DNA from: an uncultured Chryseobacterium sp.
Lineage (GTDB): Bacteria; Bacteroidota; Bacteroidia; Palsa-965
DNA: 53,455 bases
Reading direction: 5' to 3'
NCBI GenBank assembly: GCA_964447465.1
Contig: CAYUTR010000002.1
Span: 1-53,455 of the forward strand
Below, piece by piece: positions 1 through 53,455 of this stretch. Under the pieces are notes generated by a model. It did no database searches and was not told the DNA's origin. It was given only the letters and a program-made list of their open reading frames with translations. Positions within the stretch are counted from its first letter, which is position 1. Each line of letters starts with the position of its first letter. The translations under genes and the position numbers were made by a program.

Positions 1-55
1 GGCTTTGTTGCGCCCAAGGGCGCTTTGCCACAGATTCGCAGATTACGCAGATTAA
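1..55. repeat. 55-nt repeat unit, copy 1 (GC hairpin gcgccc-aa-gggcgc followed by cagattcgcagattacgcagatt)
   Basis: The same 55 nt recur exactly at 600-654. A partial inverted copy lies at ~697-750. Confidence 0.9.
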
Positions 56-76
56 CAGATTTTTATTTTTAAAAGA

Positions 77-553
77 ATGAGTATGAAAAATTATGATGAC
101 ACATTAATCGAAACAGATTCTGACTGGATTGTTGCTGAACCTGAAATGGAATATGGTGAACAGGATTACCCATTCAAAAAAGAAACCTATAAACTCATAG
201 GGCTAGCAATGAAAGTCCATAGCTATCTGGGGAATGGATTTGATGAAATTGTTTATAAGGACGCTCTCGTGGAAGAATTAAATCAGGAAAATATTTCATT
301 CGAGCGAGAGAAAAAATATGAAATAGAATACAGAGGGACTATTCTGCCTCATCACTTTTTTGCTGACTTTGTAATTGAGAATAAAATTATTTTCGAAATA
401 AAAGCTCAGAAAGGAATTCACGAAGAAGCAGTCCCGCAAGTTCTCAATTATCTGGCGGCGTCAAAATTAAAAATTGGGCTGATCGTGAATTTCGGAGAAG
501 GCTCTCTTAGATACAAACGAGTTATATTCTCCCGTAAGGACAAAGATGAATAA
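77..553 (+). CDS. GxxExxY-family protein (PD-(D/E)XK nuclease-like superfamily)
   Basis: 158-aa ORF containing 'GNGFDEIVY' (G-x-x-E-x-x-Y signature) and a downstream 'DFVIENKIIFEIKA' block typical of this family. Confidence 0.85.
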   Translation: MSMKNYDDTLIETDSDWIVAEPEMEYGEQDYPFKKETYKLIGLAMKVHSYLGNGFDEIVYKDALVEELNQENISFEREKKYEIEYRGTILPHHFFADFVIENKIIFEIKAQKGIHEEAVPQVLNYLAASKLKIGLIVNFGEGSLRYKRVIFSRKDKDE

Positions 554-599
554 GCAATCTGAGAAATCGACTTAGCTGCTAATTTGAAGAATAGATCGT

Positions 600-654
600 G
601 GCTTTGTTGCGCCCAAGGGCGCTTTGCCACAGATTCGCAGATTACGCAGATTAA
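600..654. repeat. 55-nt repeat unit, copy 2 (direct repeat of 1-55)
   Basis: Base-for-base identical to 1-55. Together the two copies bracket the GxxExxY gene. Confidence 0.9.
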
Positions 655-696
655 AGAATTATTTTTTGCCCAAAATTTCAAACTACAATTTGCGAA

Positions 697-750
697 AATC
701 AGCGTAATCTGCGAATCTGTGGCAAGGGCGTGCTGGCACGCCAACAACAG
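697..750. repeat. Partial inverted copy of the 55-nt unit with a different GC hairpin (ggcgtgc-tg-gcacgcc)
   Basis: 702-725 'gcgtaatctgcgaatctgtggcaa' is the exact reverse complement of the central 24 nt of the unit. It can pair with copy 2 across a ~45-nt AT-rich spacer. Confidence 0.8.
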
Positions 751-765
751 AACCGAAACCAGATT

Positions 766-2022
766 ATGAAAGCAGAGGCGCAACAAGAAAACCAAGTAAA
801 AACCGTGAACCGCGACAACTTAATCCATATCGACCTCGACACCTTCTTCGTCTCCTGCGAGCGTCTCCTCGACTCGCGGCTGAACGGGAAACCCGTGCTC
901 ATCGGCGGAACTTCCGATCGTGGTGTGGTGGCGAGCTGCAGCTACGAAGCACGCGAGTTTGGTATTCACTCTGCAATGCCCATGAAACTTGCGCGGCAAT
1001 TGTGTCCGCAGGCAATTGTGATCAAAGGAAACGGTGGCATGTATGGAAAGTACAGCGCAATGGTGACCGAGATCATCGCAGAAGAATCTCCGTTGTTCGA
1101 AAAATCGTCCATTGATGAATTCTACATCGATGTTACCGGCATGGATAAATTCTTCGGCTGCTACAAGTGGGCACAGGAATTACGTGCACGCATCCGCAGA
1201 GAAACAGGTCTTCCGCTTTCCTTCGGACTCAGCACGAGCAAAGTAGTTTCGAAGATCACCACCGGAGAAGCAAAACCCGATGGACATAAACAGATTCTTC
1301 CCGGAGAAGAGAAAGCATTCCTTGCTCCGCTATCGGTGAAGAAAATTCCAGGCGTAGGCGATGCAACGTACAAGCTCATGCGCGATATGGGCATTGAGAA
1401 AATCAAAACGCTGCAGGACATGCCCGTGGAACTTATGGAAAAAGTTCTCGGCAAGAACGGCATCTCTATCTGGAAAAAAGCAAACGGACTCGATCGTTCG
1501 CCGGTGATTCCTTTTCACGAGAAGAAATCTATTTCATCTTCGCTTACATTCGAGCGCGACACGATAGACGTAACACGACTGAAAGAAATCCTCACCACCA
1601 TGGCAGAGAAACTTTCGTTCTATCTCCGCAACGGAAACAAACTCACGAGTTGCGTAACTGTTACTGTGCGTTACTCCGATTTCGATACACGTACACGACA
1701 GGAACGCATTCCTTTTACATCATGCGATCACACACTTATAAAAACAACACAGGATCTTTTCGATAGACTTTACGATCGTCGTGTACTCTGCCGTTTGGTA
1801 GGAGTGCGATTCTCTCATCTCACTGAGGGCGGACACCAGATCAATTTATTTGAAGACAGCGAAGAGATGATAAAACTTTATCAGGCTATGGATAAAATCA
1901 GAAACAGGTATGGACAGGAATCCATACAGCGTGCAGTGGCGATGGATAAAACGGGGATTGGGCAATTTGACAATCCGTTTAATGGACAGAGGAATTTTGT
2001 GCCGGCACATAGGCGCGCGTGA
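766..2022 (+). CDS. dinB: Y-family DNA polymerase (DinB / Pol IV-like)
   Basis: 'IHIDLDTFFVSCE' and 'SIDEFYIDVTG' match the catalytic Asp and Asp-Glu motifs of DinB. The ORF opens at GTG 730 inside the inverted repeat, so ATG 766 (MKAEAQ...) is the more plausible start. Confidence 0.85.
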   Translation: MKAEAQQENQVKTVNRDNLIHIDLDTFFVSCERLLDSRLNGKPVLIGGTSDRGVVASCSYEAREFGIHSAMPMKLARQLCPQAIVIKGNGGMYGKYSAMVTEIIAEESPLFEKSSIDEFYIDVTGMDKFFGCYKWAQELRARIRRETGLPLSFGLSTSKVVSKITTGEAKPDGHKQILPGEEKAFLAPLSVKKIPGVGDATYKLMRDMGIEKIKTLQDMPVELMEKVLGKNGISIWKKANGLDRSPVIPFHEKKSISSSLTFERDTIDVTRLKEILTTMAEKLSFYLRNGNKLTSCVTVTVRYSDFDTRTRQERIPFTSCDHTLIKTTQDLFDRLYDRRVLCRLVGVRFSHLTEGGHQINLFEDSEEMIKLYQAMDKIRNRYGQESIQRAVAMDKTGIGQFDNPFNGQRNFVPAHRRA

Positions 2023-2030
2023 TTGAGGCT

Positions 2031-2330
2031 TAACGCTGCGCGGGCTCTACACGGCGGCGCGGAGAAACGGAGAGTTCTGAAAATAATATATTGGCGACAA
2101 CCGAAACCCACGAGACACGGGCGCTAAAGCAACAAGTTACTCTAACGCTGCGCGGGCTTTACACGGAGGCACGGCGTAACGGAGGTTGTGAAAATGAGAT
2201 ATCGGTTTCTATCAAAACCCACGCGACACGGAGATCGCTGCGCGGGCTTTACACGGAGACACGGCGTAACGGAGAATTGTGAAAATGATATATCGACCTC
2301 AACCAAAGTCCACGCGGCACGGAGCGTTCT
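2031..2330. repeat. Three tandem ~90-110-nt imperfect direct repeats (core 'cgctgcgcgggctttacacggaggcacggcgtaacggag..tgtgaaaatga')
   Basis: Copies start at ~2031, ~2143 and ~2234. Each ends with 'aaacccacg(a/c)gacacgg'-like sequence. They fill the dinB-dnaE2 intergenic gap. Confidence 0.85.
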
Positions 2331-2375
2331 CTCATCTTCGATGTGAGTAATTTCTTCACATAGAAGATCGCTTTA

Positions 2376-2470
2376 GTCCCGATAGCTATCGGGACGCCGT
2401 TTCTCGTGGGTTTAGCATACAAAGTACGTCGCCGTTTCGCCGCGCCTCCGTGTAGAAGCGCCGCAGGCAG
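2376..2470. repeat. Perfect 20-nt palindrome (gtcccgatagctatcgggac) followed by an inverted, diverged copy of the 2031-2330 repeat unit
   Basis: 2396-2413 is the reverse complement of an 'aaacccacgagaaacggc'-type segment. 2428-2470 is the reverse complement of a 'ctgc..gcggcgcttctacacggaggcgcggcgaaacggcgac'-type segment. Both resemble the direct copies. Confidence 0.7.
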
Positions 2471-2480
2471 CCAAAAAAAC

Positions 2481-5400
2481 ATGTGGATTAATTGTCACTC
2501 TTATTTCTCTTACAAATACGGCACCCTCTCGCTGAAGCAACTCTTTGCCCAGGCGGCAACGTGCGGCTTTGAGCGTTTTGTCCTCACCGATATCAACTCC
2601 ACCTCTGCCGTTATTGATTTCATCCGCCTTGCACCCGAAAATGGAGTTCATCCCGTGGTGGGAATTGATTTCCGTAATGGCGCCGAACAGAAATACATCG
2701 GCATTGCGCGCAACAACAATGGCTTTCGTGAACTGAACGAACATCTCACCGAGCATAGTCATGCGGAGCAACCGTTTGAAAATCGTGCGCCGGAATTTTC
2801 CAATGCGTACGTGGTTTATCCATGGAATGAGAATACGCCCAACATCAATTCTCTCCGCGACAATGAATACATCGGCATTCGTCCTTCGCAGGTAAATAAA
2901 TTACTGTTCTCCGATATCAAACACAAACCACGCAAGCTGGTTGTATTGGCGCCGGTGACATTCGCTTCCAAAAAAGATTTCAATGCACACCGCTTGCTGC
3001 GTGCGATCGACAAGAATCTTTTGCTGAGTATGCTCCCGAAATCAGAAGAGAGTCCTGCAGATGAAATGCCAATGAGTGAAGATGAACTGCGCACGATCTT
3101 CATTCAGTTTCCGGGCATTATCAAAAACACCAAAGCACTCATCGGCGATTGCACCATTCACTTCAATTTCAGCACGAACAAGAACAAGAAACAGTTTCTC
3201 GGTTCGAACCAGGAAGATTTCGATCTCATTCGCGAGGAAGTAGAAAAAGGATTGATGTACCGCTACGGAACTACTGTTGTTCCATCGAATGTGCGTGAAC
3301 GTATCGACAAAGAACTGAAGCTCATACGCGATCTTGATTTCTGTGCGTATTTTCTCATTAATTGGGACATGGTGAATTACGCGCGGAGTCAGAATTACTT
3401 TTACGTTGGTCGCGGTTCCGGTGCAAATAGTATGGTGGCCTATCTTCTCCGCATCACCGATGTAGATCCGATTGAACTCGATCTGTACTTCGAGCGATTT
3501 ATTAATCCGTACAGAACCAATCCGCCCGACTTCGACATCGATTTCTCTTCGTACGAACGCAACGATGTAACGCGTTATCTTTTCGAGAAGCACGGCAACA
3601 AGCACACCGCTCTCGTTGGTGCGTACAATACTTTCCAGGGACGCGCGGTAGTCCGTCAACTCGGAAAAGTATTCGGCATGCCTGCAGATGAGATTGACAA
3701 ACTGCAGCGGGCGAAAAATTATTCTCAGGTAGATGAGATCGGTCAGCTTGTACTGAAGTACACCGATCACATCCAGGGATTTCCTGCTCACCTGAGTGTA
3801 CACTCGAGTGGTGTGATTATTTCTGATCTGCCTATCAGTACGTACACCGCTACGATGATGCCGCCGAAAGGATTTCCGACGATTCACTTCAGCATGTTGG
3901 AAGCAGAAGATGTTGGCTTACACAAGTTCGATGTGTTGGGTCAGAGGGGGTTGGGTAAGATAAAAGATACGTTAGAAATAATCAGAGGTAATCGTAAGCC
4001 GAGGGATGAATCCCTCGGGAATAAGATTGAGAATGGACCCACGGATTCTATTGAAGTTGGAATCGATACTGAGCTCGATTTTGACATTCACGACATCAAC
4101 CGTTTCAAAAAAGATCCGGAGATCAGAAAGTATCTGAAAGCCGGAGATGCGATCGGTTGTTTTTATGTGGAGTCGCCCGCGATGCGCATGTTGCTCACGA
4201 AACTTCGTGCAGAAGATTACCTGCGTCTGGTTGCGGCGAGTTCTATCATTCGTCCGGGTGTGGCTCAGAGCGGAATGATGAACGAGTACATCAATCGTTT
4301 TCATCACCCGGAACTGCGGGAGAAAGCACGTAACGATCTACCGGAGCTATACGACATTCTCCACGAAACATTCGGTGTGATGGTGTACCAGGAAGATGTG
4401 ATCAAAGTAGCACACTACTTCGCCGATCTTCCTTTGTCGGAAGCGGATATTTTGCGCAGAGGCATGTCGTGGAAATTTCGTGAGCGTTCGCAGTTCGATC
4501 TTGTGAAAAAACAGTTCTTCGATAACTGTATTGCCAAAGGGCATTCCATGGCTACCATACAGGGTATCTGGACACAGATCGAAAGTTTTGCGAACTATGC
4601 TTTCTCGAAAGGACATTCTGCGAGCTACGCCGTGGAAAGTTACCAGGCACTTTTCCTGAAGGTCCACTACCCGCTCGAATACATGGTCGCAACGCTTAAC
4701 AATGGTGGAGGATTTTACCGCGCCGATGTTTATTTGCACGAAGCGAAAAAATACGGTGGACAGATTGAACTACCCTGTATCAACCGCAGCGAAGGTCTGT
4801 GCGTGATCTATGGCAAAGAAATTTTCATCGGGCTGGGATTCATCAGTACACTTGAAGTTCCGGTGATCAATGCCATACGCCAGGATCGCATGCTCAACGG
4901 CGACTTCAAAAACCTCCGCGACTTTCTTCAGCGCATTTGTATTTCACTGGAACAATTGCGTCCGCTTATCCGGATTGGTGCTTTCCGTTTTACCGGAAAA
5001 TCAAAAAAGGAATTGCTGTGGGACGCACACTTCCTATTATCGGAATCAAAAAAGACAGCACCCGAAGCCAATCTTTTCGAAGTGGAAGTGAAAGAATTTA
5101 CCATTCCGGAATTATGGTCGCACGAATTGGAAGATGCCTACGATGAAATGGAACTGATCGGTTATCCTATACACACCTCTCCGTTTGCGATGCTGCGCGA
5201 AATTCCCGACCTGCCTTTGCTGGCGAAAGATATTCCGGCGAACATCAAGCGGGAAGTAACGATGCTGTTATATCTCGTGAATACCAAGTACACACAAACG
5301 CTGAAGGGCGTTCCTATGAATTTCGGAACATGGTACGATCAGCAAGGCGCGTGGGTAGATACCGTTCATTTTCCTGATTCCGCAGCAAATTTTCCTTTCC

Positions 5401-5627
5401 GCGGTCCGGGTTGTTATGTAGTAAAGGGAATGGTAATGGAAGAATACGGTTTTATTACGATCAACGTTTCGCACATGGAACGTGTTGCGATGAAAGATAT
5501 GGAAGCGGCAAACGTGCGGCTGAAACCGGCGAGTGTTACGGCAGAGGAAAGGGTGAGAAGAGAAATGGAGGCGGAACGGTTGCGGTTGGTGGAAGAAAAT
5601 ACGGAGGAGAAGAAAAGTGGAGATTAG
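2481..5627 (+). CDS. dnaE2: Error-prone DNA polymerase III alpha-subunit paralogue (DnaE2-type; N-terminal PHP domain)
   Basis: 'MWINCHSYFSYKYGTL...FVLTDINSTS' is a PHP-domain start. Pol III alpha core motifs are present ('GRGSGANSMVAYLLRITDVDP', 'FERFINPYRTNPPDFDIDF', 'HSSGVIIS', 'PGVAQSGM'). The ~1049-aa size and position next to a Y-family polymerase fit DnaE2. The GTG 2406 ORF start lies within repeats, so ATG 2481 is preferred. Confidence 0.8.
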   Translation: MWINCHSYFSYKYGTLSLKQLFAQAATCGFERFVLTDINSTSAVIDFIRLAPENGVHPVVGIDFRNGAEQKYIGIARNNNGFRELNEHLTEHSHAEQPFENRAPEFSNAYVVYPWNENTPNINSLRDNEYIGIRPSQVNKLLFSDIKHKPRKLVVLAPVTFASKKDFNAHRLLRAIDKNLLLSMLPKSEESPADEMPMSEDELRTIFIQFPGIIKNTKALIGDCTIHFNFSTNKNKKQFLGSNQEDFDLIREEVEKGLMYRYGTTVVPSNVRERIDKELKLIRDLDFCAYFLINWDMVNYARSQNYFYVGRGSGANSMVAYLLRITDVDPIELDLYFERFINPYRTNPPDFDIDFSSYERNDVTRYLFEKHGNKHTALVGAYNTFQGRAVVRQLGKVFGMPADEIDKLQRAKNYSQVDEIGQLVLKYTDHIQGFPAHLSVHSSGVIISDLPISTYTATMMPPKGFPTIHFSMLEAEDVGLHKFDVLGQRGLGKIKDTLEIIRGNRKPRDESLGNKIENGPTDSIEVGIDTELDFDIHDINRFKKDPEIRKYLKAGDAIGCFYVESPAMRMLLTKLRAEDYLRLVAASSIIRPGVAQSGMMNEYINRFHHPELREKARNDLPELYDILHETFGVMVYQEDVIKVAHYFADLPLSEADILRRGMSWKFRERSQFDLVKKQFFDNCIAKGHSMATIQGIWTQIESFANYAFSKGHSASYAVESYQALFLKVHYPLEYMVATLNNGGGFYRADVYLHEAKKYGGQIELPCINRSEGLCVIYGKEIFIGLGFISTLEVPVINAIRQDRMLNGDFKNLRDFLQRICISLEQLRPLIRIGAFRFTGKSKKELLWDAHFLLSESKKTAPEANLFEVEVKEFTIPELWSHELEDAYDEMELIGYPIHTSPFAMLREIPDLPLLAKDIPANIKREVTMLLYLVNTKYTQTLKGVPMNFGTWYDQQGAWVDTVHFPDSAANFPFRGPGCYVVKGMVMEEYGFITINVSHMERVAMKDMEAANVRLKPASVTAEERVRREMEAERLRLVEENTEEKKSGD

Positions 5628-5831
5628 TTCTATTGCCACCTGACATTTGTTTTCTATCCCCACAATGCTGTTGCATTATTTTTGAAGCGCAGCTTTTGCT
5701 TTTCAATTTTCCTTTGGTCCCGTCATCGCTATTGCACGGCAAAGCGCTTCTGCCATGGCTAGGAATTTTCTGTGGTTCGTTAAATTAATCAAAGGGGCAG
5801 GCGCTGTTCAAAAATTATTTCGGGTACACAT

Positions 5832-6677
5832 TCAGCCAACTGCAATTATACAACTTGACTTTTCGCAAATTCCGTTCGTACCTTCATACCAAAACAGCGG
5901 GCTAAAACCCGCGGCTATCGGCAACTCACTTCCCTCCCAATTAAAGTATTGCAGTGACATTGTGAAATCGTCAACCGCTAACTCGTATTGATTCGTATTA
6001 TAATATTCCAATCCTCTCTGGTGATACATATACCCCGTTCTATCGACAGCAATGCCTTTATTAAAACAATCAAATGCAGAATCCTGAAATCCTAAATCAG
6101 AATATAAAATCGCCAAATTACTCCAACCCAAAAGAAACGTTGAATCAACTTCAACTGCTTTTTTGAAGTCATTCATTGCACTATCCTTCTTGTTAATCGC
6201 AGTATAGAGATTACCCCTACTATTTAGTACAATCGCTGAATTTGGGTCCAACCTCAAGGCCTGGTTGTAATCACTCAACGCACCTACGGTATCGCCGGTT
6301 ATCTTTCTTCCATTCCCTCGCCAACAATGTGCTTCGAATGAATTACTATCTCTCGACAAAACAGCGTCAAGCAGAATGATTGACTCAGAATATTTACCCA
6401 AATGATATAGGGCAACAGACTTTCGTGTGGGTCCCCATGAACCAGTGCTGTCAATCGAGATTATCGAATCGCAAACTTTCAAGACGTCTGAGTATTGCTG
6501 ATTAGTTAGATGTGCATTCACGCGACTTTGTAGAACCTCCATGCTGGGATAGTCTTCTTTAGTCGCAATTCCACATGACACAATTTCAAAAGATGAGATG
6601 GCGATCAACGCACATACTACAAATGATCTCAGACCAACTCGATATTCCATACTCTTCTCTTTATAAATTCGCAACAC
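5832..6677 (-). CDS. TPR-repeat lipoprotein (putative immunity protein for the adjacent orphan Rhs tip)
   Basis: Signal/lipobox 'VVCALIAISSFEIVSCG' is followed by several TPR-like 34-aa units (e.g. 'ALSDYNQALRLDPNSAIVLNSRGNLY'). An alternative start is ATG 6650 (MEYRV). It begins 15 nt downstream of the Rhs-tip stop. Confidence 0.7.
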   Translation of the reverse strand: MLRIYKEKSMEYRVGLRSFVVCALIAISSFEIVSCGIATKEDYPSMEVLQSRVNAHLTNQQYSDVLKVCDSIISIDSTGSWGPTRKSVALYHLGKYSESIILLDAVLSRDSNSFEAHCWRGNGRKITGDTVGALSDYNQALRLDPNSAIVLNSRGNLYTAINKKDSAMNDFKKAVEVDSTFLLGWSNLAILYSDLGFQDSAFDCFNKGIAVDRTGYMYHQRGLEYYNTNQYELAVDDFTMSLQYFNWEGSELPIAAGFSPLFWYEGTNGICEKSSCIIAVG

Positions 6678-6692
6678 ATCTTCCTTACAAAA

Positions 6693-7745
6693 TTATTTTG
6701 GATTCATCCACTGATAAGGTAGTGGAGCTACCGGTAAATCATTGACACCCGGTGGACCGCAAGCAGGTACGTTGGTATTATCACGCGGCGCAGCACCAGG
6801 ATCAGCGACTGCCGGTAACTGATCGGGACCTGGGTCGGTAATTACAGCCTTTCCAACGTAATAAGCGACAGCGCAAGCGGTTCCTACCGGCCATGCTTTT
6901 GCAACATTATCCACCACGCCAAGTTCAAAAACAGTTATGGCTGCGTCTTTCACAGTTTCCGGCTGAATTTCTCCATAGGTTTCGAGATCACTCGCAATCT
7001 GCCCTCCGGTAGTTACCACATCTATCACGTTTCCGGCTGGCCCTAAATAACTCGTACCTGGTGGTGTGATCAGATTAGGAACTTTCGGTACGTTGTTTAG
7101 TGCGTCTCCTACGGCCACAGCATCGCCAACCGCACTAACAACGTCTAATGGATCAACAGGTTCCTCAGCCAAAGTATTGGTCGTAGTTGTCACAGTGGCT
7201 TTTCGCACTTGATCATTGTTCATTGAACCCATGAGAGTCCCATTGTTTCCAGGATTATTTGCATTGACTTCGGCCTGTCTTTCTGCTTCAACCTTTTGCG
7301 CCTGTTGATCAGCTACAAATTTTTCGTTGTCGAGTGCCGTCCGCGCAGCGGCTTCTTGGGATCTTTTAATATCGGCCGCCTTTCTTTGTGCTAGAATTGC
7401 TTGAGCTTTGGCCGCTGTTGTTGCACCACATGCCACGTATTTACTGGCTTCCAGACCGTCCAAGTCAATTGCCTGAATCGGAGTATTACTTGCGTACTGA
7501 TATGGAGTTAATTCAGGATAACTTTTTGTCAACGGATCTACACTTAAGAAACGTCCCAACCTCGAATTGTAAATTCTAAACCCATAATCGTAAGTTGAGG
7601 TTTCGCTGTCGGATTCCTTGCCATTGAAGTTGTAACGATATACTACCGTGAGGTTTTCAGAATTATTTTTTTTAGAAGGTGTAGAGATTTGAAAATAGTT
7701 TTCAGTTGTCCTGTATGATGTTTCCGAACGAACTGAATTTCGCAT
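6693..7745 (-). CDS. Orphan Rhs C-terminal cassette (end of Rhs core plus ~251-aa variable toxin domain); N-terminally truncated relative to a full Rhs
   Basis: 'YRYNFNGKESD...YDYGFRIYNSRLGRFLSVDPL...YQYASNTPIQAIDLDGLE' matches the Rhs-associated core end (PxxxxDPxGL type). It parallels 'YRYAFNGMESD...YRQYDPRIGRWMSKDP...NPIYCVDPSGLD' in the 2471-aa Rhs. No YD-repeat shell is encoded upstream. Confidence 0.75.
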   Translation of the reverse strand: MRNSVRSETSYRTTENYFQISTPSKKNNSENLTVVYRYNFNGKESDSETSTYDYGFRIYNSRLGRFLSVDPLTKSYPELTPYQYASNTPIQAIDLDGLEASKYVACGATTAAKAQAILAQRKAADIKRSQEAAARTALDNEKFVADQQAQKVEAERQAEVNANNPGNNGTLMGSMNNDQVRKATVTTTTNTLAEEPVDPLDVVSAVGDAVAVGDALNNVPKVPNLITPPGTSYLGPAGNVIDVVTTGGQIASDLETYGEIQPETVKDAAITVFELGVVDNVAKAWPVGTACAVAYYVGKAVITDPGPDQLPAVADPGAAPRDNTNVPACGPPGVNDLPVAPLPYQWMNPK

Positions 7746-7761
7746 GACTTAAAAATAACGA

Positions 7762-7795
7762 AAAACTCCTGAAGGTGTGTGCCTTCGGGAGTTTT
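7762..7795 (-). terminator. Rho-independent terminator-like hairpin downstream of the recombinase pair
   Basis: 14-nt stems 'aaaactcctgaagg' and 'ccttcgggagtttt' (one mismatch) flank a 6-nt loop. On the minus strand the hairpin is followed by a T-rich run (tcgttattttt). Confidence 0.6.
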
Positions 7796-7824
7796 ATTGT
7801 TCTCCAAACCAACGAACGTGCTAT

Positions 7825-8703
7825 TTATCCCATTGGATGCCATTTGTTGATTAGTTCACGTTCTTCCTGCTGGTTAGATTGACGGTATTTGATCGTGGTG
7901 GAAATCCATCTATGCCCTGCCATAAGTTGCACCTGCTCCAGTGGCAGACGCTTTTCATTGAGCCAATTGGCAACAACACTCTGACGGATTCCCGTTGGTG
8001 TCAAGTTGCGATCAGGGAAAAGTGGTTTGTAAGTAGAAACGATATAGTGAACATCATCAACGGTGATTGGCGCTCCGAGTTTTCCGACGATAAGTGCTTC
8101 TGTATTTACAGAAAGCAATTCACCACGCGTCTCGTTTATGTACTTGTCTAGGATTCGATATTGCTTCGCTGATATTTCAAGATGACGGCGAGAAAGCATA
8201 CGGCTTTCCTTAATGTAAATTGTTCCGCGCTCAAGATCAACGTGAGAGACTTTCAGGTTTACAATTTCATGCGGAACAAGTCCCTGGTGAATGAGTAAAG
8301 ACACAAGTGCTTGATTTTTCAACTTGAGCGCAGGATAACGTTCTTCCCGTTGCAGGAGCAATTCAAGTTCTTCAGTAGAAAAAAGATCGTTGTGAATCAC
8401 ACCACGATTTCTGTCAGTTCCTTTCAGGTGAAGTGATTTGCAGGGATGATCTTCACGCTTACCAATTTCAACGAGATAATCGTAGTACTTTTTGATTGCA
8501 GCTAAGAATCCGGCAACGGTGCGAATGTTCTTGTATTGGTTCTTTAAGTCATTCACGTAATCAATCACATCCTTGTAGTGATACTTTTCTGCCTTCGGAC
8601 AAATAGCCAAGAAATTCCCCACCGCGTACACGTAACTCTTCACTGTGCCGGAGGAATGTTTCATTTGACAGAGATACTTCTCAAATGTGAGGCTGTGCTG
8701 CAT
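7825..8703 (-). CDS. Tyrosine recombinase / phage-integrase-family protein (second of a pair)
   Basis: N-terminal SAM-like region 'FEKYLCQMKHSSGTVKSYVYAVGNFL'. C-terminal 'LMAGHRWISTTIKY' is a (H/G)H..(S/T)T..Y catalytic tail. It overlaps the upstream recombinase by 23 nt. Confidence 0.75.
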   Translation of the reverse strand: MQHSLTFEKYLCQMKHSSGTVKSYVYAVGNFLAICPKAEKYHYKDVIDYVNDLKNQYKNIRTVAGFLAAIKKYYDYLVEIGKREDHPCKSLHLKGTDRNRGVIHNDLFSTEELELLLQREERYPALKLKNQALVSLLIHQGLVPHEIVNLKVSHVDLERGTIYIKESRMLSRRHLEISAKQYRILDKYINETRGELLSVNTEALIVGKLGAPITVDDVHYIVSTYKPLFPDRNLTPTGIRQSVVANWLNEKRLPLEQVQLMAGHRWISTTIKYRQSNQQEERELINKWHPMG

Positions 8704-9634
8704 GATGCTTGTCGAATTGATTTCTTATGGATAGACGTTGTTTCCTTTTCTTGGCATAAATATGAACCGTGTCAATTTCAGAATGTCCGAGTAGCTTCTG
8801 AACAAACTCAATGTTCGCTCCGTTGTCCAGCAGGTGTGTAGCAAAGCCGTGACGCAAACAGTGCAACGTGATTTCCTTTCGAATGAGTTTTTGGTTCTTC
8901 GTGCGTTGTACAAGTTCCTTCAGGCGACCGTTCAGCTTGTCGCCCGTCATTCGTCTTCCTTCGTTGTTAATAAAAAACGCCGGAGTTGACTGAATAGTGT
9001 TTTTTGGAAAATACTTGGTGCGTTCGTAGATGATGTACTCCTTTAGTTTCTTCATCACTCCGTCAGATAACGGAATAGATCGGTACTTCCCTCCTTTACC
9101 TTCACGCACGAGCAACGTTCCCTTATGAAACAGCACATCGTTCACATTGAGCTTTTCTATTTCGCTCCTGCGCATTCCGCAGCCGTAAGCCGCACAGATA
9201 AGCGCGTGGTCACGTTTAGTTTCACAAGCGGACTGAATCAGTTTTATTTCTTCTGTGGTCGGTACGCTTCGTTCCTTGTTCTTACCGAACGAAAACTTTG
9301 GCAGTCGTGCCGGAGAACTTTTTATTGTTCCGACTTCAAGCAAGTAATCAAAGAACAACCGTAGTGAAAACATGTGGTGACGGATCATTGACTCGCTCAA
9401 CCCACCTGCACGCCTGTGATTGGGACGCTCACGGATATACTCGTAGTAGGCGATTATCTCCTGACCTTTCACCTGCGCAATGTCATCGATTCCGTTCTCG
9501 TGAATAAAATACAAAAACTCCCTCACCATGCTTCCGTTCATTTCTGATTTTGCATAACCTTTCGTTTCGACTTCTTTGTTAAAGTCTGCAAGGTGATTTT
9601 CAAAATCAGGATTGTATATGGGCAGGTGTTTCAT
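8681..9634 (-). CDS. Tyrosine recombinase (XerC/XerD-like integrase)
   Basis: 'AYGCGMRRSEI' (Arg I), 'ITLHCLRHGFATHLLDNG' (H-x-x-R) and 'LLGHSEIDTVHIYA' (His...Tyr) give the canonical R-H-R-H/Y set. Confidence 0.85.
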   Translation of the reverse strand: MKHLPIYNPDFENHLADFNKEVETKGYAKSEMNGSMVREFLYFIHENGIDDIAQVKGQEIIAYYEYIRERPNHRRAGGLSESMIRHHMFSLRLFFDYLLEVGTIKSSPARLPKFSFGKNKERSVPTTEEIKLIQSACETKRDHALICAAYGCGMRRSEIEKLNVNDVLFHKGTLLVREGKGGKYRSIPLSDGVMKKLKEYIIYERTKYFPKNTIQSTPAFFINNEGRRMTGDKLNGRLKELVQRTKNQKLIRKEITLHCLRHGFATHLLDNGANIEFVQKLLGHSEIDTVHIYAKKRKQRLSIRNQFDKHHAAQPHI

Positions 9635-9726
9635 TTTTCTTTTTCTCTACGATCTAATTTTTGTCTCTCAATGCGCACCCTGAACTTTCTGAATCACCAG
9701 CGTGTTTTCCTTACTACGACTGCGTT

Positions 9727-9780
9727 CTGGCGTTCCATTTCATTTGAACCGCCAAGAACCACTGGCGTTCCGTTCATTTT
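9727..9780. promoter_or_regulatory. Direct repeat 'ctggcgttcc(a/g)tt(t)catt' x2 upstream of the recombinase operon
   Basis: The 10-mer 'ctggcgttcc' occurs at 9727 and 9762, 35 nt apart, in the 150-nt gap upstream of the 9634 start. Confidence 0.35.
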
Positions 9781-9783
9781 ATT

Positions 9784-11583
9784 TCACGCGGCACTGTTCA
9801 GGAGCATCAACTGTTTGTTCAGTTCTTCTTTCAGGCGCACACGTATTTTCTCCATGTCGTCCCAAAACACAATCTTGTATTTGAATCCGCGATTGGCATA
9901 ACCTCCTACGCGTTGCACGTACTCCAACAGTTCAAGGTCTTCCATATACCGGAAACATTGGGTCTTACTCAGGTTCAGAGCCAAGCGCACGTCACGCTGC
10001 GTGAACTGATAGTCGAACGGTTTACCCTTTGCCTGTGTCTTAATAAAATCCTTCATCTGATCGAAGAAGTGCCGCAGTGACGAGTCCAGATCATCTACTT
10101 TGAGCATGATGGCGTCAAACAGAATATCACATGCCATTTTCAGGTCTTGTGGTTCTGAAATCAGTCTGCCTTGCTCATCTCTCTGCCGTTGGTATTGGTG
10201 CAGAATAGTAATTTGCTTTACAAAGGATTGATAGTGGTTGTTCAGGCGGCGTAACATCTTCGCCTGTAATGGAAGGAATATCTTATCGGCGTACCTGTTC
10301 ACCACTTCAAGCGGTTTTATGCAGCGCATACAGTTTTGCAGGAACTCTCTAGCCTTTGCTTCTTCTGCACTGTCAATCACTCCGGCAAGTTTCTTGTTTT
10401 GGTGAATGATAATATCCCGCGTCTGTGAGTCGCTCTCGTCAACACCGATAATCATACTCCGGCTCATGTTGTCATAATAGACTTCTGCTTTGGTTGTCGC
10501 AAGCAGTGAGGCAAAATGGCTCTTAACCGTTTTTATGCCGGACACAAGATTGCCGAAACGGTCTTTATGAATAGTGGAGGATGAAATATTTCCTGCGCTC
10601 TGCAATTCCCTAAAAGCGTATTGCGCTTCTTCATCCAGTCCGTCATAATCCTGAATCAATATCAGTTTATCTACAAGCTCGTCCTTGTTGTAGTGATAAA
10701 AGGATTTGCTCGTTACGCGAGTCATGGATAAAACGTCTTCAGGCGGAAAACAGGTTCCTATCGAATTAATCAAATGACTTTTGCCGCTTCCGCTTGTTCC
10801 CTGTACGAGTGAATGTAACGGGTGACTCATCTTGTAAGTAGATGCAATAACAAACAGAAGTTTGCGTGTTCCTTCTTCCCCAACCACACCACTCTGCTCG
10901 ATGAACTTGTCTATGTTGTTAATCAGATTCGGCCGTGATAAAAACTCTATGCAACGTTTTTGATTTTCAGGAGAGATTGAGGCGTAAGACCGCTTGCTCT
11001 GGAATCCTGGCTTTGCCGTTTCAAATTGTGTTTCGCGGTGTTTTTCTAGTTGATCGGTTAGGTGCAAAAGATCGGCTTCTATTATTTCAGGATTCTGCGA
11101 GAACAGTTCCGCTAGTTCCTGCGAAAAGTTGCGAAGCGTTTCACGTTCGTACAGGTCAATCTTCACCCGCTCTTTTCGTTGGGTAGACGTTTCTTCGATA
11201 AGCAGCGTAACAGGCATAGAAGAAATATCCTGAGAAAGCATTCCTAGTACATGGTACTCGTTCTCTTCCATGCGCAGGGTGAGCTTATTCTCGTGAACGG
11301 TAACAAGTTCTCCCGACTGAACAGTATTGCTTACTTCATTTTGTTTTACGTGCTCAACGACTTCTTCGGACGTTGGCTGAACAGTTTCCTTTACAATTTC
11401 ATGCTTTGGAATAAAAGCGGATGCACTATGCAGGATACGCAAAAGACCTTCACCACCAGAATTCTGATAAACTTCGTTCAGTGATTCTTTCTCCAGCGCG
11501 ATATGTTTGATGTCCGAACGGACTAGCTCATGCAACTTTTCTCTTGCTTCTTTCATTTTTGTTCTGTTTGTGATTGGAAACAT
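9784..11583 (-). CDS. P-loop NTPase with C-terminal winged-helix-like region (putative SF3-type helicase / element replication protein)
   Basis: Walker A 'GTSGSGKSHL', Walker B-like 'LILIQDYDG', and a C-terminal 'FTQRDVRLALNLSKTQCFRYMEDLELLEY' wHTH-like stretch. The start is uncertain because the ORF overlaps the upstream gene by 56 nt (next Met at 11556). Confidence 0.55.
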   Translation of the reverse strand: MFPITNRTKMKEAREKLHELVRSDIKHIALEKESLNEVYQNSGGEGLLRILHSASAFIPKHEIVKETVQPTSEEVVEHVKQNEVSNTVQSGELVTVHENKLTLRMEENEYHVLGMLSQDISSMPVTLLIEETSTQRKERVKIDLYERETLRNFSQELAELFSQNPEIIEADLLHLTDQLEKHRETQFETAKPGFQSKRSYASISPENQKRCIEFLSRPNLINNIDKFIEQSGVVGEEGTRKLLFVIASTYKMSHPLHSLVQGTSGSGKSHLINSIGTCFPPEDVLSMTRVTSKSFYHYNKDELVDKLILIQDYDGLDEEAQYAFRELQSAGNISSSTIHKDRFGNLVSGIKTVKSHFASLLATTKAEVYYDNMSRSMIIGVDESDSQTRDIIIHQNKKLAGVIDSAEEAKAREFLQNCMRCIKPLEVVNRYADKIFLPLQAKMLRRLNNHYQSFVKQITILHQYQRQRDEQGRLISEPQDLKMACDILFDAIMLKVDDLDSSLRHFFDQMKDFIKTQAKGKPFDYQFTQRDVRLALNLSKTQCFRYMEDLELLEYVQRVGGYANRGFKYKIVFWDDMEKIRVRLKEELNKQLMLLNSAA

Positions 11584-13171
11584 TCACCGCCGCAATGGGC
11601 GATTCAATCAATACGATTTGTTCAAGGTGCTTCAAGCGTTTTATTGCCTCATAATGCTGCTCCATGAATTGCCCATCGAACAATGCTATGACCGCCTCAC
11701 GGTTGTCCAGCACTTTAGATTCTATCATCGTCGCGGCATCAATGATTGATGGAACCACGTACAGTTTCTTTGTCATCTCATTAGGATATTGAGGATAGAC
11801 GCCGGAATTGTTCATGTAACCTGTTTTTCTGTTCCGTAATCCGACAGAGAAAAAGTTAGTGACTTGATCCTTCTCATCCCTGAGTGGGAACATCACTGAA
11901 AAGATTCCAAACACCGTGAAGGGCGTTTGTCCATTATTAGTACCTACGCCGGATTCTTGCATGAATCCAACCCGTTCCAGTTCTCTTTTGAAGGCATCAC
12001 TTTTACGGTGGTGGATCTGGCCGGAATTAAAACAGGCACCGGATGATTCAATGGACAACATGTGTTCAGCTAACCATCGCCGAGGCGTTTCCGATTTTGC
12101 ATTTCTGATTCCGTTACTCAGTGATCGATAAATCATCTCAAGCGTTGCGGCTCTCTGATCTGAAAATCTTCCGAGGAAATCTTTTGGTAGTGATGGCATT
12201 TGGTCGTAGATATTTTCGTTCGAGCCAAAGCACACCAAATGATCAGAACGTTGCAAGCTGTTCATAGGATTATTTACCGCGTTTTCCGCCAAACTTTCAT
12301 CTATGATCGGTTTGCAACTATGATCGGAATTCTGCAAGCGGGAATCCGTTATCGGGAGTTCATAGTTAAAAATCAGAACTTCATTTTTCTTCCGTGTTGA
12401 TTTATGGGTGACACAAAAAGTGCGTTCAACTTCCTTCTTCTTCCATCCATATATATTGATGAAACTATCCAACAAGTCAGAGGGATAACAGGAGAGCAAA
12501 AACTTTCCTTTGATCTGACCAAGTGAATGCAGGAGTTTATGAAAATCGCCTTCAGAAAATCCTTTGTAGTGTCCGCAGTTGGAATTGAAGTAAGGAGGAT
12601 CGAGATAGAAGAAGGTGTCCAGCGAATCATATCGGGCAATTACCTTTAGTGCGTCACTGGATTCAACCTGCACATGTTGCAAACGCTCGGATAACTCAGG
12701 AGTGAATCTTTCCCGCTTGTTGGCAATGGACTTTCCCATTTTGTTGTCGCGTCCTAATCCCCAATTGCCGATACGGGAACTAAAACCCTGATTGGTTACT
12801 ACCCAAAACGCCCATGCGCGGGAAAGCGCATCGTGCACCTGTGAATTGTTGTAAACATCCAACGCTTTGTCATAGCACACGCGACTGTGCAGTGTTTGTT
12901 TAATTCTACGTTGCAGGTTGTCAAAATCGGAATGGAGAACCGCGTAGAAGTTGGTGACTTCTCCATTTATATCATTGATGACTTCGCTCCTGGACGGTTC
13001 TTTTGCAAAGAACAAAGCACCACCTCCCATGAATGCCTCCACATACAACGAATGCTCCGGCACAAGCGCAAGAAGCTCGCGCACCATTCGCTGTTTACCT
13101 CCGTAATATGTAATCGGAGGTTTTAGCTGAATGACTTCGCGCTTCTGTGTATGTATGGCAACTAGTTTCAC
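11528..13171 (-). CDS. Dam-type N6-adenine DNA methyltransferase fused to a DnaG-like (primase core/Toprim-like) C-terminal domain
   Basis: The N-terminal half carries 'YYGGKQRM', 'EAFMGGGALFF' (FxGxG) and 'FYLDPPY' (DPPY motif IV). The C-terminal half carries 'VMFPLRDEKDQVTNFFSVGLRNRKTGYMNNSG' (compare DnaG 'imFPIrD..GrviGFgGR....KYlNSPE'), then 'LYVVPSIIDAATM...VIALFDG', which is Toprim-like but lacks the conserved Glu. Confidence 0.7.
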   Translation of the reverse strand: MKLVAIHTQKREVIQLKPPITYYGGKQRMVRELLALVPEHSLYVEAFMGGGALFFAKEPSRSEVINDINGEVTNFYAVLHSDFDNLQRRIKQTLHSRVCYDKALDVYNNSQVHDALSRAWAFWVVTNQGFSSRIGNWGLGRDNKMGKSIANKRERFTPELSERLQHVQVESSDALKVIARYDSLDTFFYLDPPYFNSNCGHYKGFSEGDFHKLLHSLGQIKGKFLLSCYPSDLLDSFINIYGWKKKEVERTFCVTHKSTRKKNEVLIFNYELPITDSRLQNSDHSCKPIIDESLAENAVNNPMNSLQRSDHLVCFGSNENIYDQMPSLPKDFLGRFSDQRAATLEMIYRSLSNGIRNAKSETPRRWLAEHMLSIESSGACFNSGQIHHRKSDAFKRELERVGFMQESGVGTNNGQTPFTVFGIFSVMFPLRDEKDQVTNFFSVGLRNRKTGYMNNSGVYPQYPNEMTKKLYVVPSIIDAATMIESKVLDNREAVIALFDGQFMEQHYEAIKRLKHLEQIVLIESPIAAVNVSNHKQNKNERSKRKVA

Positions 13172-13172
13172 T

Positions 13173-13907
13173 TTAGGAGTTCATCTTAATTTGAAGTAAT
13201 TGTTTCATGAAGGGGACAACAGCTAAGTCAATCAACTTTTCCGCGTCGCGAGTGCATTCTCTCTCCCTGCCGAGCTTTTCCAATTGCTCGCGTAACACCT
13301 GCTTATACTTACCGTCCATCCAGTCAATCATTGTAGGGAAATCGTAGTTCCCCTTTGATTGTAAAAGAGGATAGATGATTTGGTAAGTTTCAATCTCAGT
13401 TTTCAGTCCTGCACTCATCTTGCGTTCATAATCTTCAAAAAGCAATAGAGCGGCTTTGTGAAGCAGCATTACTTTATTCTTTCCAGATTGCAGGTTAAGG
13501 TCTAATGCATGGAACAATTCGTTGTTCGCAGAAAGAATTGCTAACCGAATTTTCGGTTTGAGATACGCTTCTAGGATTGTGATAAGAGAATTAGCATATA
13601 TGGAATATCGCTTACTCAAGCCTTTCATTTCGTAATCATCATCACCGGAAGAATGTTCGAAGCGAATGATTTTGTTGATTAGGTTTTCCTCTAGTTCCAG
13701 CAATCCAGCTTCAACGCTTTTCAAATCAGAATAAAACAGACCATAGTTGCTTTTGAACTGCATGTTCTTACGGTTGTAAGTCACCGATATATATAAAGGA
13801 TATGCGTCCTTTTCTTTCCCTGTCTTCCCATCAACGATGGAATCAGGTTGGACATTCTTATTCAGGAAAAAATTGACCGTGATCTTTTTCTGTCTGGACT
13901 CGCTCAT
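13173..13907 (-). CDS. Hypothetical protein; N-terminus resembles the Arm-type DNA-binding domain of Bacteroidota integrases, with no catalytic domain
   Basis: 'KITVNFFLNK...DAYPLYISVTYNRKNMQFKS' resembles the 'vtfylrk...g.pIylritvngkr.efs' pattern. It starts 1 nt after the upstream stop. Confidence 0.35.
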   Translation of the reverse strand: MSESRQKKITVNFFLNKNVQPDSIVDGKTGKEKDAYPLYISVTYNRKNMQFKSNYGLFYSDLKSVEAGLLELEENLINKIIRFEHSSGDDDYEMKGLSKRYSIYANSLITILEAYLKPKIRLAILSANNELFHALDLNLQSGKNKVMLLHKAALLLFEDYERKMSAGLKTEIETYQIIYPLLQSKGNYDFPTMIDWMDGKYKQVLREQLEKLGRERECTRDAEKLIDLAVVPFMKQLLQIKMNS

Positions 13908-13922
13908 GGAGCAAATATAGAC

Positions 13923-13956
13923 AATGTTTGTAAACTACATATATCTTACAAACATT
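13923..13956. promoter_or_regulatory. Perfect 11-bp inverted repeat (aatgtttgtaa N12 ttacaaacatt)
   Basis: Lies between the KAP gene stop (14029) and the start of the 13907 gene. It could be an operator or a terminator hairpin. Confidence 0.4.
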
Positions 13957-14028
13957 TAAATATTTCAGTAACTGCCTGATATTCAACAGTTATGCCTCTT
14001 GATGTACTTTCACAGATCTGAAATTTGC

Positions 14029-17000
14029 CTACTTAGTTTGTGCAGAATCCTGATTAATTAATTTAATATCTAATTCATACAAGAGCGCATACGGATTAGA
14101 ATGACCATCAGCATCATCCCATCCAAGCTCCTTCAGACTAAAATTGCGTACCGTAAAAACCAGTTCATTAGGTCCAGTGACTAAAGCACCGGAGTCGAAA
14201 GTGATAGGGACTGGTGCATGAGTTGTTATTTCAGAAGTGAGCACAGGTATTCCATTAATGGATAGTTTGCAAGTATCATCAACCCATAGCTTTAACGTGG
14301 CTTGTTCGATTAGTGTACTGTCTTCAAGTTCTATTTTTTTAATGAATGAATATGTGCCACCTGTGATTGCCTCCTCTTTGGGGATTACTTCTAAGTGCGC
14401 AATAAAATTTGTCTTCATTTTCTTGAACCACACATCTCTTGCAACAATTTCACTGAAACCTGAATGGGTGAAAGTGACGCTATTTTGGTAAGGTGAAACG
14501 GATTCATACTTGTTAACCAAAGTGCTTGAATCACTGACCTCCACAATGCTACCAGGTATCCAATGAATTGACCTGTTTTGCTTTGAAAACAATTTTAGAA
14601 AGTATGTCACTTCAATAGTTTTAGCTGTCCTTTTCAAACCCTTAACATATTGCGAAAGTTGCTCCGGAGAATCATCGAAAATCGATAGCGCAATTGCGTT
14701 TGGAACGTATCGTGAGTCCGGTTCACCTATAACTTCTGGAATAATAATGTTCTCCATAAAGTCCGAAGGTTGCTTTACCAAATAAGGAATGATCTTTTTC
14801 TTCGCGTCGGACATAAACTTTACATGTGAATCAATAATTTCTTCTATACAATTAGTATAGATGGATATTACCTCGGAATACTTTAGTTCTTGTATTACTG
14901 CTTGATCCAAGCATTGAACGACCACTGGCTTAAGAACTGCAGGCTTAACGATTTGACTGAGTTTGCCCGTTTTGTAATAGTGATTTGCTAAAAGCTGACT
15001 ACACACAACAGCTACTTCAACAGGTTTCTCAACTAGAGAGTTCTGAATAAACTTAATGAGCTCCTCCGATTGCGCATCGTGCAGCAGCTTCTCGTTTCGT
15101 TCGAAAAAAGTCTCTACGGTTCCCGCCATCAACAGATCTTCATCTAGCAGAGATGAATAAATCACGATCTTACCTTTTCGTACAAGGTTCTGAGCAGATG
15201 GCGTACGAACCATCTCAGAGACATAATTCTTAAATGAAGACGTTTTTTGTGTGATTAGGACTTTAATCAAATCATTCAGTCCAGCATCCTCTATCGTTTC
15301 CGAGGTTATTCGGTCAGTGGGAGATAATATAGCTGTGAAACTATCAAAGTACCACTCAAAGTAATCTCGATTCCGTATTGCAAATGCTGAGTTGTCTGAA
15401 CTTCTTCGTTCAAATAGCGCCTTAACGATATATTTTGATTCTCGGATCTTATCATTAGCGGAGCCCGTGCCAGGAAAATACATTTCTAAAAAATCCTCGT
15501 TTACACTTATTGCCTCATTAGGAATACTGTGCAAAAAAGATTTAGCACGAAGTAATTCATAAATTCTTGGCGCTTTAAGTTTTATCAACTCCACTTGAAA
15601 CAATTCGTAGCTGTCGATCATGCTATACTTTTGATCTTCCAAAAAGCACTGCATAAATGAGTTCACTAAAATGGTAACGTCTCGTGGATTGGTTACAAAG
15701 TTTGCAAAGTGATCATGCGGGACGTCTTTCTTAAACTCTGTTTGACCTTGTGAGTTGAAACTCCCAATTAATTGTAGATGCCCAAGCAAATCTTCATGCG
15801 AATTTATTCTTTGAACGCAAGTATCTAAAGATCGCTTGGCGGATTGATATCCTGTCGCTTCAACTTTTTGAAAATAATTTAAAAGTGCATCTTGGCATCT
15901 TTTTGTAAAGAGCTCAACTAGAGCTGATCTGGTTGGATGCGGTAAATGAAATTGAACCTGAAATATCTTATTGAGATATTCCGTCGGATTTTCCGAGTTG
16001 ATCAACTTTATCGAATTCTCAATGTAAGCACGGTCATAGCCAATTAAATAAAAGGTGTTTGCGAAATTGGCAGTATTGCGAATGATTCTAAGTACTTCAA
16101 TTACTTCCTTGTTATTCAGTCGATCTAAATCATCAATGATTACTACATATCTATTATTCCCATCTGCTAAAGCAGTATTGAGCTGGGAAATATCAATTGG
16201 CTCGCTTGGAGCAATAAGTTCCAACGGATTTTTCTCAAACCACTTTTTTGATTTCTGGTAAAACTGATTTGCATATGATTTAAACTCGGAGGCAAGCCTT
16301 CCATCAAGTTCACCCTCAAACTGTTTTAAGAACTGAGATTCCAATTCTTCGAGTTGATGTGCCCAAGGAATGAAATACAGTATTTTCGGTTTAGGTAAAC
16401 CTGATTGGGCTGCGCGATTCAAAAGCGACTGGAGGACAAGCTTCACAAAATATGTCTTACCACTTCCCCAGCGACCTACAATTCCGAATCCTACAGATCG
16501 ACTTAGCTTAATTTTTAATATCTCCCCCGCTATGAATTCAGCTTTTGGACTTCGACCGAAGGAATCTTGAACAATTTCCTCTGGATTGTCAAATGGTAAC
16601 TGTTCAATGGAAAATATAGAAGTATTATGAGGCTCTAGGGGTGACGTGATTTTATATGCCTCAATGCGTGAATAAGAAATGTAGAGGCACAGTATAATAA
16701 CGGGTAAAACATAGGGAACTGAAAACTCGTTGAAATCAATTGTATAGAACTGCCAGAAAGGATTTGGTACTATCCAAAAGAAGATACACAACCATGCAAC
16801 GAGGAAACTGGAATAGGTGACCCAACTTGGAAATGATTTTTTAACTATCCTGCTATGAATAATGCTTGCAGCAATTGATGACAGAAGAAATATACCAAAT
16901 CCGATAATGCACAGAATATCTTTTGGGTTAATGAACTTGCCAACAGTTTCGGTTAGAACAATATCTCCGTAATACGCGAGCCCCTTGTGAAAAATGGTAG

Positions 17001-17091
17001 TAACAAGTAGCGTTAACGCTACAAATATTATGTCCTTTCTAACTAAAGATTGATTGTATTTCGCGGGACTAACCTTATCCTTTTTATCCAT
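14029..17091 (-). CDS. Membrane-anchored KAP-family P-loop NTPase with a long C-terminal extension
   Basis: About four N-terminal hydrophobic helices. Walker A 'GIVGRWGSGKTYF' and Walker B 'VVIIDDLDRLNNKEVIEVLRIIRN' are KAP-family hallmarks. The C-terminal ~150 aa looks like a beta-sandwich ('LKLWVDDTCKLSINGIPVL...GPNELVFTVRNF'). Confidence 0.75.
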   Translation of the reverse strand: MDKKDKVSPAKYNQSLVRKDIIFVALTLLVTTIFHKGLAYYGDIVLTETVGKFINPKDILCIIGFGIFLLSSIAASIIHSRIVKKSFPSWVTYSSFLVAWLCIFFWIVPNPFWQFYTIDFNEFSVPYVLPVIILCLYISYSRIEAYKITSPLEPHNTSIFSIEQLPFDNPEEIVQDSFGRSPKAEFIAGEILKIKLSRSVGFGIVGRWGSGKTYFVKLVLQSLLNRAAQSGLPKPKILYFIPWAHQLEELESQFLKQFEGELDGRLASEFKSYANQFYQKSKKWFEKNPLELIAPSEPIDISQLNTALADGNNRYVVIIDDLDRLNNKEVIEVLRIIRNTANFANTFYLIGYDRAYIENSIKLINSENPTEYLNKIFQVQFHLPHPTRSALVELFTKRCQDALLNYFQKVEATGYQSAKRSLDTCVQRINSHEDLLGHLQLIGSFNSQGQTEFKKDVPHDHFANFVTNPRDVTILVNSFMQCFLEDQKYSMIDSYELFQVELIKLKAPRIYELLRAKSFLHSIPNEAISVNEDFLEMYFPGTGSANDKIRESKYIVKALFERRSSDNSAFAIRNRDYFEWYFDSFTAILSPTDRITSETIEDAGLNDLIKVLITQKTSSFKNYVSEMVRTPSAQNLVRKGKIVIYSSLLDEDLLMAGTVETFFERNEKLLHDAQSEELIKFIQNSLVEKPVEVAVVCSQLLANHYYKTGKLSQIVKPAVLKPVVVQCLDQAVIQELKYSEVISIYTNCIEEIIDSHVKFMSDAKKKIIPYLVKQPSDFMENIIIPEVIGEPDSRYVPNAIALSIFDDSPEQLSQYVKGLKRTAKTIEVTYFLKLFSKQNRSIHWIPGSIVEVSDSSTLVNKYESVSPYQNSVTFTHSGFSEIVARDVWFKKMKTNFIAHLEVIPKEEAITGGTYSFIKKIELEDSTLIEQATLKLWVDDTCKLSINGIPVLTSEITTHAPVPITFDSGALVTGPNELVFTVRNFSLKELGWDDADGHSNPYALLYELDIKLINQDSAQTK

Positions 17092-17138
17092 TGATAAGCT
17101 AATTAAACTTTGTAAGTCAAGAATGATAATTCATCGGG

Positions 17139-17999
17139 TCATTTTGGTTCTGTGAATCCCTCTTTAGCTAGTTCAAAGTATTTCTCTGGAGTTTGTGCAA
17201 ACTCCATAATTTCATAATCAAGAGTGCCCCCAATTTGATTCAGAGCATTTAGGTTTAAACAAGTGGCCAGCCATAGTTCTCTCTGAAGATTTTTATTTTT
17301 CCATTGAGGATATATCCACGTAAGTCGGAATGCAATTTCTTCCAGCTGAAACCGGTATGATTGTAAGTAGAAGTATGGAATAACTCCTAAGGTCAGAAGT
17401 ATTGGAAAAATGAACGTGTAAAGGGTGGTCGTTGAGGCGATTTGACTCCAATCGGAGAATATGGCAGTTGAAGAGTAGATTAACATTACAAGTGAAACTA
17501 AGACCAGATAACCAATCGAAAATCTAGAGATTGAACTTGGTTTCTTGTCATTTATCACAACGAGGACAGAACATATTAACAAAGTCGGCCAGAGAATCAT
17601 CTCCCAAAGTAAACTGAAGCTCTTGAGATTTGCCAAAAACTCAATGAACACAGTCACTCCGATTGCTTCTTTAACTAACCGAACAAAGTTCTTTTTGGAT
17701 TTCAGCTTTAACAGATAAATAAATGTAACAGCAGCGAAACCGATAAACCAGAGAAGTGAATCCTTGATAGCCTGATCATGCCAAATTCCAACGACCTTCA
17801 AAGTGACCACAAGAAGAACGGAGATTAGAGTAAGGATTAGGAAAGAAGAAAATACTTTCCACTGGAAAAGGGCTTGAATAAATCCTCTAACAGATTTTCG
17901 CACTTTTTTGCTGGTCGCAGCAATGACTGATAGTAGAAGCAACCAGATCAAGAAAGCTAATTCTCGGTTCGAAAATATTAATTGAGCTTTTTCCCACAT
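17139..17999 (-). CDS. Polytopic inner-membrane protein (about 7-8 predicted TM helices), unknown function
   Basis: 286-aa ORF dominated by hydrophobic ~20-aa stretches. It lies 11 nt after the GTPase gene stop and 47 nt before the KAP gene start. Confidence 0.6.
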   Translation of the reverse strand: MWEKAQLIFSNRELAFLIWLLLLSVIAATSKKVRKSVRGFIQALFQWKVFSSFLILTLISVLLVVTLKVVGIWHDQAIKDSLLWFIGFAAVTFIYLLKLKSKKNFVRLVKEAIGVTVFIEFLANLKSFSLLWEMILWPTLLICSVLVVINDKKPSSISRFSIGYLVLVSLVMLIYSSTAIFSDWSQIASTTTLYTFIFPILLTLGVIPYFYLQSYRFQLEEIAFRLTWIYPQWKNKNLQRELWLATCLNLNALNQIGGTLDYEIMEFAQTPEKYFELAKEGFTEPK

Positions 18000-18010
18000 C
18001 CTATTATCTG

Positions 18011-20299
18011 TTACTTTGCTTCTGAATATTCTTTCAATGCATTCGCTATTCGATCAATTTTATTAGTCCTTCGATTTATTTCTTCTATGCATTCATTAAT
18101 TGCTTTTGACATTACCTGATCTGGTGGCGTCTTGTAGGTATTCAACTCTTTAGTTATTTGACCGAAATAGACGTTTGTCCTGTCGCGAAGCTGTTTAATC
18201 ATATCGCGACATTGCTCGTTAATGTGGCGATTAAAATCACTATAGGTTTGATCAAACACCTTACTATAAGACTTTTCAGCTCGAGACATTATTTGATTAA
18301 TTTGTTTATTTCGCACACCATCTCGTCCTAAGAAAAGACGCTCAAAGAAATCATATAAACCGGTAAATAAATCTCCGATTGAACTAAATATTTCCTCCAG
18401 TAAGTTCAAAGCTTTGGGAATCGATTGAGCAAATGAATCTCGAATCGGTCTGATGACGTCATTAATATTGCTTTTATCTCTCATCTGGTCAAAACTTGGA
18501 TCTGCTAGAAACTCGACTTGCAACAATTCGGTTTTTATCCAATGGTTGAGTTCATTATACAAGTTGTCCAGTTTGTAGTTGACTTCATCATATACCTCGG
18601 TCAAAATGGAGTACGCTTGATTCTCCAGATACTGCCGAATCGCAAAACTATTAGGCAGCGGTGCGTTATCCGAAATCGACGTCAATTGATCTCGCAGATT
18701 CTCCAAACGTTCATTAGCCGATGAATTCAAATATTGTTCTAACCATAGGAGCATTTCAATTCTACTATCTTCACCTACTTGTGAAAGTTTGCCCAATTGT
18801 TTTTGTACACGGTGAATATCACTCTTCAGCTTCTGTGCAACCTCAGCTTCAGTTAACCGAGATCTTAGAATTTTGGATAATCTTAATAAGGCTTCTTTAA
18901 ATTCATAGGTAAGTCCGCCCAAAGTCTGAAGACCATTTCGATTTGTTTTAAGTAAGTTATCCCACAAGATGTCTTCTAAATTTTGAATGTCCAGCGGATG
19001 TTTCTTTTTGATATTTTTTGTTAGATTCTCGAATGAAGCCTTCGCGCTTATATAGATCGGAGGGTGTGGCAAAATTTGATTTAACCCATTTTGTTCTAAC
19101 ACTGAATTTATATATCCTTTAAGCTGCTTGAGACCTTCGCTTGAAATTGTATCAGCTTTATTAAAAACCAAATAAACCCGTTCCATTCTTGGCGCTAGTT
19201 CGCGAAGGTCGTTGAGATGATGTGAATTAATTGAAAAGCCACCATAATTGAATGGCGAGACATCGATTAAGTATATAATTGCATTCGAACTCAGTACTGC
19301 GATCTTGCTGATTCGTCGGGTTTCTTCATTGACGTCATCAAGTCCAGGGACATCGCAATACGCAAGACCCTTCTCCAATAAGTCATTAACGAGATACACC
19401 GTAACTAATTTTACTTTTTCTTTATTCCCTCGATTATATTGTTGATCAACATACTTCTGCAGAAACTTTACAGTCGGATCGCCATTAACAATTGTGCCGT
19501 CGTGAAGCATAACTTCTGCGCGAGGTGGATTGCCCGATTGAATCGTAAATGGTACCCCTGTAGTAGGAAGAATATTGACGGGAGAAATTTCTTGCTTCAT
19601 CAAAGCATTAATCGTTGTACTTTTCCCAGAGCGGCTTGGACCGACGATAGCAATAGTGTAAATTGAATTCAGAGTACGATCCAGAAGTGCGTCGAATGGT
19701 TGTCGCTCTTCAATTAGATTCTTATTAGTTAGATACGCAAGTATATCGGCAATTTCATTTTTGAGAGAAGTTCGAAAGTCAAAGAACGCATTCTTCGCGA
19801 GAGTTTTATTCCCTGTTGAAGTGGAAGAATTACCAGTCAAGTATTCCTCAATTAAAGCAACTTCGCTTTGTGTTAACTCTCGAAACTGATCTAGGGGAAG
19901 CCTTATTTCCTTCATGCCAACCCACTTAGCTCCATATTTTGTCCTCAGCCAATTGTAAAATTTATCATTGAACCACAGATAGTAAAATTTGGAATCAACT
20001 TTCGTTACAAGCATGATTGGTAATCTGGCTTTTTGCCACTTCTCAAACATTGCTGTTTGAACCACTACTGTTTCACCTTTAATTGAAGTGTGAACAGAAA
20101 TTCTCAGTTTCTTACCGGAGACCAAACGGCGATCACTGTTAGATAATGGATTTAATACCTCAACAGTAAAATCATAGCCAGCACTTAATCCACGTCCAGG
20201 TTGAACATTACAGGGCGTAAATATTTTTACGAGCGCATCCAAAATACCCTGTTCGGGGTTCGGCTTTTTGTCAACCACTTTTTTAGACTGCTTTTTCAT
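18011..20299 (-). CDS. Dynamin-like GTPase with an N-terminal DUF4365-like (restriction-endonuclease-fold) domain
   Basis: G1 'GPSRSGKST', G3 'DVPGLDD' and G4 'FNKAD', followed by a long helical C-terminal half. The N-terminal 'GYDFTVEV...KLRISVHTS...LPIMLVTKVDSKFYYLWF' resembles DUF4365. The ORF opens at 20395, but Met at 20299 (MKKQSKK) gives only a 17-nt overlap with the upstream gene. Confidence 0.7.
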   Translation of the reverse strand: MKKQSKKVVDKKPNPEQGILDALVKIFTPCNVQPGRGLSAGYDFTVEVLNPLSNSDRRLVSGKKLRISVHTSIKGETVVVQTAMFEKWQKARLPIMLVTKVDSKFYYLWFNDKFYNWLRTKYGAKWVGMKEIRLPLDQFRELTQSEVALIEEYLTGNSSTSTGNKTLAKNAFFDFRTSLKNEIADILAYLTNKNLIEERQPFDALLDRTLNSIYTIAIVGPSRSGKSTTINALMKQEISPVNILPTTGVPFTIQSGNPPRAEVMLHDGTIVNGDPTVKFLQKYVDQQYNRGNKEKVKLVTVYLVNDLLEKGLAYCDVPGLDDVNEETRRISKIAVLSSNAIIYLIDVSPFNYGGFSINSHHLNDLRELAPRMERVYLVFNKADTISSEGLKQLKGYINSVLEQNGLNQILPHPPIYISAKASFENLTKNIKKKHPLDIQNLEDILWDNLLKTNRNGLQTLGGLTYEFKEALLRLSKILRSRLTEAEVAQKLKSDIHRVQKQLGKLSQVGEDSRIEMLLWLEQYLNSSANERLENLRDQLTSISDNAPLPNSFAIRQYLENQAYSILTEVYDEVNYKLDNLYNELNHWIKTELLQVEFLADPSFDQMRDKSNINDVIRPIRDSFAQSIPKALNLLEEIFSSIGDLFTGLYDFFERLFLGRDGVRNKQINQIMSRAEKSYSKVFDQTYSDFNRHINEQCRDMIKQLRDRTNVYFGQITKELNTYKTPPDQVMSKAINECIEEINRRTNKIDRIANALKEYSEAK

Positions 20300-21353
20300 C
20301 TTTCCAAATTTTTGTCTTGCCATCCTGTGATTTATAGAAACAGCATGAAAACATACCGGACTCTTGCATCGCCTCGAAAGCTTGTGAACGAGCACCGCCT
20401 GACGTTCTCTGATATTTTGACTTATGAATTATATAGTGAAATCCTAATAACTTCCCGTCTTCTGAAAAAATTGTGATGCCATCATTGTTGATAGCAGCTT
20501 CCAGCATGAAAGAAAATTGTTGTAGTCGTGAAAACTGTTCAGGTTTTTTGCCCTCCAGAGCTTTAACAACTAGCGCCCCCAAATCAATAGCATGATCCAA
20601 TTCATATCCGATAAACTCTTCACTGTCAAGTTTCAATTTGGAATTTCCAACCGCCATCAATGTTCCGTGACCTTTATTAATTGCTTTGTAAATTGAATTA
20701 TGCAAAAACGATTTAACCTCCTTCTTTTTTTTGCCCTTCAAGTTTTTTACGACGCTATCGGTCAGCACGGAAACATCATTGTAAGGAATGTTATTGGTGC
20801 TATTAGTAGAAAAGGATAGTATCAACTCCTCTTTGTGCAGGCCATTCAACCTTACATTCTTCTGACCGATATTTCGCAAAGCAATGACTCGAAGATTGCG
20901 GAGGCGGACTTCTTCACTTGAGAAAATCTGTTCAACCAGAGGTGCCGATAAATCATCCTTAACACCATTCAAGATGCCGAATTCAAGCCAACTCGGCGAG
21001 CTGTACTGGTCGACTTCGATGTAAATCACCCACCCACCAATTGCAAGTGGGGCACATGCCTTTAGAATTCTCTCAAATTCAAGTGGAGATGGAGGAGGTA
21101 ATGCGAAATCGCCAATCCTGACCTTGTAAAAGTGTTTGAATTGTCGTGCGAGTTCCTCTATGCTTGATACGACAATAACGTCTGGCATAAGTAGACGTCC
21201 TTCCTCATGATAGTCTGACAAAGAATCGGCAATACACAAAATGCCTTCAGATATTTCAATGGATAAGTACGCGCTCGATTCAAAGAACTTCTCCTTCAAA
21301 AGGAGCATCTCAATTTTCTCACGGTATTGTTCCTTGAATGCAATTGTGGACAT
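20283..21353 (-). CDS. Hypothetical protein with a C-terminal DisA_N/DAC-like (diadenylate-cyclase-fold) region carrying degenerate catalytic motifs
   Basis: 'NKGHGTLMAVGN' (compare GALIVI), 'NNDGITIFSEDGKLLGFHYII' (compare DGAVII) and 'TSGGARSQAFEAMQESG' (compare GTRHRAA) occur in the order and spacing seen in DAC domains. This is a by-eye call only. Confidence 0.4.
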   Translation of the reverse strand: MSTIAFKEQYREKIEMLLLKEKFFESSAYLSIEISEGILCIADSLSDYHEEGRLLMPDVIVVSSIEELARQFKHFYKVRIGDFALPPPSPLEFERILKACAPLAIGGWVIYIEVDQYSSPSWLEFGILNGVKDDLSAPLVEQIFSSEEVRLRNLRVIALRNIGQKNVRLNGLHKEELILSFSTNSTNNIPYNDVSVLTDSVVKNLKGKKKKEVKSFLHNSIYKAINKGHGTLMAVGNSKLKLDSEEFIGYELDHAIDLGALVVKALEGKKPEQFSRLQQFSFMLEAAINNDGITIFSEDGKLLGFHYIIHKSKYQRTSGGARSQAFEAMQESGMFSCCFYKSQDGKTKIWKDEKAV

Positions 21354-21451
21354 CGTTTACTAAAGCAAGATATTGGAGAAGTGGATTTAGGGCGGCGCTG
21401 AATAGCGAATTTAGCCCATAAAGGCAGGATTTTGAATGAAAAGCTGACTTT

Positions 21452-21471
21452 TATCCGTTTGAAAACGGATA
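21452..21471. terminator. Short hairpin (tatccgttt / aaacggata) between the HNH-motif gene and the DAC-like gene
   Basis: Perfect 9-nt complementary arms with a minimal loop and no clear U-tract. It may separate the transcription units. Confidence 0.3.
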
Positions 21472-21522
21472 GTTACTAACAACGTGTTTAAATTGGAGCG
21501 TAAGTATTGCAATCATATACAA

Positions 21523-22311
21523 TTATTCTTCCTCACAATTGAATCTGAGTTCCTCGCTATCCTCTGTAACCTTCCAACGAACAGGGAATCCTCCATTAAT
21601 AAGTTCCATGACTAAGTTGCTGGGTGGAGTAATGCCAGAAGGTTTGAAGGAAACGTAAACATCCACCTTTTCATAAAACGTCATTTTCAATGCTCTGAGA
21701 TTGAACTGATCCTGTTCTCCCATTCTATAGGAAAAGACTTGAGGATTCTCTCCTTTTGCTAACCAATTTTTTCCTTCCGCTTCAAATGCAGTTTCACAAA
21801 GCCGAGCAAGATTTCGCGTGTTCTCAGTTTGATACTTTAGGAAACCCAAAATCACCTGAATCTCACCAGAAAATGGTGTGCTAAACTCATGGAAATAAAT
21901 TCCACATGCTATATTCTTAAAGCACTTTTCTAGTCGGTCGTAATTCGGTTTGCCTAAGAACACAGGAAACTTATTGCCGTTACCGTTGTCTAAAACTATA
22001 TGTTTTGCGTTGCGCACGACCTCACTCATAAATTGGTCGCCCTTGCGATCGAAAATGCGTCGCGTTTTTGAATGAAGATGTAGGAATGCTACTGCGTTAC
22101 TTCCTACGTTGGCAGAAAGAGCAGCAATTAAGAACTCATCGTCGTCAGATTTTCCTGTATTATGCAGTTCGCAAGACGGCACCGTTATCAAGTTCCTGCG
22201 GAAATTTTGTCCGAGACCGATGTCTTTCTCAGCTGGAAATAAACCACGGGCAGGAACATGCTCGCGGCTTGTTGCTAGTTGATTGCATATATAACATCTT
22301 TCAGAGTTCAT
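21523..22311 (-). CDS. HNH-motif protein (putative nuclease), 262 aa
   Basis: 'CYICNQLATSREHVPARGLFP...VPSCELHNTGKSDDDEF' follows a CxxC...EH...P...C..HN arrangement, like HNH/His-Me finger nucleases. Confidence 0.5.
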   Translation of the reverse strand: MNSERCYICNQLATSREHVPARGLFPAEKDIGLGQNFRRNLITVPSCELHNTGKSDDDEFLIAALSANVGSNAVAFLHLHSKTRRIFDRKGDQFMSEVVRNAKHIVLDNGNGNKFPVFLGKPNYDRLEKCFKNIACGIYFHEFSTPFSGEIQVILGFLKYQTENTRNLARLCETAFEAEGKNWLAKGENPQVFSYRMGEQDQFNLRALKMTFYEKVDVYVSFKPSGITPPSNLVMELINGGFPVRWKVTEDSEELRFNCEEE

Positions 22312-22426
22312 CAGAAAATATACTTATGGTAAAAGTAGCGATAGACATCCACGTTTAATATGATCGAGTGTGAGACCTATTGTATTCAGTCAAAATTGAG
22401 GTAACTTTCAACTCAAATACAAACAC

Positions 22427-22636
22427 ATGAAACATATCCTCCTTAAGTATCTGGTTGAATTTACGCGCAACCGTTTGGACAATCCAGAAGGTTTCAAATA
22501 TGACTCTACAGAAGGAATGTGGGTAGACGAATTAGATGTGCAGCACGTTTTAGTTAAGTCAGTCGGGCCAGGAAAGCCGATTAGAGGAACTAAAAAAAAT
22601 GACGTGGAAACCGGCGAAGATATGAAAGGACAGTAA
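22427..22636 (+). CDS. Graspetide (ATP-grasp-modified RiPP) precursor peptide 1, 69 aa
   Basis: Paralogue of the next ORF, alignable without gaps. The conserved C-terminal core is 'IRGTKKNDVETGEDMKGQ', rich in Thr/Lys/Asp/Glu. It lies immediately upstream of an MdnC-like ATP-grasp gene. Confidence 0.7.
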   Translation: MKHILLKYLVEFTRNRLDNPEGFKYDSTEGMWVDELDVQHVLVKSVGPGKPIRGTKKNDVETGEDMKGQ

Positions 22637-22638
22637 AA

Positions 22639-22848
22639 ATGACACATGCGCTATTAAAACATCTGGTACACTTCAATAGGAAAATAATTTCTATTCCCGA
22701 AGGGTTTCGGTACAATCGTGAACTTGGATATTGGGCTGATGAGAATGCGCTGACGTCACCACTTGTTAAACAGCGTGATCTACTCGCTCTAATAAGAGGT
22801 AGTAAAAAGGAAGATGTAGAAACAGGTGAAGATCTCAAAGGAAAATAG
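22639..22848 (+). CDS. Graspetide precursor peptide 2, 69 aa
   Basis: Shares 'LLK.LV.F.R', 'PEGF.Y' and 'IRG(T/S)KK.DVETGED.KG' with precursor 1. It starts 2 nt after precursor 1's stop, and its own stop abuts the ATP-grasp ATG. Confidence 0.7.
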   Translation: MTHALLKHLVHFNRKIISIPEGFRYNRELGYWADENALTSPLVKQRDLLALIRGSKKEDVETGEDLKGK

Positions 22849-23808
22849 ATGAATGAGATTTATCCATCTGTATTAATAGTATCAACTAAATTTGATTTCG
22901 GCACTGATCACGTTGCGTACCAGTTAAAAGAAAAGGGGGCTTCCTATTGGAGATTGAATAGAGATGAGCTTCCAGAGTACACAGTATATTTTGATCCATC
23001 ATGTTCAAAATTATGTCTGATAGGTGAATCCATTAAGGTTATCATTACTCCTGAAACTTTAAACTCCATCTATTATCGTGCTCCGACATTTTTGCGTGAA
23101 ATACAACAAAACGCAGATAGTGATCAACAACTTGAGAAGAGTCAATGGGCCGCATTCATTAGGGCATTATCCGTGTATCAAAACATACGGTGGCTAAATA
23201 ATCCTGTCAGTACATACTATGCGGAAATGAAACCAGTGCAGCTTACTCTTGCGCATAAGATCGGCTTCAAAATTCCTGTGACGCTAATTGGAAATGTTGG
23301 CGATCAGGAGGTGATAAAAAGTATTCCTGGGGAGCAGATCGTGCTTAAAACGGTAGATACTGGTTATGTGACAGGTGCCGAAAAGGATGGATTTATCTAC
23401 ACCAACTTTATTGACAAGTCGTCACTAAATACAGAAAACACCAAGTCGATTCCATTTATCCTACAAGAAGCCCTAGTGCCCAAAATTGATATTCGGGTTA
23501 CGGTGGTTGGTGAAACGCTATTTTCTGTTGCAATAAAATCAAGTGAGCCAATTGATGGGGATTGGAGATTGAGGAAGAATGATTTGGATTATGAAATTAT
23601 TGAGCTTCCCACCCAAGTCAAAAGGAAATGCAATGATTTGATGAAATTACTCGGATTAAATTTTGGTGGTATTGATTTGGTTCTTCACAATGGGGAATAT
23701 TACTTTATTGAAATTAATCCGACAGGTGAATGGGATTGGCTCCAGCACCATACTGGTTGTGCCATTGACATGGCATTAGCTGAAGAGTTATGTAGGACTA
23801 CAGTATGA
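22849..23808 (+). CDS. ATP-grasp ribosomal-peptide maturase (MdnC/MvdD-like macrocyclase)
   Basis: Co-linear with microviridin MdnC: 'VLIVSTKFDFGTDHV', 'DIRVTVVGETLFSVAI...DGDWR', 'LGLNFGGIDLVL..GEYYFIEINPTGEWDWL'. Confidence 0.8.
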   Translation: MNEIYPSVLIVSTKFDFGTDHVAYQLKEKGASYWRLNRDELPEYTVYFDPSCSKLCLIGESIKVIITPETLNSIYYRAPTFLREIQQNADSDQQLEKSQWAAFIRALSVYQNIRWLNNPVSTYYAEMKPVQLTLAHKIGFKIPVTLIGNVGDQEVIKSIPGEQIVLKTVDTGYVTGAEKDGFIYTNFIDKSSLNTENTKSIPFILQEALVPKIDIRVTVVGETLFSVAIKSSEPIDGDWRLRKNDLDYEIIELPTQVKRKCNDLMKLLGLNFGGIDLVLHNGEYYFIEINPTGEWDWLQHHTGCAIDMALAEELCRTTV

Positions 23809-24584
23809 AAAAGATTTTTTCGATCCTTCTTTCTTTTTGTAACCAACACATTTGGGTTACATTTTATTCGTGGCGCGCGAACAAAATTATTTGGCGCCAA
23901 ATACAAGAGTTAGAGGCAAAGGAGTTCAATGTAAATTTATTTGCAAATAAATTTGAGGATGCGAAGAAAACGGTTGAGGAATTTCATCAAGAACATCTAG
24001 AGAGAAAGAAAATTCTGGAGGAAAAAGCGCGATCTCTTCTTCTGATTGTCACCGCAAGTGCAACGCTGACGACGGGAATATTGACTTTTGTTTACAATTT
24101 GGAAGGTCAACATCTATTGTTACTCACAACCCTGATTTTAGGATATCTGTTTTTGATTCTTTGTATCATAGATATACTCGCTACGTTGAACACCACGCCT
24201 TATTACTATATCAGTGACCGCGATTATTTCAGGACTTCAGAAAATTCAACTGACTTGGAATATGACAACATTAACAACAAGATATCTTACATAGAGCTTT
24301 TATATCGAAACTCTCAATTAAATTCTAAGAAAAATTTGATTAAGCAAAATCAACTGTACGCCGGATTTCAGAATTTAAGAAATGGCGTTTTGCTTATTTG
24401 CATTTTTTTCATGCTCTCAATTGTACAGAAAATGGCTGGGCAGGAAACTCCAGTACCAAACAATTGTTCTAGTGGAAATTGTCACATCCGAGCGGGCATC
24501 AATGATAGCACCACATTAGGTAATACGAATTTCCCTTTAGAGCACTATGGGATCGTCGAATTGATTCCTCAAGTGGAAAATTAG
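23805..24584 (+). CDS. Membrane protein (3-4 TM helices), overlaps the ATP-grasp gene by 4 nt (ATGA)
   Basis: Hydrophobic segments 'LLLIVTASATLTTGILTFVY', 'LLLLTTLILGYLFLILCIIDILATL' and 'VLLICIFFMLSIV'. No recognisable transporter motif. Confidence 0.5.
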   Translation: MKKIFSILLSFCNQHIWVTFYSWRANKIIWRQIQELEAKEFNVNLFANKFEDAKKTVEEFHQEHLERKKILEEKARSLLLIVTASATLTTGILTFVYNLEGQHLLLLTTLILGYLFLILCIIDILATLNTTPYYYISDRDYFRTSENSTDLEYDNINNKISYIELLYRNSQLNSKKNLIKQNQLYAGFQNLRNGVLLICIFFMLSIVQKMAGQETPVPNNCSSGNCHIRAGINDSTTLGNTNFPLEHYGIVELIPQVEN

Positions 24585-24627
24585 AGCATTTGTCGAGTTA
24601 ACTTAGCTAAAACAATTTTTTACGGAA

Positions 24628-25293
24628 ATGGATTTGAACGAACCATACCAAATTGGCTATATGCCTTTCAGAATTTTAGAAGGGTTGAAATTCTATTATA
24701 AAAAGCTGGACGAAATAGATATGACGATCTATTTGGAACCAAACTTTCCGATTAAGCGTGACGAAGTTCTCATGGTTATTGATTTTCTGTCTACTCTACC
24801 GGACACGTCACCAGCTAGAAATATTTGCCATAGCCACCCTGCTCTGCAATTGGGCATGGAATCAATGGATTCATATTCCGACATGTCTAATGATCAACTT
24901 AGTCAATCCAAACTGCGAATCCTTGATTTCGTTGGACACTTTTTGACCTCAGCAACGAATCTTATGGTTCGCGACAAAATGATTGAAATCGAGAGCACTA
25001 TTCTTCCACTATCGTATAGTGATAAAATAGTATTTCTGGTTAAGCGAAAACACTATTACTCAAAACACGTAGGATCATTCCCACGAAGATTTGTGAAGGA
25101 GATCGGGGAGTATTGTGACGCATTAATTCTCGAAAATAAAGAGCTGGTAAACGCCCTTTCCGGCTATGACAACCAAACTCAACAGGCAAACGTTGTCGTG
25201 CATAGTGACGAGCAGACAGGAGGCATAACTGCGAATACAGTAAATATTTACAATGGAGGATTCGCAGCGAATCCTGATGGAAAGATCGATTAA
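24628..25293 (+). CDS. Hypothetical protein, 221 aa, with a C-terminal 'QTGGITANTVNI' motif
   Basis: ORF with no recognised domain. It shares this short motif with the two neighbouring minus-strand ORFs. Confidence 0.5.
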   Translation: MDLNEPYQIGYMPFRILEGLKFYYKKLDEIDMTIYLEPNFPIKRDEVLMVIDFLSTLPDTSPARNICHSHPALQLGMESMDSYSDMSNDQLSQSKLRILDFVGHFLTSATNLMVRDKMIEIESTILPLSYSDKIVFLVKRKHYYSKHVGSFPRRFVKEIGEYCDALILENKELVNALSGYDNQTQQANVVVHSDEQTGGITANTVNIYNGGFAANPDGKID

Positions 25294-25343
25294 AAAGAAT
25301 ATTCACTGGTGATATCAATGGCGTTGTGTTCTTCGCGCATCTT

Positions 25344-25709
25344 TTATCCTCTGTTAGTGCACACCTGAATCTCTATCAACGCTCCATTGTCTTTCTCTAC
25401 GGTCTGGGCATCGTAAACGGGGCTACCATACGCAACTTGATCAATGTGCTGTGCAACATTGCGTCCCGTAGATTGCAAGTACGCTCTTATTTCAATTGCC
25501 GCATTCATTGCCTCAGGATCTCCCATAATTGCGGTTACGCCAAACCGACGTGCATTAGGGAATTGTTTTAATGCAGTCTCAATACCTTGCTTCCCTGCCT
25601 CATCCAATTTACGTTCCCGCTTCCCAATGTTGACGGTGTGCGCTGTAATTCCGCCACTTTGATTATGGCTCGTGATATGAATATCACCCTTGTTCTCTTG
25701 ATCGTTCAT
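25344..25709 (-). CDS. Hypothetical protein (~122 aa) with an N-terminal 'QSGGITAHTVNI' motif
   Basis: The ORF opens at 25796. Met at 25709 (MNDQENKGDIHITSHNQSGGITAHTVNI) avoids overlap with the upstream ORF and mirrors its N-terminal layout. Confidence 0.5.
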   Translation of the reverse strand: MNDQENKGDIHITSHNQSGGITAHTVNIGKRERKLDEAGKQGIETALKQFPNARRFGVTAIMGDPEAMNAAIEIRAYLQSTGRNVAQHIDQVAYGSPVYDAQTVEKDNGALIEIQVCTNRG

Positions 25710-25719
25710 TCTTATTTGG

Positions 25720-25989
25720 TTATTTATTAATAGCATTGACGATGGAGTCTTTATTTCCAGGTTCTGCTGGTTTGAACCATTCGCGTTTATTAGCAAATAG
25801 AACGAACAGTCCTATTGCCAGCGGTATTAGAATCTTCCACCACCAATTTTTTAACATCTCAATGAAGCCAGATGTTTGAGGAGGTTGCGGAGGGTTATTA
25901 TTCGTGGTGTTATTTTGTTCAGCAACATTAACCGTGTGGGCTGTTATTCCTCCAGTTTGTCCTTTAGATTCGATTTTAATTTTCCCCAT
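25720..25989 (-). CDS. Small membrane-anchored protein (89 aa) with an N-terminal 'QTGGITAHTVNV' motif
   Basis: The motif is followed by an Asn/Pro-rich linker and one TM helix ('WWWKILIPLAIGLFVLFA'). Confidence 0.5.
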   Translation of the reverse strand: MGKIKIESKGQTGGITAHTVNVAEQNNTTNNNPPQPPQTSGFIEMLKNWWWKILIPLAIGLFVLFANKREWFKPAEPGNKDSIVNAINK

Positions 25990-26171
25990 AACACAAAGCT
26001 AGTCCACGATATTCAGAAGTCAAGCCTTCTTTGATGTCAATCCTGTTCATGTTTTGAACTCGACCCGAATTCGGATAGATAGGCTTGGATATTTCACTGT
26101 CCTGTGCGGTTCAACAGTGGTAACGTAGTGTGGCACAATGATGAATTCTGCTGAATATTGCTGTCACATAC

Positions 26172-26347
26172 CTGTTTCCTCCTGAAAACTCCTGCTTCCA
26201 AGCTGTTTCCTGCTGTCCAACTCCTGATCTCTAGCTGTTTCTTTCCCGCAGTATGCTGTTTCCTCGTGATTCCATTCTGTTTCCTGGTTCTCAATCCAGT
26301 TCTGAAGTTGTTTCTTCCTGCCACCGTCCTGTTTTCTCGTGATTCCA
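26172..26347. repeat. Iteron-like array A: about 7 copies of 'ctgtttcc' (variants ctgtttct, ctgttttc) at ~20-30-nt spacing, including a 19-mer pair
   Basis: Copies at 26172, 26203, 26235, 26256, 26277, ~26308 and 26329. 'ctgtttcctcgtgattcca' (26256) and 'ctgttttctcgtgattcca' (26329) differ by 1 nt. Confidence 0.8.
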
Positions 26348-26375
26348 AATTGAAAACTGTTGTTTGCGATTACTG

Positions 26376-26562
26376 TTCTCAGAAAATTCCGTTGAATTCT
26401 TATAAATTCTCAATGTTGAAGTGTCTGTTCTTAGAAAATTCACGTGAATTCTCATAAATTCTCAGTGTTGTAGTGACTATTCTCAGTCGACTCTCAGTCT
26501 GTTCTCTGTCTGTTCAGCCAAATATTCACGCAGTTCTCAGTCGCAATTCAGACTGCTCTCAG
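26376..26562. repeat. Iteron-like array B: imperfect ~52-nt tandem duplication plus at least 7 copies of '(t/c)tctcag'
   Basis: Units start at 26376 and 26428 and are roughly four-fifths identical by eye. 'ttctcag' or 'ctctcag' occurs at 26376, 26459, 26480, 26491, 26534 and 26556, with a variant at 26428. Confidence 0.8.
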
Positions 26563-26892
26563 AAAGTTCAGGAAAAATACTGCTGCGATTCAGGGTTTGG
26601 CGATCAGCAATACTGACTTTTCTGTTAATGCGAAATTCCAGAATATGGTCAAAGTAAATCCAAACTGTACTTTGCGACCACGTCAGGGGTTAGATTCCCT
26701 GCAATGATTTTGTGTGGCTACTACAGGATTTTGTTTTCAGATGAAGACACGGCAAAGCGCAAGCGCACATCAAAAGAGAACTTACTTGTTTTAGGACGGC
26801 GTCCGTCCCAAAACTTTATATACACTTTTGTTTGGGTGCGTAATCTCCAGGGCCTAAATTTGTCTCCGCAAACACTTTAATACGATTTACAC

Positions 26893-27219
26893 ATGATTCT
26901 ATTTTATATTAAAATCGCTGCGCTCTTTGTCGCAAGCGTTATTGTGCGGAAGATTATTAACGATTCTCTTCCAAAAATCGGAGTCAAAGAATTGAGAGGC
27001 TATGCTTACCGTGTCGGAATGTACTTAGTGATGCTTGGGTTATTCTGTGCGTTGTGGATCAAATATCTTATTCTGAGCAACAAGCAACAACCCACACCGC
27101 GTGAGCAACAGTTAATATTTGCTATACTTTGTCTAATGGTAATCGGTGCGTTTGCAATCTTCATGCTACGCAAGATTGAAGAGGACAAGAATAACAAACT
27201 TAATTCTCCTATGGCATAA
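26893..27219 (+). CDS. Small membrane protein (108 aa, about 3 TM helices)
   Basis: Hydrophobic ORF followed by a clear terminator hairpin. Confidence 0.45.
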   Translation: MILFYIKIAALFVASVIVRKIINDSLPKIGVKELRGYAYRVGMYLVMLGLFCALWIKYLILSNKQQPTPREQQLIFAILCLMVIGAFAIFMLRKIEEDKNNKLNSPMA

Positions 27220-27250
27220 CCGTGTAAAAGGGATGTTCCCTCAGAACGAG

Positions 27251-27280
27251 AAAACGCCTAACTATTTAGTCAGGCGTTTT
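27251..27280. terminator. Bidirectional rho-independent terminator (aaaacgcct N12 aggcgtttt)
   Basis: Perfect 9-bp stem with T-runs on both strands. It sits between the convergent genes 26893-27219 (+) and 27262-27573 (-). Confidence 0.7.
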
Positions 27281-27573
27281 TCTTTATCCTTGAGGACTGC
27301 GACAACCAAAGCATCTTCGATTTCCCCTGATGCATTTTCTATGAAGGAGATCTCTTCAATCATTTCATAAGGCATCAACAGTATCCACGTTGGGTTTAAG
27401 TGTTTGGTGTATTTCGCTACGTTCTTGTTCGCCACAAGCTGGAGCATCACCGTTTGATTTGCAGGCAACTTTATTCCCACAAAAAAACCTTCGAACTCCG
27501 CAGCAGTATTCAGCGTAATTTTTACCTGCTTAAAAAAGTAATCTACGATTAGTTTCTCCAGTGGTGGGCGCAT
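27262..27573 (-). CDS. Hypothetical protein, 103 aa
   Basis: ORF downstream of the TPR lipoprotein gene on the same strand. No recognisable motif. Confidence 0.4.
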   Translation of the reverse strand: MRPPLEKLIVDYFFKQVKITLNTAAEFEGFFVGIKLPANQTVMLQLVANKNVAKYTKHLNPTWILLMPYEMIEEISFIENASGEIEDALVVAVLKDKEKRLTK

Positions 27574-27678
27574 ATGAATTATTTCTTGCCTTGGACTTCA
27601 CAGAATAACTGTTCACCTCTTAAAACCGAAATAGTGGGCTAAAGCACACTACTCTCGTTCTCAAGCTCACACACCAGC

Positions 27679-28512
27679 TTACTTGCAATTCTCCTTCACA
27701 TCTTGATCTACATTTACTCCCATACTTCTCGCAATCTCAAAGTCTGCGCATGCACTCGATCGGTCATTTAGCTTCACTTTGATCAGTGCCCTATTATAGT
27801 AAAAATCTCTTTGTTCTGGGTTCAATCTAATCGCTGTATTCATCATGTTTAACGACTTATCGTATTGCCCTAAGTGATACAATGAGATACTGTAATTATA
27901 AGCCGTCGCATCCAAACTGTCCAATTTAAAAGCCAGTTCGAAATACTCAAGTGACTCACTGAACTTTCCTTGATCTGACATTGTGAGTCCATAATTATTG
28001 TAGACATCAGCTGCTATGTACTCATGTTGAATCAGAAAATCCAGATCCTTAATTGCTTCGTCGTATCTACCTAGTTTTCGTAAAACATCCGCTCGTGATA
28101 TTCTCTCGTAGGATAATGTACTGTCCAAGTTAAGCGCACGCGTGTAATCCGAGTAGGCGCTATCGTATTCTCCCATTCGTTCATACGCCATAGCTCTGCC
28201 CTTAAATGCTTCAGGGGAACTGGGTCTCACTGCAATCAGTTGGGAATAAGAATCAATTGCTTCCGGAAAACGATGTAAATATAAATATGCGTTAGCCTTA
28301 AATATCATTAACCTGTCCCTTGAAAAAGTGTCGCAAACATTAATTCCTTCACATTTCACAATTACATCCTCATAATTACCCTGCTCCATAAGTGCACTGA
28401 TCGTATCCAATTTCAGGTGACAATCTGACTGAACAACTGTATGAGAATTCGGATCACCACAGGCTGTGAAAACCACAATTAATACTAACAATGAAACCAT
28501 TAATGTCTTCAT
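27679..28512 (-). CDS. TPR-repeat lipoprotein (putative immunity protein of the 2471-aa Rhs toxin)
   Basis: Lipoprotein signal 'MKTLMVSLLVLIVVFTACGD', then multiple TPR units ('AIDSYSQLIAVRPSSPEAFKGRAMAYERMGEYDSA...'). It begins 44 nt downstream of the Rhs stop. Confidence 0.7.
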   Translation of the reverse strand: MKTLMVSLLVLIVVFTACGDPNSHTVVQSDCHLKLDTISALMEQGNYEDVIVKCEGINVCDTFSRDRLMIFKANAYLYLHRFPEAIDSYSQLIAVRPSSPEAFKGRAMAYERMGEYDSAYSDYTRALNLDSTLSYERISRADVLRKLGRYDEAIKDLDFLIQHEYIAADVYNNYGLTMSDQGKFSESLEYFELAFKLDSLDATAYNYSISLYHLGQYDKSLNMMNTAIRLNPEQRDFYYNRALIKVKLNDRSSACADFEIARSMGVNVDQDVKENCK

Positions 28513-28556
28513 ATAGCTAAGTAATTTATCAAATTTAGTGTTTTTATACTTTATTA

Positions 28557-31500
28557 TTATGGGCCATATCGTCCTCTTCCCTGAACTCCAACTTCGTAAT
28601 ATAATGGGCCACCGTTTATACCATTACCATAAGCTGCATGATATCCGTGAGCCATTCTCGTTGTGTCTCCACTATATCCTCCACCCTCCCAAGATAGGGT
28701 TTGATAGTTTGGTTCATAAGCGATTAATTTATATTTTCTGTCAACCATAGTCCAATTAACCTGGACTTGTACAGGCGTACTAACTGCCATCAACTTAGTG
28801 CGTGTTCCATATCGCCTTTGACCATCATCATCTAAGTAAAAACCAGGATATTCAACCCAACCCCAATTCTCCTGCATAACTTGTGTCGTCCCGGTCCCGC
28901 TGCGCGTTGTCACCTCAACTCCCGTCCATATAGTCTGAAATCCATAGTTGACACCATCCTCATCAACACTAGCGTTTCCATACCATTCACCATCTAAGCT
29001 CAAATCTCCTTTGTGAGTATTGAGGTTATAAGTGTACCCAAGCCCTACTTCGGGACCGTTATTTTTGGAGGAGTTAAGACCTGTGCCTGCACCAACATTA
29101 AACTGGTCGACAATTTCAGGATCGGGCCCGAGAAGATTGAATTTATCGTAAGGGTCGTATGAATTTACTGCAAAACGTGGTGTATTAACATTGTAGTTTA
29201 GATTGTCTTTACCCGTAGATTCCAACACGGCAGGATTCGTACCACCGCCTCCAACGTCAACCATCGGCATTTGACAATGAACAAAACCATTCTCGTATCC
29301 CGTAACAAAATAATAAGCACCATCGGCCATCCGAACATATCCTGAAATGGTTTCACCCAAATATTTTTCCCCATTTTGCACATCACCCTGACTATGCACA
29401 TTTTCATCAAACCGTACTTTCCCATCAGTTCCTTTAATCCACCCCTCTGCGTCAAGTCCACTTGGATCAACACAGTAAATCGGATTATTGGCGAAAGACG
29501 AGTAAGGGCTTTCCCACGGTTTCACAATAGGATCTTTGCTCATCCATCTTCCAATTCTTGGATCGTATTGACGATACTCCGTCGTATAACTCAACGCTTC
29601 CCCATTCTTAATTTCCGGATCAGATTCCATCCCGTTAAACGCGTACCTGTAGCTGCCACCCGCACGTCCCGTCTGCGGCGCGCCAAACACATAATAATCT
29701 GAGTAAGACTGTACGTCTGCGACATACCATTCCACTTCCGTCGGTGATCCAACTGAAGAGTAGAGTAGGCGCTTATCACTAATCGTAACCAGCACGTTTC
29801 CTAAGTGGTTAGATACCTCGTACTGTTTATATCCAATCGTCCTCGTATAATGCGTCTTGTTGTACGCGCCAGTACTTGCAGTAGGTGTCGCACTATTGAA
29901 CTTTCCGCTTGTGAGTGTCGTGGTGAAATCCTGATAGTAATCACTCTCATCATCCGCATGTCTTATGCCTGCACGTCCACTTCCATAAACACCGTTCTCC
30001 TCGAGATCAATTTTCACTTTGTAATTCCCACTCGTGAGATCTTCAAAGCTCTGTTTGTACACTCCCATCAGGTTTCCACCCGCATCGTATACATACCAGT
30101 AATAAATCCAGTTGGTCTGGTCATCGATTCCGGCTCCACTTGCCTTGTGCGGTTTTACAATTTTGCATAGGCGCTGCTGTCCTGCTGTGTAGAGGAATTC
30201 TACATCTGCGTCACCATATTCAGTACTCGTGCACGCATTCGTGTTGTTTGCCTGGTCTTTTCGTACGGCTTTTACTTTGCCATATGGATTCCACTCTATA
30301 TCTGTAATTCTTTCACTGGCATCATCAGTCATTTCTCCGATCACATCGTACACATAATTTCCACCTGTGCCCTGGTTATCCAGATCATCGCTGTAACTGC
30401 AACTGCCTTGTCCATCCATGATCTTTAACAGGATGTTGCTGTTGTCTTTGTACTTGTAACTCAACGAATCTGACTTCACCGCCATACCTCCTCCACCTAC
30501 ATTTCCAGCAAAGCGGTTTACGTTAGTAATGTTTCCGTTCCAGTCGTACCAGAATTCTTCTTCGAAGCGATCGTTTTGCGTATAGCTGGTTTGCCACTCG
30601 TTGTTAGTGAGTGCTGTGCCATCCATATGAAAGGTTGTGCTCCACTTTATGCGATACAGCTGATCGTACCTGAATGCTCGTCCCTGTACTTCTGTTCCGT
30701 ATTCGTCTGCATCGAGCATAGATGTAGTCATACCTGCAATGTTACCGTTGTACTGGTTGGAAATTCCGGTTCCATACGCGCTCGTGCTCATGTCCGCTTC
30801 AAATGCTGGTGTTGCATTTACACTCGTGTAGTCTGCACTTATCAAACCTACAGCCTGATAGTAACTCAACGTAAATCCGGCGGCATCTGTTCCAATGTTT
30901 CTGTTCAGATTGTTTGCGTCATCCACTCCGTCCTGACCCAAATCCCGCTCCTGAAATTCTCCATTATCACCAATGGTATTTCTGTTCATGCCTTTCAACC
31001 ATCCGTTGATTGTGAACGCATAGTCCATAGCCTGCACGGTCTTATCGCCAATCTCAACCCGTCCAACTCCTCCGGTAGCATAGTAAAACTGCTTTTGTTC
31101 CTTTTCCCAGTGTACGTTGTCTCTGGAAGTGTAAACTACTTTCAGTCGGTTGTCGGCGTCGTACTCGTACTTGTGGTGAAACTCGTCGCGTTCTCCGTCC
31201 TGATAATGAACCGCGTTTACATTTCCACTAATGAGATCGTACTCGTATGTCGTGCTCTTGATATTCTGATTATGCGTTTTCAACGGCGGAGTTTCCTGAA
31301 CAACCTGTTTTACATTTCCATGTATATCATAGCTGTAGAAATACGCACTCAAATAATCGGGCTGTGAACTTGCACTGAAATTGTACAGGTCATATTGTAC
31401 CGTTGGATCATCATCGTACACAACTGCTGTTACACGGTTTCTCGTATTTTCTAGTCCGCTTGGGAATGCTGCAGTTGCGTCACTCGAGATAGAAGGGTCT

Positions 31501-34500
31501 ACATCGTAATACGTAAACGTTACATCATTCTTTGAGCTTGCGCCCGCGATCCACGTTTCCAGTGTAGTACTGGACAATACATCAAAGAAATAATATTCAT
31601 CATCACTTCCTCTCGAACCGGTGTTGTCGGTTTCGAGCGTTGATGTAGTGTGAAGTTCTCCTACTTCATACACTCTGCCCAGTGGATCATACAGCGTATA
31701 ACTGTACCCGGGAGTTCCCATTGCAGCCTGCTTTGAGTTCTGCGAGACAACCATTCGACCCAGGTAATCGTACCAGAAAGATGTTTCGCCGCTTTCGTAC
31801 GTTCCGGTTTGTCCTTCTTCGTTCTGGCTCGCATTAATAGGTTGTTGAAGGCTATTATAAGCATACCGGCTCTTCATGTCGTGCTTTGCCGGAGTGAAAT
31901 TTATACTCGTGGTTGTCGTACCATCACGGAAATCATCACGGTAAATAGTGATCTCTTCTCCATCAGAATATCCGTCTCCCGGTCCGGTTTCACTTTCAGC
32001 AGCCAGGTTAATCAGATTTACTCCTTCCGGCGGAACTGTTTTTACCAGATTGCCCGCCTGATCATAATAGTACAATGTGTAGTAATACTCGTGCAGATCG
32101 TAAGTCACCGAAAATTCTTCTCCTTCGTCCACCGTGAGATTGTCAAGGCACGCTGCCGTATAAGCTTCCATGTAATCATCCGCGGCTGCATATACGTTGT
32201 TCGTGTAGGTGAAGTATGCATTGTATGCCGCGAGGTCGTAGTTCTCCTGCTCGCAGTTTTCCTGTGCGGCCGCACTCAGGTTTGCAATGCCAATATCGAT
32301 CGTGCAGATCAACTCTTCAGGAAAATTGTAAGTAATCAGGTCATCCACATCTGCTTCTTCTACTGCACACGTTGTAAACCAATTGCCTACGTCAGTGCCG
32401 GTATAAGGTGTTGCAGGATCATACTCGTCGTTGAGTGCCGCTGCAATATCACCGTAATCTCCTGGATCGGTTCCAATGCCACGTGCTTCTGCAAAGTCGA
32501 TAAGCATCTGGCAGGTGCAACCAATGTCGGTCGGAACTTCGTTGTCGATTTCATTCGGATTTTCTGCAGCGTCTTCTACTAAACCTTCCAACAGTGTTAC
32601 CAGTTCTCCCTGCGTTGGATTGTCGCAACCGCCCCCGTAAATGTCTATCAGGGTATTGCGCATGTAGAGAATAGGAAATCCTTCGGGCGTGAGTGAAGGG
32701 TAGTCGTCGTCGGACACTAAATATCCGTCGGTGTCAATCACGGGTACGTCATCGTCAGCATACGTACTTCTGCAACTTGCGACACCGGCATCACCGGCAA
32801 AGCCTTGTTCGATCACCAGCGTTCTGTAATAGAAATAAACTGAACGAAAGAATTGATAGGGTGTGACCTGTCCTGCTGTTGGTGTTGCATCAATCAGGCC
32901 TTCTGTGGTGCCATCGCCGTGGAGCATCTCAAAGAACTCAACTGTTTCGGTGTTGAGGTTCGCGTCTTCGTCTCCAAGGTGAATGTCATCCGGATCTTCA
33001 ATCACATACCAGATGCTGAAGTGATAAGGAAGATTAGCATCGGTTTCATCTTGTCCAAGGAAAAAGTTCTGAAGATAGTCTTCCAGTAAATCTGTTGCAG
33101 TAATAGAAGGATCATCGCACACTTCAAAATCACAATCGCCTGCAAAACGCGGGTCCTGATTGAGTATATTTTCATCGTAATTCAGGTATCCGGAATTATC
33201 GCCATCCACACCCGGCAGTGATGTATTCTCCGTCATGTTCAACGGATTCCAATAGTCACCATCCGAACCGCTCACATGACCATCGGTATTATACAGCGTT
33301 GCCATTTCATATTCCCACGAATAACTTTGTGTGTACACAATGGTATCCCAATCTTCATGCGGCGGGTCGCTGTCATAGATGTACTCACAGCTCCAGTTGC
33401 AGAAGTAATTCCATGTGCAGTATTCGGGATGGTAGGGAACCAATAATTCTGCCCAATCTTCATCCCAATCGGCTTTTACTTCCGTCCAGTTGGTAAAATC
33501 TGTTCCGCCCCACACTGCATTGATTGCCGCGATCATCGTGCTGCTCTTGTCGTGCGCACTCAGCCAGCCGTACTCGTTGTACTCGGTATTGATGGTCTGC
33601 GATCCGGTGGTTTCATTGTAAATAAACTGATCAGGAAGATTATCAAAATACTGTCCGCCCGGCGACATATCACTTACCATTGCCTGGTATTTCAGTTCAC
33701 AAGGATCCGTTACTATTGGTGCGTCACACAATGTTGCCTGACATGCGGCAATCAACATTGGTCCAGCATCTGTTGACTCATTACCCTGGTCCTCCAGTTC
33801 CACTCCTGCATCATTGTAATAGGTTCCGTCAATGAGATAGTGCAACTCACACGCTTCATGACAATCTGCAGCGCAGGGGATTGGTGTAAGTTCTACGAGC
33901 GGCACGCAGGATGTTTCCGGATCGGCCAATTGGGCATCAAGAAAATCCTGTCGCACGTCAGCAAGGTGTGCCTGGTTGAGAATGGTGCGCTTTTGCACAC
34001 GATAGGTTCCCGGGGTAAGTGTAACCGTAAAGGTGATAGCTTCCGCAGTAGTAGCGTACTCCTTGATCATTTTGGTTGTACCCACGGCAGGGACGATATC
34101 AATAGAATCTCCGCTTACCGCATTGATGACACTGATTTTTACATCGTATACACAGTCTTTGCAGATGTCGTAACACTCATCTTCCCCGCAGTAAGCTGCG
34201 GAGTTGAGTACATACACAAAATCATAATCGCTTTCTTCGGTCACCGTAAGTGTCACCATCGATTCTGTCCCGTCTCCATTTGTAGTGGGTCCGTTGTTCA
34301 CCAGCAGACCTTCGTACATGCTCACCGCTGTGTTCGGATTGCCATTAGGGTTGTCAATAGCCTCGAGATTATCAGGAGCTTCCCCCGCGAGTGCTGTTGC
34401 GATGACGTTGCCGCTCTGATCGATGTAACTCACGCTCACTACGCCGTTCGGGTCAATCACAAAGTTCTTCTTGTAATGACTCGCATAACCAACTTCATTG

Positions 34501-35972
34501 CCGAATAAACGGTCGAGCTGGTACTGTGAAGCAGTGCCGTAGAAATACTGCGTTTCATTACTACCGTTTAAACCAAGGTTATCCCCAGCCGCACCCGATT
34601 TTACCGGGCGGTTGGTGCCGTCGTTCATGTACACGACTCTTGCATACGGATAACCTTCTGCATCGGGAACGGCGGCATCCATACCTACCGTAGGACTTGT
34701 TGCACTATAGTATGTTCCTGCACCACCACTTGTCATTGTTGCGGGCGCTTCAATTGTTATGTCGGTATCAAAATCGTTGCAATCATAATCCTGATCGGCC
34801 ACGTAAAACGTAATTCCTTCGCTCGTTTGCGGGTATGGTAAAACTCCTGCTGCAGGGCGCCCTTCAAAATCGTAAATGGTTTGTCCGATGATGACATTGC
34901 CATCAGTGTTCACGGTAGTGATCGCTTCTCTTCCACGCATCATGCCATCGTAAAACTCCGCTCCGTCCATGCGCTTGCCGTCTTCTGCAAAACCTGAGCT
35001 GTACGACCAGTTCATCAGTGGAAGCAATCCGAATTCGAGATCGTAACGTGCTCCGCTGTAAGTAGAAGTGTTTCCTGTGTTGCCCGTTGTAGTCCAAACT
35101 CCTTCACCCCGCGTGATGTAACTATTGGTTTGATAATTGTCCCAATCGATTCCAACTCCTCTAACACGCATCACTAAAATGCCTCTCGGGAATGCAAGCG
35201 GAATATCATAAAACTGATTCGGAACATTTACACGTGTGGCGTTTCTCCAATCAAAATCCATGATAGTAGTGTACGGATATACTTCATTACCCATGTCGAT
35301 AAACAACCATTCCAGATCATAACTCTCTGCACCTTGAATATAATTCCAGGCAACATTTAGTTCGTTTGTCGTTGATTGATAGTTGGTGAAAATTGTTGTA
35401 GGAGTTGCCGCCTCAAGATTGTAGTAGCGTTCTACATTCATCTCTAAATCAAGATAGATATCGTCGAGAAATGCAGGGATCGTTGTTGCATTGATCCAGC
35501 CAACTACAGGCGTACCACCGGCATCCCACTCAGTATAATCTATACCTGTGCTCGCATTCACAGTAATGGCGATTTTATGTGCACCCGGATAAACTTTCTT
35601 GTCACGATCCGTATAGCGGATTCCTGTTTCGGGATCGTAACTAATTTGAAGCGTTTCGTTTGAAATTAAAGTGGTACTTCCGGCTGAATTAGTGGTTACC
35701 ACATCATATTTTACAATGAGCAGCCAACTGTGCGTAGTGTATGTCCGCAACGCATCGTCATAACGTAGCACCACCGCACCTTCCGAACCTTCCACAGCGA
35801 AAACTGCAGCCCAGCCCGTTGGAAAAGGATACCACTGGTCAGTCAACGACAATGTTGCATTGAGCGCAATTGGATTACCCAGAGTAGCGGATAAACTATT
35901 CACTGTGCTCTCGATCGCAGCGAAACTTACTGAAGAAATCAGCAGGCATAAAATAACGAATAACTTTCTCAT
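28557..35972 (-). CDS. Rhs/YD-repeat polymorphic toxin, 2471 aa, with signal peptide and ~297-aa variable C-terminal domain
   Basis: Signal 'MRKLFVILCLLISSVSFAA'. Many YD repeats ('YYYDQAGNLVKTV', 'WYDYLGRMVVSQN', 'YTLYDPLGRVYEVGE', 'YSYDIHGNVKQVV', 'YEYDADNRLKVVY'). The core end 'YRYAFNGMESD...YRQYDPRIGRWMSKDP...NPIYCVDPSGLD' lies at ~29451-29483. The CTD (28560-29450) has no motif I recognise. Confidence 0.9.
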   Translation of the reverse strand: MRKLFVILCLLISSVSFAAIESTVNSLSATLGNPIALNATLSLTDQWYPFPTGWAAVFAVEGSEGAVVLRYDDALRTYTTHSWLLIVKYDVVTTNSAGSTTLISNETLQISYDPETGIRYTDRDKKVYPGAHKIAITVNASTGIDYTEWDAGGTPVVGWINATTIPAFLDDIYLDLEMNVERYYNLEAATPTTIFTNYQSTTNELNVAWNYIQGAESYDLEWLFIDMGNEVYPYTTIMDFDWRNATRVNVPNQFYDIPLAFPRGILVMRVRGVGIDWDNYQTNSYITRGEGVWTTTGNTGNTSTYSGARYDLEFGLLPLMNWSYSSGFAEDGKRMDGAEFYDGMMRGREAITTVNTDGNVIIGQTIYDFEGRPAAGVLPYPQTSEGITFYVADQDYDCNDFDTDITIEAPATMTSGGAGTYYSATSPTVGMDAAVPDAEGYPYARVVYMNDGTNRPVKSGAAGDNLGLNGSNETQYFYGTASQYQLDRLFGNEVGYASHYKKNFVIDPNGVVSVSYIDQSGNVIATALAGEAPDNLEAIDNPNGNPNTAVSMYEGLLVNNGPTTNGDGTESMVTLTVTEESDYDFVYVLNSAAYCGEDECYDICKDCVYDVKISVINAVSGDSIDIVPAVGTTKMIKEYATTAEAITFTVTLTPGTYRVQKRTILNQAHLADVRQDFLDAQLADPETSCVPLVELTPIPCAADCHEACELHYLIDGTYYNDAGVELEDQGNESTDAGPMLIAACQATLCDAPIVTDPCELKYQAMVSDMSPGGQYFDNLPDQFIYNETTGSQTINTEYNEYGWLSAHDKSSTMIAAINAVWGGTDFTNWTEVKADWDEDWAELLVPYHPEYCTWNYFCNWSCEYIYDSDPPHEDWDTIVYTQSYSWEYEMATLYNTDGHVSGSDGDYWNPLNMTENTSLPGVDGDNSGYLNYDENILNQDPRFAGDCDFEVCDDPSITATDLLEDYLQNFFLGQDETDANLPYHFSIWYVIEDPDDIHLGDEDANLNTETVEFFEMLHGDGTTEGLIDATPTAGQVTPYQFFRSVYFYYRTLVIEQGFAGDAGVASCRSTYADDDVPVIDTDGYLVSDDDYPSLTPEGFPILYMRNTLIDIYGGGCDNPTQGELVTLLEGLVEDAAENPNEIDNEVPTDIGCTCQMLIDFAEARGIGTDPGDYGDIAAALNDEYDPATPYTGTDVGNWFTTCAVEEADVDDLITYNFPEELICTIDIGIANLSAAAQENCEQENYDLAAYNAYFTYTNNVYAAADDYMEAYTAACLDNLTVDEGEEFSVTYDLHEYYYTLYYYDQAGNLVKTVPPEGVNLINLAAESETGPGDGYSDGEEITIYRDDFRDGTTTTSINFTPAKHDMKSRYAYNSLQQPINASQNEEGQTGTYESGETSFWYDYLGRMVVSQNSKQAAMGTPGYSYTLYDPLGRVYEVGELHTTSTLETDNTGSRGSDDEYYFFDVLSSTTLETWIAGASSKNDVTFTYYDVDPSISSDATAAFPSGLENTRNRVTAVVYDDDPTVQYDLYNFSASSQPDYLSAYFYSYDIHGNVKQVVQETPPLKTHNQNIKSTTYEYDLISGNVNAVHYQDGERDEFHHKYEYDADNRLKVVYTSRDNVHWEKEQKQFYYATGGVGRVEIGDKTVQAMDYAFTINGWLKGMNRNTIGDNGEFQERDLGQDGVDDANNLNRNIGTDAAGFTLSYYQAVGLISADYTSVNATPAFEADMSTSAYGTGISNQYNGNIAGMTTSMLDADEYGTEVQGRAFRYDQLYRIKWSTTFHMDGTALTNNEWQTSYTQNDRFEEEFWYDWNGNITNVNRFAGNVGGGGMAVKSDSLSYKYKDNSNILLKIMDGQGSCSYSDDLDNQGTGGNYVYDVIGEMTDDASERITDIEWNPYGKVKAVRKDQANNTNACTSTEYGDADVEFLYTAGQQRLCKIVKPHKASGAGIDDQTNWIYYWYVYDAGGNLMGVYKQSFEDLTSGNYKVKIDLEENGVYGSGRAGIRHADDESDYYQDFTTTLTSGKFNSATPTASTGAYNKTHYTRTIGYKQYEVSNHLGNVLVTISDKRLLYSSVGSPTEVEWYVADVQSYSDYYVFGAPQTGRAGGSYRYAFNGMESDPEIKNGEALSYTTEYRQYDPRIGRWMSKDPIVKPWESPYSSFANNPIYCVDPSGLDAEGWIKGTDGKVRFDENVHSQGDVQNGEKYLGETISGYVRMADGAYYFVTGYENGFVHCQMPMVDVGGGGTNPAVLESTGKDNLNYNVNTPRFAVNSYDPYDKFNLLGPDPEIVDQFNVGAGTGLNSSKNNGPEVGLGYTYNLNTHKGDLSLDGEWYGNASVDEDGVNYGFQTIWTGVEVTTRSGTGTTQVMQENWGWVEYPGFYLDDDGQRRYGTRTKLMAVSTPVQVQVNWTMVDRKYKLIAYEPNYQTLSWEGGGYSGDTTRMAHGYHAAYGNGINGGPLYYEVGVQGRGRYGP

Positions 35973-35989
35973 GGGCAGGTTCCTCTTTC

Positions 35990-36682
35990 TTAATTGTCGT
36001 AACGGTCTCTTAAATCAATGATGGTGTATTGGCTGAAAGCAGCAGCAGCCGAAATTGTACCGCCCTTTCGTTGTATGTATTTCTTCTCTGAGAATTGCGA
36101 GTCCGGAATATTTTCATCAAAGCGGACATTTTTATATGTTACCACGAATGCCGGCTTTCCTCCGGTTTCAATTGCGGTATAGTAATACGCCACCTTTTCC
36201 ATTGCGAATGTTGTGGCATTGATTGTAATCTCCGTTCGTTCATAAAGACTGTTCTTCTCTTTAACAACAATTGTTCGTGTGTCGCCGGTTGTGTTCTGTA
36301 GTGTAATACTCGTCGCAGCCAACCACGCCGAATCAGGCTCTGTGCTTGCAGTTGTATTTTTGCCCGCGTCCTTACTGTCGCGCCCCGGAAGCACAGTGAT
36401 GCTCTTTTCGGTTTTGTCGACAATGAGCATTGACTTTTTGCTGATAATGATTTCCTGTCCCATTGCATCGGAGTAATAATTCCCTCCGTCGTACGCCACC
36501 TTTCCCTTCATCGTGTTCGATGCAGTACCCAATGAATGCGTAGTATAATACGATGCTTCAAACTCCAGCTGGATGCTCGTCGCAGCGGCGTACTTGTCGT
36601 TCATTTTCTTCAGCCAGTCTTTACCGGTTTCTTGCGCGCATAGTGTTATCGTGCTCAAGAACAAAATCAATAGTGTTTTCAT
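35990..36682 (-). CDS. Secreted LolA-like / lipoprotein-carrier-fold protein (tentative)
   Basis: Signal peptide 'MKTLLILFLSTITLCAQE'. 'DWLKKMNDKY...IQLEFEASYY...MKGKVAYDGGNYY' resembles LolA/outer-membrane lipoprotein-sorting family starts. It ends 17 nt upstream of the Rhs start. Confidence 0.4.
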   Translation of the reverse strand: MKTLLILFLSTITLCAQETGKDWLKKMNDKYAAATSIQLEFEASYYTTHSLGTASNTMKGKVAYDGGNYYSDAMGQEIIISKKSMLIVDKTEKSITVLPGRDSKDAGKNTTASTEPDSAWLAATSITLQNTTGDTRTIVVKEKNSLYERTEITINATTFAMEKVAYYYTAIETGGKPAFVVTYKNVRFDENIPDSQFSEKKYIQRKGGTISAAAAFSQYTIIDLRDRYDN

Positions 36683-36721
36683 ATTTCTGAATTTATTTCT
36701 ATTTCTGGTAGTGATTTGGAG

Positions 36722-36817
36722 GCTGCTGTTTTCAGTTCGAGCGAAGTCGAGAACTCAGCAACAGCAGAGTCTCCGGTATTTGTCTACTTCTCGACTGCGC
36801 TCGAAGTGACAAATACC
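36722..36817. repeat. Two consecutive stem-loops (REP-like) inside the operon
   Basis: 'ctgctgtt...aacagcag' (36722-36768) and a perfect 10-bp stem 'ggtatttgtc...gacaaatacc' (36775-36817). They contain 'ttcgagcgaagtcgag' and 'tctcgactgcgctcgaag' cores. They fill the only sizeable gap (150 nt) in the 48551-27679 gene string. Confidence 0.7.
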
Positions 36818-36832
36818 GACTTTACCAAACGC

Positions 36833-39800
36833 CTACTGTCTAATGATGTTTCCTCTCGAAGTCTGTACCGTAAAGATTCCCTTCTCCGTTTCCTGTTTCA
36901 CCTGCACCAGCGCACCTTCTTCATCATAATTGTAGAAAGTTGCATAGTTGCGGTTATCCAGTTGAGCCATGAGCCAATGCGTCTGCGGATCGTAAACGTA
37001 GGAAGTCATTGCGCTCTTGAATGGTTGTACACGGAAGTCATCGAAATTGGCCTGGCCCATTGTCTGACAACTGAGCGTAATGCTCAATATTCCAGACGGG
37101 GCAATGAATGAACCTTCGATTTTTCTCCATCCTTCAATAGCTGAAGTTGATTCATCAGGTGTGTATATCACTGGTGTTCCCGCGTCAATGATCACAGTTG
37201 GAATTCCTCCATCATCTGATCGTGCCCACACAGAGAAGAAATATTCCTGTCCGGGAATACCTTCGAAGTATTGTTGGTTCGAAGGATACGTCCCGTTGCA
37301 TGTTACAGTATACACCGCATCACCATTGTACTGAACTCCGTAACTGCTCTTTCCTGTGTGTGCATACAATGCATCCAGTCCAGTTGGATGTCCCGGGTCG
37401 TCGTCAACAAAAAGCAGGTGACCATGTCCTGTATAACCGGAACTGTAATCCTCAAACCCATCAAAGCCCATTTCAAAATACTGACTGTTCGCTGCCGCTG
37501 CTGTCTGTTTAGTATTGTCATAACCATACATCACCGAGCTATAGATACCGAGTGCATCACGCGTTTCAAGTGCATAACCATACGGACTGTATCGCGTTAC
37601 TGCAGATACGAATGCCCAAAGTGTATTATCCTGTGCTGCAATCTCCCAGTTGTACAATACGAAGTTGTCATACGTACCATCTTTGCTGATGTCAGTTTTA
37701 GACGCGCTTGCAATACTTTGTTTGCGATCGACCTGGTAGAGGTAATTACTGTGTGTTCTCCATACGCCTCGCAAACCATATTTATAGTCGTTGGTACTCG
37801 TAACGGTAAGACCTGCATCGGCGAAATTGATTTCCTGCTGATGACCGGTTGTGCTGCTCGACCAGTTTTCTGCGAAGCGTACTGCAGAAGCGTGAAGGAC
37901 GTCATCCATACAGAGCTGAAAGCAACCGGAATTATCGGTCCAGGTCAGCGTATGTGTAACCAGTTCGGAATCTATGGTCTTGGTTGCTGTAACAATTCCA
38001 CCAGAATAGTGAAGGTCCCATGTAAACGCATCTGGGAGATCAACGAGTACTTCATCCGGAAAAGTCAGGAATGCTTCGCAACCTCCGTCGAGATCAATAA
38101 TCGTAATTATGTCATCGCTGATAGAGAAACGGATATCACGTTCTTCTCCGGTTGCACAATCGACATAGAAATCCTCAAGGTCCGTTGGGTTTGCTGTAAT
38201 ACTGGTTGTACACGCATTAAATGCTTCAAACAACGGGAAGTTGCGATCTGTAACGGGATTTGAAAGAGAAACAATCACACCGTTAGAAACACTTTGCAGG
38301 TTACGGCGTCCGGAGCGGTGGATGATGAATGTGCCCGCGGCATAACTTACTGCATCGCCTCCGTCTTCTTCAATCAGATGAATATCATCGCCGGTTACAT
38401 CTTCAACCCACAGCATCGTTCCCGCTCCACCTGCATCCGGAATGTACATGACTTCATCACCAGGAAAGAAATAGTCGTCTCCATCTGTAACATCAAGGAT
38501 TCCGCTACCATCAGTAGTTTCAACGCCGAAGCGCGCACCTTGATTTTTGTATGCTCCCTGCATTCCTTCGTAAGCCCAATGCGCTGCAAAGTTGTAGGTG
38601 TACACCGGACGTTCGAATTCATTTTCGACAACAGTGAGGAGTGGAGCTCCGGTTTCAGCATCGAACATGAGATTGCGTGCGGTACTTTTTGCTCCGTCGT
38701 CCATTGTTTCTACTTCGGTGAGGATACCGGTGCGGTAGATGACTTTCATGGCGACTGCGGAACGATAGAGGGATTTGGAAATGTTGATATTAAGCATGAA
38801 GGTTGGCACCAATGCGCCCGTCACTCCATTAACTTCCATGTTAAATTGCGCACCCAACTCCTGTGTTTCATTCGAATGCTGACGCAGATCGAAAAAGAAA
38901 TCATATGTTTCACCAAGATTCTCCTGTGAATAAACACCGTCAGAAGTAAGTACATCTACAGTACTGCTCAATCTGTTTCCCGCCCCAGTTCCATACTCAC
39001 CATTGTACTTGTAAAAAACTCTCCGCGTAGGCATCGTTGTTGTTCCACCAATGAGATTTGCGTAAGAAGGATATGTTGCTACAGATTTCAGCTTTCCGTG
39101 CATATCATTAAGCACAACAGAATACCCCTGAGAAAACCCTCTCATATTATATGAAATGGAACCAACGAAAGGAATTACCACCGGTACAGGAAACCATGTT
39201 TTCTGAAGGTCAGTGCGATCAGGCTCAACAGGATAATCCTTTGCCGTATAGAATTCGTATTCTGTAATGCCAGTACGCGAAACAGTCACATCCGGCTCAG
39301 CCTCTGGATCAATCTCAAGAGCTGGATCCTTAACCACACTGGATACTATTACCCTGCTGTATCCGACTATAGGAGCCGGATAATAGCTTTCGGCAATTGG
39401 TTCCATTACGTAGAACGCCTCATCCTTCTTCACTAAATTGTCACTATTATAACGCAAGGGAACACACATTGAATTTTCTTCACCACCCATTAATGGTTCA
39501 TATGATGCAACGCCAGAACTACGTCCGTCGGACAGCGCGTATGAGTAAATCTGACCGTATTTACCTTCCTCACCGGCATCGCTTGAAATAACATCCCATG
39601 CGTCTCTGATCATTATACGATGCACGCGATGCCCGCCCCCGACTTTCCTTCCATCTGGTGAATTGAGCCGGATATAAGACGGTCTTTGAGCACATTCATG
39701 TGTAGTTGTGTTTATGTCCAAAGCATCTGCCCAACCTGAAACATTCGCAGAAATGTATGGTGCCACTGCACGTGGCAATTCCGTAAAAATTCCCGTCAAT

Positions 39801-42800
39801 GTTGTAACCAGATTGCCCACCGCGCCCGTCCCGATGTTAGGGTTTGCAAAAAGATCTGAGCGTTCCAGATAAAGATGCTGCCACGCTGCTTTTTGAATCG
39901 GATTCACTTGAACGGGACTGACTATGTTCGGGTAATCATCACGATCCACGCGTTCAACTGTCAAATACGCGAATCTGTGCATGTTTCCTACACCTTCATC
40001 GACCACACCATAACTGTTTACATCGAAAGATATCTTACAAAAGCCATCAACGTAGTCATACAGTAAAGTACCTCCGCCATGTGGCGATTTTAGCCCCAAG
40101 AACATCTTAAAATACATGTCGTCAATATTATTAATGTACTCAGCGATCATCGCCTGTTTTTGACCTGTCGTAAGCGAATAATAATTGATAGGTTCATTTA
40201 ACTCGAAATAAATTTGAGTTTTTTTCTTCCCCAATCCTGCGAGCACATCGCTACTCAACGATGGGTTTGAATTTCCCTCACTACCGAAACCTATTACCTT
40301 ACACATCTGCATTGCCGGTTTATCCTGAACATACGCATAGTCATCGGCTTCGTACTCAATATCGACAATCGACCCGGAAGGCAACGTAATCTGTTTTAAA
40401 CACCAGGCTGCCGCACTTTGATCCGCTTCGGTACGATTCTTCTGATCCGTGTATGGATTTTCGTTGTTGCGATAGTTTCCGGATTCCTGTTTTTTATAGG
40501 TCCCCCATCGATCATTGCCGAGTGGATCATAATCAGGATTGATGTCATTGTCATCCGGATCACCATAATCAAAAGTATAAGGACTCAATTTTCCCTTTTC
40601 ATTATCCCGGTAAGTAAAGTAGATCTGTCTGAGCGTGAGCTTCCCTGAATCGGGCAAAAGAAGTTCATTATTAACAACACCAGGGCACAACGTGTAATTG
40701 TAGTTAAAGTATACAGACTTGATTGGAGTGGCGTCTGCAGTTCCAAAATCGGGATCTGCTTTACTGTAAAGAGAAACATGATCCAACGACCACATTTTAT
40801 CTGCCGTAGCTACCTGCGAATGATAAATCGTCGAGTCCAGCACATATTCTGCAATGGCTCCATGAGCGTCCTTCCGTGCAGTTTCATTGAGAACAAAACA
40901 AGCCACGTGCGTTTTAGTTTCAATCGAGTGCAGTAAATACACTTCTTTAGTTCCACATTGATATGAAAGTTTATCGTCATATACGTTCGAGAGATGGCCC
41001 GAATTGAGGACGCCTCCGTAATAGGGCGCCCGCCATTTAAACGAAGCGTCAGAAAGCACATAATTGAACTTAGTGTAGTAACCCATATCATCTTCTGTTG
41101 GCCCGTCTCCGGTTACATCCACGTAATCCGGCGAAATAACTTCAGTCAGCAAATAAGACTCTGCATAACCAGGTGTTTCCGTCGATGAATACAATTCATC
41201 AGTTCCTGTTTCATTGTTTGCAAGCGAAGCATCTGTTGTGGTATAAGAGAAAGAGTAATTTGTTGGATACGTTGCGAATCCGTTCTTGGAGAACATGACC
41301 TCCTTCGTCCCATACGCATATACCGGAATTCCATAAACATAACGGCTCCCATCCGCACCCGTTTCCGTGAATTCGGCAACATGATGATCCTGTTTTGTCC
41401 CATAGGCATATTGATCGCCAGTAACTGTGTTGTCAAGAGCAGGAAAGTCATTCATGTCAAACAAATTCACCGGAACATCGGTCGGAAATTTTTCCATTTC
41501 ACCATCAGTTCTGTATATGTTTCGCGTTACTGTTTTTTCTCTTGAGGCCCGATGATTTTTTGAATTGTCCAGGTTGATGGAACTAGCCTCCGTATAAAGT
41601 CCATCAGACAATATCTCCGGTCGTGGACAGAAATTATTTCCGGACTCAAATGGCTCCTCCAGTTTAAACCGTACGGCTGAAGTTCCACCGATAAAATCTA
41701 ATTGATTCGCAGGGCTGGATGTAAGTTCCCCTGCCATCTTGAAGTAAAATGGTTGATAGGCATAGTCTCCATTATGGTCACCATCAGAGTCCAAACCTTG
41801 AAAAACATAATCATCAATATCATTCCACCCCTGATTACTATTACCATTCCAAAAATGGTTATGCCACATCCCGGAATAACTTTGAGACTGTACATAAGAA
41901 CCATCAACACCGAATTTCGTCCAGGTTGTGCCAACAGCCGGCGCTCCCCATTCCGCACCAACCGTTCCTCCGTAGATTGTTGAAGTTACCCGTGGTTCCG
42001 TGTAGATTCCCATATCCGAGCGATAAGGCCTGAAGCTCCCCCCCATACCTTGCGCAGAGACATTAAACATATCGTAAGTTGCAATCGGGACTCCGAGGGT
42101 CTTTGACTGACGGGCTGGCGGAACATCCTTGTCGCGGTTAATATCCTCCAGCGTTAAATCATTGTAGATCGCATTAGAATACTCATTGTACAAATAACCA
42201 TAACTGTCATATGATTGAGTAGTATTCTTTATCCAAGAGCGATTGTATGACGCCTGCATTGTAGACACCTTCTTAGCACTCCATTTCCAGGTCGTATCTG
42301 TTCCGATTGAAATTGCGGTGTTCGCAATAAATCCTTCAATTTCCGGATTGGATATTGGTACGTAACCACTAGAGCTAAAAGAAATTCCCGCGCCAATTCC
42401 TTGCAAAATATGAGAAAGGCCCGTCCCTCTCGTGAATGAAAAGTTAAATGACTGAATTCCTTCGCGACTGCCCCAAGAAAGTGAGGCGCCAATGCCCCGA
42501 CTAAATTCCTTATATGTCCGCTCCACTTTGTGTGTAATGCTATAAGCTAGGTTCACTCCGACACCATCACTACTACTGGTCAAATTCAGCCGCAACGGAG
42601 AAGAGTTTACCGGTGAGTTAGCCTCTGCACTGGCCAACGCAAAATTCCCGGCAAATTGAAACCCGATACCTCTATAATTATTGTAGTAGACCTGAACACC
42701 AGCGCCGTACTGGAACTGATTAAAGCCTAATATTTCCCTGCTGATATTAACGTTACCTATATTCCTCCCCAAATTAAATACAGCACTATTCGATGGTCTA

Positions 42801-43186
42801 AAATGCAATTTCTTAATCACCTGATCTCCCTTAAAATCATCCGGCAATCCTCTCATCGATCTATTGATCGCACCCGCATTTATATTCCATCCTAATCCAA
42901 CCCAACTCGCCTCCTGCTCCATACCAATACCAGCGTGGTACGCGAGGTTAATCGGATAACCACCATTCGGTCCGGGCACAGTCATCAGCGGAATGTTGTA
43001 AGAGAAATCACCTGTAAAAAGATTCACCATCTCCGATGAGCCTGCTGGTTCGAAACTCTGGAACTCCGGCTGACCGGGTCCATTCGTCAATGCAAATGCA
43101 GCTACTGGTATGCAGTATTCTGCAATAAGGTTTAGCAATAAATACGCTGCAATGATGCGATATATTTTTTGTCTCTTCGGGCTCAT
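36833..43186 (-). CDS. Giant secreted protein (2117 aa) with SpvB/TcB-type N-terminal motif and C-terminal YD-like repeats
   Basis: N-terminal signal/anchor. 'VNLFTGDFSYNIPLMTVPGPNGGYPINLAYHAGIGMEQEASWVGLGWNI' resembles the SpvB/TcaC N-terminal signature (TG..sy.iPi.vPpG..g..P.L.L.Y.S...G..G.GW.l). The C-terminus has 'YVYDPQTHWLMAQLD' and 'YNYDEEGALVQVKQE'. Confidence 0.7.
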   Translation of the reverse strand: MSPKRQKIYRIIAAYLLLNLIAEYCIPVAAFALTNGPGQPEFQSFEPAGSSEMVNLFTGDFSYNIPLMTVPGPNGGYPINLAYHAGIGMEQEASWVGLGWNINAGAINRSMRGLPDDFKGDQVIKKLHFRPSNSAVFNLGRNIGNVNISREILGFNQFQYGAGVQVYYNNYRGIGFQFAGNFALASAEANSPVNSSPLRLNLTSSSDGVGVNLAYSITHKVERTYKEFSRGIGASLSWGSREGIQSFNFSFTRGTGLSHILQGIGAGISFSSSGYVPISNPEIEGFIANTAISIGTDTTWKWSAKKVSTMQASYNRSWIKNTTQSYDSYGYLYNEYSNAIYNDLTLEDINRDKDVPPARQSKTLGVPIATYDMFNVSAQGMGGSFRPYRSDMGIYTEPRVTSTIYGGTVGAEWGAPAVGTTWTKFGVDGSYVQSQSYSGMWHNHFWNGNSNQGWNDIDDYVFQGLDSDGDHNGDYAYQPFYFKMAGELTSSPANQLDFIGGTSAVRFKLEEPFESGNNFCPRPEILSDGLYTEASSINLDNSKNHRASREKTVTRNIYRTDGEMEKFPTDVPVNLFDMNDFPALDNTVTGDQYAYGTKQDHHVAEFTETGADGSRYVYGIPVYAYGTKEVMFSKNGFATYPTNYSFSYTTTDASLANNETGTDELYSSTETPGYAESYLLTEVISPDYVDVTGDGPTEDDMGYYTKFNYVLSDASFKWRAPYYGGVLNSGHLSNVYDDKLSYQCGTKEVYLLHSIETKTHVACFVLNETARKDAHGAIAEYVLDSTIYHSQVATADKMWSLDHVSLYSKADPDFGTADATPIKSVYFNYNYTLCPGVVNNELLLPDSGKLTLRQIYFTYRDNEKGKLSPYTFDYGDPDDNDINPDYDPLGNDRWGTYKKQESGNYRNNENPYTDQKNRTEADQSAAAWCLKQITLPSGSIVDIEYEADDYAYVQDKPAMQMCKVIGFGSEGNSNPSLSSDVLAGLGKKKTQIYFELNEPINYYSLTTGQKQAMIAEYINNIDDMYFKMFLGLKSPHGGGTLLYDYVDGFCKISFDVNSYGVVDEGVGNMHRFAYLTVERVDRDDYPNIVSPVQVNPIQKAAWQHLYLERSDLFANPNIGTGAVGNLVTTLTGIFTELPRAVAPYISANVSGWADALDINTTTHECAQRPSYIRLNSPDGRKVGGGHRVHRIMIRDAWDVISSDAGEEGKYGQIYSYALSDGRSSGVASYEPLMGGEENSMCVPLRYNSDNLVKKDEAFYVMEPIAESYYPAPIVGYSRVIVSSVVKDPALEIDPEAEPDVTVSRTGITEYEFYTAKDYPVEPDRTDLQKTWFPVPVVIPFVGSISYNMRGFSQGYSVVLNDMHGKLKSVATYPSYANLIGGTTTMPTRRVFYKYNGEYGTGAGNRLSSTVDVLTSDGVYSQENLGETYDFFFDLRQHSNETQELGAQFNMEVNGVTGALVPTFMLNINISKSLYRSAVAMKVIYRTGILTEVETMDDGAKSTARNLMFDAETGAPLLTVVENEFERPVYTYNFAAHWAYEGMQGAYKNQGARFGVETTDGSGILDVTDGDDYFFPGDEVMYIPDAGGAGTMLWVEDVTGDDIHLIEEDGGDAVSYAAGTFIIHRSGRRNLQSVSNGVIVSLSNPVTDRNFPLFEAFNACTTSITANPTDLEDFYVDCATGEERDIRFSISDDIITIIDLDGGCEAFLTFPDEVLVDLPDAFTWDLHYSGGIVTATKTIDSELVTHTLTWTDNSGCFQLCMDDVLHASAVRFAENWSSSTTGHQQEINFADAGLTVTSTNDYKYGLRGVWRTHSNYLYQVDRKQSIASASKTDISKDGTYDNFVLYNWEIAAQDNTLWAFVSAVTRYSPYGYALETRDALGIYSSVMYGYDNTKQTAAAANSQYFEMGFDGFEDYSSGYTGHGHLLFVDDDPGHPTGLDALYAHTGKSSYGVQYNGDAVYTVTCNGTYPSNQQYFEGIPGQEYFFSVWARSDDGGIPTVIIDAGTPVIYTPDESTSAIEGWRKIEGSFIAPSGILSITLSCQTMGQANFDDFRVQPFKSAMTSYVYDPQTHWLMAQLDNRNYATFYNYDEEGALVQVKQETEKGIFTVQTSRGNIIRQ

Positions 43187-43188
43187 GG

Positions 43189-43797
43189 TTATTCGGATAA
43201 AAGGAGTTCAGGAATATTTTCTAAGTCATCGGCTTTGATCGTTAGCTTCACCGGACCGCAATCCAGTATACGATCGGAATAGATCAGCGTTTTGTCGTTG
43301 TATGATTTTGCACCAGCCGGTTTTTCAAATCCCAACAGAATATTATTCTCCGGAGAGATATTGAAATTCCGTTCGCAGTGGAAAAACACACAGTAGAGTG
43401 TATCGTTCCCGTCAATGAGTTGAAAATCATTCTGCATTTCAGACATCATATAAGTAACGCGTTCTCCAAATATATTTTCATCAGCACCGCCCGAGGCAGG
43501 GATTTCCTGTTTGTCGGCTGTAACAATAGTGAGTGTAAAAAACTGCAATCCACCGGAATTTGTTTCGTACTCGTTTAAGTTCTGCTGGGAAACAGAATGA
43601 TCTTCATCCTGCATCAGCATCTCATAGGCAGAAGGTTTGTATTGCAATGTAAATGTTTGTCCTCCAATTTCTTTTTCCACTTTAAGCCCGTTGCTTTCAT
43701 CGCGCACCCAATTCACATAATCAGATGGAGCGAGTGTTTGCTTTACGCAACCGGCCATTACTATCCCGGCAATCATGTACAACAGAATATTTTTCAT
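43189..43797 (-). CDS. Lipoprotein, unknown function (~202 aa)
   Basis: Met at 43797 gives 'MKNILLYMIAGIVMAGCVKQ' (lipobox) and starts 1 nt after the upstream stop. It ends 2 nt before the 2117-aa gene start. Confidence 0.6.
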   Translation of the reverse strand: MKNILLYMIAGIVMAGCVKQTLAPSDYVNWVRDESNGLKVEKEIGGQTFTLQYKPSAYEMLMQDEDHSVSQQNLNEYETNSGGLQFFTLTIVTADKQEIPASGGADENIFGERVTYMMSEMQNDFQLIDGNDTLYCVFFHCERNFNISPENNILLGFEKPAGAKSYNDKTLIYSDRILDCGPVKLTIKADDLENIPELLLSE

Positions 43798-43798
43798 G

Positions 43799-44374
43799 TT
43801 ACTTATTTGTTTCGCCCTGGTAACGTTCATTGCAATACACCACAACTTCATCCGTCAGATCAAGACCGGTTTCAGTATACATAACGTTTCCTGAACCATC
43901 TCCACCTATGATGCACTCAATGCCATTGGCTTTTCCGTAATCTTCTACGTACTGGTTCAATTGTTTCCAGATTTGCTCGTTGTATTGATTCTGCATCGCT
44001 TCATTGTCCTGTGTGATCGCGCTCTGCTGACTCATGTATTGCTGGCGACGCACCTCAAATTCATTTGCTTTGGAATCGTAAGCTTCCTTGTTTGCTTCAG
44101 GATCCATACTCTGAATTGTTCGCGACAAAATATTGAGGGATAATTCAAGACTGTCCAGCGTTTTTTGGCGTACATCCACCACGTTAGTCATCTGACCTTC
44201 GAGTTGTTTTTTCATTTCGAATCCATTGTACAATTGGGCGAGATCCACAATCACAAACTTCTGGTCGCGATTCATTTGATAAATCGTTAACGATACACTA
44301 GTCACCGCGAAGAGACCAAGTACAAGGAGAGTAATTTTCGAGAGGTTCAGTTTAGGTAGGTTCAGTTTTTTCAT
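43799..44374 (-). CDS. OmpH/Skp-like periplasmic chaperone
   Basis: Met at 44374 gives 'MKKLNLPKLNLSKITLLVLGLFAV...', followed by a coiled-coil Gln/Glu-rich body and '...WKQLNQYVEDYGKANGIECIIGG', typical of the OmpH family. It starts 2 nt after the upstream stop. Confidence 0.6.
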   Translation of the reverse strand: MKKLNLPKLNLSKITLLVLGLFAVTSVSLTIYQMNRDQKFVIVDLAQLYNGFEMKKQLEGQMTNVVDVRQKTLDSLELSLNILSRTIQSMDPEANKEAYDSKANEFEVRRQQYMSQQSAITQDNEAMQNQYNEQIWKQLNQYVEDYGKANGIECIIGGDGSGNVMYTETGLDLTDEVVVYCNERYQGETNK

Positions 44375-44376
44375 GA

Positions 44377-47300
44377 TTATTCTTCTTCGGCTGGTGGTGG
44401 ACAATTTGAGAGTATGATATTGGAATCCTGTTCGAAGCGGAGGTACCACTTTTCGTTTTTATCGTTGATGACTTCAAGAATGTAGAATCCATCGGCGAGC
44501 GCGCCGGAAGGTGTGATATCACATCCCACTGTGTTGAGATGATATCGGTTGTCGCCATATACAACTTGTAACTGTAGCGTTGCCGGCAGCATGCTGTTAG
44601 ATGACACTAATGTGTGTTCATCGTCGTAGATATTAAACAACAGGTCTCCAGATTCTGCGTACTCTTCGTCGAAGCGGAAGAACAATCTACCGTTAATGGC
44701 TTTGTAATATCCTCCGTCGAGTTTTTTCTTCAATATTGCAGTAGGAAAATAGTTGACGGATACCGCAGTGGTTAAGTATGCGAAACTGCTCACGAACGTT
44801 ACGTTTGTTACACTTGAAATGTCTCCGCGATAACCAGCGATGAGTATCGATGATGCTCCCAAATCACTCCATTGAGTACCGTTCCAGTTAGCAACGCGTA
44901 AATCTCCATACACCCCAGTATTGCAGCTGTTCTTGTTCCACGACAACCCAACCTGTACGTTGGAAGAACCAACTTGTCGTTCGAGTGACCAGTGTTCGCA
45001 CGTACTGAGATCCGTTAATGAATCAACAATTGTTGCGCCTTGTGACTGCGCGGTTGCAGTATAAATTGCCTGAAAACGGTCAGATGTATTTGAAGGAGCT
45101 GACATATCCAGCGGGTGATAAGCTATACTATCATGTAATGTTGTATCTCCGAGGTGAAACTTGAATGGATCATTTCCGGTTTTCCGAATAGGCCCGCACA
45201 CATAAGCACTATCATCATTAAACAAGGTGCATACTGCACCATCCGGAAATGCGAGGTAATTGGTAGCGTCAGTAATCACACGTCCCTTCGTCAGGATCAT
45301 CACCGAATTCACCTGCATCGGATTCTGAAGATTTACCGATGTCGGTGAACCTGCAGAGTAACTTCTGTTGACTGTTACATTGAAAAAATTAACGGTGCCG
45401 GTTCCTTTAATTTTGTTATGTCCGATTCCATCGAAAACAACTGTGCTGGTTGAGTAAGTCCATGTGCCAACACTGTTCCAGTCGCCCCCAACGTAAATTT
45501 TGTTTGACCCTGCTGAGCAAGTTGCGCCGGATGCGATGGTGAAATTGTTGTTTGCGTCTACGTGACCGGTTAGTGTGCGTGTATTTCCATTGATCGTAAT
45601 GTTGTAGAACGGCATGCAGTTCGTTGAACCGGATTGCTGACCATCAAGATTTTTAGTTCCATAAAATGCGACAGTGGAAGTTCCCGGTGAAACAGTTCCT
45701 TGGGTGTAAATCCAATTGCCCATGATAGTGGTAACACTGGCAAGCGTGAGTGTATCTGTACTTTTATCAATTGTAACATTAGGGAGCCCACCTGTCCCTG
45801 CAGTGCCACTTCCGGTAATTGTTTGAGCACTCGCTCCATTCAACGTAATAGTAGCGTCGCCACCGCCGCCGGTGCCAGTGTTCGTAATTACAATGTGTTG
45901 GTGCACGTAAATCTGTCCCGAATCAATAATAATGTTACCAACGCCTGCAGTTTCAAAATTCCCGCCTGCAGTCAGGATTGTTGATGGGCTAATCGTAAAA
46001 ACGGAACTGAGTCCCGTGGAGGCCCCAAATGAAATCGTGAAGAGGGTGAGCGATCCTGAAATTGTTTTGCTTCCGGAAAAGTGTAATGTACTGCTACCAG
46101 GATCAACTGTACCGGCCGTGTATGTAAAGTTGCCTTGTATATTAACATAGTCGATAAGGTATAATGTTCCCGTTGTTTTATTAATGACCACATTCGGTAA
46201 TCTGGAATTGCCCCTTGATGCATTACCGGTGAGTGTCTGACTGCCCGATCCATTAATGACCATGGAAGCTGATCCTCCTGCGGAATTTCCATTAAATGTA
46301 TTGGAGAGCGTAATATTTCCCTGAGCATAAATTGTTCCTGTGTTGATAGCTACCAGGTTAGACCCGTCTATTGACAGAAGGCCAGTGATAGTTAATGTGT
46401 TTCCGCTTGAGATCGTAAATGTTGCGTTAGCCGAATTGTTGAAGCCGACATTAGCGAGAGAATGTGAACCGGAAATTGTTTTAGTATTCCAGAAGCAGAC
46501 TGTACCAGTGCTCGTTGATAAATTGCCAGCGGTATACGTCCAATTTCCAGCGACGGTGATTGTACTGTCCAACGTAAGTGTTCCGGAACTCTTGTTGATA
46601 GTAACATTCGGGAGTGCAGAATTTCCTGCCGTGGCGTTTCCGGTCACGGTCTGACTTCCGGTACCATTAATAACAATGGACGCAGAGCCTCCTCCACCCG
46701 TTACCGGATTTTTCAGGTCAATATTTCCCTGTGCATGAATAGTGCCGGTGTTAATCGTAATATTACCCAAGACGTTGTTTACATATTCGATGGTACCCGT
46801 AGTAGTTAGTGTTGTTCCACCAGCAATCGTATATACTCCGGCAGCGCCAAATCTTACAGAATACAACGTGTGAGAACCGGTAATAGTTTTTGTTCCCGCA
46901 AAGTGAATTCTGCTTGTACCGGCACTCACCGTACCGGCTGTATATGTCCAGTTACCTAATACTGAAATTGTATTAGAAAGTGAAAGTGTTCCTGAACTTT
47001 TGTTGATGACCATATTTGGTAATCGACCCGTAGCACCTAAAGTACCGCCGGTTAATGCTTGACTCCCGGTACCATTAAGCGTAACCGTTGCAGTTCCGCC
47101 ACCGCCGCTGAAATTGTTCGTGATGACTACATCACCGTTTGCTGAAATGCTCCCGGTGTTTAATGTCGAGGCGACAGTTCCAGAAATCAGTAAGGTATCA
47201 CTCACCGTTAAGGTTGTTCCTCCTGCAATTGTATAGGTGCTGGTAGAGGCAGGTGCAAATTCCAGTTTGTAAAATGTAACCGATCCTGTGACAGTATTGG

Positions 47301-47787
47301 TAGCGGTGAATTTCATTCGTCCGTTGTTATGCGCGAAACTTCCGCTGCTATAAGTCCAATTGGAATTTGTTGTAAACGTACCGCTGGTGCTCGTAAATGC
47401 GCAACCTGAAATTGTGACGGCACTGGTACATGTAATTGCAGCAGAGCCTCCAGCAAAAGTTCCTCCGCTAAATACAGCGCCACCAGTCCCGATTGTTATT
47501 GAGAAAAGGCCGTGGGTGATGGTGCCCGTGTATCCACTACCAACATTCAATCGTTTCACATTTACTGCAGCATCCAGTACGCAAGCACCTGTTCCGTTAC
47601 CATCGAAATATGCAGTATCGGTTGATCCGGGAACAGAAGCACCCGAGCCTCCACCGCTTGTTCCAGACCAACTCAATGTGGTATTCCACGTTCCGGTTAC
47701 ATTCATAATGTAATAACGCTTACCGGCGTTCGCATCTGCCGAAAAGAACAATAGAGCGATCTGTGAAAGAAATAATAGCTTCTTCAT
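44377..47787 (-). CDS. Secreted repeat protein (1136 aa), 5-6 copies of a ~115-aa Gly/Thr-rich beta-helix-like unit
   Basis: Signal 'MKKLLFLSQIALLFFSADANA'. The recurring unit is 'KTI(T/S)GSH.L..V.F...FTI..G.TLT...INTGTI.AQGNI.L.N...GGGSA..VINGTGSQT.TG...G...LPNV.INK.(S/T)GTL.L....V.GNWTYTAG.VS'. The C-terminal ~90 aa ('GFYILEVINDKNEKWYLRFEQ') is vaguely T9SS-CTD-like. Confidence 0.7.
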   Translation of the reverse strand: MKKLLFLSQIALLFFSADANAGKRYYIMNVTGTWNTTLSWSGTSGGGSGASVPGSTDTAYFDGNGTGACVLDAAVNVKRLNVGSGYTGTITHGLFSITIGTGGAVFSGGTFAGGSAAITCTSAVTISGCAFTSTSGTFTTNSNWTYSSGSFAHNNGRMKFTATNTVTGSVTFYKLEFAPASTSTYTIAGGTTLTVSDTLLISGTVASTLNTGSISANGDVVITNNFSGGGGTATVTLNGTGSQALTGGTLGATGRLPNMVINKSSGTLSLSNTISVLGNWTYTAGTVSAGTSRIHFAGTKTITGSHTLYSVRFGAAGVYTIAGGTTLTTTGTIEYVNNVLGNITINTGTIHAQGNIDLKNPVTGGGGSASIVINGTGSQTVTGNATAGNSALPNVTINKSSGTLTLDSTITVAGNWTYTAGNLSTSTGTVCFWNTKTISGSHSLANVGFNNSANATFTISSGNTLTITGLLSIDGSNLVAINTGTIYAQGNITLSNTFNGNSAGGSASMVINGSGSQTLTGNASRGNSRLPNVVINKTTGTLYLIDYVNIQGNFTYTAGTVDPGSSTLHFSGSKTISGSLTLFTISFGASTGLSSVFTISPSTILTAGGNFETAGVGNIIIDSGQIYVHQHIVITNTGTGGGGDATITLNGASAQTITGSGTAGTGGLPNVTIDKSTDTLTLASVTTIMGNWIYTQGTVSPGTSTVAFYGTKNLDGQQSGSTNCMPFYNITINGNTRTLTGHVDANNNFTIASGATCSAGSNKIYVGGDWNSVGTWTYSTSTVVFDGIGHNKIKGTGTVNFFNVTVNRSYSAGSPTSVNLQNPMQVNSVMILTKGRVITDATNYLAFPDGAVCTLFNDDSAYVCGPIRKTGNDPFKFHLGDTTLHDSIAYHPLDMSAPSNTSDRFQAIYTATAQSQGATIVDSLTDLSTCEHWSLERQVGSSNVQVGLSWNKNSCNTGVYGDLRVANWNGTQWSDLGASSILIAGYRGDISSVTNVTFVSSFAYLTTAVSVNYFPTAILKKKLDGGYYKAINGRLFFRFDEEYAESGDLLFNIYDDEHTLVSSNSMLPATLQLQVVYGDNRYHLNTVGCDITPSGALADGFYILEVINDKNEKWYLRFEQDSNIILSNCPPPAEEE

Positions 47788-47807
47788 ATTGATGAATTAT
47801 AATGCTG

Positions 47808-48551
47808 TTAATTCGAAGGAGTGAAGGTGTAACGATATCCTTGCGCAGGAATGAAATTCAGAAATGGTGTTTCGGGATTACTTTCATTCACTTCTGCAGT
47901 TTGTGGAGCAGATGGATTTCCCGACACAAACAATCCGCGATCCTCTGTATTCATATTCATATTGAGAATTCCAATACGATAATTTTGTGTAGAGTCCAAT
48001 TGGACCACCACGGTTGTGTCTTCCATCTCTGTTAATTCATTGAACACTATGTTCTCAAATGAATTTGTCCGCAACGACCCTGGACCTACCCGTACTTCCA
48101 CATTCCCGTTTTCTTTCAACCACACCTGCCACGACTGCACTTCTTCGCCCGTCGCATTCGGACTGCAATTCAAATACTGAATTTTCAGAATATGATTTCC
48201 GGCAGTCCCCGACAGCTCATAACCTAAAACGGAATGATTGCCTGTGGTGGCAACATGATCACCCACTCCGGAAAAAGCAGTTAACGCATAGTTGCGATCA
48301 TTATCAAAAACGAGATAACCGTTAGTTTCAACTGTGAGCGAGTCGAAATTTCTTCCGAGATAATTAAAAGTGAATCCAAGTGGTATTTTGTAGGAGAAGT
48401 TCCATGCAGTGTTATTACTATTAAGTATAGTCTGAGAATTCAGCTCATTCCACGATACTGAATCCGTACTTACCGAGTAGTTGAAATTCTGTCCTGCCGA
48501 AATACCGTAACCGGCCAGAACAAAAGCGATGATGAAAAGGATTCTATGCAT
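47808..48551 (-). CDS. Secreted protein, 247 aa, unknown function
   Basis: Signal peptide 'MHRILFIIAFVLAGYGISAGQ' and a beta-rich composition ('IPLGFTFNYLGRNFDSLTVETNGYLVF'). Confidence 0.55.
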   Translation of the reverse strand: MHRILFIIAFVLAGYGISAGQNFNYSVSTDSVSWNELNSQTILNSNNTAWNFSYKIPLGFTFNYLGRNFDSLTVETNGYLVFDNDRNYALTAFSGVGDHVATTGNHSVLGYELSGTAGNHILKIQYLNCSPNATGEEVQSWQVWLKENGNVEVRVGPGSLRTNSFENIVFNELTEMEDTTVVVQLDSTQNYRIGILNMNMNTEDRGLFVSGNPSAPQTAEVNESNPETPFLNFIPAQGYRYTFTPSN

Positions 48552-48685
48552 GTTGAAGTTATTTAGCGATTCAATATTTCAATTGTCATCCTGAGCATTT
48601 CGACTTCGCTCATTATAAACTCCGTCGAAGGGTGATTTGAAATACGACTGCAAGTAACAACAATCAAATGCGGAAGTAAATAGAT

Positions 48686-48719
48686 AACCAACAAGCGTAT
48701 GTCAAAACCAACAAGCGTA
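48686..48719. promoter_or_regulatory. Two perfect direct copies of the 14-mer 'aaccaacaagcgta' (20-nt period)
   Basis: Copies at 48686-48699 and 48706-48719, in the gap between the gspF-like stop (48740) and the 247-aa gene start (48551). The same 14-mer recurs at 52782 (1 mismatch) and 52858 (inverted, perfect). Confidence 0.6.
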
Positions 48720-48739
48720 GTTAAAAGCGGAATTTTTAG

Positions 48740-49873
48740 TTAACCAAAGGCCGTTCCCAACTTAAACATTGGAAGATACATCGCGACAAGAATAATCGCG
48801 ACCATCACTCCGAGGAACAGAATCATTACGGGCTCAATAATACTTCCGAGAAGAGATGTCTCGTGATCGATTTCATCGGAGAGTTGTTGCGATAGTTTTG
48901 CGAACATTACATCCACCTGATTGACTTCTTCTGCGACACGAATCAGCGATATCATGCGCTTCGGGTAAATACTGAACTTTCCGAGGCTTTCATGCAGCGA
49001 AACACCTGCAAGAATATCCTTTCGTACTGAAGACAATGATTGTTCAATCGGATAAAACCCGACCATCTTCTGTACAAGTTCCAACGCGTCGATAAGATTT
49101 GTTTTGGACATCAGCAAGAGCTGCATGGAATGCGCAAAACGTTCGACATATACTTTTCGCGTTATTTTTCCGATGAATGGAATACGCAGGATGAACCAGG
49201 AAGATATCCTCCGGTACGCTTCCGTTTTTCGTTGCGCCCATAAAGTGAAAATCACCACTGCGACAAAAAGAAGAAACCAAGGACCGTAATTCCCCAAAAT
49301 GTGTGATGCAGCGATAATCCCTTTCGTAAGTGCAGGAAGTTCCGCTCCGAACCGCGATAGCATGTCGGCGAACATGGGAACCACAAAACGAAGCATGAAA
49401 ACAACAGCCAGGACTGCAACAGTAAGAACAATGATTGGATACGAAAGCGCACTGGTGACTTTTCGTTTTTGTTTGATCTTCTTACTATAGTACGTCGCCA
49501 GATCCTGAAGGATCACATTCATGCGTCCGGACTCTTCTCCGATCCTCAAACTGTAAAATTCATACGGCGAGAATTTATCCGTACTTCTGATAGCATCCGG
49601 CAATGTTGCACCTGATACGATTTGCTCAAGAATGGTTGAATAGAGGACTTTGTCTTCCTTTTTTTCTGCTTCAGCCGAAAGCAATTCGAAAGCTGTCCGG
49701 ATATCTACACCAGCTGTTAATAGAGTATGAAGTTCACTGTAGAACCGTTCCTTCCTTCGATCGTTAAGACCAGTTCCGAATAGGTTGATCTCGCGGGACA
49801 AAATGGATTTCTTCCCGGCCGAAGGTTTTGAACCTGAATCCGTACGATTCGATATTTCTGAAATGTCAATCAT
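48740..49873 (-). CDS. Type II secretion / type IV pilus platform protein (GspF/PilC family)
   Basis: Two T2SSF-like halves ('FYSELHTLLTAGVDIRTAFELL' and 'FAHSMQLLLMSKTNLIDALELV') with three hydrophobic TM segments. The 377-aa size is typical. Confidence 0.8.
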   Translation of the reverse strand: MIDISEISNRTDSGSKPSAGKKSILSREINLFGTGLNDRRKERFYSELHTLLTAGVDIRTAFELLSAEAEKKEDKVLYSTILEQIVSGATLPDAIRSTDKFSPYEFYSLRIGEESGRMNVILQDLATYYSKKIKQKRKVTSALSYPIIVLTVAVLAVVFMLRFVVPMFADMLSRFGAELPALTKGIIAASHILGNYGPWFLLFVAVVIFTLWAQRKTEAYRRISSWFILRIPFIGKITRKVYVERFAHSMQLLLMSKTNLIDALELVQKMVGFYPIEQSLSSVRKDILAGVSLHESLGKFSIYPKRMISLIRVAEEVNQVDVMFAKLSQQLSDEIDHETSLLGSIIEPVMILFLGVMVAIILVAMYLPMFKLGTAFG

Positions 49874-50366
49874 CGATCTTCATCAGATCAACTGAACTTA
49901 ATTTTCGATTCAAAACCAACTCTTGCTTATTTCCATTTATCAGAATTGTACATTTCATATCACAAATACTCACATCTTCGATATTATCCGAATCATATTC
50001 GCTTCCGGATTTGACATCAGATATCTGAGCATGAAAAGTATCTGTTCTCCCTGCGCCTTCTCTCAGCACAAACTCGCTGAGGAAATTATACTTTACGTCA
50101 TGCTCTCGATCTCCAAAGGACATTGAAAAACCTTTTTCGGTCCAGACAACAATCTGTGCATTTTGAAAATCCGTGGAGAAGCATCGTTTAAAAAAAGATA
50201 TTTCTTCAACTTGTGTTACTGAGGAAAGCGAAGATTGTGCGAGATTACTAACAACCCGAAATGTCGTCCACACAGCCGAGATTACAATTCCGCTTACGAT
50301 CATTCCGACCAACAATTCAGTCAAAGTAAACGCATGGTACTTTTTATCGGATGAAAATAAACTCAT
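49866..50366 (-). CDS. Pseudopilin / prepilin-type N-terminal methylation-motif protein
   Basis: 'HAFTLTELLVGMIVSGIVISAVW' is the classic (G/A)FTL.E + hydrophobic helix. It overlaps gspF-like by 8 nt. Confidence 0.75.
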   Translation of the reverse strand: MSLFSSDKKYHAFTLTELLVGMIVSGIVISAVWTTFRVVSNLAQSSLSSVTQVEEISFFKRCFSTDFQNAQIVVWTEKGFSMSFGDREHDVKYNFLSEFVLREGAGRTDTFHAQISDVKSGSEYDSDNIEDVSICDMKCTILINGNKQELVLNRKLSSVDLMKIDD

Positions 50367-50688
50367 AATACTCAGATATTACTTTTCCCTTAGGAGTAAT
50401 TGCTCGCAAGTTCAACGTAGCAAGATGTCTATTTTGTTCACTGGAATTAACTCTTCGTTCAATAAAAAATCCGTCAGCCTGAATGTCTTCATCAAATAAC
50501 ATTCCTTCAGTTTTGCACCTGACGGCTTCTGTTTTTAATGCAATTTCCGCCCGGATCACAAGATAATTTCGTTGATTATCTGTCATTGAATTGAAAACTG
50601 ATAGTGAAATAGAAAAACACGTCATGATAATAATCATGGCGAACATTGACTCCAGCAAAACATATCCCTTCAGTTTCAGTTGAGCCAT
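50344..50688 (-). CDS. Minor pseudopilin-like protein (114 aa)
   Basis: 'LKGYVLLESMFAMIIIMTCF' is a G|x..LE-type prepilin N-terminus variant. It overlaps both neighbouring genes. Confidence 0.55.
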   Translation of the reverse strand: MAQLKLKGYVLLESMFAMIIIMTCFSISLSVFNSMTDNQRNYLVIRAEIALKTEAVRCKTEGMLFDEDIQADGFFIERRVNSSEQNRHLATLNLRAITPKGKVISEYYEFIFIR

Positions 50689-51941
50689 TGAATAACATGA
50701 GCTGTTTCAGATTTGTTGAATAAAATGGATCCGAGCCAAAACTCAGAGCGCTGACTACAATCAATAATTGCATCCATCAGATGATTTTCATAAACAGCCG
50801 AGTTTGTTCGCAGCGTTATCTTTTGACAACACAAGGAACCAAGAACGCTTCCTTTTAAGTCAACGCTGCCATAACAATTTATCGCACCTTCAATGACAGA
50901 CTCTGTCTCAAGAAGAATATTTCTTTCATGGTTAATATCATTCGTTTGACAGTCCAGAAACAATTCACCACACACCTTTGAACTATTCCCAATAACGATC
51001 GCCACTTTTTCTATAGCGCCACTCAAGGGAATAATTCCCAGGACCGTTGGATATCCGAGATCAACATCATTTCCAACTATTATTGAGTCGCGTGCGAATG
51101 CCTGGAAAGATCCGCGAACAGATTTTTGAATTTCAATTCTTGGAGCGATCAGAATAATATTTTCGAGCAATGCTTCTTTCGAAACAATTATTGACACGAT
51201 GGAGCGTAATACAATTTGACCGGTGAACTGCTGACTTGTTAAGTGAATCGGTAAATCAGATGTGATGATCAACCTCTTTCCGGAAAATGATTGTTCGATT
51301 ATCTCCTCGCTGGAAATTTCATTCCACGAAACGATCGAATCGAATTCACTTGCAGAAGTGGTAAACAACGCCGTTACTCCCTTCATGCGTTCCGTATCAT
51401 ACGACGGCATAAATCTTGAAGAAGGTTCGATTGTACCGCGAACCAGCTCACGTCCGGAGTAACTCTTTCCTTCTATGTACGAACGTTCAACACCCGCTTT
51501 AGGCAAAAAACATTTGCCATTTAGCTGCGTCGAACCCGTTATGGATAATGGTCGATCCATGTCAGCAAGCCATAAAGCGAATGCATCTTCCTTTTCCTGA
51601 ATGTTTCCAGTCATTGCAATCGTTTTCCACGTGATGTTTCCGGTATGGGCGGTCGAAACACAAATGTCATAGGCTCCCCACGGTTTTCTCTGCACCAGAA
51701 CAGAATCTTTACCACGACCAAAAAGATCAATGTCCACATCGTCCTCAACATTCATGGCATCTACTGTGCAGCAGTAAATCACACCTGATTCGGCATTCCG
51801 CACAACCTCTTCATGAATACTATTGGTACGCAGAATACATCTATGGTAAAACTGAGCAAGCACTACGCTCCCGGTCAACATTCCAATGATAATGCTGATC
51901 GCAAGTGCATAGAAGAGAGAACCGCCGTTGAGTTTATTCAT
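50676..51941 (-). CDS. Large pseudopilin-like protein (GspK-like position; no Glu5)
   Basis: 'MNKLNGGSLFYALAISIIIGMLTGSVVLA' is an N-terminal hydrophobic helix after GG, followed by a 390-aa globular part. It overlaps the flanking genes. Confidence 0.45.
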   Translation of the reverse strand: MNKLNGGSLFYALAISIIIGMLTGSVVLAQFYHRCILRTNSIHEEVVRNAESGVIYCCTVDAMNVEDDVDIDLFGRGKDSVLVQRKPWGAYDICVSTAHTGNITWKTIAMTGNIQEKEDAFALWLADMDRPLSITGSTQLNGKCFLPKAGVERSYIEGKSYSGRELVRGTIEPSSRFMPSYDTERMKGVTALFTTSASEFDSIVSWNEISSEEIIEQSFSGKRLIITSDLPIHLTSQQFTGQIVLRSIVSIIVSKEALLENIILIAPRIEIQKSVRGSFQAFARDSIIVGNDVDLGYPTVLGIIPLSGAIEKVAIVIGNSSKVCGELFLDCQTNDINHERNILLETESVIEGAINCYGSVDLKGSVLGSLCCQKITLRTNSAVYENHLMDAIIDCSQRSEFWLGSILFNKSETAHVIQWLN

Positions 51942-52713
51942 GGTCGCTCTGCTCCTCTAACTTTTTGTCTTTTCGTTTGAAGATTTCACCGATTCGAATC
52001 TTCATTGGACGCTTCATTGTTTGTTTGTTTTCCTCAGGCTCAGATTTTGACTTTTTTATTTTTCTGCGTGTACTCACTTTCACGGAGTCTGCGGAGTTAG
52101 TTGCAGATGTATCTGTTTTGACAGCCTTCCTTTTCCGTCGTTTGTTGGCATCTTCAATTGAATCGTTTTTTATTTTGGGTACAATGGCAACGCCATTTTT
52201 GTATCGAATTACGCTATCAGAACTATCTTGGCTAAAAATTGTAGTTTTCCCGGTACGCTTGCCATTCCTATAATATATTCGCATCGTCCGTTGACCCGAG
52301 GAATCATACAGTTCTCTTGATCCATCAGCCACTCCCATTGAGTAGTGAGTTCGTTCGCTGACCTTACCGTTTAAATTCCATGTAGTCCATATGCCTTGTT
52401 TCAATCCACGATCAAACACTCCCTGACACTTTAAATTATGATTTTTATAATAGGATGTATAACTGCCATGTAGCAACCTGCCGCTGAATCCTCCGTCTGA
52501 AGAAAGTATCGAATTCATGTTATACCAGTAATACGAATGTCCCATCTTCGCCTTGCACTTCACTTCACTCGTAATAGCGTGAGCATGTACACTTGAATCC
52601 GGACTATTAATATAAACGGGCGAGGTAGCGATCCGGGCACTGCAATTATTAATATTTAGAAATGTGATCATACTGCACAACAATAAGCACTTTAATTTCG
52701 TTTTCATGATCAA
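51934..52713 (-). CDS. Secreted MORN-repeat-variant (YwqK-like) protein with a Lys-rich C-terminal tail
   Basis: Signal 'MKTKLKCLLLCSMITFLNINNCSA'. The repeats 'GLKQGIWTTWNLNGKVSERTHYSMGVADGSRELYDSSGQRTMRIYYRNGKRTGK' resemble MORN variant repeats. Confidence 0.55.
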   Translation of the reverse strand: MIMKTKLKCLLLCSMITFLNINNCSARIATSPVYINSPDSSVHAHAITSEVKCKAKMGHSYYWYNMNSILSSDGGFSGRLLHGSYTSYYKNHNLKCQGVFDRGLKQGIWTTWNLNGKVSERTHYSMGVADGSRELYDSSGQRTMRIYYRNGKRTGKTTIFSQDSSDSVIRYKNGVAIVPKIKNDSIEDANKRRKRKAVKTDTSATNSADSVKVSTRRKIKKSKSEPEENKQTMKRPMKIRIGEIFKRKDKKLEEQSDHE

Positions 52714-52781
52714 TTAATTTTTGGGTCACATTGGAATAGTCGTGATCAAATATATTGCGTCAGAATAATTTTACACCATCA

Positions 52782-52871
52782 AACCAACCAGCGTAGCATT
52801 CATAAAATCCTGTGCATTGCAATCAACCTTAAATCATCCACTTATGCATAAAACGATTACGCTTGTTGGTT
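52782..52871. promoter_or_regulatory. Two further copies of the 14-mer (52782-52795 'aaccaaccagcgta'; 52858-52871 inverted perfect copy) in the divergent promoter region
   Basis: Located between the MORN-like gene start (52713, -) and the LytTR gene start (53172, +). Confidence 0.55.
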
Positions 52872-53171
52872 TGCTCTTGACTTTACTATCAACATAGACA
52901 TACTTTAGCACCGAATGTCTTTTGAATGGATCGCTGAAAGTCATTATGCTCTTAGTAGCAAAATGGGACTACGACAAGTGACTTAATTCATTCACTGGGA
53001 CAGGGAGGAATCAACATCCCGTATGATGTTATGCTCACAACCCGATTTCAGGAACAATTCCTGATCAATCCGGATGGAGAGATTGTCTTTAATAAAGTGG
53101 CTTAAAAAAATACTTAAGTCATTGGTGGAATACTATGTCCTAATCTGAAATAAACACAAAAACAAAACCGC

Positions 53172-53455
53172 ATGACCCCAATAGCGAATACTCCCAACCC
53201 TGAAGGCTTCTTCATCTTTAATGGAAAAACAATCAGCTATAATCTGGCCTTCAATTCCATCCTTCGGTTAGAAGCTACAAGGTTTTATACAGTTATTCAC
53301 CTAAAAGAAAAACCTTTCGTGGTGTGTTCTAAAAACATTGGTGCAATAGAAGAGATATTTCGCAAAGCGGGTTTCTTTCGGATTCATCGGTCGCACATGG
53401 TAAATATGAATGAGGTAGTGACATTTGAAAAAAGACAGGTTCTGCTAAGTGATGA
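53172..53455 (+). CDS. Stand-alone LytTR DNA-binding domain protein (3' end truncated by window)
   Basis: My own translation from ATG 53172 is 'MTPIANTPNPEGFFIFNGKTISYN...FYTVIHLKEKPFVVCSKNIGAIEEIFRKAGFFRIHRSHMVNMNEV...'. 'FFRIHRSHMVN' is the LytTR hallmark. No receiver domain precedes it. This ORF is absent from the supplied track because no stop codon falls within the window. Confidence 0.75.
   Translation, partial: MTPIANTPNPEGFFIFNGKTISYNLAFNSILRLEATRFYTVIHLKEKPFVVCSKNIGAIEEIFRKAGFFRIHRSHMVNMNEVVTFEKRQVLLSD

Follow-up and report, generated by a model that had tools for sequence, protein, structure and literature searches.

Diadenylate cyclase (DAC) enzymes take part in anti-phage defence in the PanDA/Panoptoo and CBASS-DAC systems, and dynamin-like proteins such as DynA and Eleos also defend against phage. 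The DAC components are, in the former, PanS, a minimal DAC of ~150 aa combined with the 2TM-beta effector PanE, and, in the latter, DS-2C, a protein of ~550 aa composed of DACNG, DACNH and DisA_N; the partners found in the known DAC systems are 2TM-beta, cGAS and patatin proteins. Eleos (LeoA/LeoBC) and B. subtilis DynA rely on two or three dynamin paralogues or on a two-headed fusion. In SPARDA, filament formation is reported to switch on DUF4365 (DREN) nucleases. For a DUF4365 nuclease, the active site was assigned to Q62 and K64, and Q62A/K64A was taken as the inactive mutant (PMC10810196). KAP NTPases are represented by QatA and by PifA, which is involved in T7 exclusion by the F plasmid and is treated by PADLOC as a single-gene system.

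The locus considered here lies in a window of 53,455 nucleotides (the whole stretch of DNA analysed, from an uncultured Chryseobacterium sp.), in which ORF calls and reading of the DNA place four genes, g1 to g4 in this order, in one direction on the minus strand at 14029-21353 (Table 1). On balance, this 7.3-kb block is best read as three independently inherited modules (g1+g2, Module A; g3, Module B; g4, Module C), which follow one another head-to-tail within a defence-type island of horizontal origin, with a proposed coupling of g1 and g2 through oligomerisation. The four ORFs are genuine genes, and each of them has homologues elsewhere (116 clusters for g1, 14 for g2, 2,544 representative clusters at E<=1e-3 for g3 and 77 for g4). 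Reading of the DNA bears out the tight packing described in the first-pass annotation: g1 and g2 overlap by 17 nt, g2 and g3 are separated by 11 nt and g3 and g4 by 47 nt, and a scan of the two gaps revealed no terminator-like site. The island with integrases is equally evident, with two mutually overlapping tyrosine recombinases at 7825-9634 and a GC content of 0.37-0.40 over ~13-29 kb, compared to 0.44-0.49 in the flanks. Co-transcription of all four genes is quite possible and would reflect island packing; in defence islands, unrelated systems are usually packed tightly.

Table 1. Positions of the genes and of their domains in the window.
Feature	Position	Strand	Remarks
g1	20283-21353	-	356 aa ORF
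g1 C-terminal DAC-like domain (modelled fold)	20286-20741	-	aa ~205-356
g2	18011-20299	-	762 aa counted from ATG; mechanical ORF reaches GTG at 20395
g2 N-terminal head	19820-20299	-	aa ~1-160; DUF4365 (PD-(D/E)xK)-derived
g2 GTPase domain	19100-19663	-	G1-G4 motifs GPSRSGKST, TT246-247, DVPG, NKAD
g2 helical stalk	18017-18988	-	amphipathic low-confidence tip aa ~597-653 (AF2 secondary structure, pLDDT)
g3	17139-17999	-	286 aa ORF
g4	14029-17091	-	1020 aa ORF
g4 N-terminal TM helices, 4-5	16678-17046	-	hydropathy scan
g4 KAP domain	15652-16551	-	
Upstream gene, 262 aa	21523-22311	-	CxxC...H-N motif; 169 nt from g1

The conserved unit becomes apparent from the inspection of ~80 loci carrying g1 relatives (24 genome, 52 metagenome and 5 contig loci). 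In the window, as in loci L001, L025/26/41, L027 and L028, a dynamin gene lies directly downstream of g1, overlapping it or at a distance of <=7 nt. There are ~5-7 independent instances in all, every one from MAGs or metagenomes. The g2 orthologues (47-55% identity) are always located directly downstream of a g1 orthologue, and the identities co-vary across the pairs, with 44-51% for g1 and 47-55% for g2. Directly downstream of g1 in 20 of the 24 genome loci and 47 of the 52 metagenome loci (~67) is a gene for an unrelated helical protein of ~435 aa (p435). Since most g1 relatives are accompanied by this other partner, g1 seems to be the fixed half of the pair, and its partners seem to be exchangeable. 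Profiles of g3 and KAP have no match in the 28 genome and contig loci or the 52 metagenome loci that contain g1, nor in the five loci with g1-less dynamin relatives. The conserved unit is here g1+g2 alone; it is apparently undescribed, and the novelty of the locus resides in this pair. The gene upstream of g1, labelled HNH in the first-pass annotation, is unmatched in Pfam, NCBIfam, PADLOC and PDB sequences, which gives that label no support; no homologue of it was found in the related loci, and it stands outside the conserved module.

The flanking genes of g1 relatives differ from genome to genome. Close to the g1 pairs lie, among others, type IIG RM, short pAgo with SIR2-APAZ, capP-like, DrmMI, HipA/B and AAA_15/21 genes, and some g1+p435 loci have housekeeping neighbours, e.g., ATP synthase and citrate synthase. 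Related DUF4365-dynamins with an intact QLK motif (P0202, P0203, P0205 and P0206) occur without g1, as CTnDOT-type ICE cargo and in defence islands, next to AAA_21/RloB, SIR2_2 and STAND NTPase genes. Judged from this genomic context, g1+g2 is a candidate two-gene defence module.

For the first component, g1, searches of Pfam, NCBIfam, PADLOC and PHROG returned zero family matches; its family is unannotated and its clusters, retrieved among 5.8 billion proteins, are predominantly from Bacteroidota. The AF2 model (pLDDT 87), compared with the PDB by Foldseek, gives DAC domains for all of the best 50 matches (DisA, CdaA, DacA, CdaM and DacM), with probabilities of 0.89-1.0, a best E value of 1.4e-3 and a target-normalised TM of ~0.45-0.53 against DAC-domain chains of ~150 residues. 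The model thus assigns a diadenylate-cyclase (DAC/DisA_N) fold to the C-terminal half of g1, as had been suggested from the sequence, and this fold is visible by Foldseek only. Pfam DisA_N (PF02457) does not match g1 even at E<=10, the g1 family profile did not find DAC among PDB sequences, and hhalign comparison with the CdaA proteins of L. monocytogenes and B. subtilis is non-significant (P ~0.1-0.27). The relationship to DACs is confined to the fold level, and g1 is very divergent.

In a register assigned by eye, which relies on motif spacing and secondary structure and has no significant alignment behind it, the g1 motifs GHGtLmaV, DGITIF, GGARSQAF and KSQDG follow the same order as GALI, DGA, GTRHRAA and SEETG of CdaA. 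Their spacing is 31/20 residues, vs 32/19 in L. monocytogenes CdaA, and the order of secondary-structure elements agrees. Residues D291, G292, R322, A325, S342, Q343, D344 and G345 are invariant in 114 of 114 family members, the putative catalytic D, G, R, S and D among them; in the same by-eye register, all 114 keep DG (as DGI) and the first Arg of the canonical motifs, and SQDG is the counterpart of SEETG. The RHR equivalent reads R-[ST]-[KR] in most of the family, its third residue being K or R in 105 of the 114 members, and R-S-Q/H in the dynamin-linked clade, including the window. Because this third residue is Q/H instead of K/R, cyclase activity is less certain for the dynamin-linked clade. 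Furthermore, g1 carries an extra N-terminal domain of ~200 aa with its own motif, SDYHEEG, invariant in 114 of 114. The likeness to PanDA/Panoptoo and CBASS-DAC is that the gene for a DAC-fold protein forms a tight operon with that of its partner, in a defence-island-type context; in the by-eye register, g1 also keeps the DGA-equivalent residues and part of the RHR-equivalent ones. In contrast to PanS and DS-2C, which differ from g1 in size and were found through the Pfam DisA_N signature, g1 is unrecognised by it, has a different N-terminal domain and is partnered by a dynamin or by the 435-aa helical protein.

The second component, g2, combines a DUF4365-derived N-terminal domain with a dynamin-like GTPase of the BDLP type. 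It matches Dynamin_N (3.7e-17, residues 216-348), its G1-G4 motifs are intact and form invariant columns in alignment A2, and the Foldseek matches are headed by BDLP (2j69, 5.6e-17), followed by IniA, Cj-DLP1/2, SynDLP, mitofusin and LeoA (4aur). The tip of the stalk sits where BDLP has its membrane paddle, and the corresponding stretch of distant homologues is hydrophobic. The head itself is unmatched by PF14280 (DUF4365), and the link runs through full-length homologues of 27-36% identity (P0202-P0206), in which PF14280 is present over the aligned N-terminus. In alignment A2, ISVHTS stands where VQLKS is expected, with S-V-H aligned to Q-x-K; QLK is kept in five of five g1-less homologues, and among the seven g1-linked dynamins Q is gone in all and K in six. 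Because Q-x-K is lost in the clade of the window, the g2 head is, judging from the alignment, probably not a nuclease. The first-pass annotation had described a nuclease-fold head fused to a dynamin: the dynamin and the derivation of the head hold, and the head has lost the catalytic Q-x-K.

As in Eleos and DynA, g2 has a BDLP-type fold and an intact GTPase, and PADLOC gives weak matches to LeoBC (9.8e-12, 42.8 bits) and LeoA (3.3e-10, 37.7 bits), with 22-37 bits for the g2 orthologues. Unlike these systems, the window and every related locus contain a single dynamin gene, and g2 is distinguished by its DUF4365-derived domain and its obligate DAC-like partner. Its head is linked to DUF4365, the domain of the SPARDA effectors, through the full-length relatives, and the logic proposed below resembles that reported for SPARDA, namely activation of an effector once its carrier protein assembles; in contrast to SPARDA, neither Argonaute nor APAZ is present, and the g2 clade lacks the catalytic residues.

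A mechanism for Module A, with g1 translationally coupled to g2, can be inferred as follows. The ancestor would have been a single gene in which DUF4365 with intact QxK was fused to a dynamin, and dynamin assembly, driven by GTP or by membrane, would have gathered the nuclease heads and thereby activated them. In the g1-linked clade, the nuclease would have died and the output role would have moved to g1, its DAC-like domain replacing the lost nuclease effector. This domain, as all DACs, would need face-to-face pairing for action, so that dynamin assembly would enable g1 to produce a nucleotide signal, or to bind one, leading to cell arrest. Alternatively, the membrane-remodelling GTPase itself may be the effector, under the control of g1.

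The two remaining genes are best read as stand-alone. The g3 product is a polytopic membrane protein, as had been noted earlier, with ~6 TM segments in the hydropathy scan instead of the 7-8 counted previously; it is unmatched in Pfam and belongs to a large uncharacterised family. In the three contexts of g3 homologues inspected, it is a lone gene without KAP, dynamin or g1 neighbours; g3 adjoins g1+g2 and is not conserved with it.

The g4 product is a membrane-anchored, PifA-like KAP NTPase. The match to KAP_NTPase (PF07693, 6.9e-31, residues 181-480) and the N-terminal anchor agree with the first-pass annotation, the number of helices being adjusted from about four to 4-5. PADLOC assigns g4 to PifA (7.5e-41), a result overlooked when the combination was held to match no named system; its best stretch corresponds to positions 172-275 of the 720-position profile. 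BLASTP against F-plasmid PifA gives 26% identity over aa 171-400 alone, without similarity elsewhere, and this aligned part (~230 aa) takes in the Walker A and DDLDR motifs. In contrast to PifA, with which it shares, as with QatA, the KAP P-loop domain, and to which the NTPase core alone is similar, g4 has the TM helices and a C-terminus of ~540 aa beyond the KAP domain, and a pifC-like repressor is absent. This C-terminus, described as a beta-sandwich in the first-pass annotation, is unmatched in Pfam, NCBIfam, PADLOC and PDB sequences, which gives that description no support. By analogy with PifA, g4 is probably a single-gene abortive-infection protein. Its nearest relatives (28-36% identity over <45% of the query) have the same layout of TM anchor and KAP domain, and three of their loci are without g1, g2 and g3.

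The first-pass annotation had combined all four genes into one sense-and-kill system and had stated that the idea fails if the four families do not co-occur in other genomes. In such a system, g1 would be the DAC-like signaller and the KAP NTPase the switch or effector, while the dynamin would work at the membrane together with the polytopic protein. As no co-occurrence is observed in the ~80 g1 loci, the five g1-less dynamin loci, or the three KAP and three g3 loci, the claim fails its own test. The four-part system is not supported: g1 and g2 alone recur together, and each of the components has its own distribution and its own stand-alone relatives. A joint function is very unlikely, even though the genes share one direction and their close, terminator-free spacing, the block lies in the integrase-bearing low-GC island and membrane association is evident or plausible for three of the four products. 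Some room for a window-specific functional link with g3 and g4 is left by the terminator-free gaps and by g4 itself: among its 77 homologous clusters there is no close orthologue, and the full form is unique to the window, so conservation says little about its partners.

The remaining alternatives concern the role of the pair itself. The g1 protein might be a non-catalytic nucleotide-binding or regulatory subunit, e.g., a c-di-AMP receptor or one for a related signal, which gates g2, the GTPase being the true effector that seals or remodels the membrane like DynA or Eleos. The degraded RHR of the dynamin-linked clade, the absence of a significant sequence match to active DACs and the additional N-terminal domain are consistent with such a role, and dynamin-like proteins suffice to protect against phage, both in B. 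subtilis and in Eleos. However, the residues equivalent to Asp and Gly of DGA, to the leading Arg of RHR and to Ser and the acidic residue of SEETG are invariant throughout the family, as expected of a working active site, and the defence-associated DACs assayed to date are active cyclases according to the literature; a non-catalytic g1 is possible but unlikely. It is quite unlikely that g1+g2 and g1+p435 constitute a non-immune, accessory housekeeping module, e.g., one that links c-di-AMP signalling under envelope or osmotic stress to membrane repair. Canonical DACs are reported to govern osmoregulation and cell-wall homeostasis, bacterial dynamins are reported to work in membrane surveillance, housekeeping genes flank several g1+p435 loci, and no g1 relatives were found in IMG/VR viral contigs. 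Against this, the spread of g1 is patchy and its flanking genes change with every genome, the pairs lie near RM, pAgo, HipAB, capP-like, recombinase and ICE genes, the copy in the window is within the low-GC island, and the ancestral head, DUF4365, is a known defence nuclease domain.

The four co-directional minus-strand genes proposed in the first-pass annotation as one defence system are all present in the DNA. The diadenylate cyclase (DAC)-like gene g1 overlaps the dynamin gene g2 by 17 nt, and gaps of 11 and 47 nt separate g2 from the membrane protein gene g3 and g3 from the KAP gene g4. The ATG taken as the g2 start is that of the collection gene call P0195 (762 aa), and orthologues start near it. 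The expected gene some 170 nt upstream of g1 is a 262-aa gene 169 nt away, whose HNH-like product has no match among PDB sequences in profile and sequence searches. The GC content is 0.37-0.40 over about 13-29 kb, including the g1-g4 block, versus 0.44-0.49 in the flanks; overlapping tyrosine recombinase genes lie ~4.4 kb from the block, and no tRNA gene is found anywhere in the window. The four reading frames, their spacings, the low GC and the nearby recombinases thus confirm the description of packed genes in an integrase-carrying island. A terminator scan finds no terminator-like site inside the gaps of the block. The promoter and terminator scan is uninformative: the sigma-70 promoter and terminator counts do not exceed those expected from shuffled sequence, and the scan does not cover Bacteroidota promoters.

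Coordinates of the features identified in the window
Feature	Position	Strand	Remark
g1, DAC-like protein	20283-21353	-	356-aa ORF
g2, dynamin-like GTPase	18011-20299	-	762 aa, counted from ATG
g3, membrane protein	17139-17999	-	286-aa ORF
g4, KAP NTPase	14029-17091	-	1020-aa ORF
Two tyrosine recombinases (292 + 317 aa)	7825-9634	-	tandem, 23-nt overlap
244-aa unknown protein	within 9784-13907	-	second operon
547-aa D12 adenine methyltransferase	within 9784-13907	-	~270-aa C-terminal extension
599-aa P-loop protein	within 9784-13907	-	phrog_12057
ImuB-like Y-family polymerase	730-2022		follows the PDDEXK_3 gene
DnaE2-type error-prone Pol III alpha	2406-5627		follows the ImuB-like gene
T2SSF-family gene	48740-49873		after the three large ORFs

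The co-occurrence of the four genes gives a different picture. The g1 profile, run against 185,579 species genomes, yields 24 loci. In the closest of these, L001 (g1 44% identical), a dynamin gene lies directly downstream, and in 20 further loci its position is taken by an overlapping gene for p435, an unrelated protein of ~431-448 aa. Contig look-ups of the closest g1 proteins (loci L025/L026, L027 and L028) place a dynamin of 765-818 aa next, overlapping or 7 nt away, with neither g3 nor KAP. The metagenome scan adds 52 loci, 47 with p435 and one with a dynamin (L041), the remainder being truncated or decayed; L041 is not an independent instance, because it is the same element as L025/L026. 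Profile searches for g3 and KAP over all g1- and g2-related loci find nothing outside the window. The proteins encoded directly downstream of other dynamins (458 aa in L027, 240 and 799 aa in L033, 252 aa in L032) have no homology to g3 or g4, and the other island genes share no neighbours with the related loci except generic TPR, integrase and MTase genes. With g3 and KAP in none of the related loci, the four-gene system is not supported, and g1+g2 is the only conserved unit of the block. This pair is rare (about 5-7 independent instances, g1 being far more often paired with p435), co-inherited and translationally coupled in a conserved manner. The result also cautions against taking close packing within a defence island as a sign that adjacent genes make up a single system. 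At L025:6843-9942, L026 and L041, g1 is preceded, after a gap of 59 nt, by two further co-directional genes of 385 and 649 aa. Neither has a Pfam match or is present in the other g1+dynamin instances, so both may be additional parts of this variant.

The polytopic nature of g3 is borne out, with about six hydrophobic segments instead of the predicted 7-8 and without family assignment. Its family, to which P0211-P0359 belong, comprises 2,544 representative relatives (50%-identity clusters) at E<=1e-3, mostly of ~285 aa, of which 1,190 reach E<=1e-10. Pfam has no model for this family, and no Pfam domain is found in the relatives tested. R12, W19, W84, E133, P208 and Y211 are invariant, and some members carry C-terminal extensions of ~150 aa. 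The three relatives looked up are all isolated genes, and g3 is still to be regarded as a stand-alone membrane protein of an uncharacterised kind.

The reading of g4 as a membrane-anchored KAP NTPase holds (KAP_NTPase at residues 181-480, 6.9e-31; 4-5 N-terminal TM segments). The protein scores 7.5e-41 against the PADLOC PifA model, a match absent from the first-pass annotation. The identity to the F-plasmid pifA product (gene adjoining pifC) is 26%, confined to residues 171-400. Our best guess is that g4 is a PifA-like abortive-infection NTPase, probably acting alone. No close homologue is present among 5.8 billion proteins; the best matches, Bacteroidota proteins of 840-890 aa with the same TM-anchor and KAP layout, reach 28-36% identity over <45% of the query, and the C-terminus has no match among PDB sequences in profile and sequence searches. 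Two KAP relatives lie in different surroundings that lack g1, g2 and g3: one overlaps an SduA_C gene, and the other belongs to an element that carries DnaB. The former (L029:4764-8562; TM-anchored P0120 from Sphingobacterium) overlaps the end of the SduA_C (Shedu-type) gene by 11 nt and is preceded by SIR2_2 and DUF87 genes, which suggests that the TM-KAP subfamily of g4 can be recruited into other defence operons.

For g1, searches of Pfam, NCBIfam, PADLOC and PHROGs give no match, nor do profile and sequence searches of PDB sequences, and the DisA_N profile does not detect it. A confident AlphaFold2 model built on 23 homologues (pLDDT 87) nevertheless has DAC domains (DisA, CdaA, DacA, CdaM, DacM) as all of its best 50 Foldseek PDB matches, with probabilities of 0.89-1.0 and a best E-value of 1.4e-3. 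The C-terminal half (aa ~205-356) is collinear with CdaA by secondary-structure order and spacing, and pairs GHGxLxxV with GALI, DGITIF with DGAVII, GGARSQAF with GTRHRAA and KSQDG with SEETG; the motif spacings are 31 and 20 residues, versus 32 and 19 in L. monocytogenes CdaA (reference sequence checked against PDB). Residues D291, G292, R322, A325, S342, Q343, D344 and G345 are invariant across 114 family members. The hhalign comparison with CdaA, using 23 or 114 sequences, stays below significance, although its best local path puts GxLI and DG in register. The DAC assignment thus stands at the level of the fold only, because the sequence-profile relationship is not significant. At residue 324, which aligns with the final Arg of RHR, 105 of the 114 members have K or R (R-[ST]-[KR]), and Q or H (R-S-Q/H) is specific to the window's dynamin-linked clade; this active-site change therefore tracks the partner switch. 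A tandem DAC duplication within g1, an idea based solely on the similar secondary-structure order of the two halves, was rejected, as hhalign gives no signal between them (P 0.64).

The commoner arrangement is a strictly conserved two-gene module, in which a g1-family gene (~350 aa) overlaps the gene of the all-helical p435 in 20/24 genome and 47/52 metagenome loci (L002-L023, L042-L092; e.g. L002:9977-12327), mostly in Bacteroidota and also in an Opitutaceae MAG and a Colwellia MAG. The p435 protein has no match in Pfam, PADLOC, NCBIfam or PDB sequences, and matches the unannotated family phrog_27609 (8.8e-25). An hhalign comparison of p435 with the g2 alignment, asking whether it is a truncated dynamin stalk, reveals no similarity. 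Like the larger g1+p435 family, g1+g2 is a real and conserved pair that lacks annotation, as does that family.

The genes flanking the g1 pairs differ from genome to genome. Within 3.5 kb, type IIG restriction-modification, short pAgo with SIR2-APAZ, capP-like, DrmMI and mad genes are found, and so are ATP synthase and citrate synthase. Near the g1+dynamin loci lie HipAB, AAA_15/21, SocA/Panacea, a Peptidase_M78 regulator and a serine recombinase. No g1 occurs in IMG/VR viral contigs. This genomic context makes the g1 pairs candidates for a defence role.

The annotation of g2 as a DUF4365-like dynamin GTPase is upheld, with the nuclease motif of the head lost. The protein matches Dynamin_N (3.7e-17) with the G1-G4 motifs intact in the alignment; its model matches BDLP (5.6e-17), IniA, Cj-DLP1/2, SynDLP, mitofusins and LeoA, and PADLOC scores for LeoBC and LeoA are weak. 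The N-terminal ~160 residues have no Pfam match themselves; the head assignment is supported because full-length homologues (27-36% identity) carry PF14280 DUF4365 at that N-terminus. In a SPARDA-type DUF4365 nuclease, Q62 and K64 are the assigned active-site residues (PMC10810196). The corresponding Q-x-K is kept in 5/5 aligned homologues lacking g1, versus Q absent in 7/7 and K in 6/7 members of the window's g1-linked clade. Loss of this motif coincides exactly with the presence of g1, a correlation that offers a testable evolutionary hypothesis of effector replacement. DUF4365-dynamin fusions with intact Q-x-K (L032:7001-9331, L033:7001-9244, L035:7001-9301, L036:86-2419) stand alone, without g1. 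Their surroundings are CTnDOT-type ICE cargo or defence islands, with AAA_21/RloB, SIR2_2 and an NB-ARC/TPR STAND protein as neighbours. These fusions are candidates for a single-gene defence protein, and no description of them was found in the literature searched.

The GTPase motifs of g2 are intact and the putative DAC active-site residues of g1 are invariant; a possible mechanism for the pair is as follows. The ancestral DUF4365-dynamin may have been a single-gene system whose nuclease heads become active when the dynamin assembles, for which SPARDA provides the precedent, its filament formation reportedly activating the DUF4365 nuclease. In the window's clade, g1 would functionally replace the dead nuclease. 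Its DAC-like domain would likewise need pairing to act, so that g1 would synthesise or bind nucleotides once assembly of the dynamin permits it. As an alternative, g1 might be a nucleotide sensor gating a dynamin that seals membranes, like DynA or Eleos. A bolder reading, which extends the assembly-licensed cyclase to the whole family, we consider rather improbable. Here the g1 family (~116 clusters, mainly Bacteroidota) would add a third class to the defence-associated DAC-fold enzymes, a cryptic one, serving as a constant signalling/effector core with swappable partners, p435 or the nuclease-dead DUF4365-dynamin. The window version would be the first bacterial dynamin-like GTPase wired to nucleotide second-messenger chemistry, its GTP- or membrane-driven assembly licensing paired DACs, and the effector on the same dynamin chassis would have been swapped from a fused nuclease to a separate cyclase.

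DAC enzymes in immunity are known from work of 2025-26, namely CBASS-DAC/DS-2C (about 550 aa, DACNG+DACNH+DisA_N) and PanDA/Panoptoo (~150-aa DAC with a 2TM-beta effector). In contrast to both, g1 has another size, N-terminal domain and partner, and is invisible to DisA_N. The preprint describing its DAC search used Pfam signatures; if g1+g2 is an immune module, profile-based DAC surveys would prove to miss a whole divergent family. The literature search returned no paper linking DAC or DUF4365 with dynamins, including DAC, dynamin and anti-phage combined, and we rate g1+g2 as an undescribed combination of a nucleotide-cyclase fold and a dynamin, a candidate defence-type module. An immune role would also join dynamin-like GTPases (Eleos, DynA), whose defence mechanism is still unclear, with DAC-type nucleotide signalling, shown in defence only in 2025-26 and so far separate; the much commoner g1+p435 would then be flagged as an uncharacterised, strictly conserved two-gene system.

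Elsewhere in the window, the minus strand holds a trio of very large ORFs (2471, 2117 and 1136 aa; 28557-47787) with essentially no Pfam match, apart from a single weak DUF6443 match on the 2471-aa ORF. Just downstream of g4, a second tight minus-strand operon (9784-13907), in which one gene junction is a 1-nt gap and the other an overlap, encodes a D12 methyltransferase scoring 9e-31 for MTase_II and 1.3e-19 for PD-Lambda-5_B in PADLOC, and may form an RM-like or defence module of its own. At the left border of the island, a PDDEXK_3 gene followed by the ImuB-like and DnaE2-type genes (77-5627) is a mutagenesis cassette.

What the first reader, a model, noticed from the sequence alone, without database searches (positions are those of the whole stretch)
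22427..24584. Graspetide (microviridin-type) RiPP cluster with two tandem precursors and an unfamiliar core 'IRG(T/S)KK(N/E)DVETGED(M/L)KG'
Two 69-aa paralogous ORFs align without gaps. They are translationally coupled to each other and to an MdnC/MvdD-like ATP-grasp ligase (TAA-aa-ATG, then TAG directly followed by ATG). The conserved C-terminal core is rich in Thr/Ser, Lys and Asp/Glu, the donor and acceptor residues for omega-ester and omega-amide crosslinks. It does not match the microviridin 'TxKYPSDWEEY' core or the plesiocin 'TTxxxxEE' core that I know. The conserved leader elements 'LLK.LV.F' and 'PEGF.Y' may be the recognition sequence. A membrane protein overlaps the ligase gene by 4 nt and may act in export or immunity. 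The cluster sits in a mobile or defence island.
Basis: partly seen in the sequence, partly recalled or inferred. Interest (0 to 1): 0.7.

Follow-up and report, generated by a model that had tools for sequence, protein, structure and literature searches.

The report
Known group 7 (marinomonasin-type) graspetide cluster
This is a real gene cluster for a side-chain cross-linked ribosomal peptide, but its "unfamiliar" core belongs to the published group 7 (marinomonasin) graspetide family, so it is a new member of a known kind; only the role of its conserved membrane protein is still open.

Summary
Two gap-free 69-aa paralogs (51% identical), an ATP-grasp ligase and a membrane protein lie at 22427-24584, tightly coupled as described.

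It is a graspetide cluster, but the core is not new. The C-terminus [S/T]KKxDxETGEDxKG and the leader (HILL...Y...G.W) match precursor "cluster171" of Makarova et al. 2022. That paper maps the cluster to group 7 of Lee et al. 2020.

Group 7 has 433 catalogued clusters and two characterised members:
- Marinomonasin (Marinomonas fungiae). Its ligase is 44% identical to ours, and its precursor ends ...ATKKCDVETGEDQKGE.
- Gra-3 (Bacillus sp. S66), which was triply dehydrated in E. coli.

What I add:
- The core is invariant in 94/94 precursors from bacteria and archaea.
- The third gene, a 3-TM helical protein with no Pfam or PDB match, follows the ligase in 75/79 loci. HMM-based co-occurrence surveys cannot see it.
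- The module carries no protease or transporter.
- It often sits in variable islands rich in defence or mobile-element genes, as it does here. This is suggestive and has no control set.

Verdict: new member of a known kind, low interest, with one modest open question about gene 3 and the biological role.

The parts
22427..22636 (+). Precursor A (69 aa): leader residues 1-54, core T55-K-K-N-D-V-E-T-G-E-D-M-K-G-Q69
   Evidence: ORF. Homologs with an invariant C-terminus. Matches Makarova cluster171 / group 7. AF2: leader pLDDT 74-84 with a beta-hairpin at 23-34; core disordered.
22589..22633 (+). Core peptide of precursor A (TKKNDVETGEDMKGQ). Predicted donors are T55, K56 and K57 (plus K67). Predicted acceptors are D59, E61, E64 and D65.
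   Evidence: S/T, K, K, D, E, G, E, D and K are each conserved in 94/94 precursors. Three dehydrations were measured in the homolog Gra-3.
22639..22848 (+). Precursor B (69 aa), a paralog of A with core S55-K-K-E-D-V-E-T-G-E-D-L-K-G-K69
   Evidence: 51% identical to A with no gaps. It pairs with the second precursor of locus L002 (58%) better than with A, so the duplication is old. Tandem precursors are common in Bacteroidota loci.
22801..22845 (+). Core peptide of precursor B (SKKEDVETGEDLKGK)
   Evidence: Same invariant pattern as A. It differs from A at the donor residue 55 (Ser for Thr, both seen in the family), at the two variable positions x58 and x66, and at the last residue.
22849..23808 (+). 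Group 7 graspetide synthetase (ATP-grasp ligase, 319 aa)
   Evidence: TIGR04187 1e-55, MvdC 4e-42, MvdD 1e-35. PDB sequence matches: MdnB/MdnC at 3e-25, then CdnC and PsnB. More than 900 homologs. 44% identical to the M. fungiae ligase. ATP-grasp residues are invariant in the family alignment, e.g. K167, D276, E288, N290.
23805..24584 (+). Conserved third gene: a 259-aa helical membrane protein with 3 predicted TM segments. Function unknown; candidate exporter, scaffold or immunity protein.
   Evidence: 4-nt overlap with the ligase gene. A family HMM hits directly downstream of the ligase in 75/79 loci. 115 family representatives. AF2 pLDDT 85.6, pTM 0.76. No Pfam, NCBIfam, PADLOC or PHROG hit. 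No fold match in PDB or BFVD. Homologous to M. fungiae gene 3 (hhalign probability 96%).

Best explanation
A three-component group 7 (marinomonasin-type) graspetide biosynthetic cluster with a duplicated precursor gene.

Proposed mechanism:
1. Each 69-aa precursor has a ~54-residue leader and a 15-residue C-terminal core. The leader carries the conserved elements H-I-L-L, P-x-G-x-x-Y and Y-x4-G-x-W.
2. The ATP-grasp ligase binds the leader.
3. The ligase phosphorylates Asp/Glu side-chain carboxylates of the core (D59, E61, E64, D65) with ATP.
4. The Ser/Thr55 hydroxyl and the Lys56/Lys57 amines attack the acyl phosphates. This gives a compact tricyclic peptide, by analogy one omega-ester and two isopeptide bonds.
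5. The translationally coupled 3-TM protein most likely handles the product at the membrane (export, scaffold or self-protection).
6. A protease encoded elsewhere would remove the leader.
7. The product is most likely a protease inhibitor, like other characterised graspetides. The two variable core positions (x58, x66) would tune specificity between products A and B.

Shown here: gene content, family membership and conservation.
Shown by others for homologs: three dehydrations.
Inferred: ring topology in this member, the role of gene 3, leader removal and bioactivity.
For: - Ligase belongs to the RiPP ATP-grasp maturases.
- Precursor core and leader match published cluster171 / group 7.
- Marinomonasin is assigned to group 7.
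- The M. fungiae locus L064 has the same precursor-ligase-gene 3 trio: ligase 44% identical, precursor ending ATKKCDVETGEDQKGE, gene 3 homologous at 96% probability.
- Gra-3 comes from a 3-gene group 7 cluster and gave a 3-fold dehydrated C-terminal fragment in E. coli.
- 78/80 ligase homologs have the precursor upstream, and 75/79 have gene 3 downstream.
- Donor and acceptor residues are invariant in 94/94 precursors.
- The precursor model shows a semi-structured leader and a disordered core.
- Stop/start coupling of all four genes.
Against: - No experiment was done on this member.
- The ligase is below the curated cutoffs of every NCBIfam maturase model (189 bits against 350 for TIGR04187), so there is no dedicated HMM for group 7.
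- The conserved module holds no leader peptidase, GG cleavage site (10/94) or recognisable transporter. Secretion and maturation are therefore assumed.
- No bioactivity of marinomonasin or Gra-3 was found in the literature available to me.
- The ring topology (1 ester + 2 isopeptides) is from my memory of Kaweewan et al. 2021, which is not in the library.
Confidence: 0.9

Rival explanations
1. The trio is not a secreted natural-product pathway. It is an intracellular conflict module (phage defence, abortive infection or addiction system). The cross-linked peptide, or the ligase's choice of substrate, controls the 3-TM protein acting as a membrane effector, or inhibits an invader's protease.
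For: - The module is self-contained and highly mobile. It occurs in Bacteroidota, Proteobacteria, Firmicutes, Acidobacteriota, Chloroflexi, CPR and methanogenic or other archaea, with different flanks at every locus.
- It occurs on plasmids.
- Neighbours often include R-M, McrB, HNH, TIR, PLD, Septu/Gabija-like ATPases, AbiEii, OLD-TOPRIM and integrases. The same holds in the window.
- There is no protease or transporter in the module.
- The core is invariant across two domains of life, which is unusual for diffusible RiPPs.
- Gene 3 is strictly linked.
Against: - No PADLOC model hits any of the three proteins.
- No paper linking group 7 to defence was found.
- The flank survey has no control set. 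It also contains housekeeping genes, with roughly 12% defence or mobile-element-like proteins by my count.
- RiPP and bacteriocin clusters are also commonly cargo of mobile elements.
- Gene 3 has no similarity to known pore-forming effectors.
Confidence: 0.12
2. Gene 3 is an obligatory partner or scaffold of the ligase rather than an exporter or immunity protein. It would be needed for stability or activity, like MirC for the rosaritide synthetase, or like the membrane scaffold role proposed for MdnE in microviridin biosynthesis.
For: - 96% co-occurrence with the ligase and a 4-nt translational coupling.
- By topology, both conserved soluble segments (residues 1-75 and about 130-190) are predicted on the same side of the membrane, which I take to be cytoplasmic.
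- Partner-dependent graspetide synthetases now have a precedent.
- The Gra-3 construct that worked included the third gene.
Against: - The ligase is a complete ATP-grasp with a pre-ATP-grasp leader-binding domain.
- Whether marinomonasin production needed gene 3 is unknown to me.
- The topology is predicted only.
Confidence: 0.25
3. The small ORFs are chance ORFs, and the ATP-grasp is a RimK-like ligase that adds amino acids to another protein.
For: Public annotations call the homologs 'RimK-like'. There are weak Pfam RimK and ATP-grasp_3 hits.
Against: - The RimK family model scores 27 bits against a cutoff of 143, while the RiPP maturase models score 123-189 bits.
- The small ORF is conserved upstream in 78/80 genomes with an invariant C-terminus.
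- Homologs are experimentally cross-linked.
Confidence: 0.01

Closest known systems
Marinomonasin cluster of Marinomonas fungiae (group 7 graspetide; Kaweewan, Nakagawa, Kodani 2021)
   Same: - Same three-gene architecture of precursor, ATP-grasp and 3-TM protein.
- Ligase 44% identical.
- The precursor shares the leader elements and the core TKKxDVETGEDxKG.
- Gene 3 is homologous.
- Assigned to group 7.
   Different: - The window has two tandem, diverged precursors (N or E at x58, Ser instead of Thr in B).
- The host is different. I infer Bacteroidota only from the Bacteroidota gliding and type IX secretion domains (SprB, Por_Secre_tail, PorP_SprF) next to the closest homolog locus.
- The flanking genes are different.
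- Leader sequences are only about 35-40% identical.
Gra-3 of Bacillus sp. S66 (group 7; Ayikpoe et al. 2022, PMC9576775)
   Same: - Three-gene cluster of precursor, ligase and hypothetical protein.
- The precursor is 39-41% identical to ours, with core STKKHDVERGEDLK.
- Three dehydrations were shown by MS.
   Different: - The Bacillus subgroup has Arg instead of Thr at position 62.
- It ends two residues earlier, with no terminal Gly-X.
Microviridins (group 1; MdnA/MdnB/MdnC)
   Same: - Same enzyme superfamily and chemistry: leader-guided ATP-grasp omega-ester and omega-amide formation.
- MdnB/MdnC are the best solved-structure matches (3e-25).
- The product is tricyclic.
   Different: - Different core (TxKYPSDWEEY) and leader (PFFARFL).
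- Two dedicated ligases instead of one.
- GNAT and ABC transporter genes are present, and there is no gene 3 family member.
Thuringinin-like multi-core graspetide clusters (groups 3/5/6) with their 'uncharacterized membrane protein' (Makarova cluster 18)
   Same: - Group 7 ligases lie directly after the 'Branch_Thuringinin' rows in the row order of Makarova's Table S1 excerpt.
- Two phage-borne relatives with multi-repeat T..T....E/D cores are followed by a gene 3-like membrane protein (hhalign probability about 88%).
- Makarova et al. suggest such membrane proteins act in peptide transport.
   Different: - Those cores are repeated and internal, whereas ours is single and C-terminal.
- Ligase identity is only about 32%.
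- I could not verify which Makarova cluster (18 or 40) gene 3 belongs to.

Membership tests
Graspetides (ATP-grasp RiPPs) | A MvdC/MvdD/TgmB-type ATP-grasp ligase encoded next to the precursor | tested here: met
   TIGR04187 1e-55, MvdC 4e-42, MvdD 1e-35 over the full length. PDB matches to MdnB/C, AMdnB, CdnC and PsnB. The precursors end 0-2 nt before the next start codon.
Graspetides (ATP-grasp RiPPs) | A precursor with a leader plus a core containing Ser/Thr/Lys donors and Asp/Glu acceptors | tested here: met
   Cores TKKNDVETGEDMKGQ and SKKEDVETGEDLKGK. Donors and acceptors are invariant in 94/94 homologs.
Graspetides (ATP-grasp RiPPs) | Side chain-to-side chain omega-ester or omega-amide macrocycles actually installed | not testable with these tools
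   Shown only for the homologs: Gra-3 with 3 dehydrations, and marinomonasin (listed as characterised).
Group 7 graspetides (marinomonasin type; Lee 2020 / Ramesh 2021 numbering) | Core consensus [S/T]KKxDxExGEDxK at the extreme C-terminus | tested here: met
   Both window precursors match. The Makarova cluster171 consensus is 'TKKxDVETGEDQKGE', flagged gr_07. The M. fungiae and Gra-3 cores are the same.
Group 7 graspetides (marinomonasin type; Lee 2020 / Ramesh 2021 numbering) | Leader consensus ..HILL..A....PE...YD...G.W.. | tested here: met
   Window A reads MKHILL...PEGFKYDSTEGMW. Family frequencies: H-h-h-h 86/94, P.G..Y 61/94, [YF]x...G.W 94/94.
Group 7 graspetides (marinomonasin type; Lee 2020 / Ramesh 2021 numbering) | The ligase groups with group 7 synthetases (the published criterion is an SSN at alignment score 70) | tested here: inconclusive
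   The published SSN could not be rerun. As proxies, the ligase is 36-49% identical to 80 ligases, 78 of which have the group 7 precursor upstream, including M. fungiae at 44%. MdnB/MdnC match far more weakly (92 and 90 bits). This strongly suggests membership but is not the formal test.
Microviridins (group 1) | Core TxKYPSDWEEY, leader PFFARFL, and two ligases (MdnB plus MdnC) | tested here: not met
   Neither motif is present in either precursor. There is a single ligase. The MvdC and MvdD equivalog scores of 144 and 123 bits are far below their cutoffs of 425 and 475.
Known anti-phage defence systems (PADLOC-DB v2) | Any component matches a defence-system HMM | tested here: not met
   No hit for precursors A and B, the ligase, gene 3 or the next ORF at E <= 0.01. 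Only the neighbouring dynamin-like gene hits LeoBC/LeoA.
RimK alpha-L-glutamate ligases | Scores above the family cutoff | tested here: not met
   TIGR00768 scores 27 bits against a cutoff of 143. Pfam RimK scores 20.2 against 21.

The most novel reading that the evidence does not exclude
Group 7 'graspetide clusters' may be a mobile three-gene conflict module rather than a conventional secreted natural-product pathway. The module would consist of an invariant cross-linkable peptide, its ligase and a strictly linked 3-TM protein of a new fold family. It would act inside or at the membrane of the producing cell, for example in phage defence, abortive infection or addiction. This would explain four observations: the defence-island, plasmid and prophage-like contexts; the absence of a protease and transporter; the presence in archaea and CPR bacteria; and a core frozen across two domains of life.
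Probability: 0.12. Interest if true: 0.7.

Novelty: new member of a known kind. Interest (0 to 1): 0.25.

Why it matters
As a graspetide cluster it adds little. The family (group 7, 433 catalogued clusters) is published and has two experimentally modified members.

It has modest value as a Bacteroidota example with two old, diverged precursor paralogs. These differ at the variable core positions and would be a convenient natural pair for testing what those positions do.

The more useful by-product concerns the whole group. The third gene is as conserved as the precursor (75/79 loci). It has no Pfam model and no structural relative, so HMM-based co-occurrence analyses have not seen it. The module also carries no maturation or export genes and repeatedly sits among defence and mobile-element genes.

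I found no reported bioactivity or native role for any group 7 product. Settling what gene 3 does would clarify the biology of several hundred clusters.

Tried and rejected
- **Defence-system identity.** PADLOC found nothing for the trio, and PHROGs found nothing for gene 3.
- **Gene 3 annotation.** Pfam and NCBIfam gave only noise. Foldseek of a confident model gave only generic long-helix matches against PDB (best E = 0.29) and BFVD (best E = 0.089). I looked for a SLATT-like or TolQ-like reading and found no support.
- **Word-based homolog search for gene 3.** It found only one relative. The exhaustive HMMER search was needed.
- **Defence-island enrichment.** I scanned 140 flanking proteins from 35 loci. 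Defence and mobile-element families are frequent but mixed with housekeeping genes. I had no control set, so I do not claim enrichment.
- **Iyer et al. 2009 and Kaweewan et al. 2021.** Neither is in the library. The marinomonasin ring topology therefore rests on my memory.
- **Phage records.** Two phage records carry a related ligase (32% identity), but with different multi-repeat cores. They are not group 7.
- **Promoter and terminator scan.** It was no better than shuffled sequence, and the sigma-70 consensus is probably not applicable to this host.
- **The P. gingivalis ICE graspetide preprint.** It concerns the grasp-with-SPASM group, not this one.
Full report
**1. The observation**

- precursor A, 22427-22636
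- precursor B, 22639-22848
- ATP-grasp ligase, 22849-23808
- a 259-aa protein, 23805-24584

A and B align over all 69 residues without gaps (51% identity, E = 2e-22). The junctions read TAA-aa-ATG, TAG-ATG and an ATGA overlap. The 259-aa protein has three strongly hydrophobic segments.

The region lies in a low-GC stretch (0.37-0.40 against 0.44-0.48). That stretch also holds two tyrosine recombinases, a D12 DNA methyltransferase, a KAP NTPase and a dynamin/LeoBC-like GTPase.

**2. The ligase**

It matches the RiPP ATP-grasp maturase models over their full length: TIGR04187 1e-55, MvdC 4e-42, MvdD 1e-35. It is below every curated cutoff, and the RimK model scores only 27 bits.

By sequence it matches the solved graspetide synthetases MdnB/MdnC (3e-25), AMdnB, CdnC and PsnB.

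It has more than 900 homologs at E < 1e-5. The best-scoring ones listed are about 45-50% identical and mostly annotated 'RimK-like' or hypothetical.

**3. The precursor family is already published**

A search with precursor A found only nine relatives. All share an invariant C-terminus, TKKxD(V/I)ETGEDxKG.

Searching the supplements of Makarova et al. 2022 (PMC8939145) for this string found their precursor cluster171. Its consensus is '..HILL..A....PE...YD...G.W....P.TKKxDVETGEDQKGE'. Members come from Klebsiella, Morganella, Vibrio, Caulobacter, Agrobacterium, Rhizobium, Blautia, Bacillus, Desulfitobacterium, Sphingobacterium, Methanoculleus, Methanolacinia and Haloarcula.

Their Table S1 flags it as known and equal to group 7 of Lee et al. 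2020. The ligases were already present in the Iyer 2009 and Lee 2020 sets.

Two experimental members exist:
- Ayikpoe et al. 2022 (PMC9576775) produced Gra-3 from a three-gene group 7 cluster of Bacillus sp. S66 (precursor, ligase, hypothetical protein). The precursor is ...ERGFWLDTHTSQPLVQNPRRPLPSTKKHDVERGEDLK. [quoted passage not shown]
- The supplement of Carter et al. 2026 (PMC13097080) lists marinomonasin (M. fungiae, CUB04732.1) as the characterised group 7 member and counts 433 group 7 clusters.

**4. Independent confirmation from genomes**

A scan of one genome per species returned 80 loci. One of them is Marinomonas fungiae JCM 18476 (L064), whose ligase is 44% identical to ours.

- In 78 of 80 loci, a small ORF ending in the group 7 motif lies directly upstream of the ligase.
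- The M. fungiae precursor ends ...GVQATKKCDVETGEDQKGE.
- Two or three tandem precursors are common in Bacteroidota.

Over 94 precursors, the residues S/T55, K56, K57, D59, E61, G63, E64, D65 and K67 are each conserved in 94/94. The peptide always ends four residues after E-D, or two in the Bacillus subgroup. Positions 58 and 66 are hypervariable.

The window's A and B pair with the A and B copies of locus L002 (62% and 58%) better than with each other (51%). The duplication therefore predates that split.

The general elements are H-h-h-h (86/94), P.G..Y (61/94) and [Y/F]x...G.W (94/94). A GG site is rare, at 10/94.

AlphaFold gives a semi-ordered leader with a beta-hairpin across Y25...W32 and a disordered core. 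That fits a RiPP precursor.

**5. The third gene**

In every locus I inspected by hand, the ligase is followed on the same strand by a 200-300-aa protein, usually overlapping by 4 nt.

- An exhaustive HMMER search found 115 family representatives, covering about residues 5-210.
- An HMM built from 50 of them hits directly downstream of the ligase in 75 of 79 loci. One of the four misses has no sequence left downstream.
- The family has an N-terminal amphipathic segment, then 'ERKKxIEDKAKS' running into TM1, then TM2, then 'LYKxxxLN...N..YA.F..IRNG' running into TM3. K74, N173 and N182 are invariant, and L79, R192 and N193 nearly so.
- The AlphaFold model is confident (pLDDT 85.6, pTM 0.76).
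- It has no meaningful match in the PDB or BFVD, and no Pfam, NCBIfam, PADLOC or PHROG hit.
- The M. fungiae gene 3 is homologous (96% probability).

The published co-occurrence table for group 7 is HMM-based. It lists GNAT (46%) and LysR (26%) neighbours but cannot see this protein.

Makarova et al. mention uncharacterised membrane proteins with graspetide loci. They suggest transport for cluster 18 and leave cluster 40 unclear. I could not verify which cluster, if either, is gene 3.

**6. Context**

The flanks differ at every locus and often hold defence or mobile-element genes:
- McrB plus methyltransferases, HNH/ScoMcrA, MmeI-type and DpnII R-M, a CAP12-type TIR protein and PLD/DUF4365.
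- Among 140 nearest neighbours from 35 further loci: Septu/Gabija-like ATPases, type I R-M subunits, C5 methylases, AbiEii, OLD-TOPRIM and integrases, alongside ordinary metabolic genes.

The module also occurs on Rhizobium, Agrobacterium and Martelella plasmids.

Two phage records carry a 32%-identical ligase with different multi-repeat cores and a probably homologous membrane protein.

I had no control set, so I treat the defence association as suggestive only. RiPP clusters are also common cargo of mobile elements. No paper linking this group to defence was found.

**7. Mechanism**

The best-supported reading is leader-guided ATP-dependent activation of core Asp/Glu side chains, attacked by Thr/Ser55 and Lys56/57, giving a tricyclic C-terminal peptide.
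- Three dehydrations were measured in Gra-3.
- One ester plus two isopeptide bonds in marinomonasin is from my memory of Kaweewan et al. 2021, which I could not read.

Gene 3 is most likely an export, scaffold or immunity component. Leader removal must rely on a protease encoded elsewhere. Protease inhibition is the default expectation by analogy with other graspetides. No bioactivity for group 7 was found in the literature I could search.

**8. Verdict**

The cluster is real and correctly recognised as a graspetide cluster. It is a new member of a known kind and of low interest.

The residual open question applies to the whole group rather than this locus. It concerns the role of the strictly conserved, unannotated 3-TM protein, and whether the mobile, defence-island-associated, protease- and transporter-less module has an intracellular conflict function. 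I rate that reading at about 12%.

Noticed in passing
window 24628-25989: Three neighbouring ORFs just downstream of the cluster share a short motif, (Q/S)(T/S)GGITA(H/N)TVN(I/V). They are 24628-25293 (+), 25344-25796 (-) and 25720-25989 (-). The first two, which were the ones scanned, have no Pfam hit. This may be an unrecognised small-protein family in the island.
   Followed up: no
window 730-5627: A Y-family polymerase (IMS/ImuB-like, 730-2022) is followed by a DnaE2-like Pol III alpha (2406-5627). This is an error-prone 'mutasome' cassette, and it lies next to two tandem tyrosine recombinases at 7825-9634.
   Followed up: partly
window 9784-22311 (- strand): Island cargo upstream of the cluster:
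- a D12 N6-adenine methyltransferase (11528-13171) with a 599-aa partner that has no Pfam hit;
- a 1020-aa KAP-family P-loop NTPase (14029-17091);
- a 794-aa dynamin-like GTPase hitting PADLOC LeoBC/LeoA (18011-20395);
- four ORFs of 244-356 aa with no family hit.
These are candidate defence genes and were not analysed further.
   Followed up: partly
window 28557-47787 (- strand): Three giant ORFs (2471, 2117 and 1136 aa) have no Pfam hit at E <= 1e-5. GC skew is strongly negative across them.
   Followed up: no
L090 (Leptospira phage LalZ_80412, 3679-5580) and L091 (human-gut 'Bacteriophage sp.' contig, 3428-6105): Phage-borne graspetide-like clusters. A 106-aa or 184-aa precursor with repeated T.T....E.DD-type cores is followed by an ATP-grasp ligase (32% identical to ours) and then a gene 3-like membrane protein (hhalign probability about 88%).
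   Followed up: partly
L021 (Pedobacter sp. MAG, 7358-7988): Three tandem group 7 precursors precede one ligase. Their C-terminal tails are atypical (...GEDQK...GEDQK...GEDKKYK) and lack the usual terminal Gly-X.
   Followed up: no
L010, L027, L029, L077 and L009: The complete trio, with the invariant core, occurs in archaeal assemblies (Methanobacteriota, Methanobrevibacter, an uncultured archaeon, and a hit named Nitrososphaera by one source). It also occurs in a Saccharibacteria (CPR) MAG, L088. This is an unusually wide spread for one RiPP core.
   Followed up: partly

Follow-up and report, generated by a model that had tools for sequence, protein, structure and literature searches.

Organization of the gene cluster

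The window, i.e. the whole stretch of 53,455 nucleotides that was analysed, contains a run of 13 genes extending from position 52713 down to 27679, all co-directional on the minus strand. Such an unbroken run had been claimed in the original prediction and was borne out by the ORF listing, in which all plus-strand ORFs within 27679–52713 are internal to the big genes. The tight junctions were reproduced as well when internal ATG starts were used: the ATG of the gene for a Skp-like chaperone (44374) and the stop of the gene for a 1136-aa repeat protein (44377) are 2 nt apart, the ATG of a lipoprotein gene (43797) and the Skp stop (43799) 1 nt, whilst 2 nt separate the lipoprotein gene from that of a 2117-aa giant protein (43186/43189) and 17 nt a LolA3-family gene from an Rhs gene (35972/35990). 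Both larger gaps, 48552–48739 and 36683–36832, do hold the repeats ascribed to them. The first contains a 20-nt direct repeat, and the second, located between the giant and LolA3 genes, a 25-nt inverted repeat (hairpin; 36729..36753 with 36788..36812, 88% complementary).

The run is composed of two separable modules that can occur apart, and not of the one 25-kb unit initially proposed. A single 25-kb operon was rejected; a 188-nt gap divides the two blocks, and a 59%-identical relative has the giant–Rhs module without pilus genes. Module A (52713–48740) encodes a MORN-like protein, three pseudopilin-like proteins and GspF. Module B (48551–27679) has a core consisting of a Skp-like chaperone, a lipoprotein, the giant of ~2,100 aa, a LolA3-family carrier, a DUF6443-type Rhs toxin and a probable immunity gene. 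Most of the predicted gene identities were backed by family models; the 2117-aa protein, however, matches neither SpvB nor TcB. The cluster adjoins an island with integrases, a methyltransferase, a KAP NTPase and a dynamin-like protein.

The pseudopilus/GspF block

The first gene of module A (51934..52713, likely ATG at 52707) encodes a secreted MORN-repeat-like protein whose MORN_2 score of 27.2 bits lies below the cutoff of 29.6 bits. Family clustering of loci placed this protein family beside the 421-aa pseudopilin in 12 loci. The 421-aa protein itself (50676..51941) gave no match to domain models and is regarded as a large minor-pseudopilin-like protein, GspK-like by position, owing to its N-terminal hydrophobic helix and its conserved place, as it directly precedes the small pseudopilins and GspF in 50 of 80 GspF-anchored loci. 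Two smaller proteins follow, a minor pseudopilin of 114 aa (50344..50688) with a prepilin-like G/YVLLES motif and weak similarity to ComGE and ComGF, and a pseudopilin of 166 aa (49866..50366) with the prepilin motif AFTLTELLV, recognized by N_methyl (26.3 bits, above the Pfam cutoff) and TIGR02532. The block ends with the GspF/PilC inner-membrane platform protein (48740..49873; T2SSF 5.6e-42, TIGR02120 2e-69). A GspF/PilC platform together with prepilin-type pseudopilins assigns the block to the T2SS/type IV filament systems.

The pseudopilus machine of the original prediction is thus present in part: GspF and the minor pseudopilins are encoded here, but tblastn with families from related loci detected no ATPase, secretin, prepilin peptidase or major pseudopilin in the window. 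In related loci, the missing machine genes adjoin the same pseudopilin/GspF block, and the full machine comprises T2SSE (4e-129), Secretin (4e-36), Peptidase_A24, a PilN-like protein and a pilin. These loci match chu_3191-3202 of Cytophaga hutchinsonii and the putative T2SS of Flavobacterium johnsoniae, Fjoh_0611-0622, in parts and order: pilin, Peptidase_A24, T2SSE, secretin, PilN-like protein, minor pseudopilins and GspF (PMC5553014). Module A is only a part of this T4aP-derived "Bacteroidetes T2SS", namely the minor-pseudopilin and GspF portion, and the remaining components (ATPase, secretin, peptidase, major pseudopilin and a PilM/N-like protein) would have to be encoded elsewhere in the genome. 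In published trees the Bacteroidetes system groups with T4aP and not with T2SS, and it could represent a new type of secretion system (PMC6668835). When the homologous system is mutated, C. hutchinsonii loses certain outer-membrane proteins and the use of cellulose; published work ties the system to the latter and does not name Rhs cargo (PMC5553014).

The toxin module

Two accessory genes open module B. A secreted protein of 247 aa (47808..48551) has homologues in the same position in loci L001, L013, L050 and L161, and a 1136-aa repeat protein with a signal peptide (44377..47787) is a variable component, present in 15 of 80 giant loci; family models matched neither. They are followed by the Skp/OmpH-like periplasmic chaperone (43799..44374; OmpH 2.3e-18) and by a lipoprotein of ~200 aa (43189..43797), a conserved partner of the giant with the lipobox VMAGC, whose Cys is nearly invariant in the family. 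The profile of the lipoprotein family matched nothing in PDB. LolA3 (35990..36682) affiliates to its family with 101.7 bits against an NCBIfam cutoff of 83 (NF053579, 4.2e-29); its family profile retrieved no LolA structure from PDB. A function of the lipoprotein as LolB-like partner of LolA3 found no support: hhalign against the LolA3 family yielded a probability of 3% and the PDB profile search was empty. Across 80 species-level giant loci, 66 have an Rhs gene downstream, 49 the lipoprotein, 36 Skp upstream and 24 LolA3 as detected by phmmer; counted by family clustering, LolA3 lies between giant and Rhs in 35 loci.

The giant (36833..43186) starts with a signal peptide and a conserved N-terminal motif. 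A predicted 12-strand barrel follows (residues ~119–329), then an Rhs/YD-type sheet, a CBM-like domain and, at the C-terminus, a YD repeat that is conserved; no toxin domain was found in it. Its family counts more than 4,360 homologues of ~2,100 aa, all without annotation. In the N-terminal model (pLDDT 73), 12 long strands were predicted and the best Foldseek matches were outer-membrane barrels. These matches are weak (E 3e-3 to 1e-1), and block-mean pLDDT over residues 121–330 is mostly 45–70, with a few blocks up to 92. The alternating hydrophobicity of the strands (dyad pattern) is kept across 43 sequences. With moderate confidence, the N-terminus is likely an outer-membrane barrel. The inverse-autotransporter barrel model did not match the giant, and intimin/invasin were absent from the top folds.

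The C-terminal model (pLDDT 80) retrieved SGS1, RhsA, VgrG-Rhs, TcdB2-TccC3 (4O9X) and CBM16; for the Rhs/Tc-type matches, Foldseek probabilities were 0.96–1.0 at the top and 0.5–0.9 for others, with low TM-scores of 0.07–0.14. Hhalign against the Rhs protein aligned one YD repeat only (17% probability), and the giant therefore does not qualify by sequence as a canonical Rhs-repeat protein. The N-terminal motif, the C-terminal YD repeats and the partial Rhs/Tc-type fold agree with its earlier description as TcB-like, but TcB sequence models do not match: SpvB N-terminal and TcdB middle domains were not matched in Pfam or NCBIfam scans (E ≤ 0.01), and profiles of the giant family did not find TcB in PDB. 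Nor did those of f24, a shorter family of partner proteins (the member inspected, L093, is without the barrel). Membership of the giant in the TcB family was rejected, as no SpvB, TcdB-mid or propeller model matched. Skp, lipoprotein and LolA3 occur together with the giant that bears the barrel and not with f24.

The Rhs protein (28557..35972) is a polymorphic toxin of the DUF6443 type with 2471 aa, a signal peptide and YD repeats at residues ~1300–2000. The Pfam model RHS_repeat did not reach E 0.01, but YxYDxxG motifs characteristic of the YD shell occur at residues 1301, 1546, 1873 and 1960, the Rhs core (TIGR03696 Rhs_assc_core, 5e-13) was located at residues 2093–2173, and the self-cleavage motif DPSGL is present (...YCVDPSGL/DAEGW). 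The protein is similar to Tse15 (2e-7). Its C-terminal toxin of 297 aa (nt 28560–29450) matches neither Pfam nor PDB. No orphan Rhs fragments were found downstream of the gene. In the 59%-identical relative, strains differ in both the Rhs C-terminus and the next gene, with an Rhs protein of 2472 aa and a SUFU-family gene in one case versus 2429 aa and a gene for 213 aa in the other. The gene in the corresponding place of the window (27679..28512) encodes a TPR lipoprotein (TPR_2 4e-30), which is probably the immunity protein, judged from position only.

A sequence box shared by both modules

Two inverted copies of a 14-mer box, TACGCTTGTTGGTT, lie between the MORN and LytTR genes (52782..52871): one on the minus strand with 1 mismatch (52782–52795) and an exact one on the plus strand (52858–52871). 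Tandem copies with a period of 20 nt occur on the minus strand at 48686..48725, in the direct repeat upstream of module B. Within the window, the exact box is restricted to the upstream regions of the two blocks. Exact copies were absent from 2.86 Mb of related loci, where the box is not conserved, and the intergenic k-mers common to both operons elsewhere (L124, L132 and L106) were AT-rich 10–14-mers only. A stand-alone LytTR DNA-binding protein, encoded divergently from the cluster on the plus strand and cut by the window end (53172..53455; Pfam LytTR 1.9e-10), is a candidate regulator. Modules A and B may hence be viewed as two adjacent, co-regulated operons.

Linkage of the two modules in other genomes

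Of 37 related pseudopilus/GspF loci whose flanks measured 10 kb or more, 22 (59%) had a giant-like (giant or f24) or Rhs gene within 10 kb, versus ~2% expected by chance for a random 20-kb window, a rough estimate. In a stricter set with at least 9 kb on both flanks, 10 of 17 loci were positive, and after clustering of GspF at 70% identity, 16 of 25 clusters held at least one positive locus. The original prediction, which was to be abandoned if homologous pseudopilus clusters were never linked to such genes, withstands these counts. The linked loci display at least six gene orders, inverted ones included. In L044, L059 and L094/L096, a complete T2SS-like operon is followed co-directionally by the giant block, with an LRR/Ig/CHU_C protein instead of Rhs after the giant in L059; elsewhere, f24–Rhs pairs without Skp or LolA3 genes lie directly after GspF. 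Loci of other GspF types had no Rhs gene (0 of 5 visible loci). With the giant as anchor, T2SS-like genes were located in the upstream 10 kb of just 8 loci out of 80, and none were seen in the 3–10 kb visible beyond Rhs in three isolates. Because the pairing recurs in many other genomes, Rhs toxins are candidate cargo of the pseudopilus machine. Literature searches returned nothing on DUF6443 and no paper linking the Bacteroidota T2SS to Rhs proteins, in line with the earlier statement that no described system with such an association was known.

Proposed export model and alternatives

Our main reading, to which we assign a probability of about 0.5, is that of two co-regulated operons in which module B is a toxin module and the T2SS-like machine exports the Rhs protein or a giant–Rhs complex. 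Operon A would contribute the minor-pseudopilin and GspF sub-block of a Bacteroidota T2SS-like machine, a type IV filament of the T4aP branch, and operon B would represent a widespread polymorphic-toxin module of Bacteroidota. Since giant and Rhs both carry Sec signal peptides, both should enter the periplasm. The 12-strand barrel of the giant may then be placed in the outer membrane, helped by the Skp-like chaperone, the lipoprotein and LolA3, and docking of the Rhs protein onto the giant may involve the conserved YD repeats at the C-terminus of the latter and the DUF6443 domain of the former, roughly as in TcB-TcC. The Rhs shell would enclose the self-cleaved polymorphic toxin, against which the downstream lipoprotein probably confers immunity. 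Finally, pseudopilus and secretin would move the folded Rhs capsule or the giant–Rhs complex from the periplasm outward or onto the surface, in a putative antibacterial role against neighbouring cells. The pseudopilus-exported or -assembled cocoon of the original prediction thus gains from the recurrent linkage, but export and assembly are pure inference, and the functional coupling of machine and toxin module is deduced from gene context only. Several observations count against such coupling: most giant–Rhs modules are not beside T2SS-like genes, the core machine genes are absent from the window and the 188-nt gap separates the two blocks. In addition, an Rhs capsule of such size may be too wide for the secretin channel.

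A more specific version, in which the T4aP-derived "T2SS" is a dedicated Rhs delivery machine and giant or f24 its TcB-like adaptor, located at the minor-pseudopilin tip or in the outer membrane beside the secretin, is possible but tentative. The placement at the tip is modelled on PilY1, which is presented by the minor-pseudopilin tip complex in type IV pili.

The strongest alternative, which we nevertheless consider somewhat unlikely, holds that the blocks are mechanistically independent: the barrel of the giant, together with Skp, lipoprotein and LolA3, would export the module in the manner of an inverse autotransporter or two-partner translocator, the pseudopilus would have other cargo, and the adjacency would reflect shared regulation or a variable region. 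The module does supply its own chaperones, a barrel preceding ~1,800 residues is the topology of type Ve autotransporters, T2SS-like genes are missing from the 10 kb upstream of the giant in 72 of 80 loci, the relatives and isolates mentioned above have the module alone, and the integrase/methyltransferase/KAP NTPase/dynamin-like island adjoining the cluster would suit a variable region. Independence is, however, countered by the 22 of 37 T2SS-like loci that adjoin such a module across deep GspF lineages and several gene orders, by the f24–Rhs pairs that directly follow GspF and lack Skp and LolA3 genes and, in the f24 member inspected, the barrel, and by the exact 14-mer box common to both upstream regions. 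The lack of a match to the inverse-autotransporter barrel model also argues against it.

The T9SS is the main route of Bacteroidota across the outer membrane. An export of giant and Rhs by this route through unrecognised sorting signals, with unrelated pseudopilus genes, would fit the Sec signal peptides on both proteins, as on T9SS cargo, the CHU_C-associated Ig domain in the gene after the giant in L059 and a PorP/SprF gene ~10 kb away in L165. We regard it as improbable, given that Pfam and NCBIfam models revealed no C-terminal sorting domain of type A or B on the giant, on the Rhs protein or on the repeat protein, that T9SS genes are absent from the window and that the recurrent T2SS-like linkage would be left unexplained; a T9SS assignment was rejected. 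The lack of an unambiguous T9SS sorting domain on the Rhs and TcB-like proteins had already been stated in the original prediction, as had the absence of T6SS markers from the window, and models for both matched no scanned window protein; with Hcp, VgrG and PAAR missing among these proteins, a T6SS assignment was likewise rejected. Least probable, by a little, is that the pseudopilin/GspF block forms a type IV pilus or DNA-uptake filament for adhesion or competence, with no secretion role and with incidental proximity to Rhs, for the weak ComGE-, ComGF- and ComP-like similarities of the small pilins and the grouping with T4aP (PMC6668835) are opposed by the C. hutchinsonii mutant phenotypes (PMC5553014) and by an adjacency far above the random estimate.

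Relation to known systems and implications

The giant–Rhs pair resembles the Tc toxins (TcB-TcC, TcdB2-TccC3, 4O9X) as a two-gene pair in which a toxin-less partner ending in YD repeats is followed by an Rhs-repeat protein with core, self-cleavage motif and variable toxin. The C-terminal half of the giant matches TcdB2-TccC3 and other Rhs shells in Foldseek, and its N-terminal motif is similar to the beginning of SpvB and of Rhs shells; a weak match to DUF6531 was obtained in L083. Unlike TcB, the giant combines a predicted membrane barrel with a CBM-like domain and is without the SpvB, TcdB-mid and propeller matches; no TcA or VRP1-like family was detected among the scanned window proteins, the module carries Skp, lipoprotein and LolA3 genes, and the Rhs partner is far larger and has DUF6443. 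With T6SS-linked Rhs effectors (RhsA, Tse15, VgrG-Rhs), the module shares the Rhs shell and core, a polymorphic C-terminal toxin, a (here probable) downstream immunity gene and a scattered occurrence as "orphan" modules away from the main machine. In contrast, PAAR, VgrG, Hcp and T6SS genes are lacking here, giant and Rhs carry Sec signal peptides and hence would reach the periplasm first, and the adjoining machine is a type IV filament system.

Published LolA3 proteins (Fjoh_0605 of F. johnsoniae; PGN0947 of Porphyromonas gingivalis) have no known function and do not pair with LolB (PMC11885536, PMC13103446). In our case the gene is embedded between the giant and Rhs genes, and this placement suggests a dedicated role of LolA3 at the giant–Rhs locus. 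Going by published locus tags, F. johnsoniae appears to have the same neighbourhood, with LolA3 at Fjoh_0605 (PMC11885536) close to the T2SS genes; no locus-tag match was found for Fjoh_0604 and Fjoh_0606 as giant and Rhs, and a search seeded with a Flavobacterium Rhs fragment gave matches in other species only. F. johnsoniae is genetically tractable.

No cargo has been defined for the T2SS-like machine of Bacteroidota, which, according to published phylogeny, may be a secretion system of its own kind. Likewise, no function or export route is known for DUF6443-Rhs proteins, the family of 2,100-aa giants or LolA3. Their recurrent linkage provides one testable idea that covers the machine, the DUF6443-Rhs proteins, the giant family and LolA3. 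If true, Gram-negative bacteria would have a novel means of deploying Rhs toxins, beside the T6SS, Tc and Sec/T7-type routes, and the many Rhs genes in Bacteroidota without a T6SS would be explained.

Gene organization of the cluster

Between 52713 and 27679, thirteen long open reading frames (ORFs) follow one another on the minus strand in an unbroken series, consistent with the co-directional run of the original prediction, and the plus-strand ORFs of this interval are all nested in large genes. The junctions quoted for this run are exact once translation is taken to start at internal ATG codons, 44374 for the Skp-like gene and 43797 for the lipoprotein. Both larger gaps contain the repeats claimed for them: a tandem direct repeat of 20 nt (48686-48725) in the gap 48552-48739, and an inverted repeat of 25 nt (36729-36753 with 36788-36812, 88% complementary, 34-nt loop) between the gene of the 2117-aa protein, hereafter the giant, and the LolA3 gene. 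The inverted repeat (36729-36812) may represent an RNA hairpin within the operon or an element of the REP type. On the upstream side, no minus-strand gene was found beyond 52713 within the window; a stand-alone LytTR protein is encoded on the plus strand from 53172, divergent from the MORN gene, and runs off the window end. The 188-nt gap between the first block (52713-48740, from the MORN-like gene to gspF) and the second block (48551-27679, the toxin module) points to two separate transcription units, not a single one.

A 14-mer box, TACGCTTGTTGGTT, occurs in four copies in the window. Two of them (48686-48719), in tandem at a 20-nt period, precede the second block by 135-170 nt. The other two, one exact (52858-52871) and one with a single mismatch (52782-52795, some 75 nt before the MORN ATG), are inverted relative to each other and occupy the region that separates the MORN gene from the divergent LytTR gene. 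The window contains no further copies at up to two mismatches, and no exact copy was found in 2.86 Mb of related loci. Since the box is located upstream of each block and nowhere else in the window, both blocks carry one common cis element, and the copies probably represent a shared operator. Tandem repeats with a 20-nt period suit DNA binding by LytTR regulators, as in AgrA- and AlgR-type sites; such binding is putative here.

Family models bore out the majority of the earlier gene calls, including that of the TPR lipoprotein. GspF matched T2SSF (5.6e-42), the 166-aa pseudopilin scored above the N_methyl cutoff, the Skp-like protein affiliated with OmpH (2.3e-18) and the LolA-like protein passed the LolA3 family model with 101.7 bits (cutoff 83). 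The 114-aa pseudopilin was recognized by a prepilin-like motif only. Weaker were the calls of the 421-aa pseudopilin, which had no domain matches, and of the MORN-like protein, whose score was slightly under the model cutoff. The Rhs protein (2471 aa, 28557-35972) contains an RHS-associated core (5e-13), a DPSGL cleavage motif and YD motifs at approximately residues 1300-2000; its DUF6443 match is weak.

Positions 1-27000 encode ImuB/DnaE2-type polymerases, two tyrosine recombinases, a D12 methyltransferase, a KAP NTPase and a dynamin-like GTPase; the toxin cluster therefore borders a variable island. A PD-(D/E)XK protein (77-553) precedes an imuB/dnaE2-type mutagenesis cassette (730-5627), consisting of a Y-family polymerase with IMS domains followed by a DnaE2-like error-prone polymerase. 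The region 7825-21353, with the two recombinases, the D12 adenine methyltransferase and its 599-aa partner, the KAP-family NTPase (1020 aa), the dynamin-like GTPase (794 aa) and unannotated neighbours, resembles an island of defence or mobile genes adjoining the toxin cluster. Between the two lies a plus-strand trio (22849-25293): a 319-aa protein with weak ATP-grasp similarity and two proteins of 259 and 221 aa without annotation.

Architecture of the giant

The giant (36833-43186, minus strand) had been named TcB-like. It matches no Pfam, NCBIfam or PDB sequence model, also when searched as a 13-sequence profile. The label is right for the role-like architecture, that of a toxin-less, YD-ending partner of Rhs, but wrong for family membership.

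Two AlphaFold models were calculated from 43-sequence alignments. The model of residues 1-1200 (pLDDT 73) starts with a signal-peptide helix. A highly conserved motif (residues 55-118) is followed by twelve long antiparallel strands in the model (residues 119-329), most of which show family-wide a strict alternation of hydrophobic with small or polar positions (e.g. 0.01 versus 0.70, 0.74 versus 0.00). The best Foldseek matches were the outer-membrane barrels PgaA, OmpG, KdgM and OpcA and a designed transmembrane barrel, all weak with E-values of 3e-3 to 1e-1. The model of residues 1000-2117 (pLDDT 80) contains a clean CBM16-like sandwich and resembles Rhs/Tc-type shells. Its matches include SGS1, RhsA, VgrG-Rhs, TcdB2-TccC3 and a teneurin-like protein (probabilities 0.85-1.0) and some further Rhs/Tc proteins (0.5-0.8), with TM-scores of only 0.07-0.14. 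The giant terminates in a very conserved YD repeat and lacks a toxin domain; its two ends are the most conserved regions.

The giant-Rhs module in Bacteroidota

More than 4,360 homologues of the giant were found, nearly all of about 2,100 aa; the named ones are all from Bacteroidota and all called hypothetical. A giant-anchored scan with one genome per species, in which the ORFs were searched with the window's proteins, yielded 80 loci from Chitinophaga, Flavobacterium, Niastella, Mucilaginibacter, Pelagihabitans and many metagenome-assembled genomes. An rhs gene lay immediately downstream of the giant in 66 of them, and those without it were mostly truncated contigs. Beside the giant were the lipoprotein (49/80), the Skp-like gene (36/80), the LolA3-like gene (24/80; 35 by family clustering), the repeat protein (15/80) and gspF (6/80).

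In a 59%-identical relative the order is 253 aa, 992 aa, OmpH, lipoprotein, giant, 239 aa and Rhs, with no pilus genes in the locus. Strains of this relative encode either an Rhs of 2472 aa with a SUFU-family gene or one of 2429 aa with a 213-aa gene. Such variation of the Rhs C-terminus together with the next gene is the behaviour of a polymorphic toxin with its immunity gene; by position, the TPR lipoprotein of the window would occupy the immunity slot.

Several variants were observed. One Parvicellaceae assembly carries two complete Skp-lipoprotein-giant-LolA3-Rhs modules (L030 and L033, contigs 2 and 8), hence the module can be multi-copy. Many loci (L016, L027, L040, L043, L060 and L078) contain a second large gene of up to about 2,500 aa between giant and LolA3 (e.g. 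L043, 15646-21324), which has the conserved C-terminal YD end of the giant only, suggesting a duplicated or split partner. In three isolates (L164, 10001-18747; L165, 10001-19212; L166, 8839-19669) the DUF6443 part and the RHS-repeat toxin part of Rhs are separate proteins, the latter with Ntox47 in Pedobacter sp. P26. In Pelagihabitans pacificus (L059, 16466-25726) the gene after the giant encodes not an Rhs but a 3087-aa LRR/Ig protein that has a CHU_C-associated Ig domain; thus the giant family is not exclusively tied to Rhs partners.

Linkage with the T2SS-like machine

A metagenome scan anchored on the window's GspF gave 80 loci. In these loci a conserved machine is encoded, usually in the order pilin, Peptidase_A24, T2SSE ATPase, secretin, PilN-like protein, four small unknowns, an optional MORN protein, a 421-aa protein, two small pseudopilins and GspF. 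It corresponds to the "Bacteroidetes T2SS" described in C. hutchinsonii (PMC5553014), which branches with T4aP and was suggested to be a separate secretion system (Denise et al., PMC6668835). No gene for the ATPase, secretin, peptidase or major pseudopilin was found in the window. The linkage predicted between pseudopilus clusters and Rhs/TcB-like genes recurs in other genomes: a Rhs module was nearby in 22/37 T2SS-like loci with at least 10 kb total flank and in 10/17 with both flanks of at least 9 kb. Counted by GspF clusters, 16/25 (70% identity) and 7/10 (50% identity) were positive, compared with 0/5 visible loci of other GspF types. The position of the module varies: 3' of GspF, 5' of the machine, flanking it on both sides, or in opposite orientation.

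It adjoins the machine in two forms, either as Skp-lipoprotein-giant-Rhs or as a shorter partner (family f24, 1,100-1,200 aa) followed by an Rhs of 1,100-1,500 aa with DUF6443 right behind the signal peptide (3e-27). Family f24 is homologous to the giant (hhalign 98.5%) and has its N-terminal motif and C-terminal YD end; the barrel segment is absent from the member inspected (L093). Secreted proteins of 200-320 aa (family f13) without Pfam matches are arrayed, in up to ten copies, between GspF and a giant-like gene, beginning directly behind GspF (L129, 7619-17000; L132, about 11200-14300); in Pelagihabitans one copy (L059, 8394-9344) lies between Skp and lipoprotein.

Seen from the giant, T2SS-like genes lay within 10 kb upstream in only 8/80 loci, a lower bound because the Rhs gene uses up the downstream flank; past Rhs, no T2SS genes were found in the visible 3-10 kb of three isolates. 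Some of the eight loci, namely L044 (Gilvibacter), L094/L096 and the isolate L059 (Pelagihabitans), contain a complete T2SS-like operon with tightly packed genes, followed on the same strand by the giant block after 87-430 nt.

Interpretation

The best-supported reading is that of two co-regulated modules, a part of a T2SS-like machine and a giant-Rhs polymorphic-toxin module which that machine serves. Gene identity, conservation, linkage and the common box were observed; every mechanistic step further is one that we infer. Skp, lipoprotein and LolA3 occur with the barrel-bearing giant, whereas f24 comes without them, a distribution that would suit helpers of the giant's insertion into the outer membrane. 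Among the Rhs partners it is DUF6443 that is conserved; natural candidates for a giant-Rhs contact would be this domain and the two ends of the giant.

A self-sufficient giant-Rhs module, a mere neighbour of the machine, is the main and a credible rival, as most giant-Rhs modules stand alone. The machine often has modules nearby and most modules stand alone, an asymmetry resembling that of the T6SS, whose main cluster usually has effectors nearby and many of whose effector modules are orphans. This likeness does not prove dependence on the machine. Export by the T9SS is less likely than the two-module reading; family models found no T9SS markers among the window proteins, nor any of the T6SS, as predicted. 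A non-secretory pilus is likewise less likely.

Every component is of a known kind. New are the partner family formed by giant and f24, the location of LolA3 within a toxin module and the repeated occurrence of Rhs modules beside a type IV filament machine; the literature that could be searched describes none of the three. Support for the finding is high and comes from gene context only. Zhang et al. (2012) list a TcdB/TcaC route for Bacteroidetes and do not mention a link with secretin, pilin, OmpH or LolA. Published locus tags for LolA3 (Fjoh_0605, PMC11885536) and the putative T2SS (Fjoh_0611-0622, PMC5553014) suggest that F. johnsoniae, a tractable model, has a like neighbourhood.
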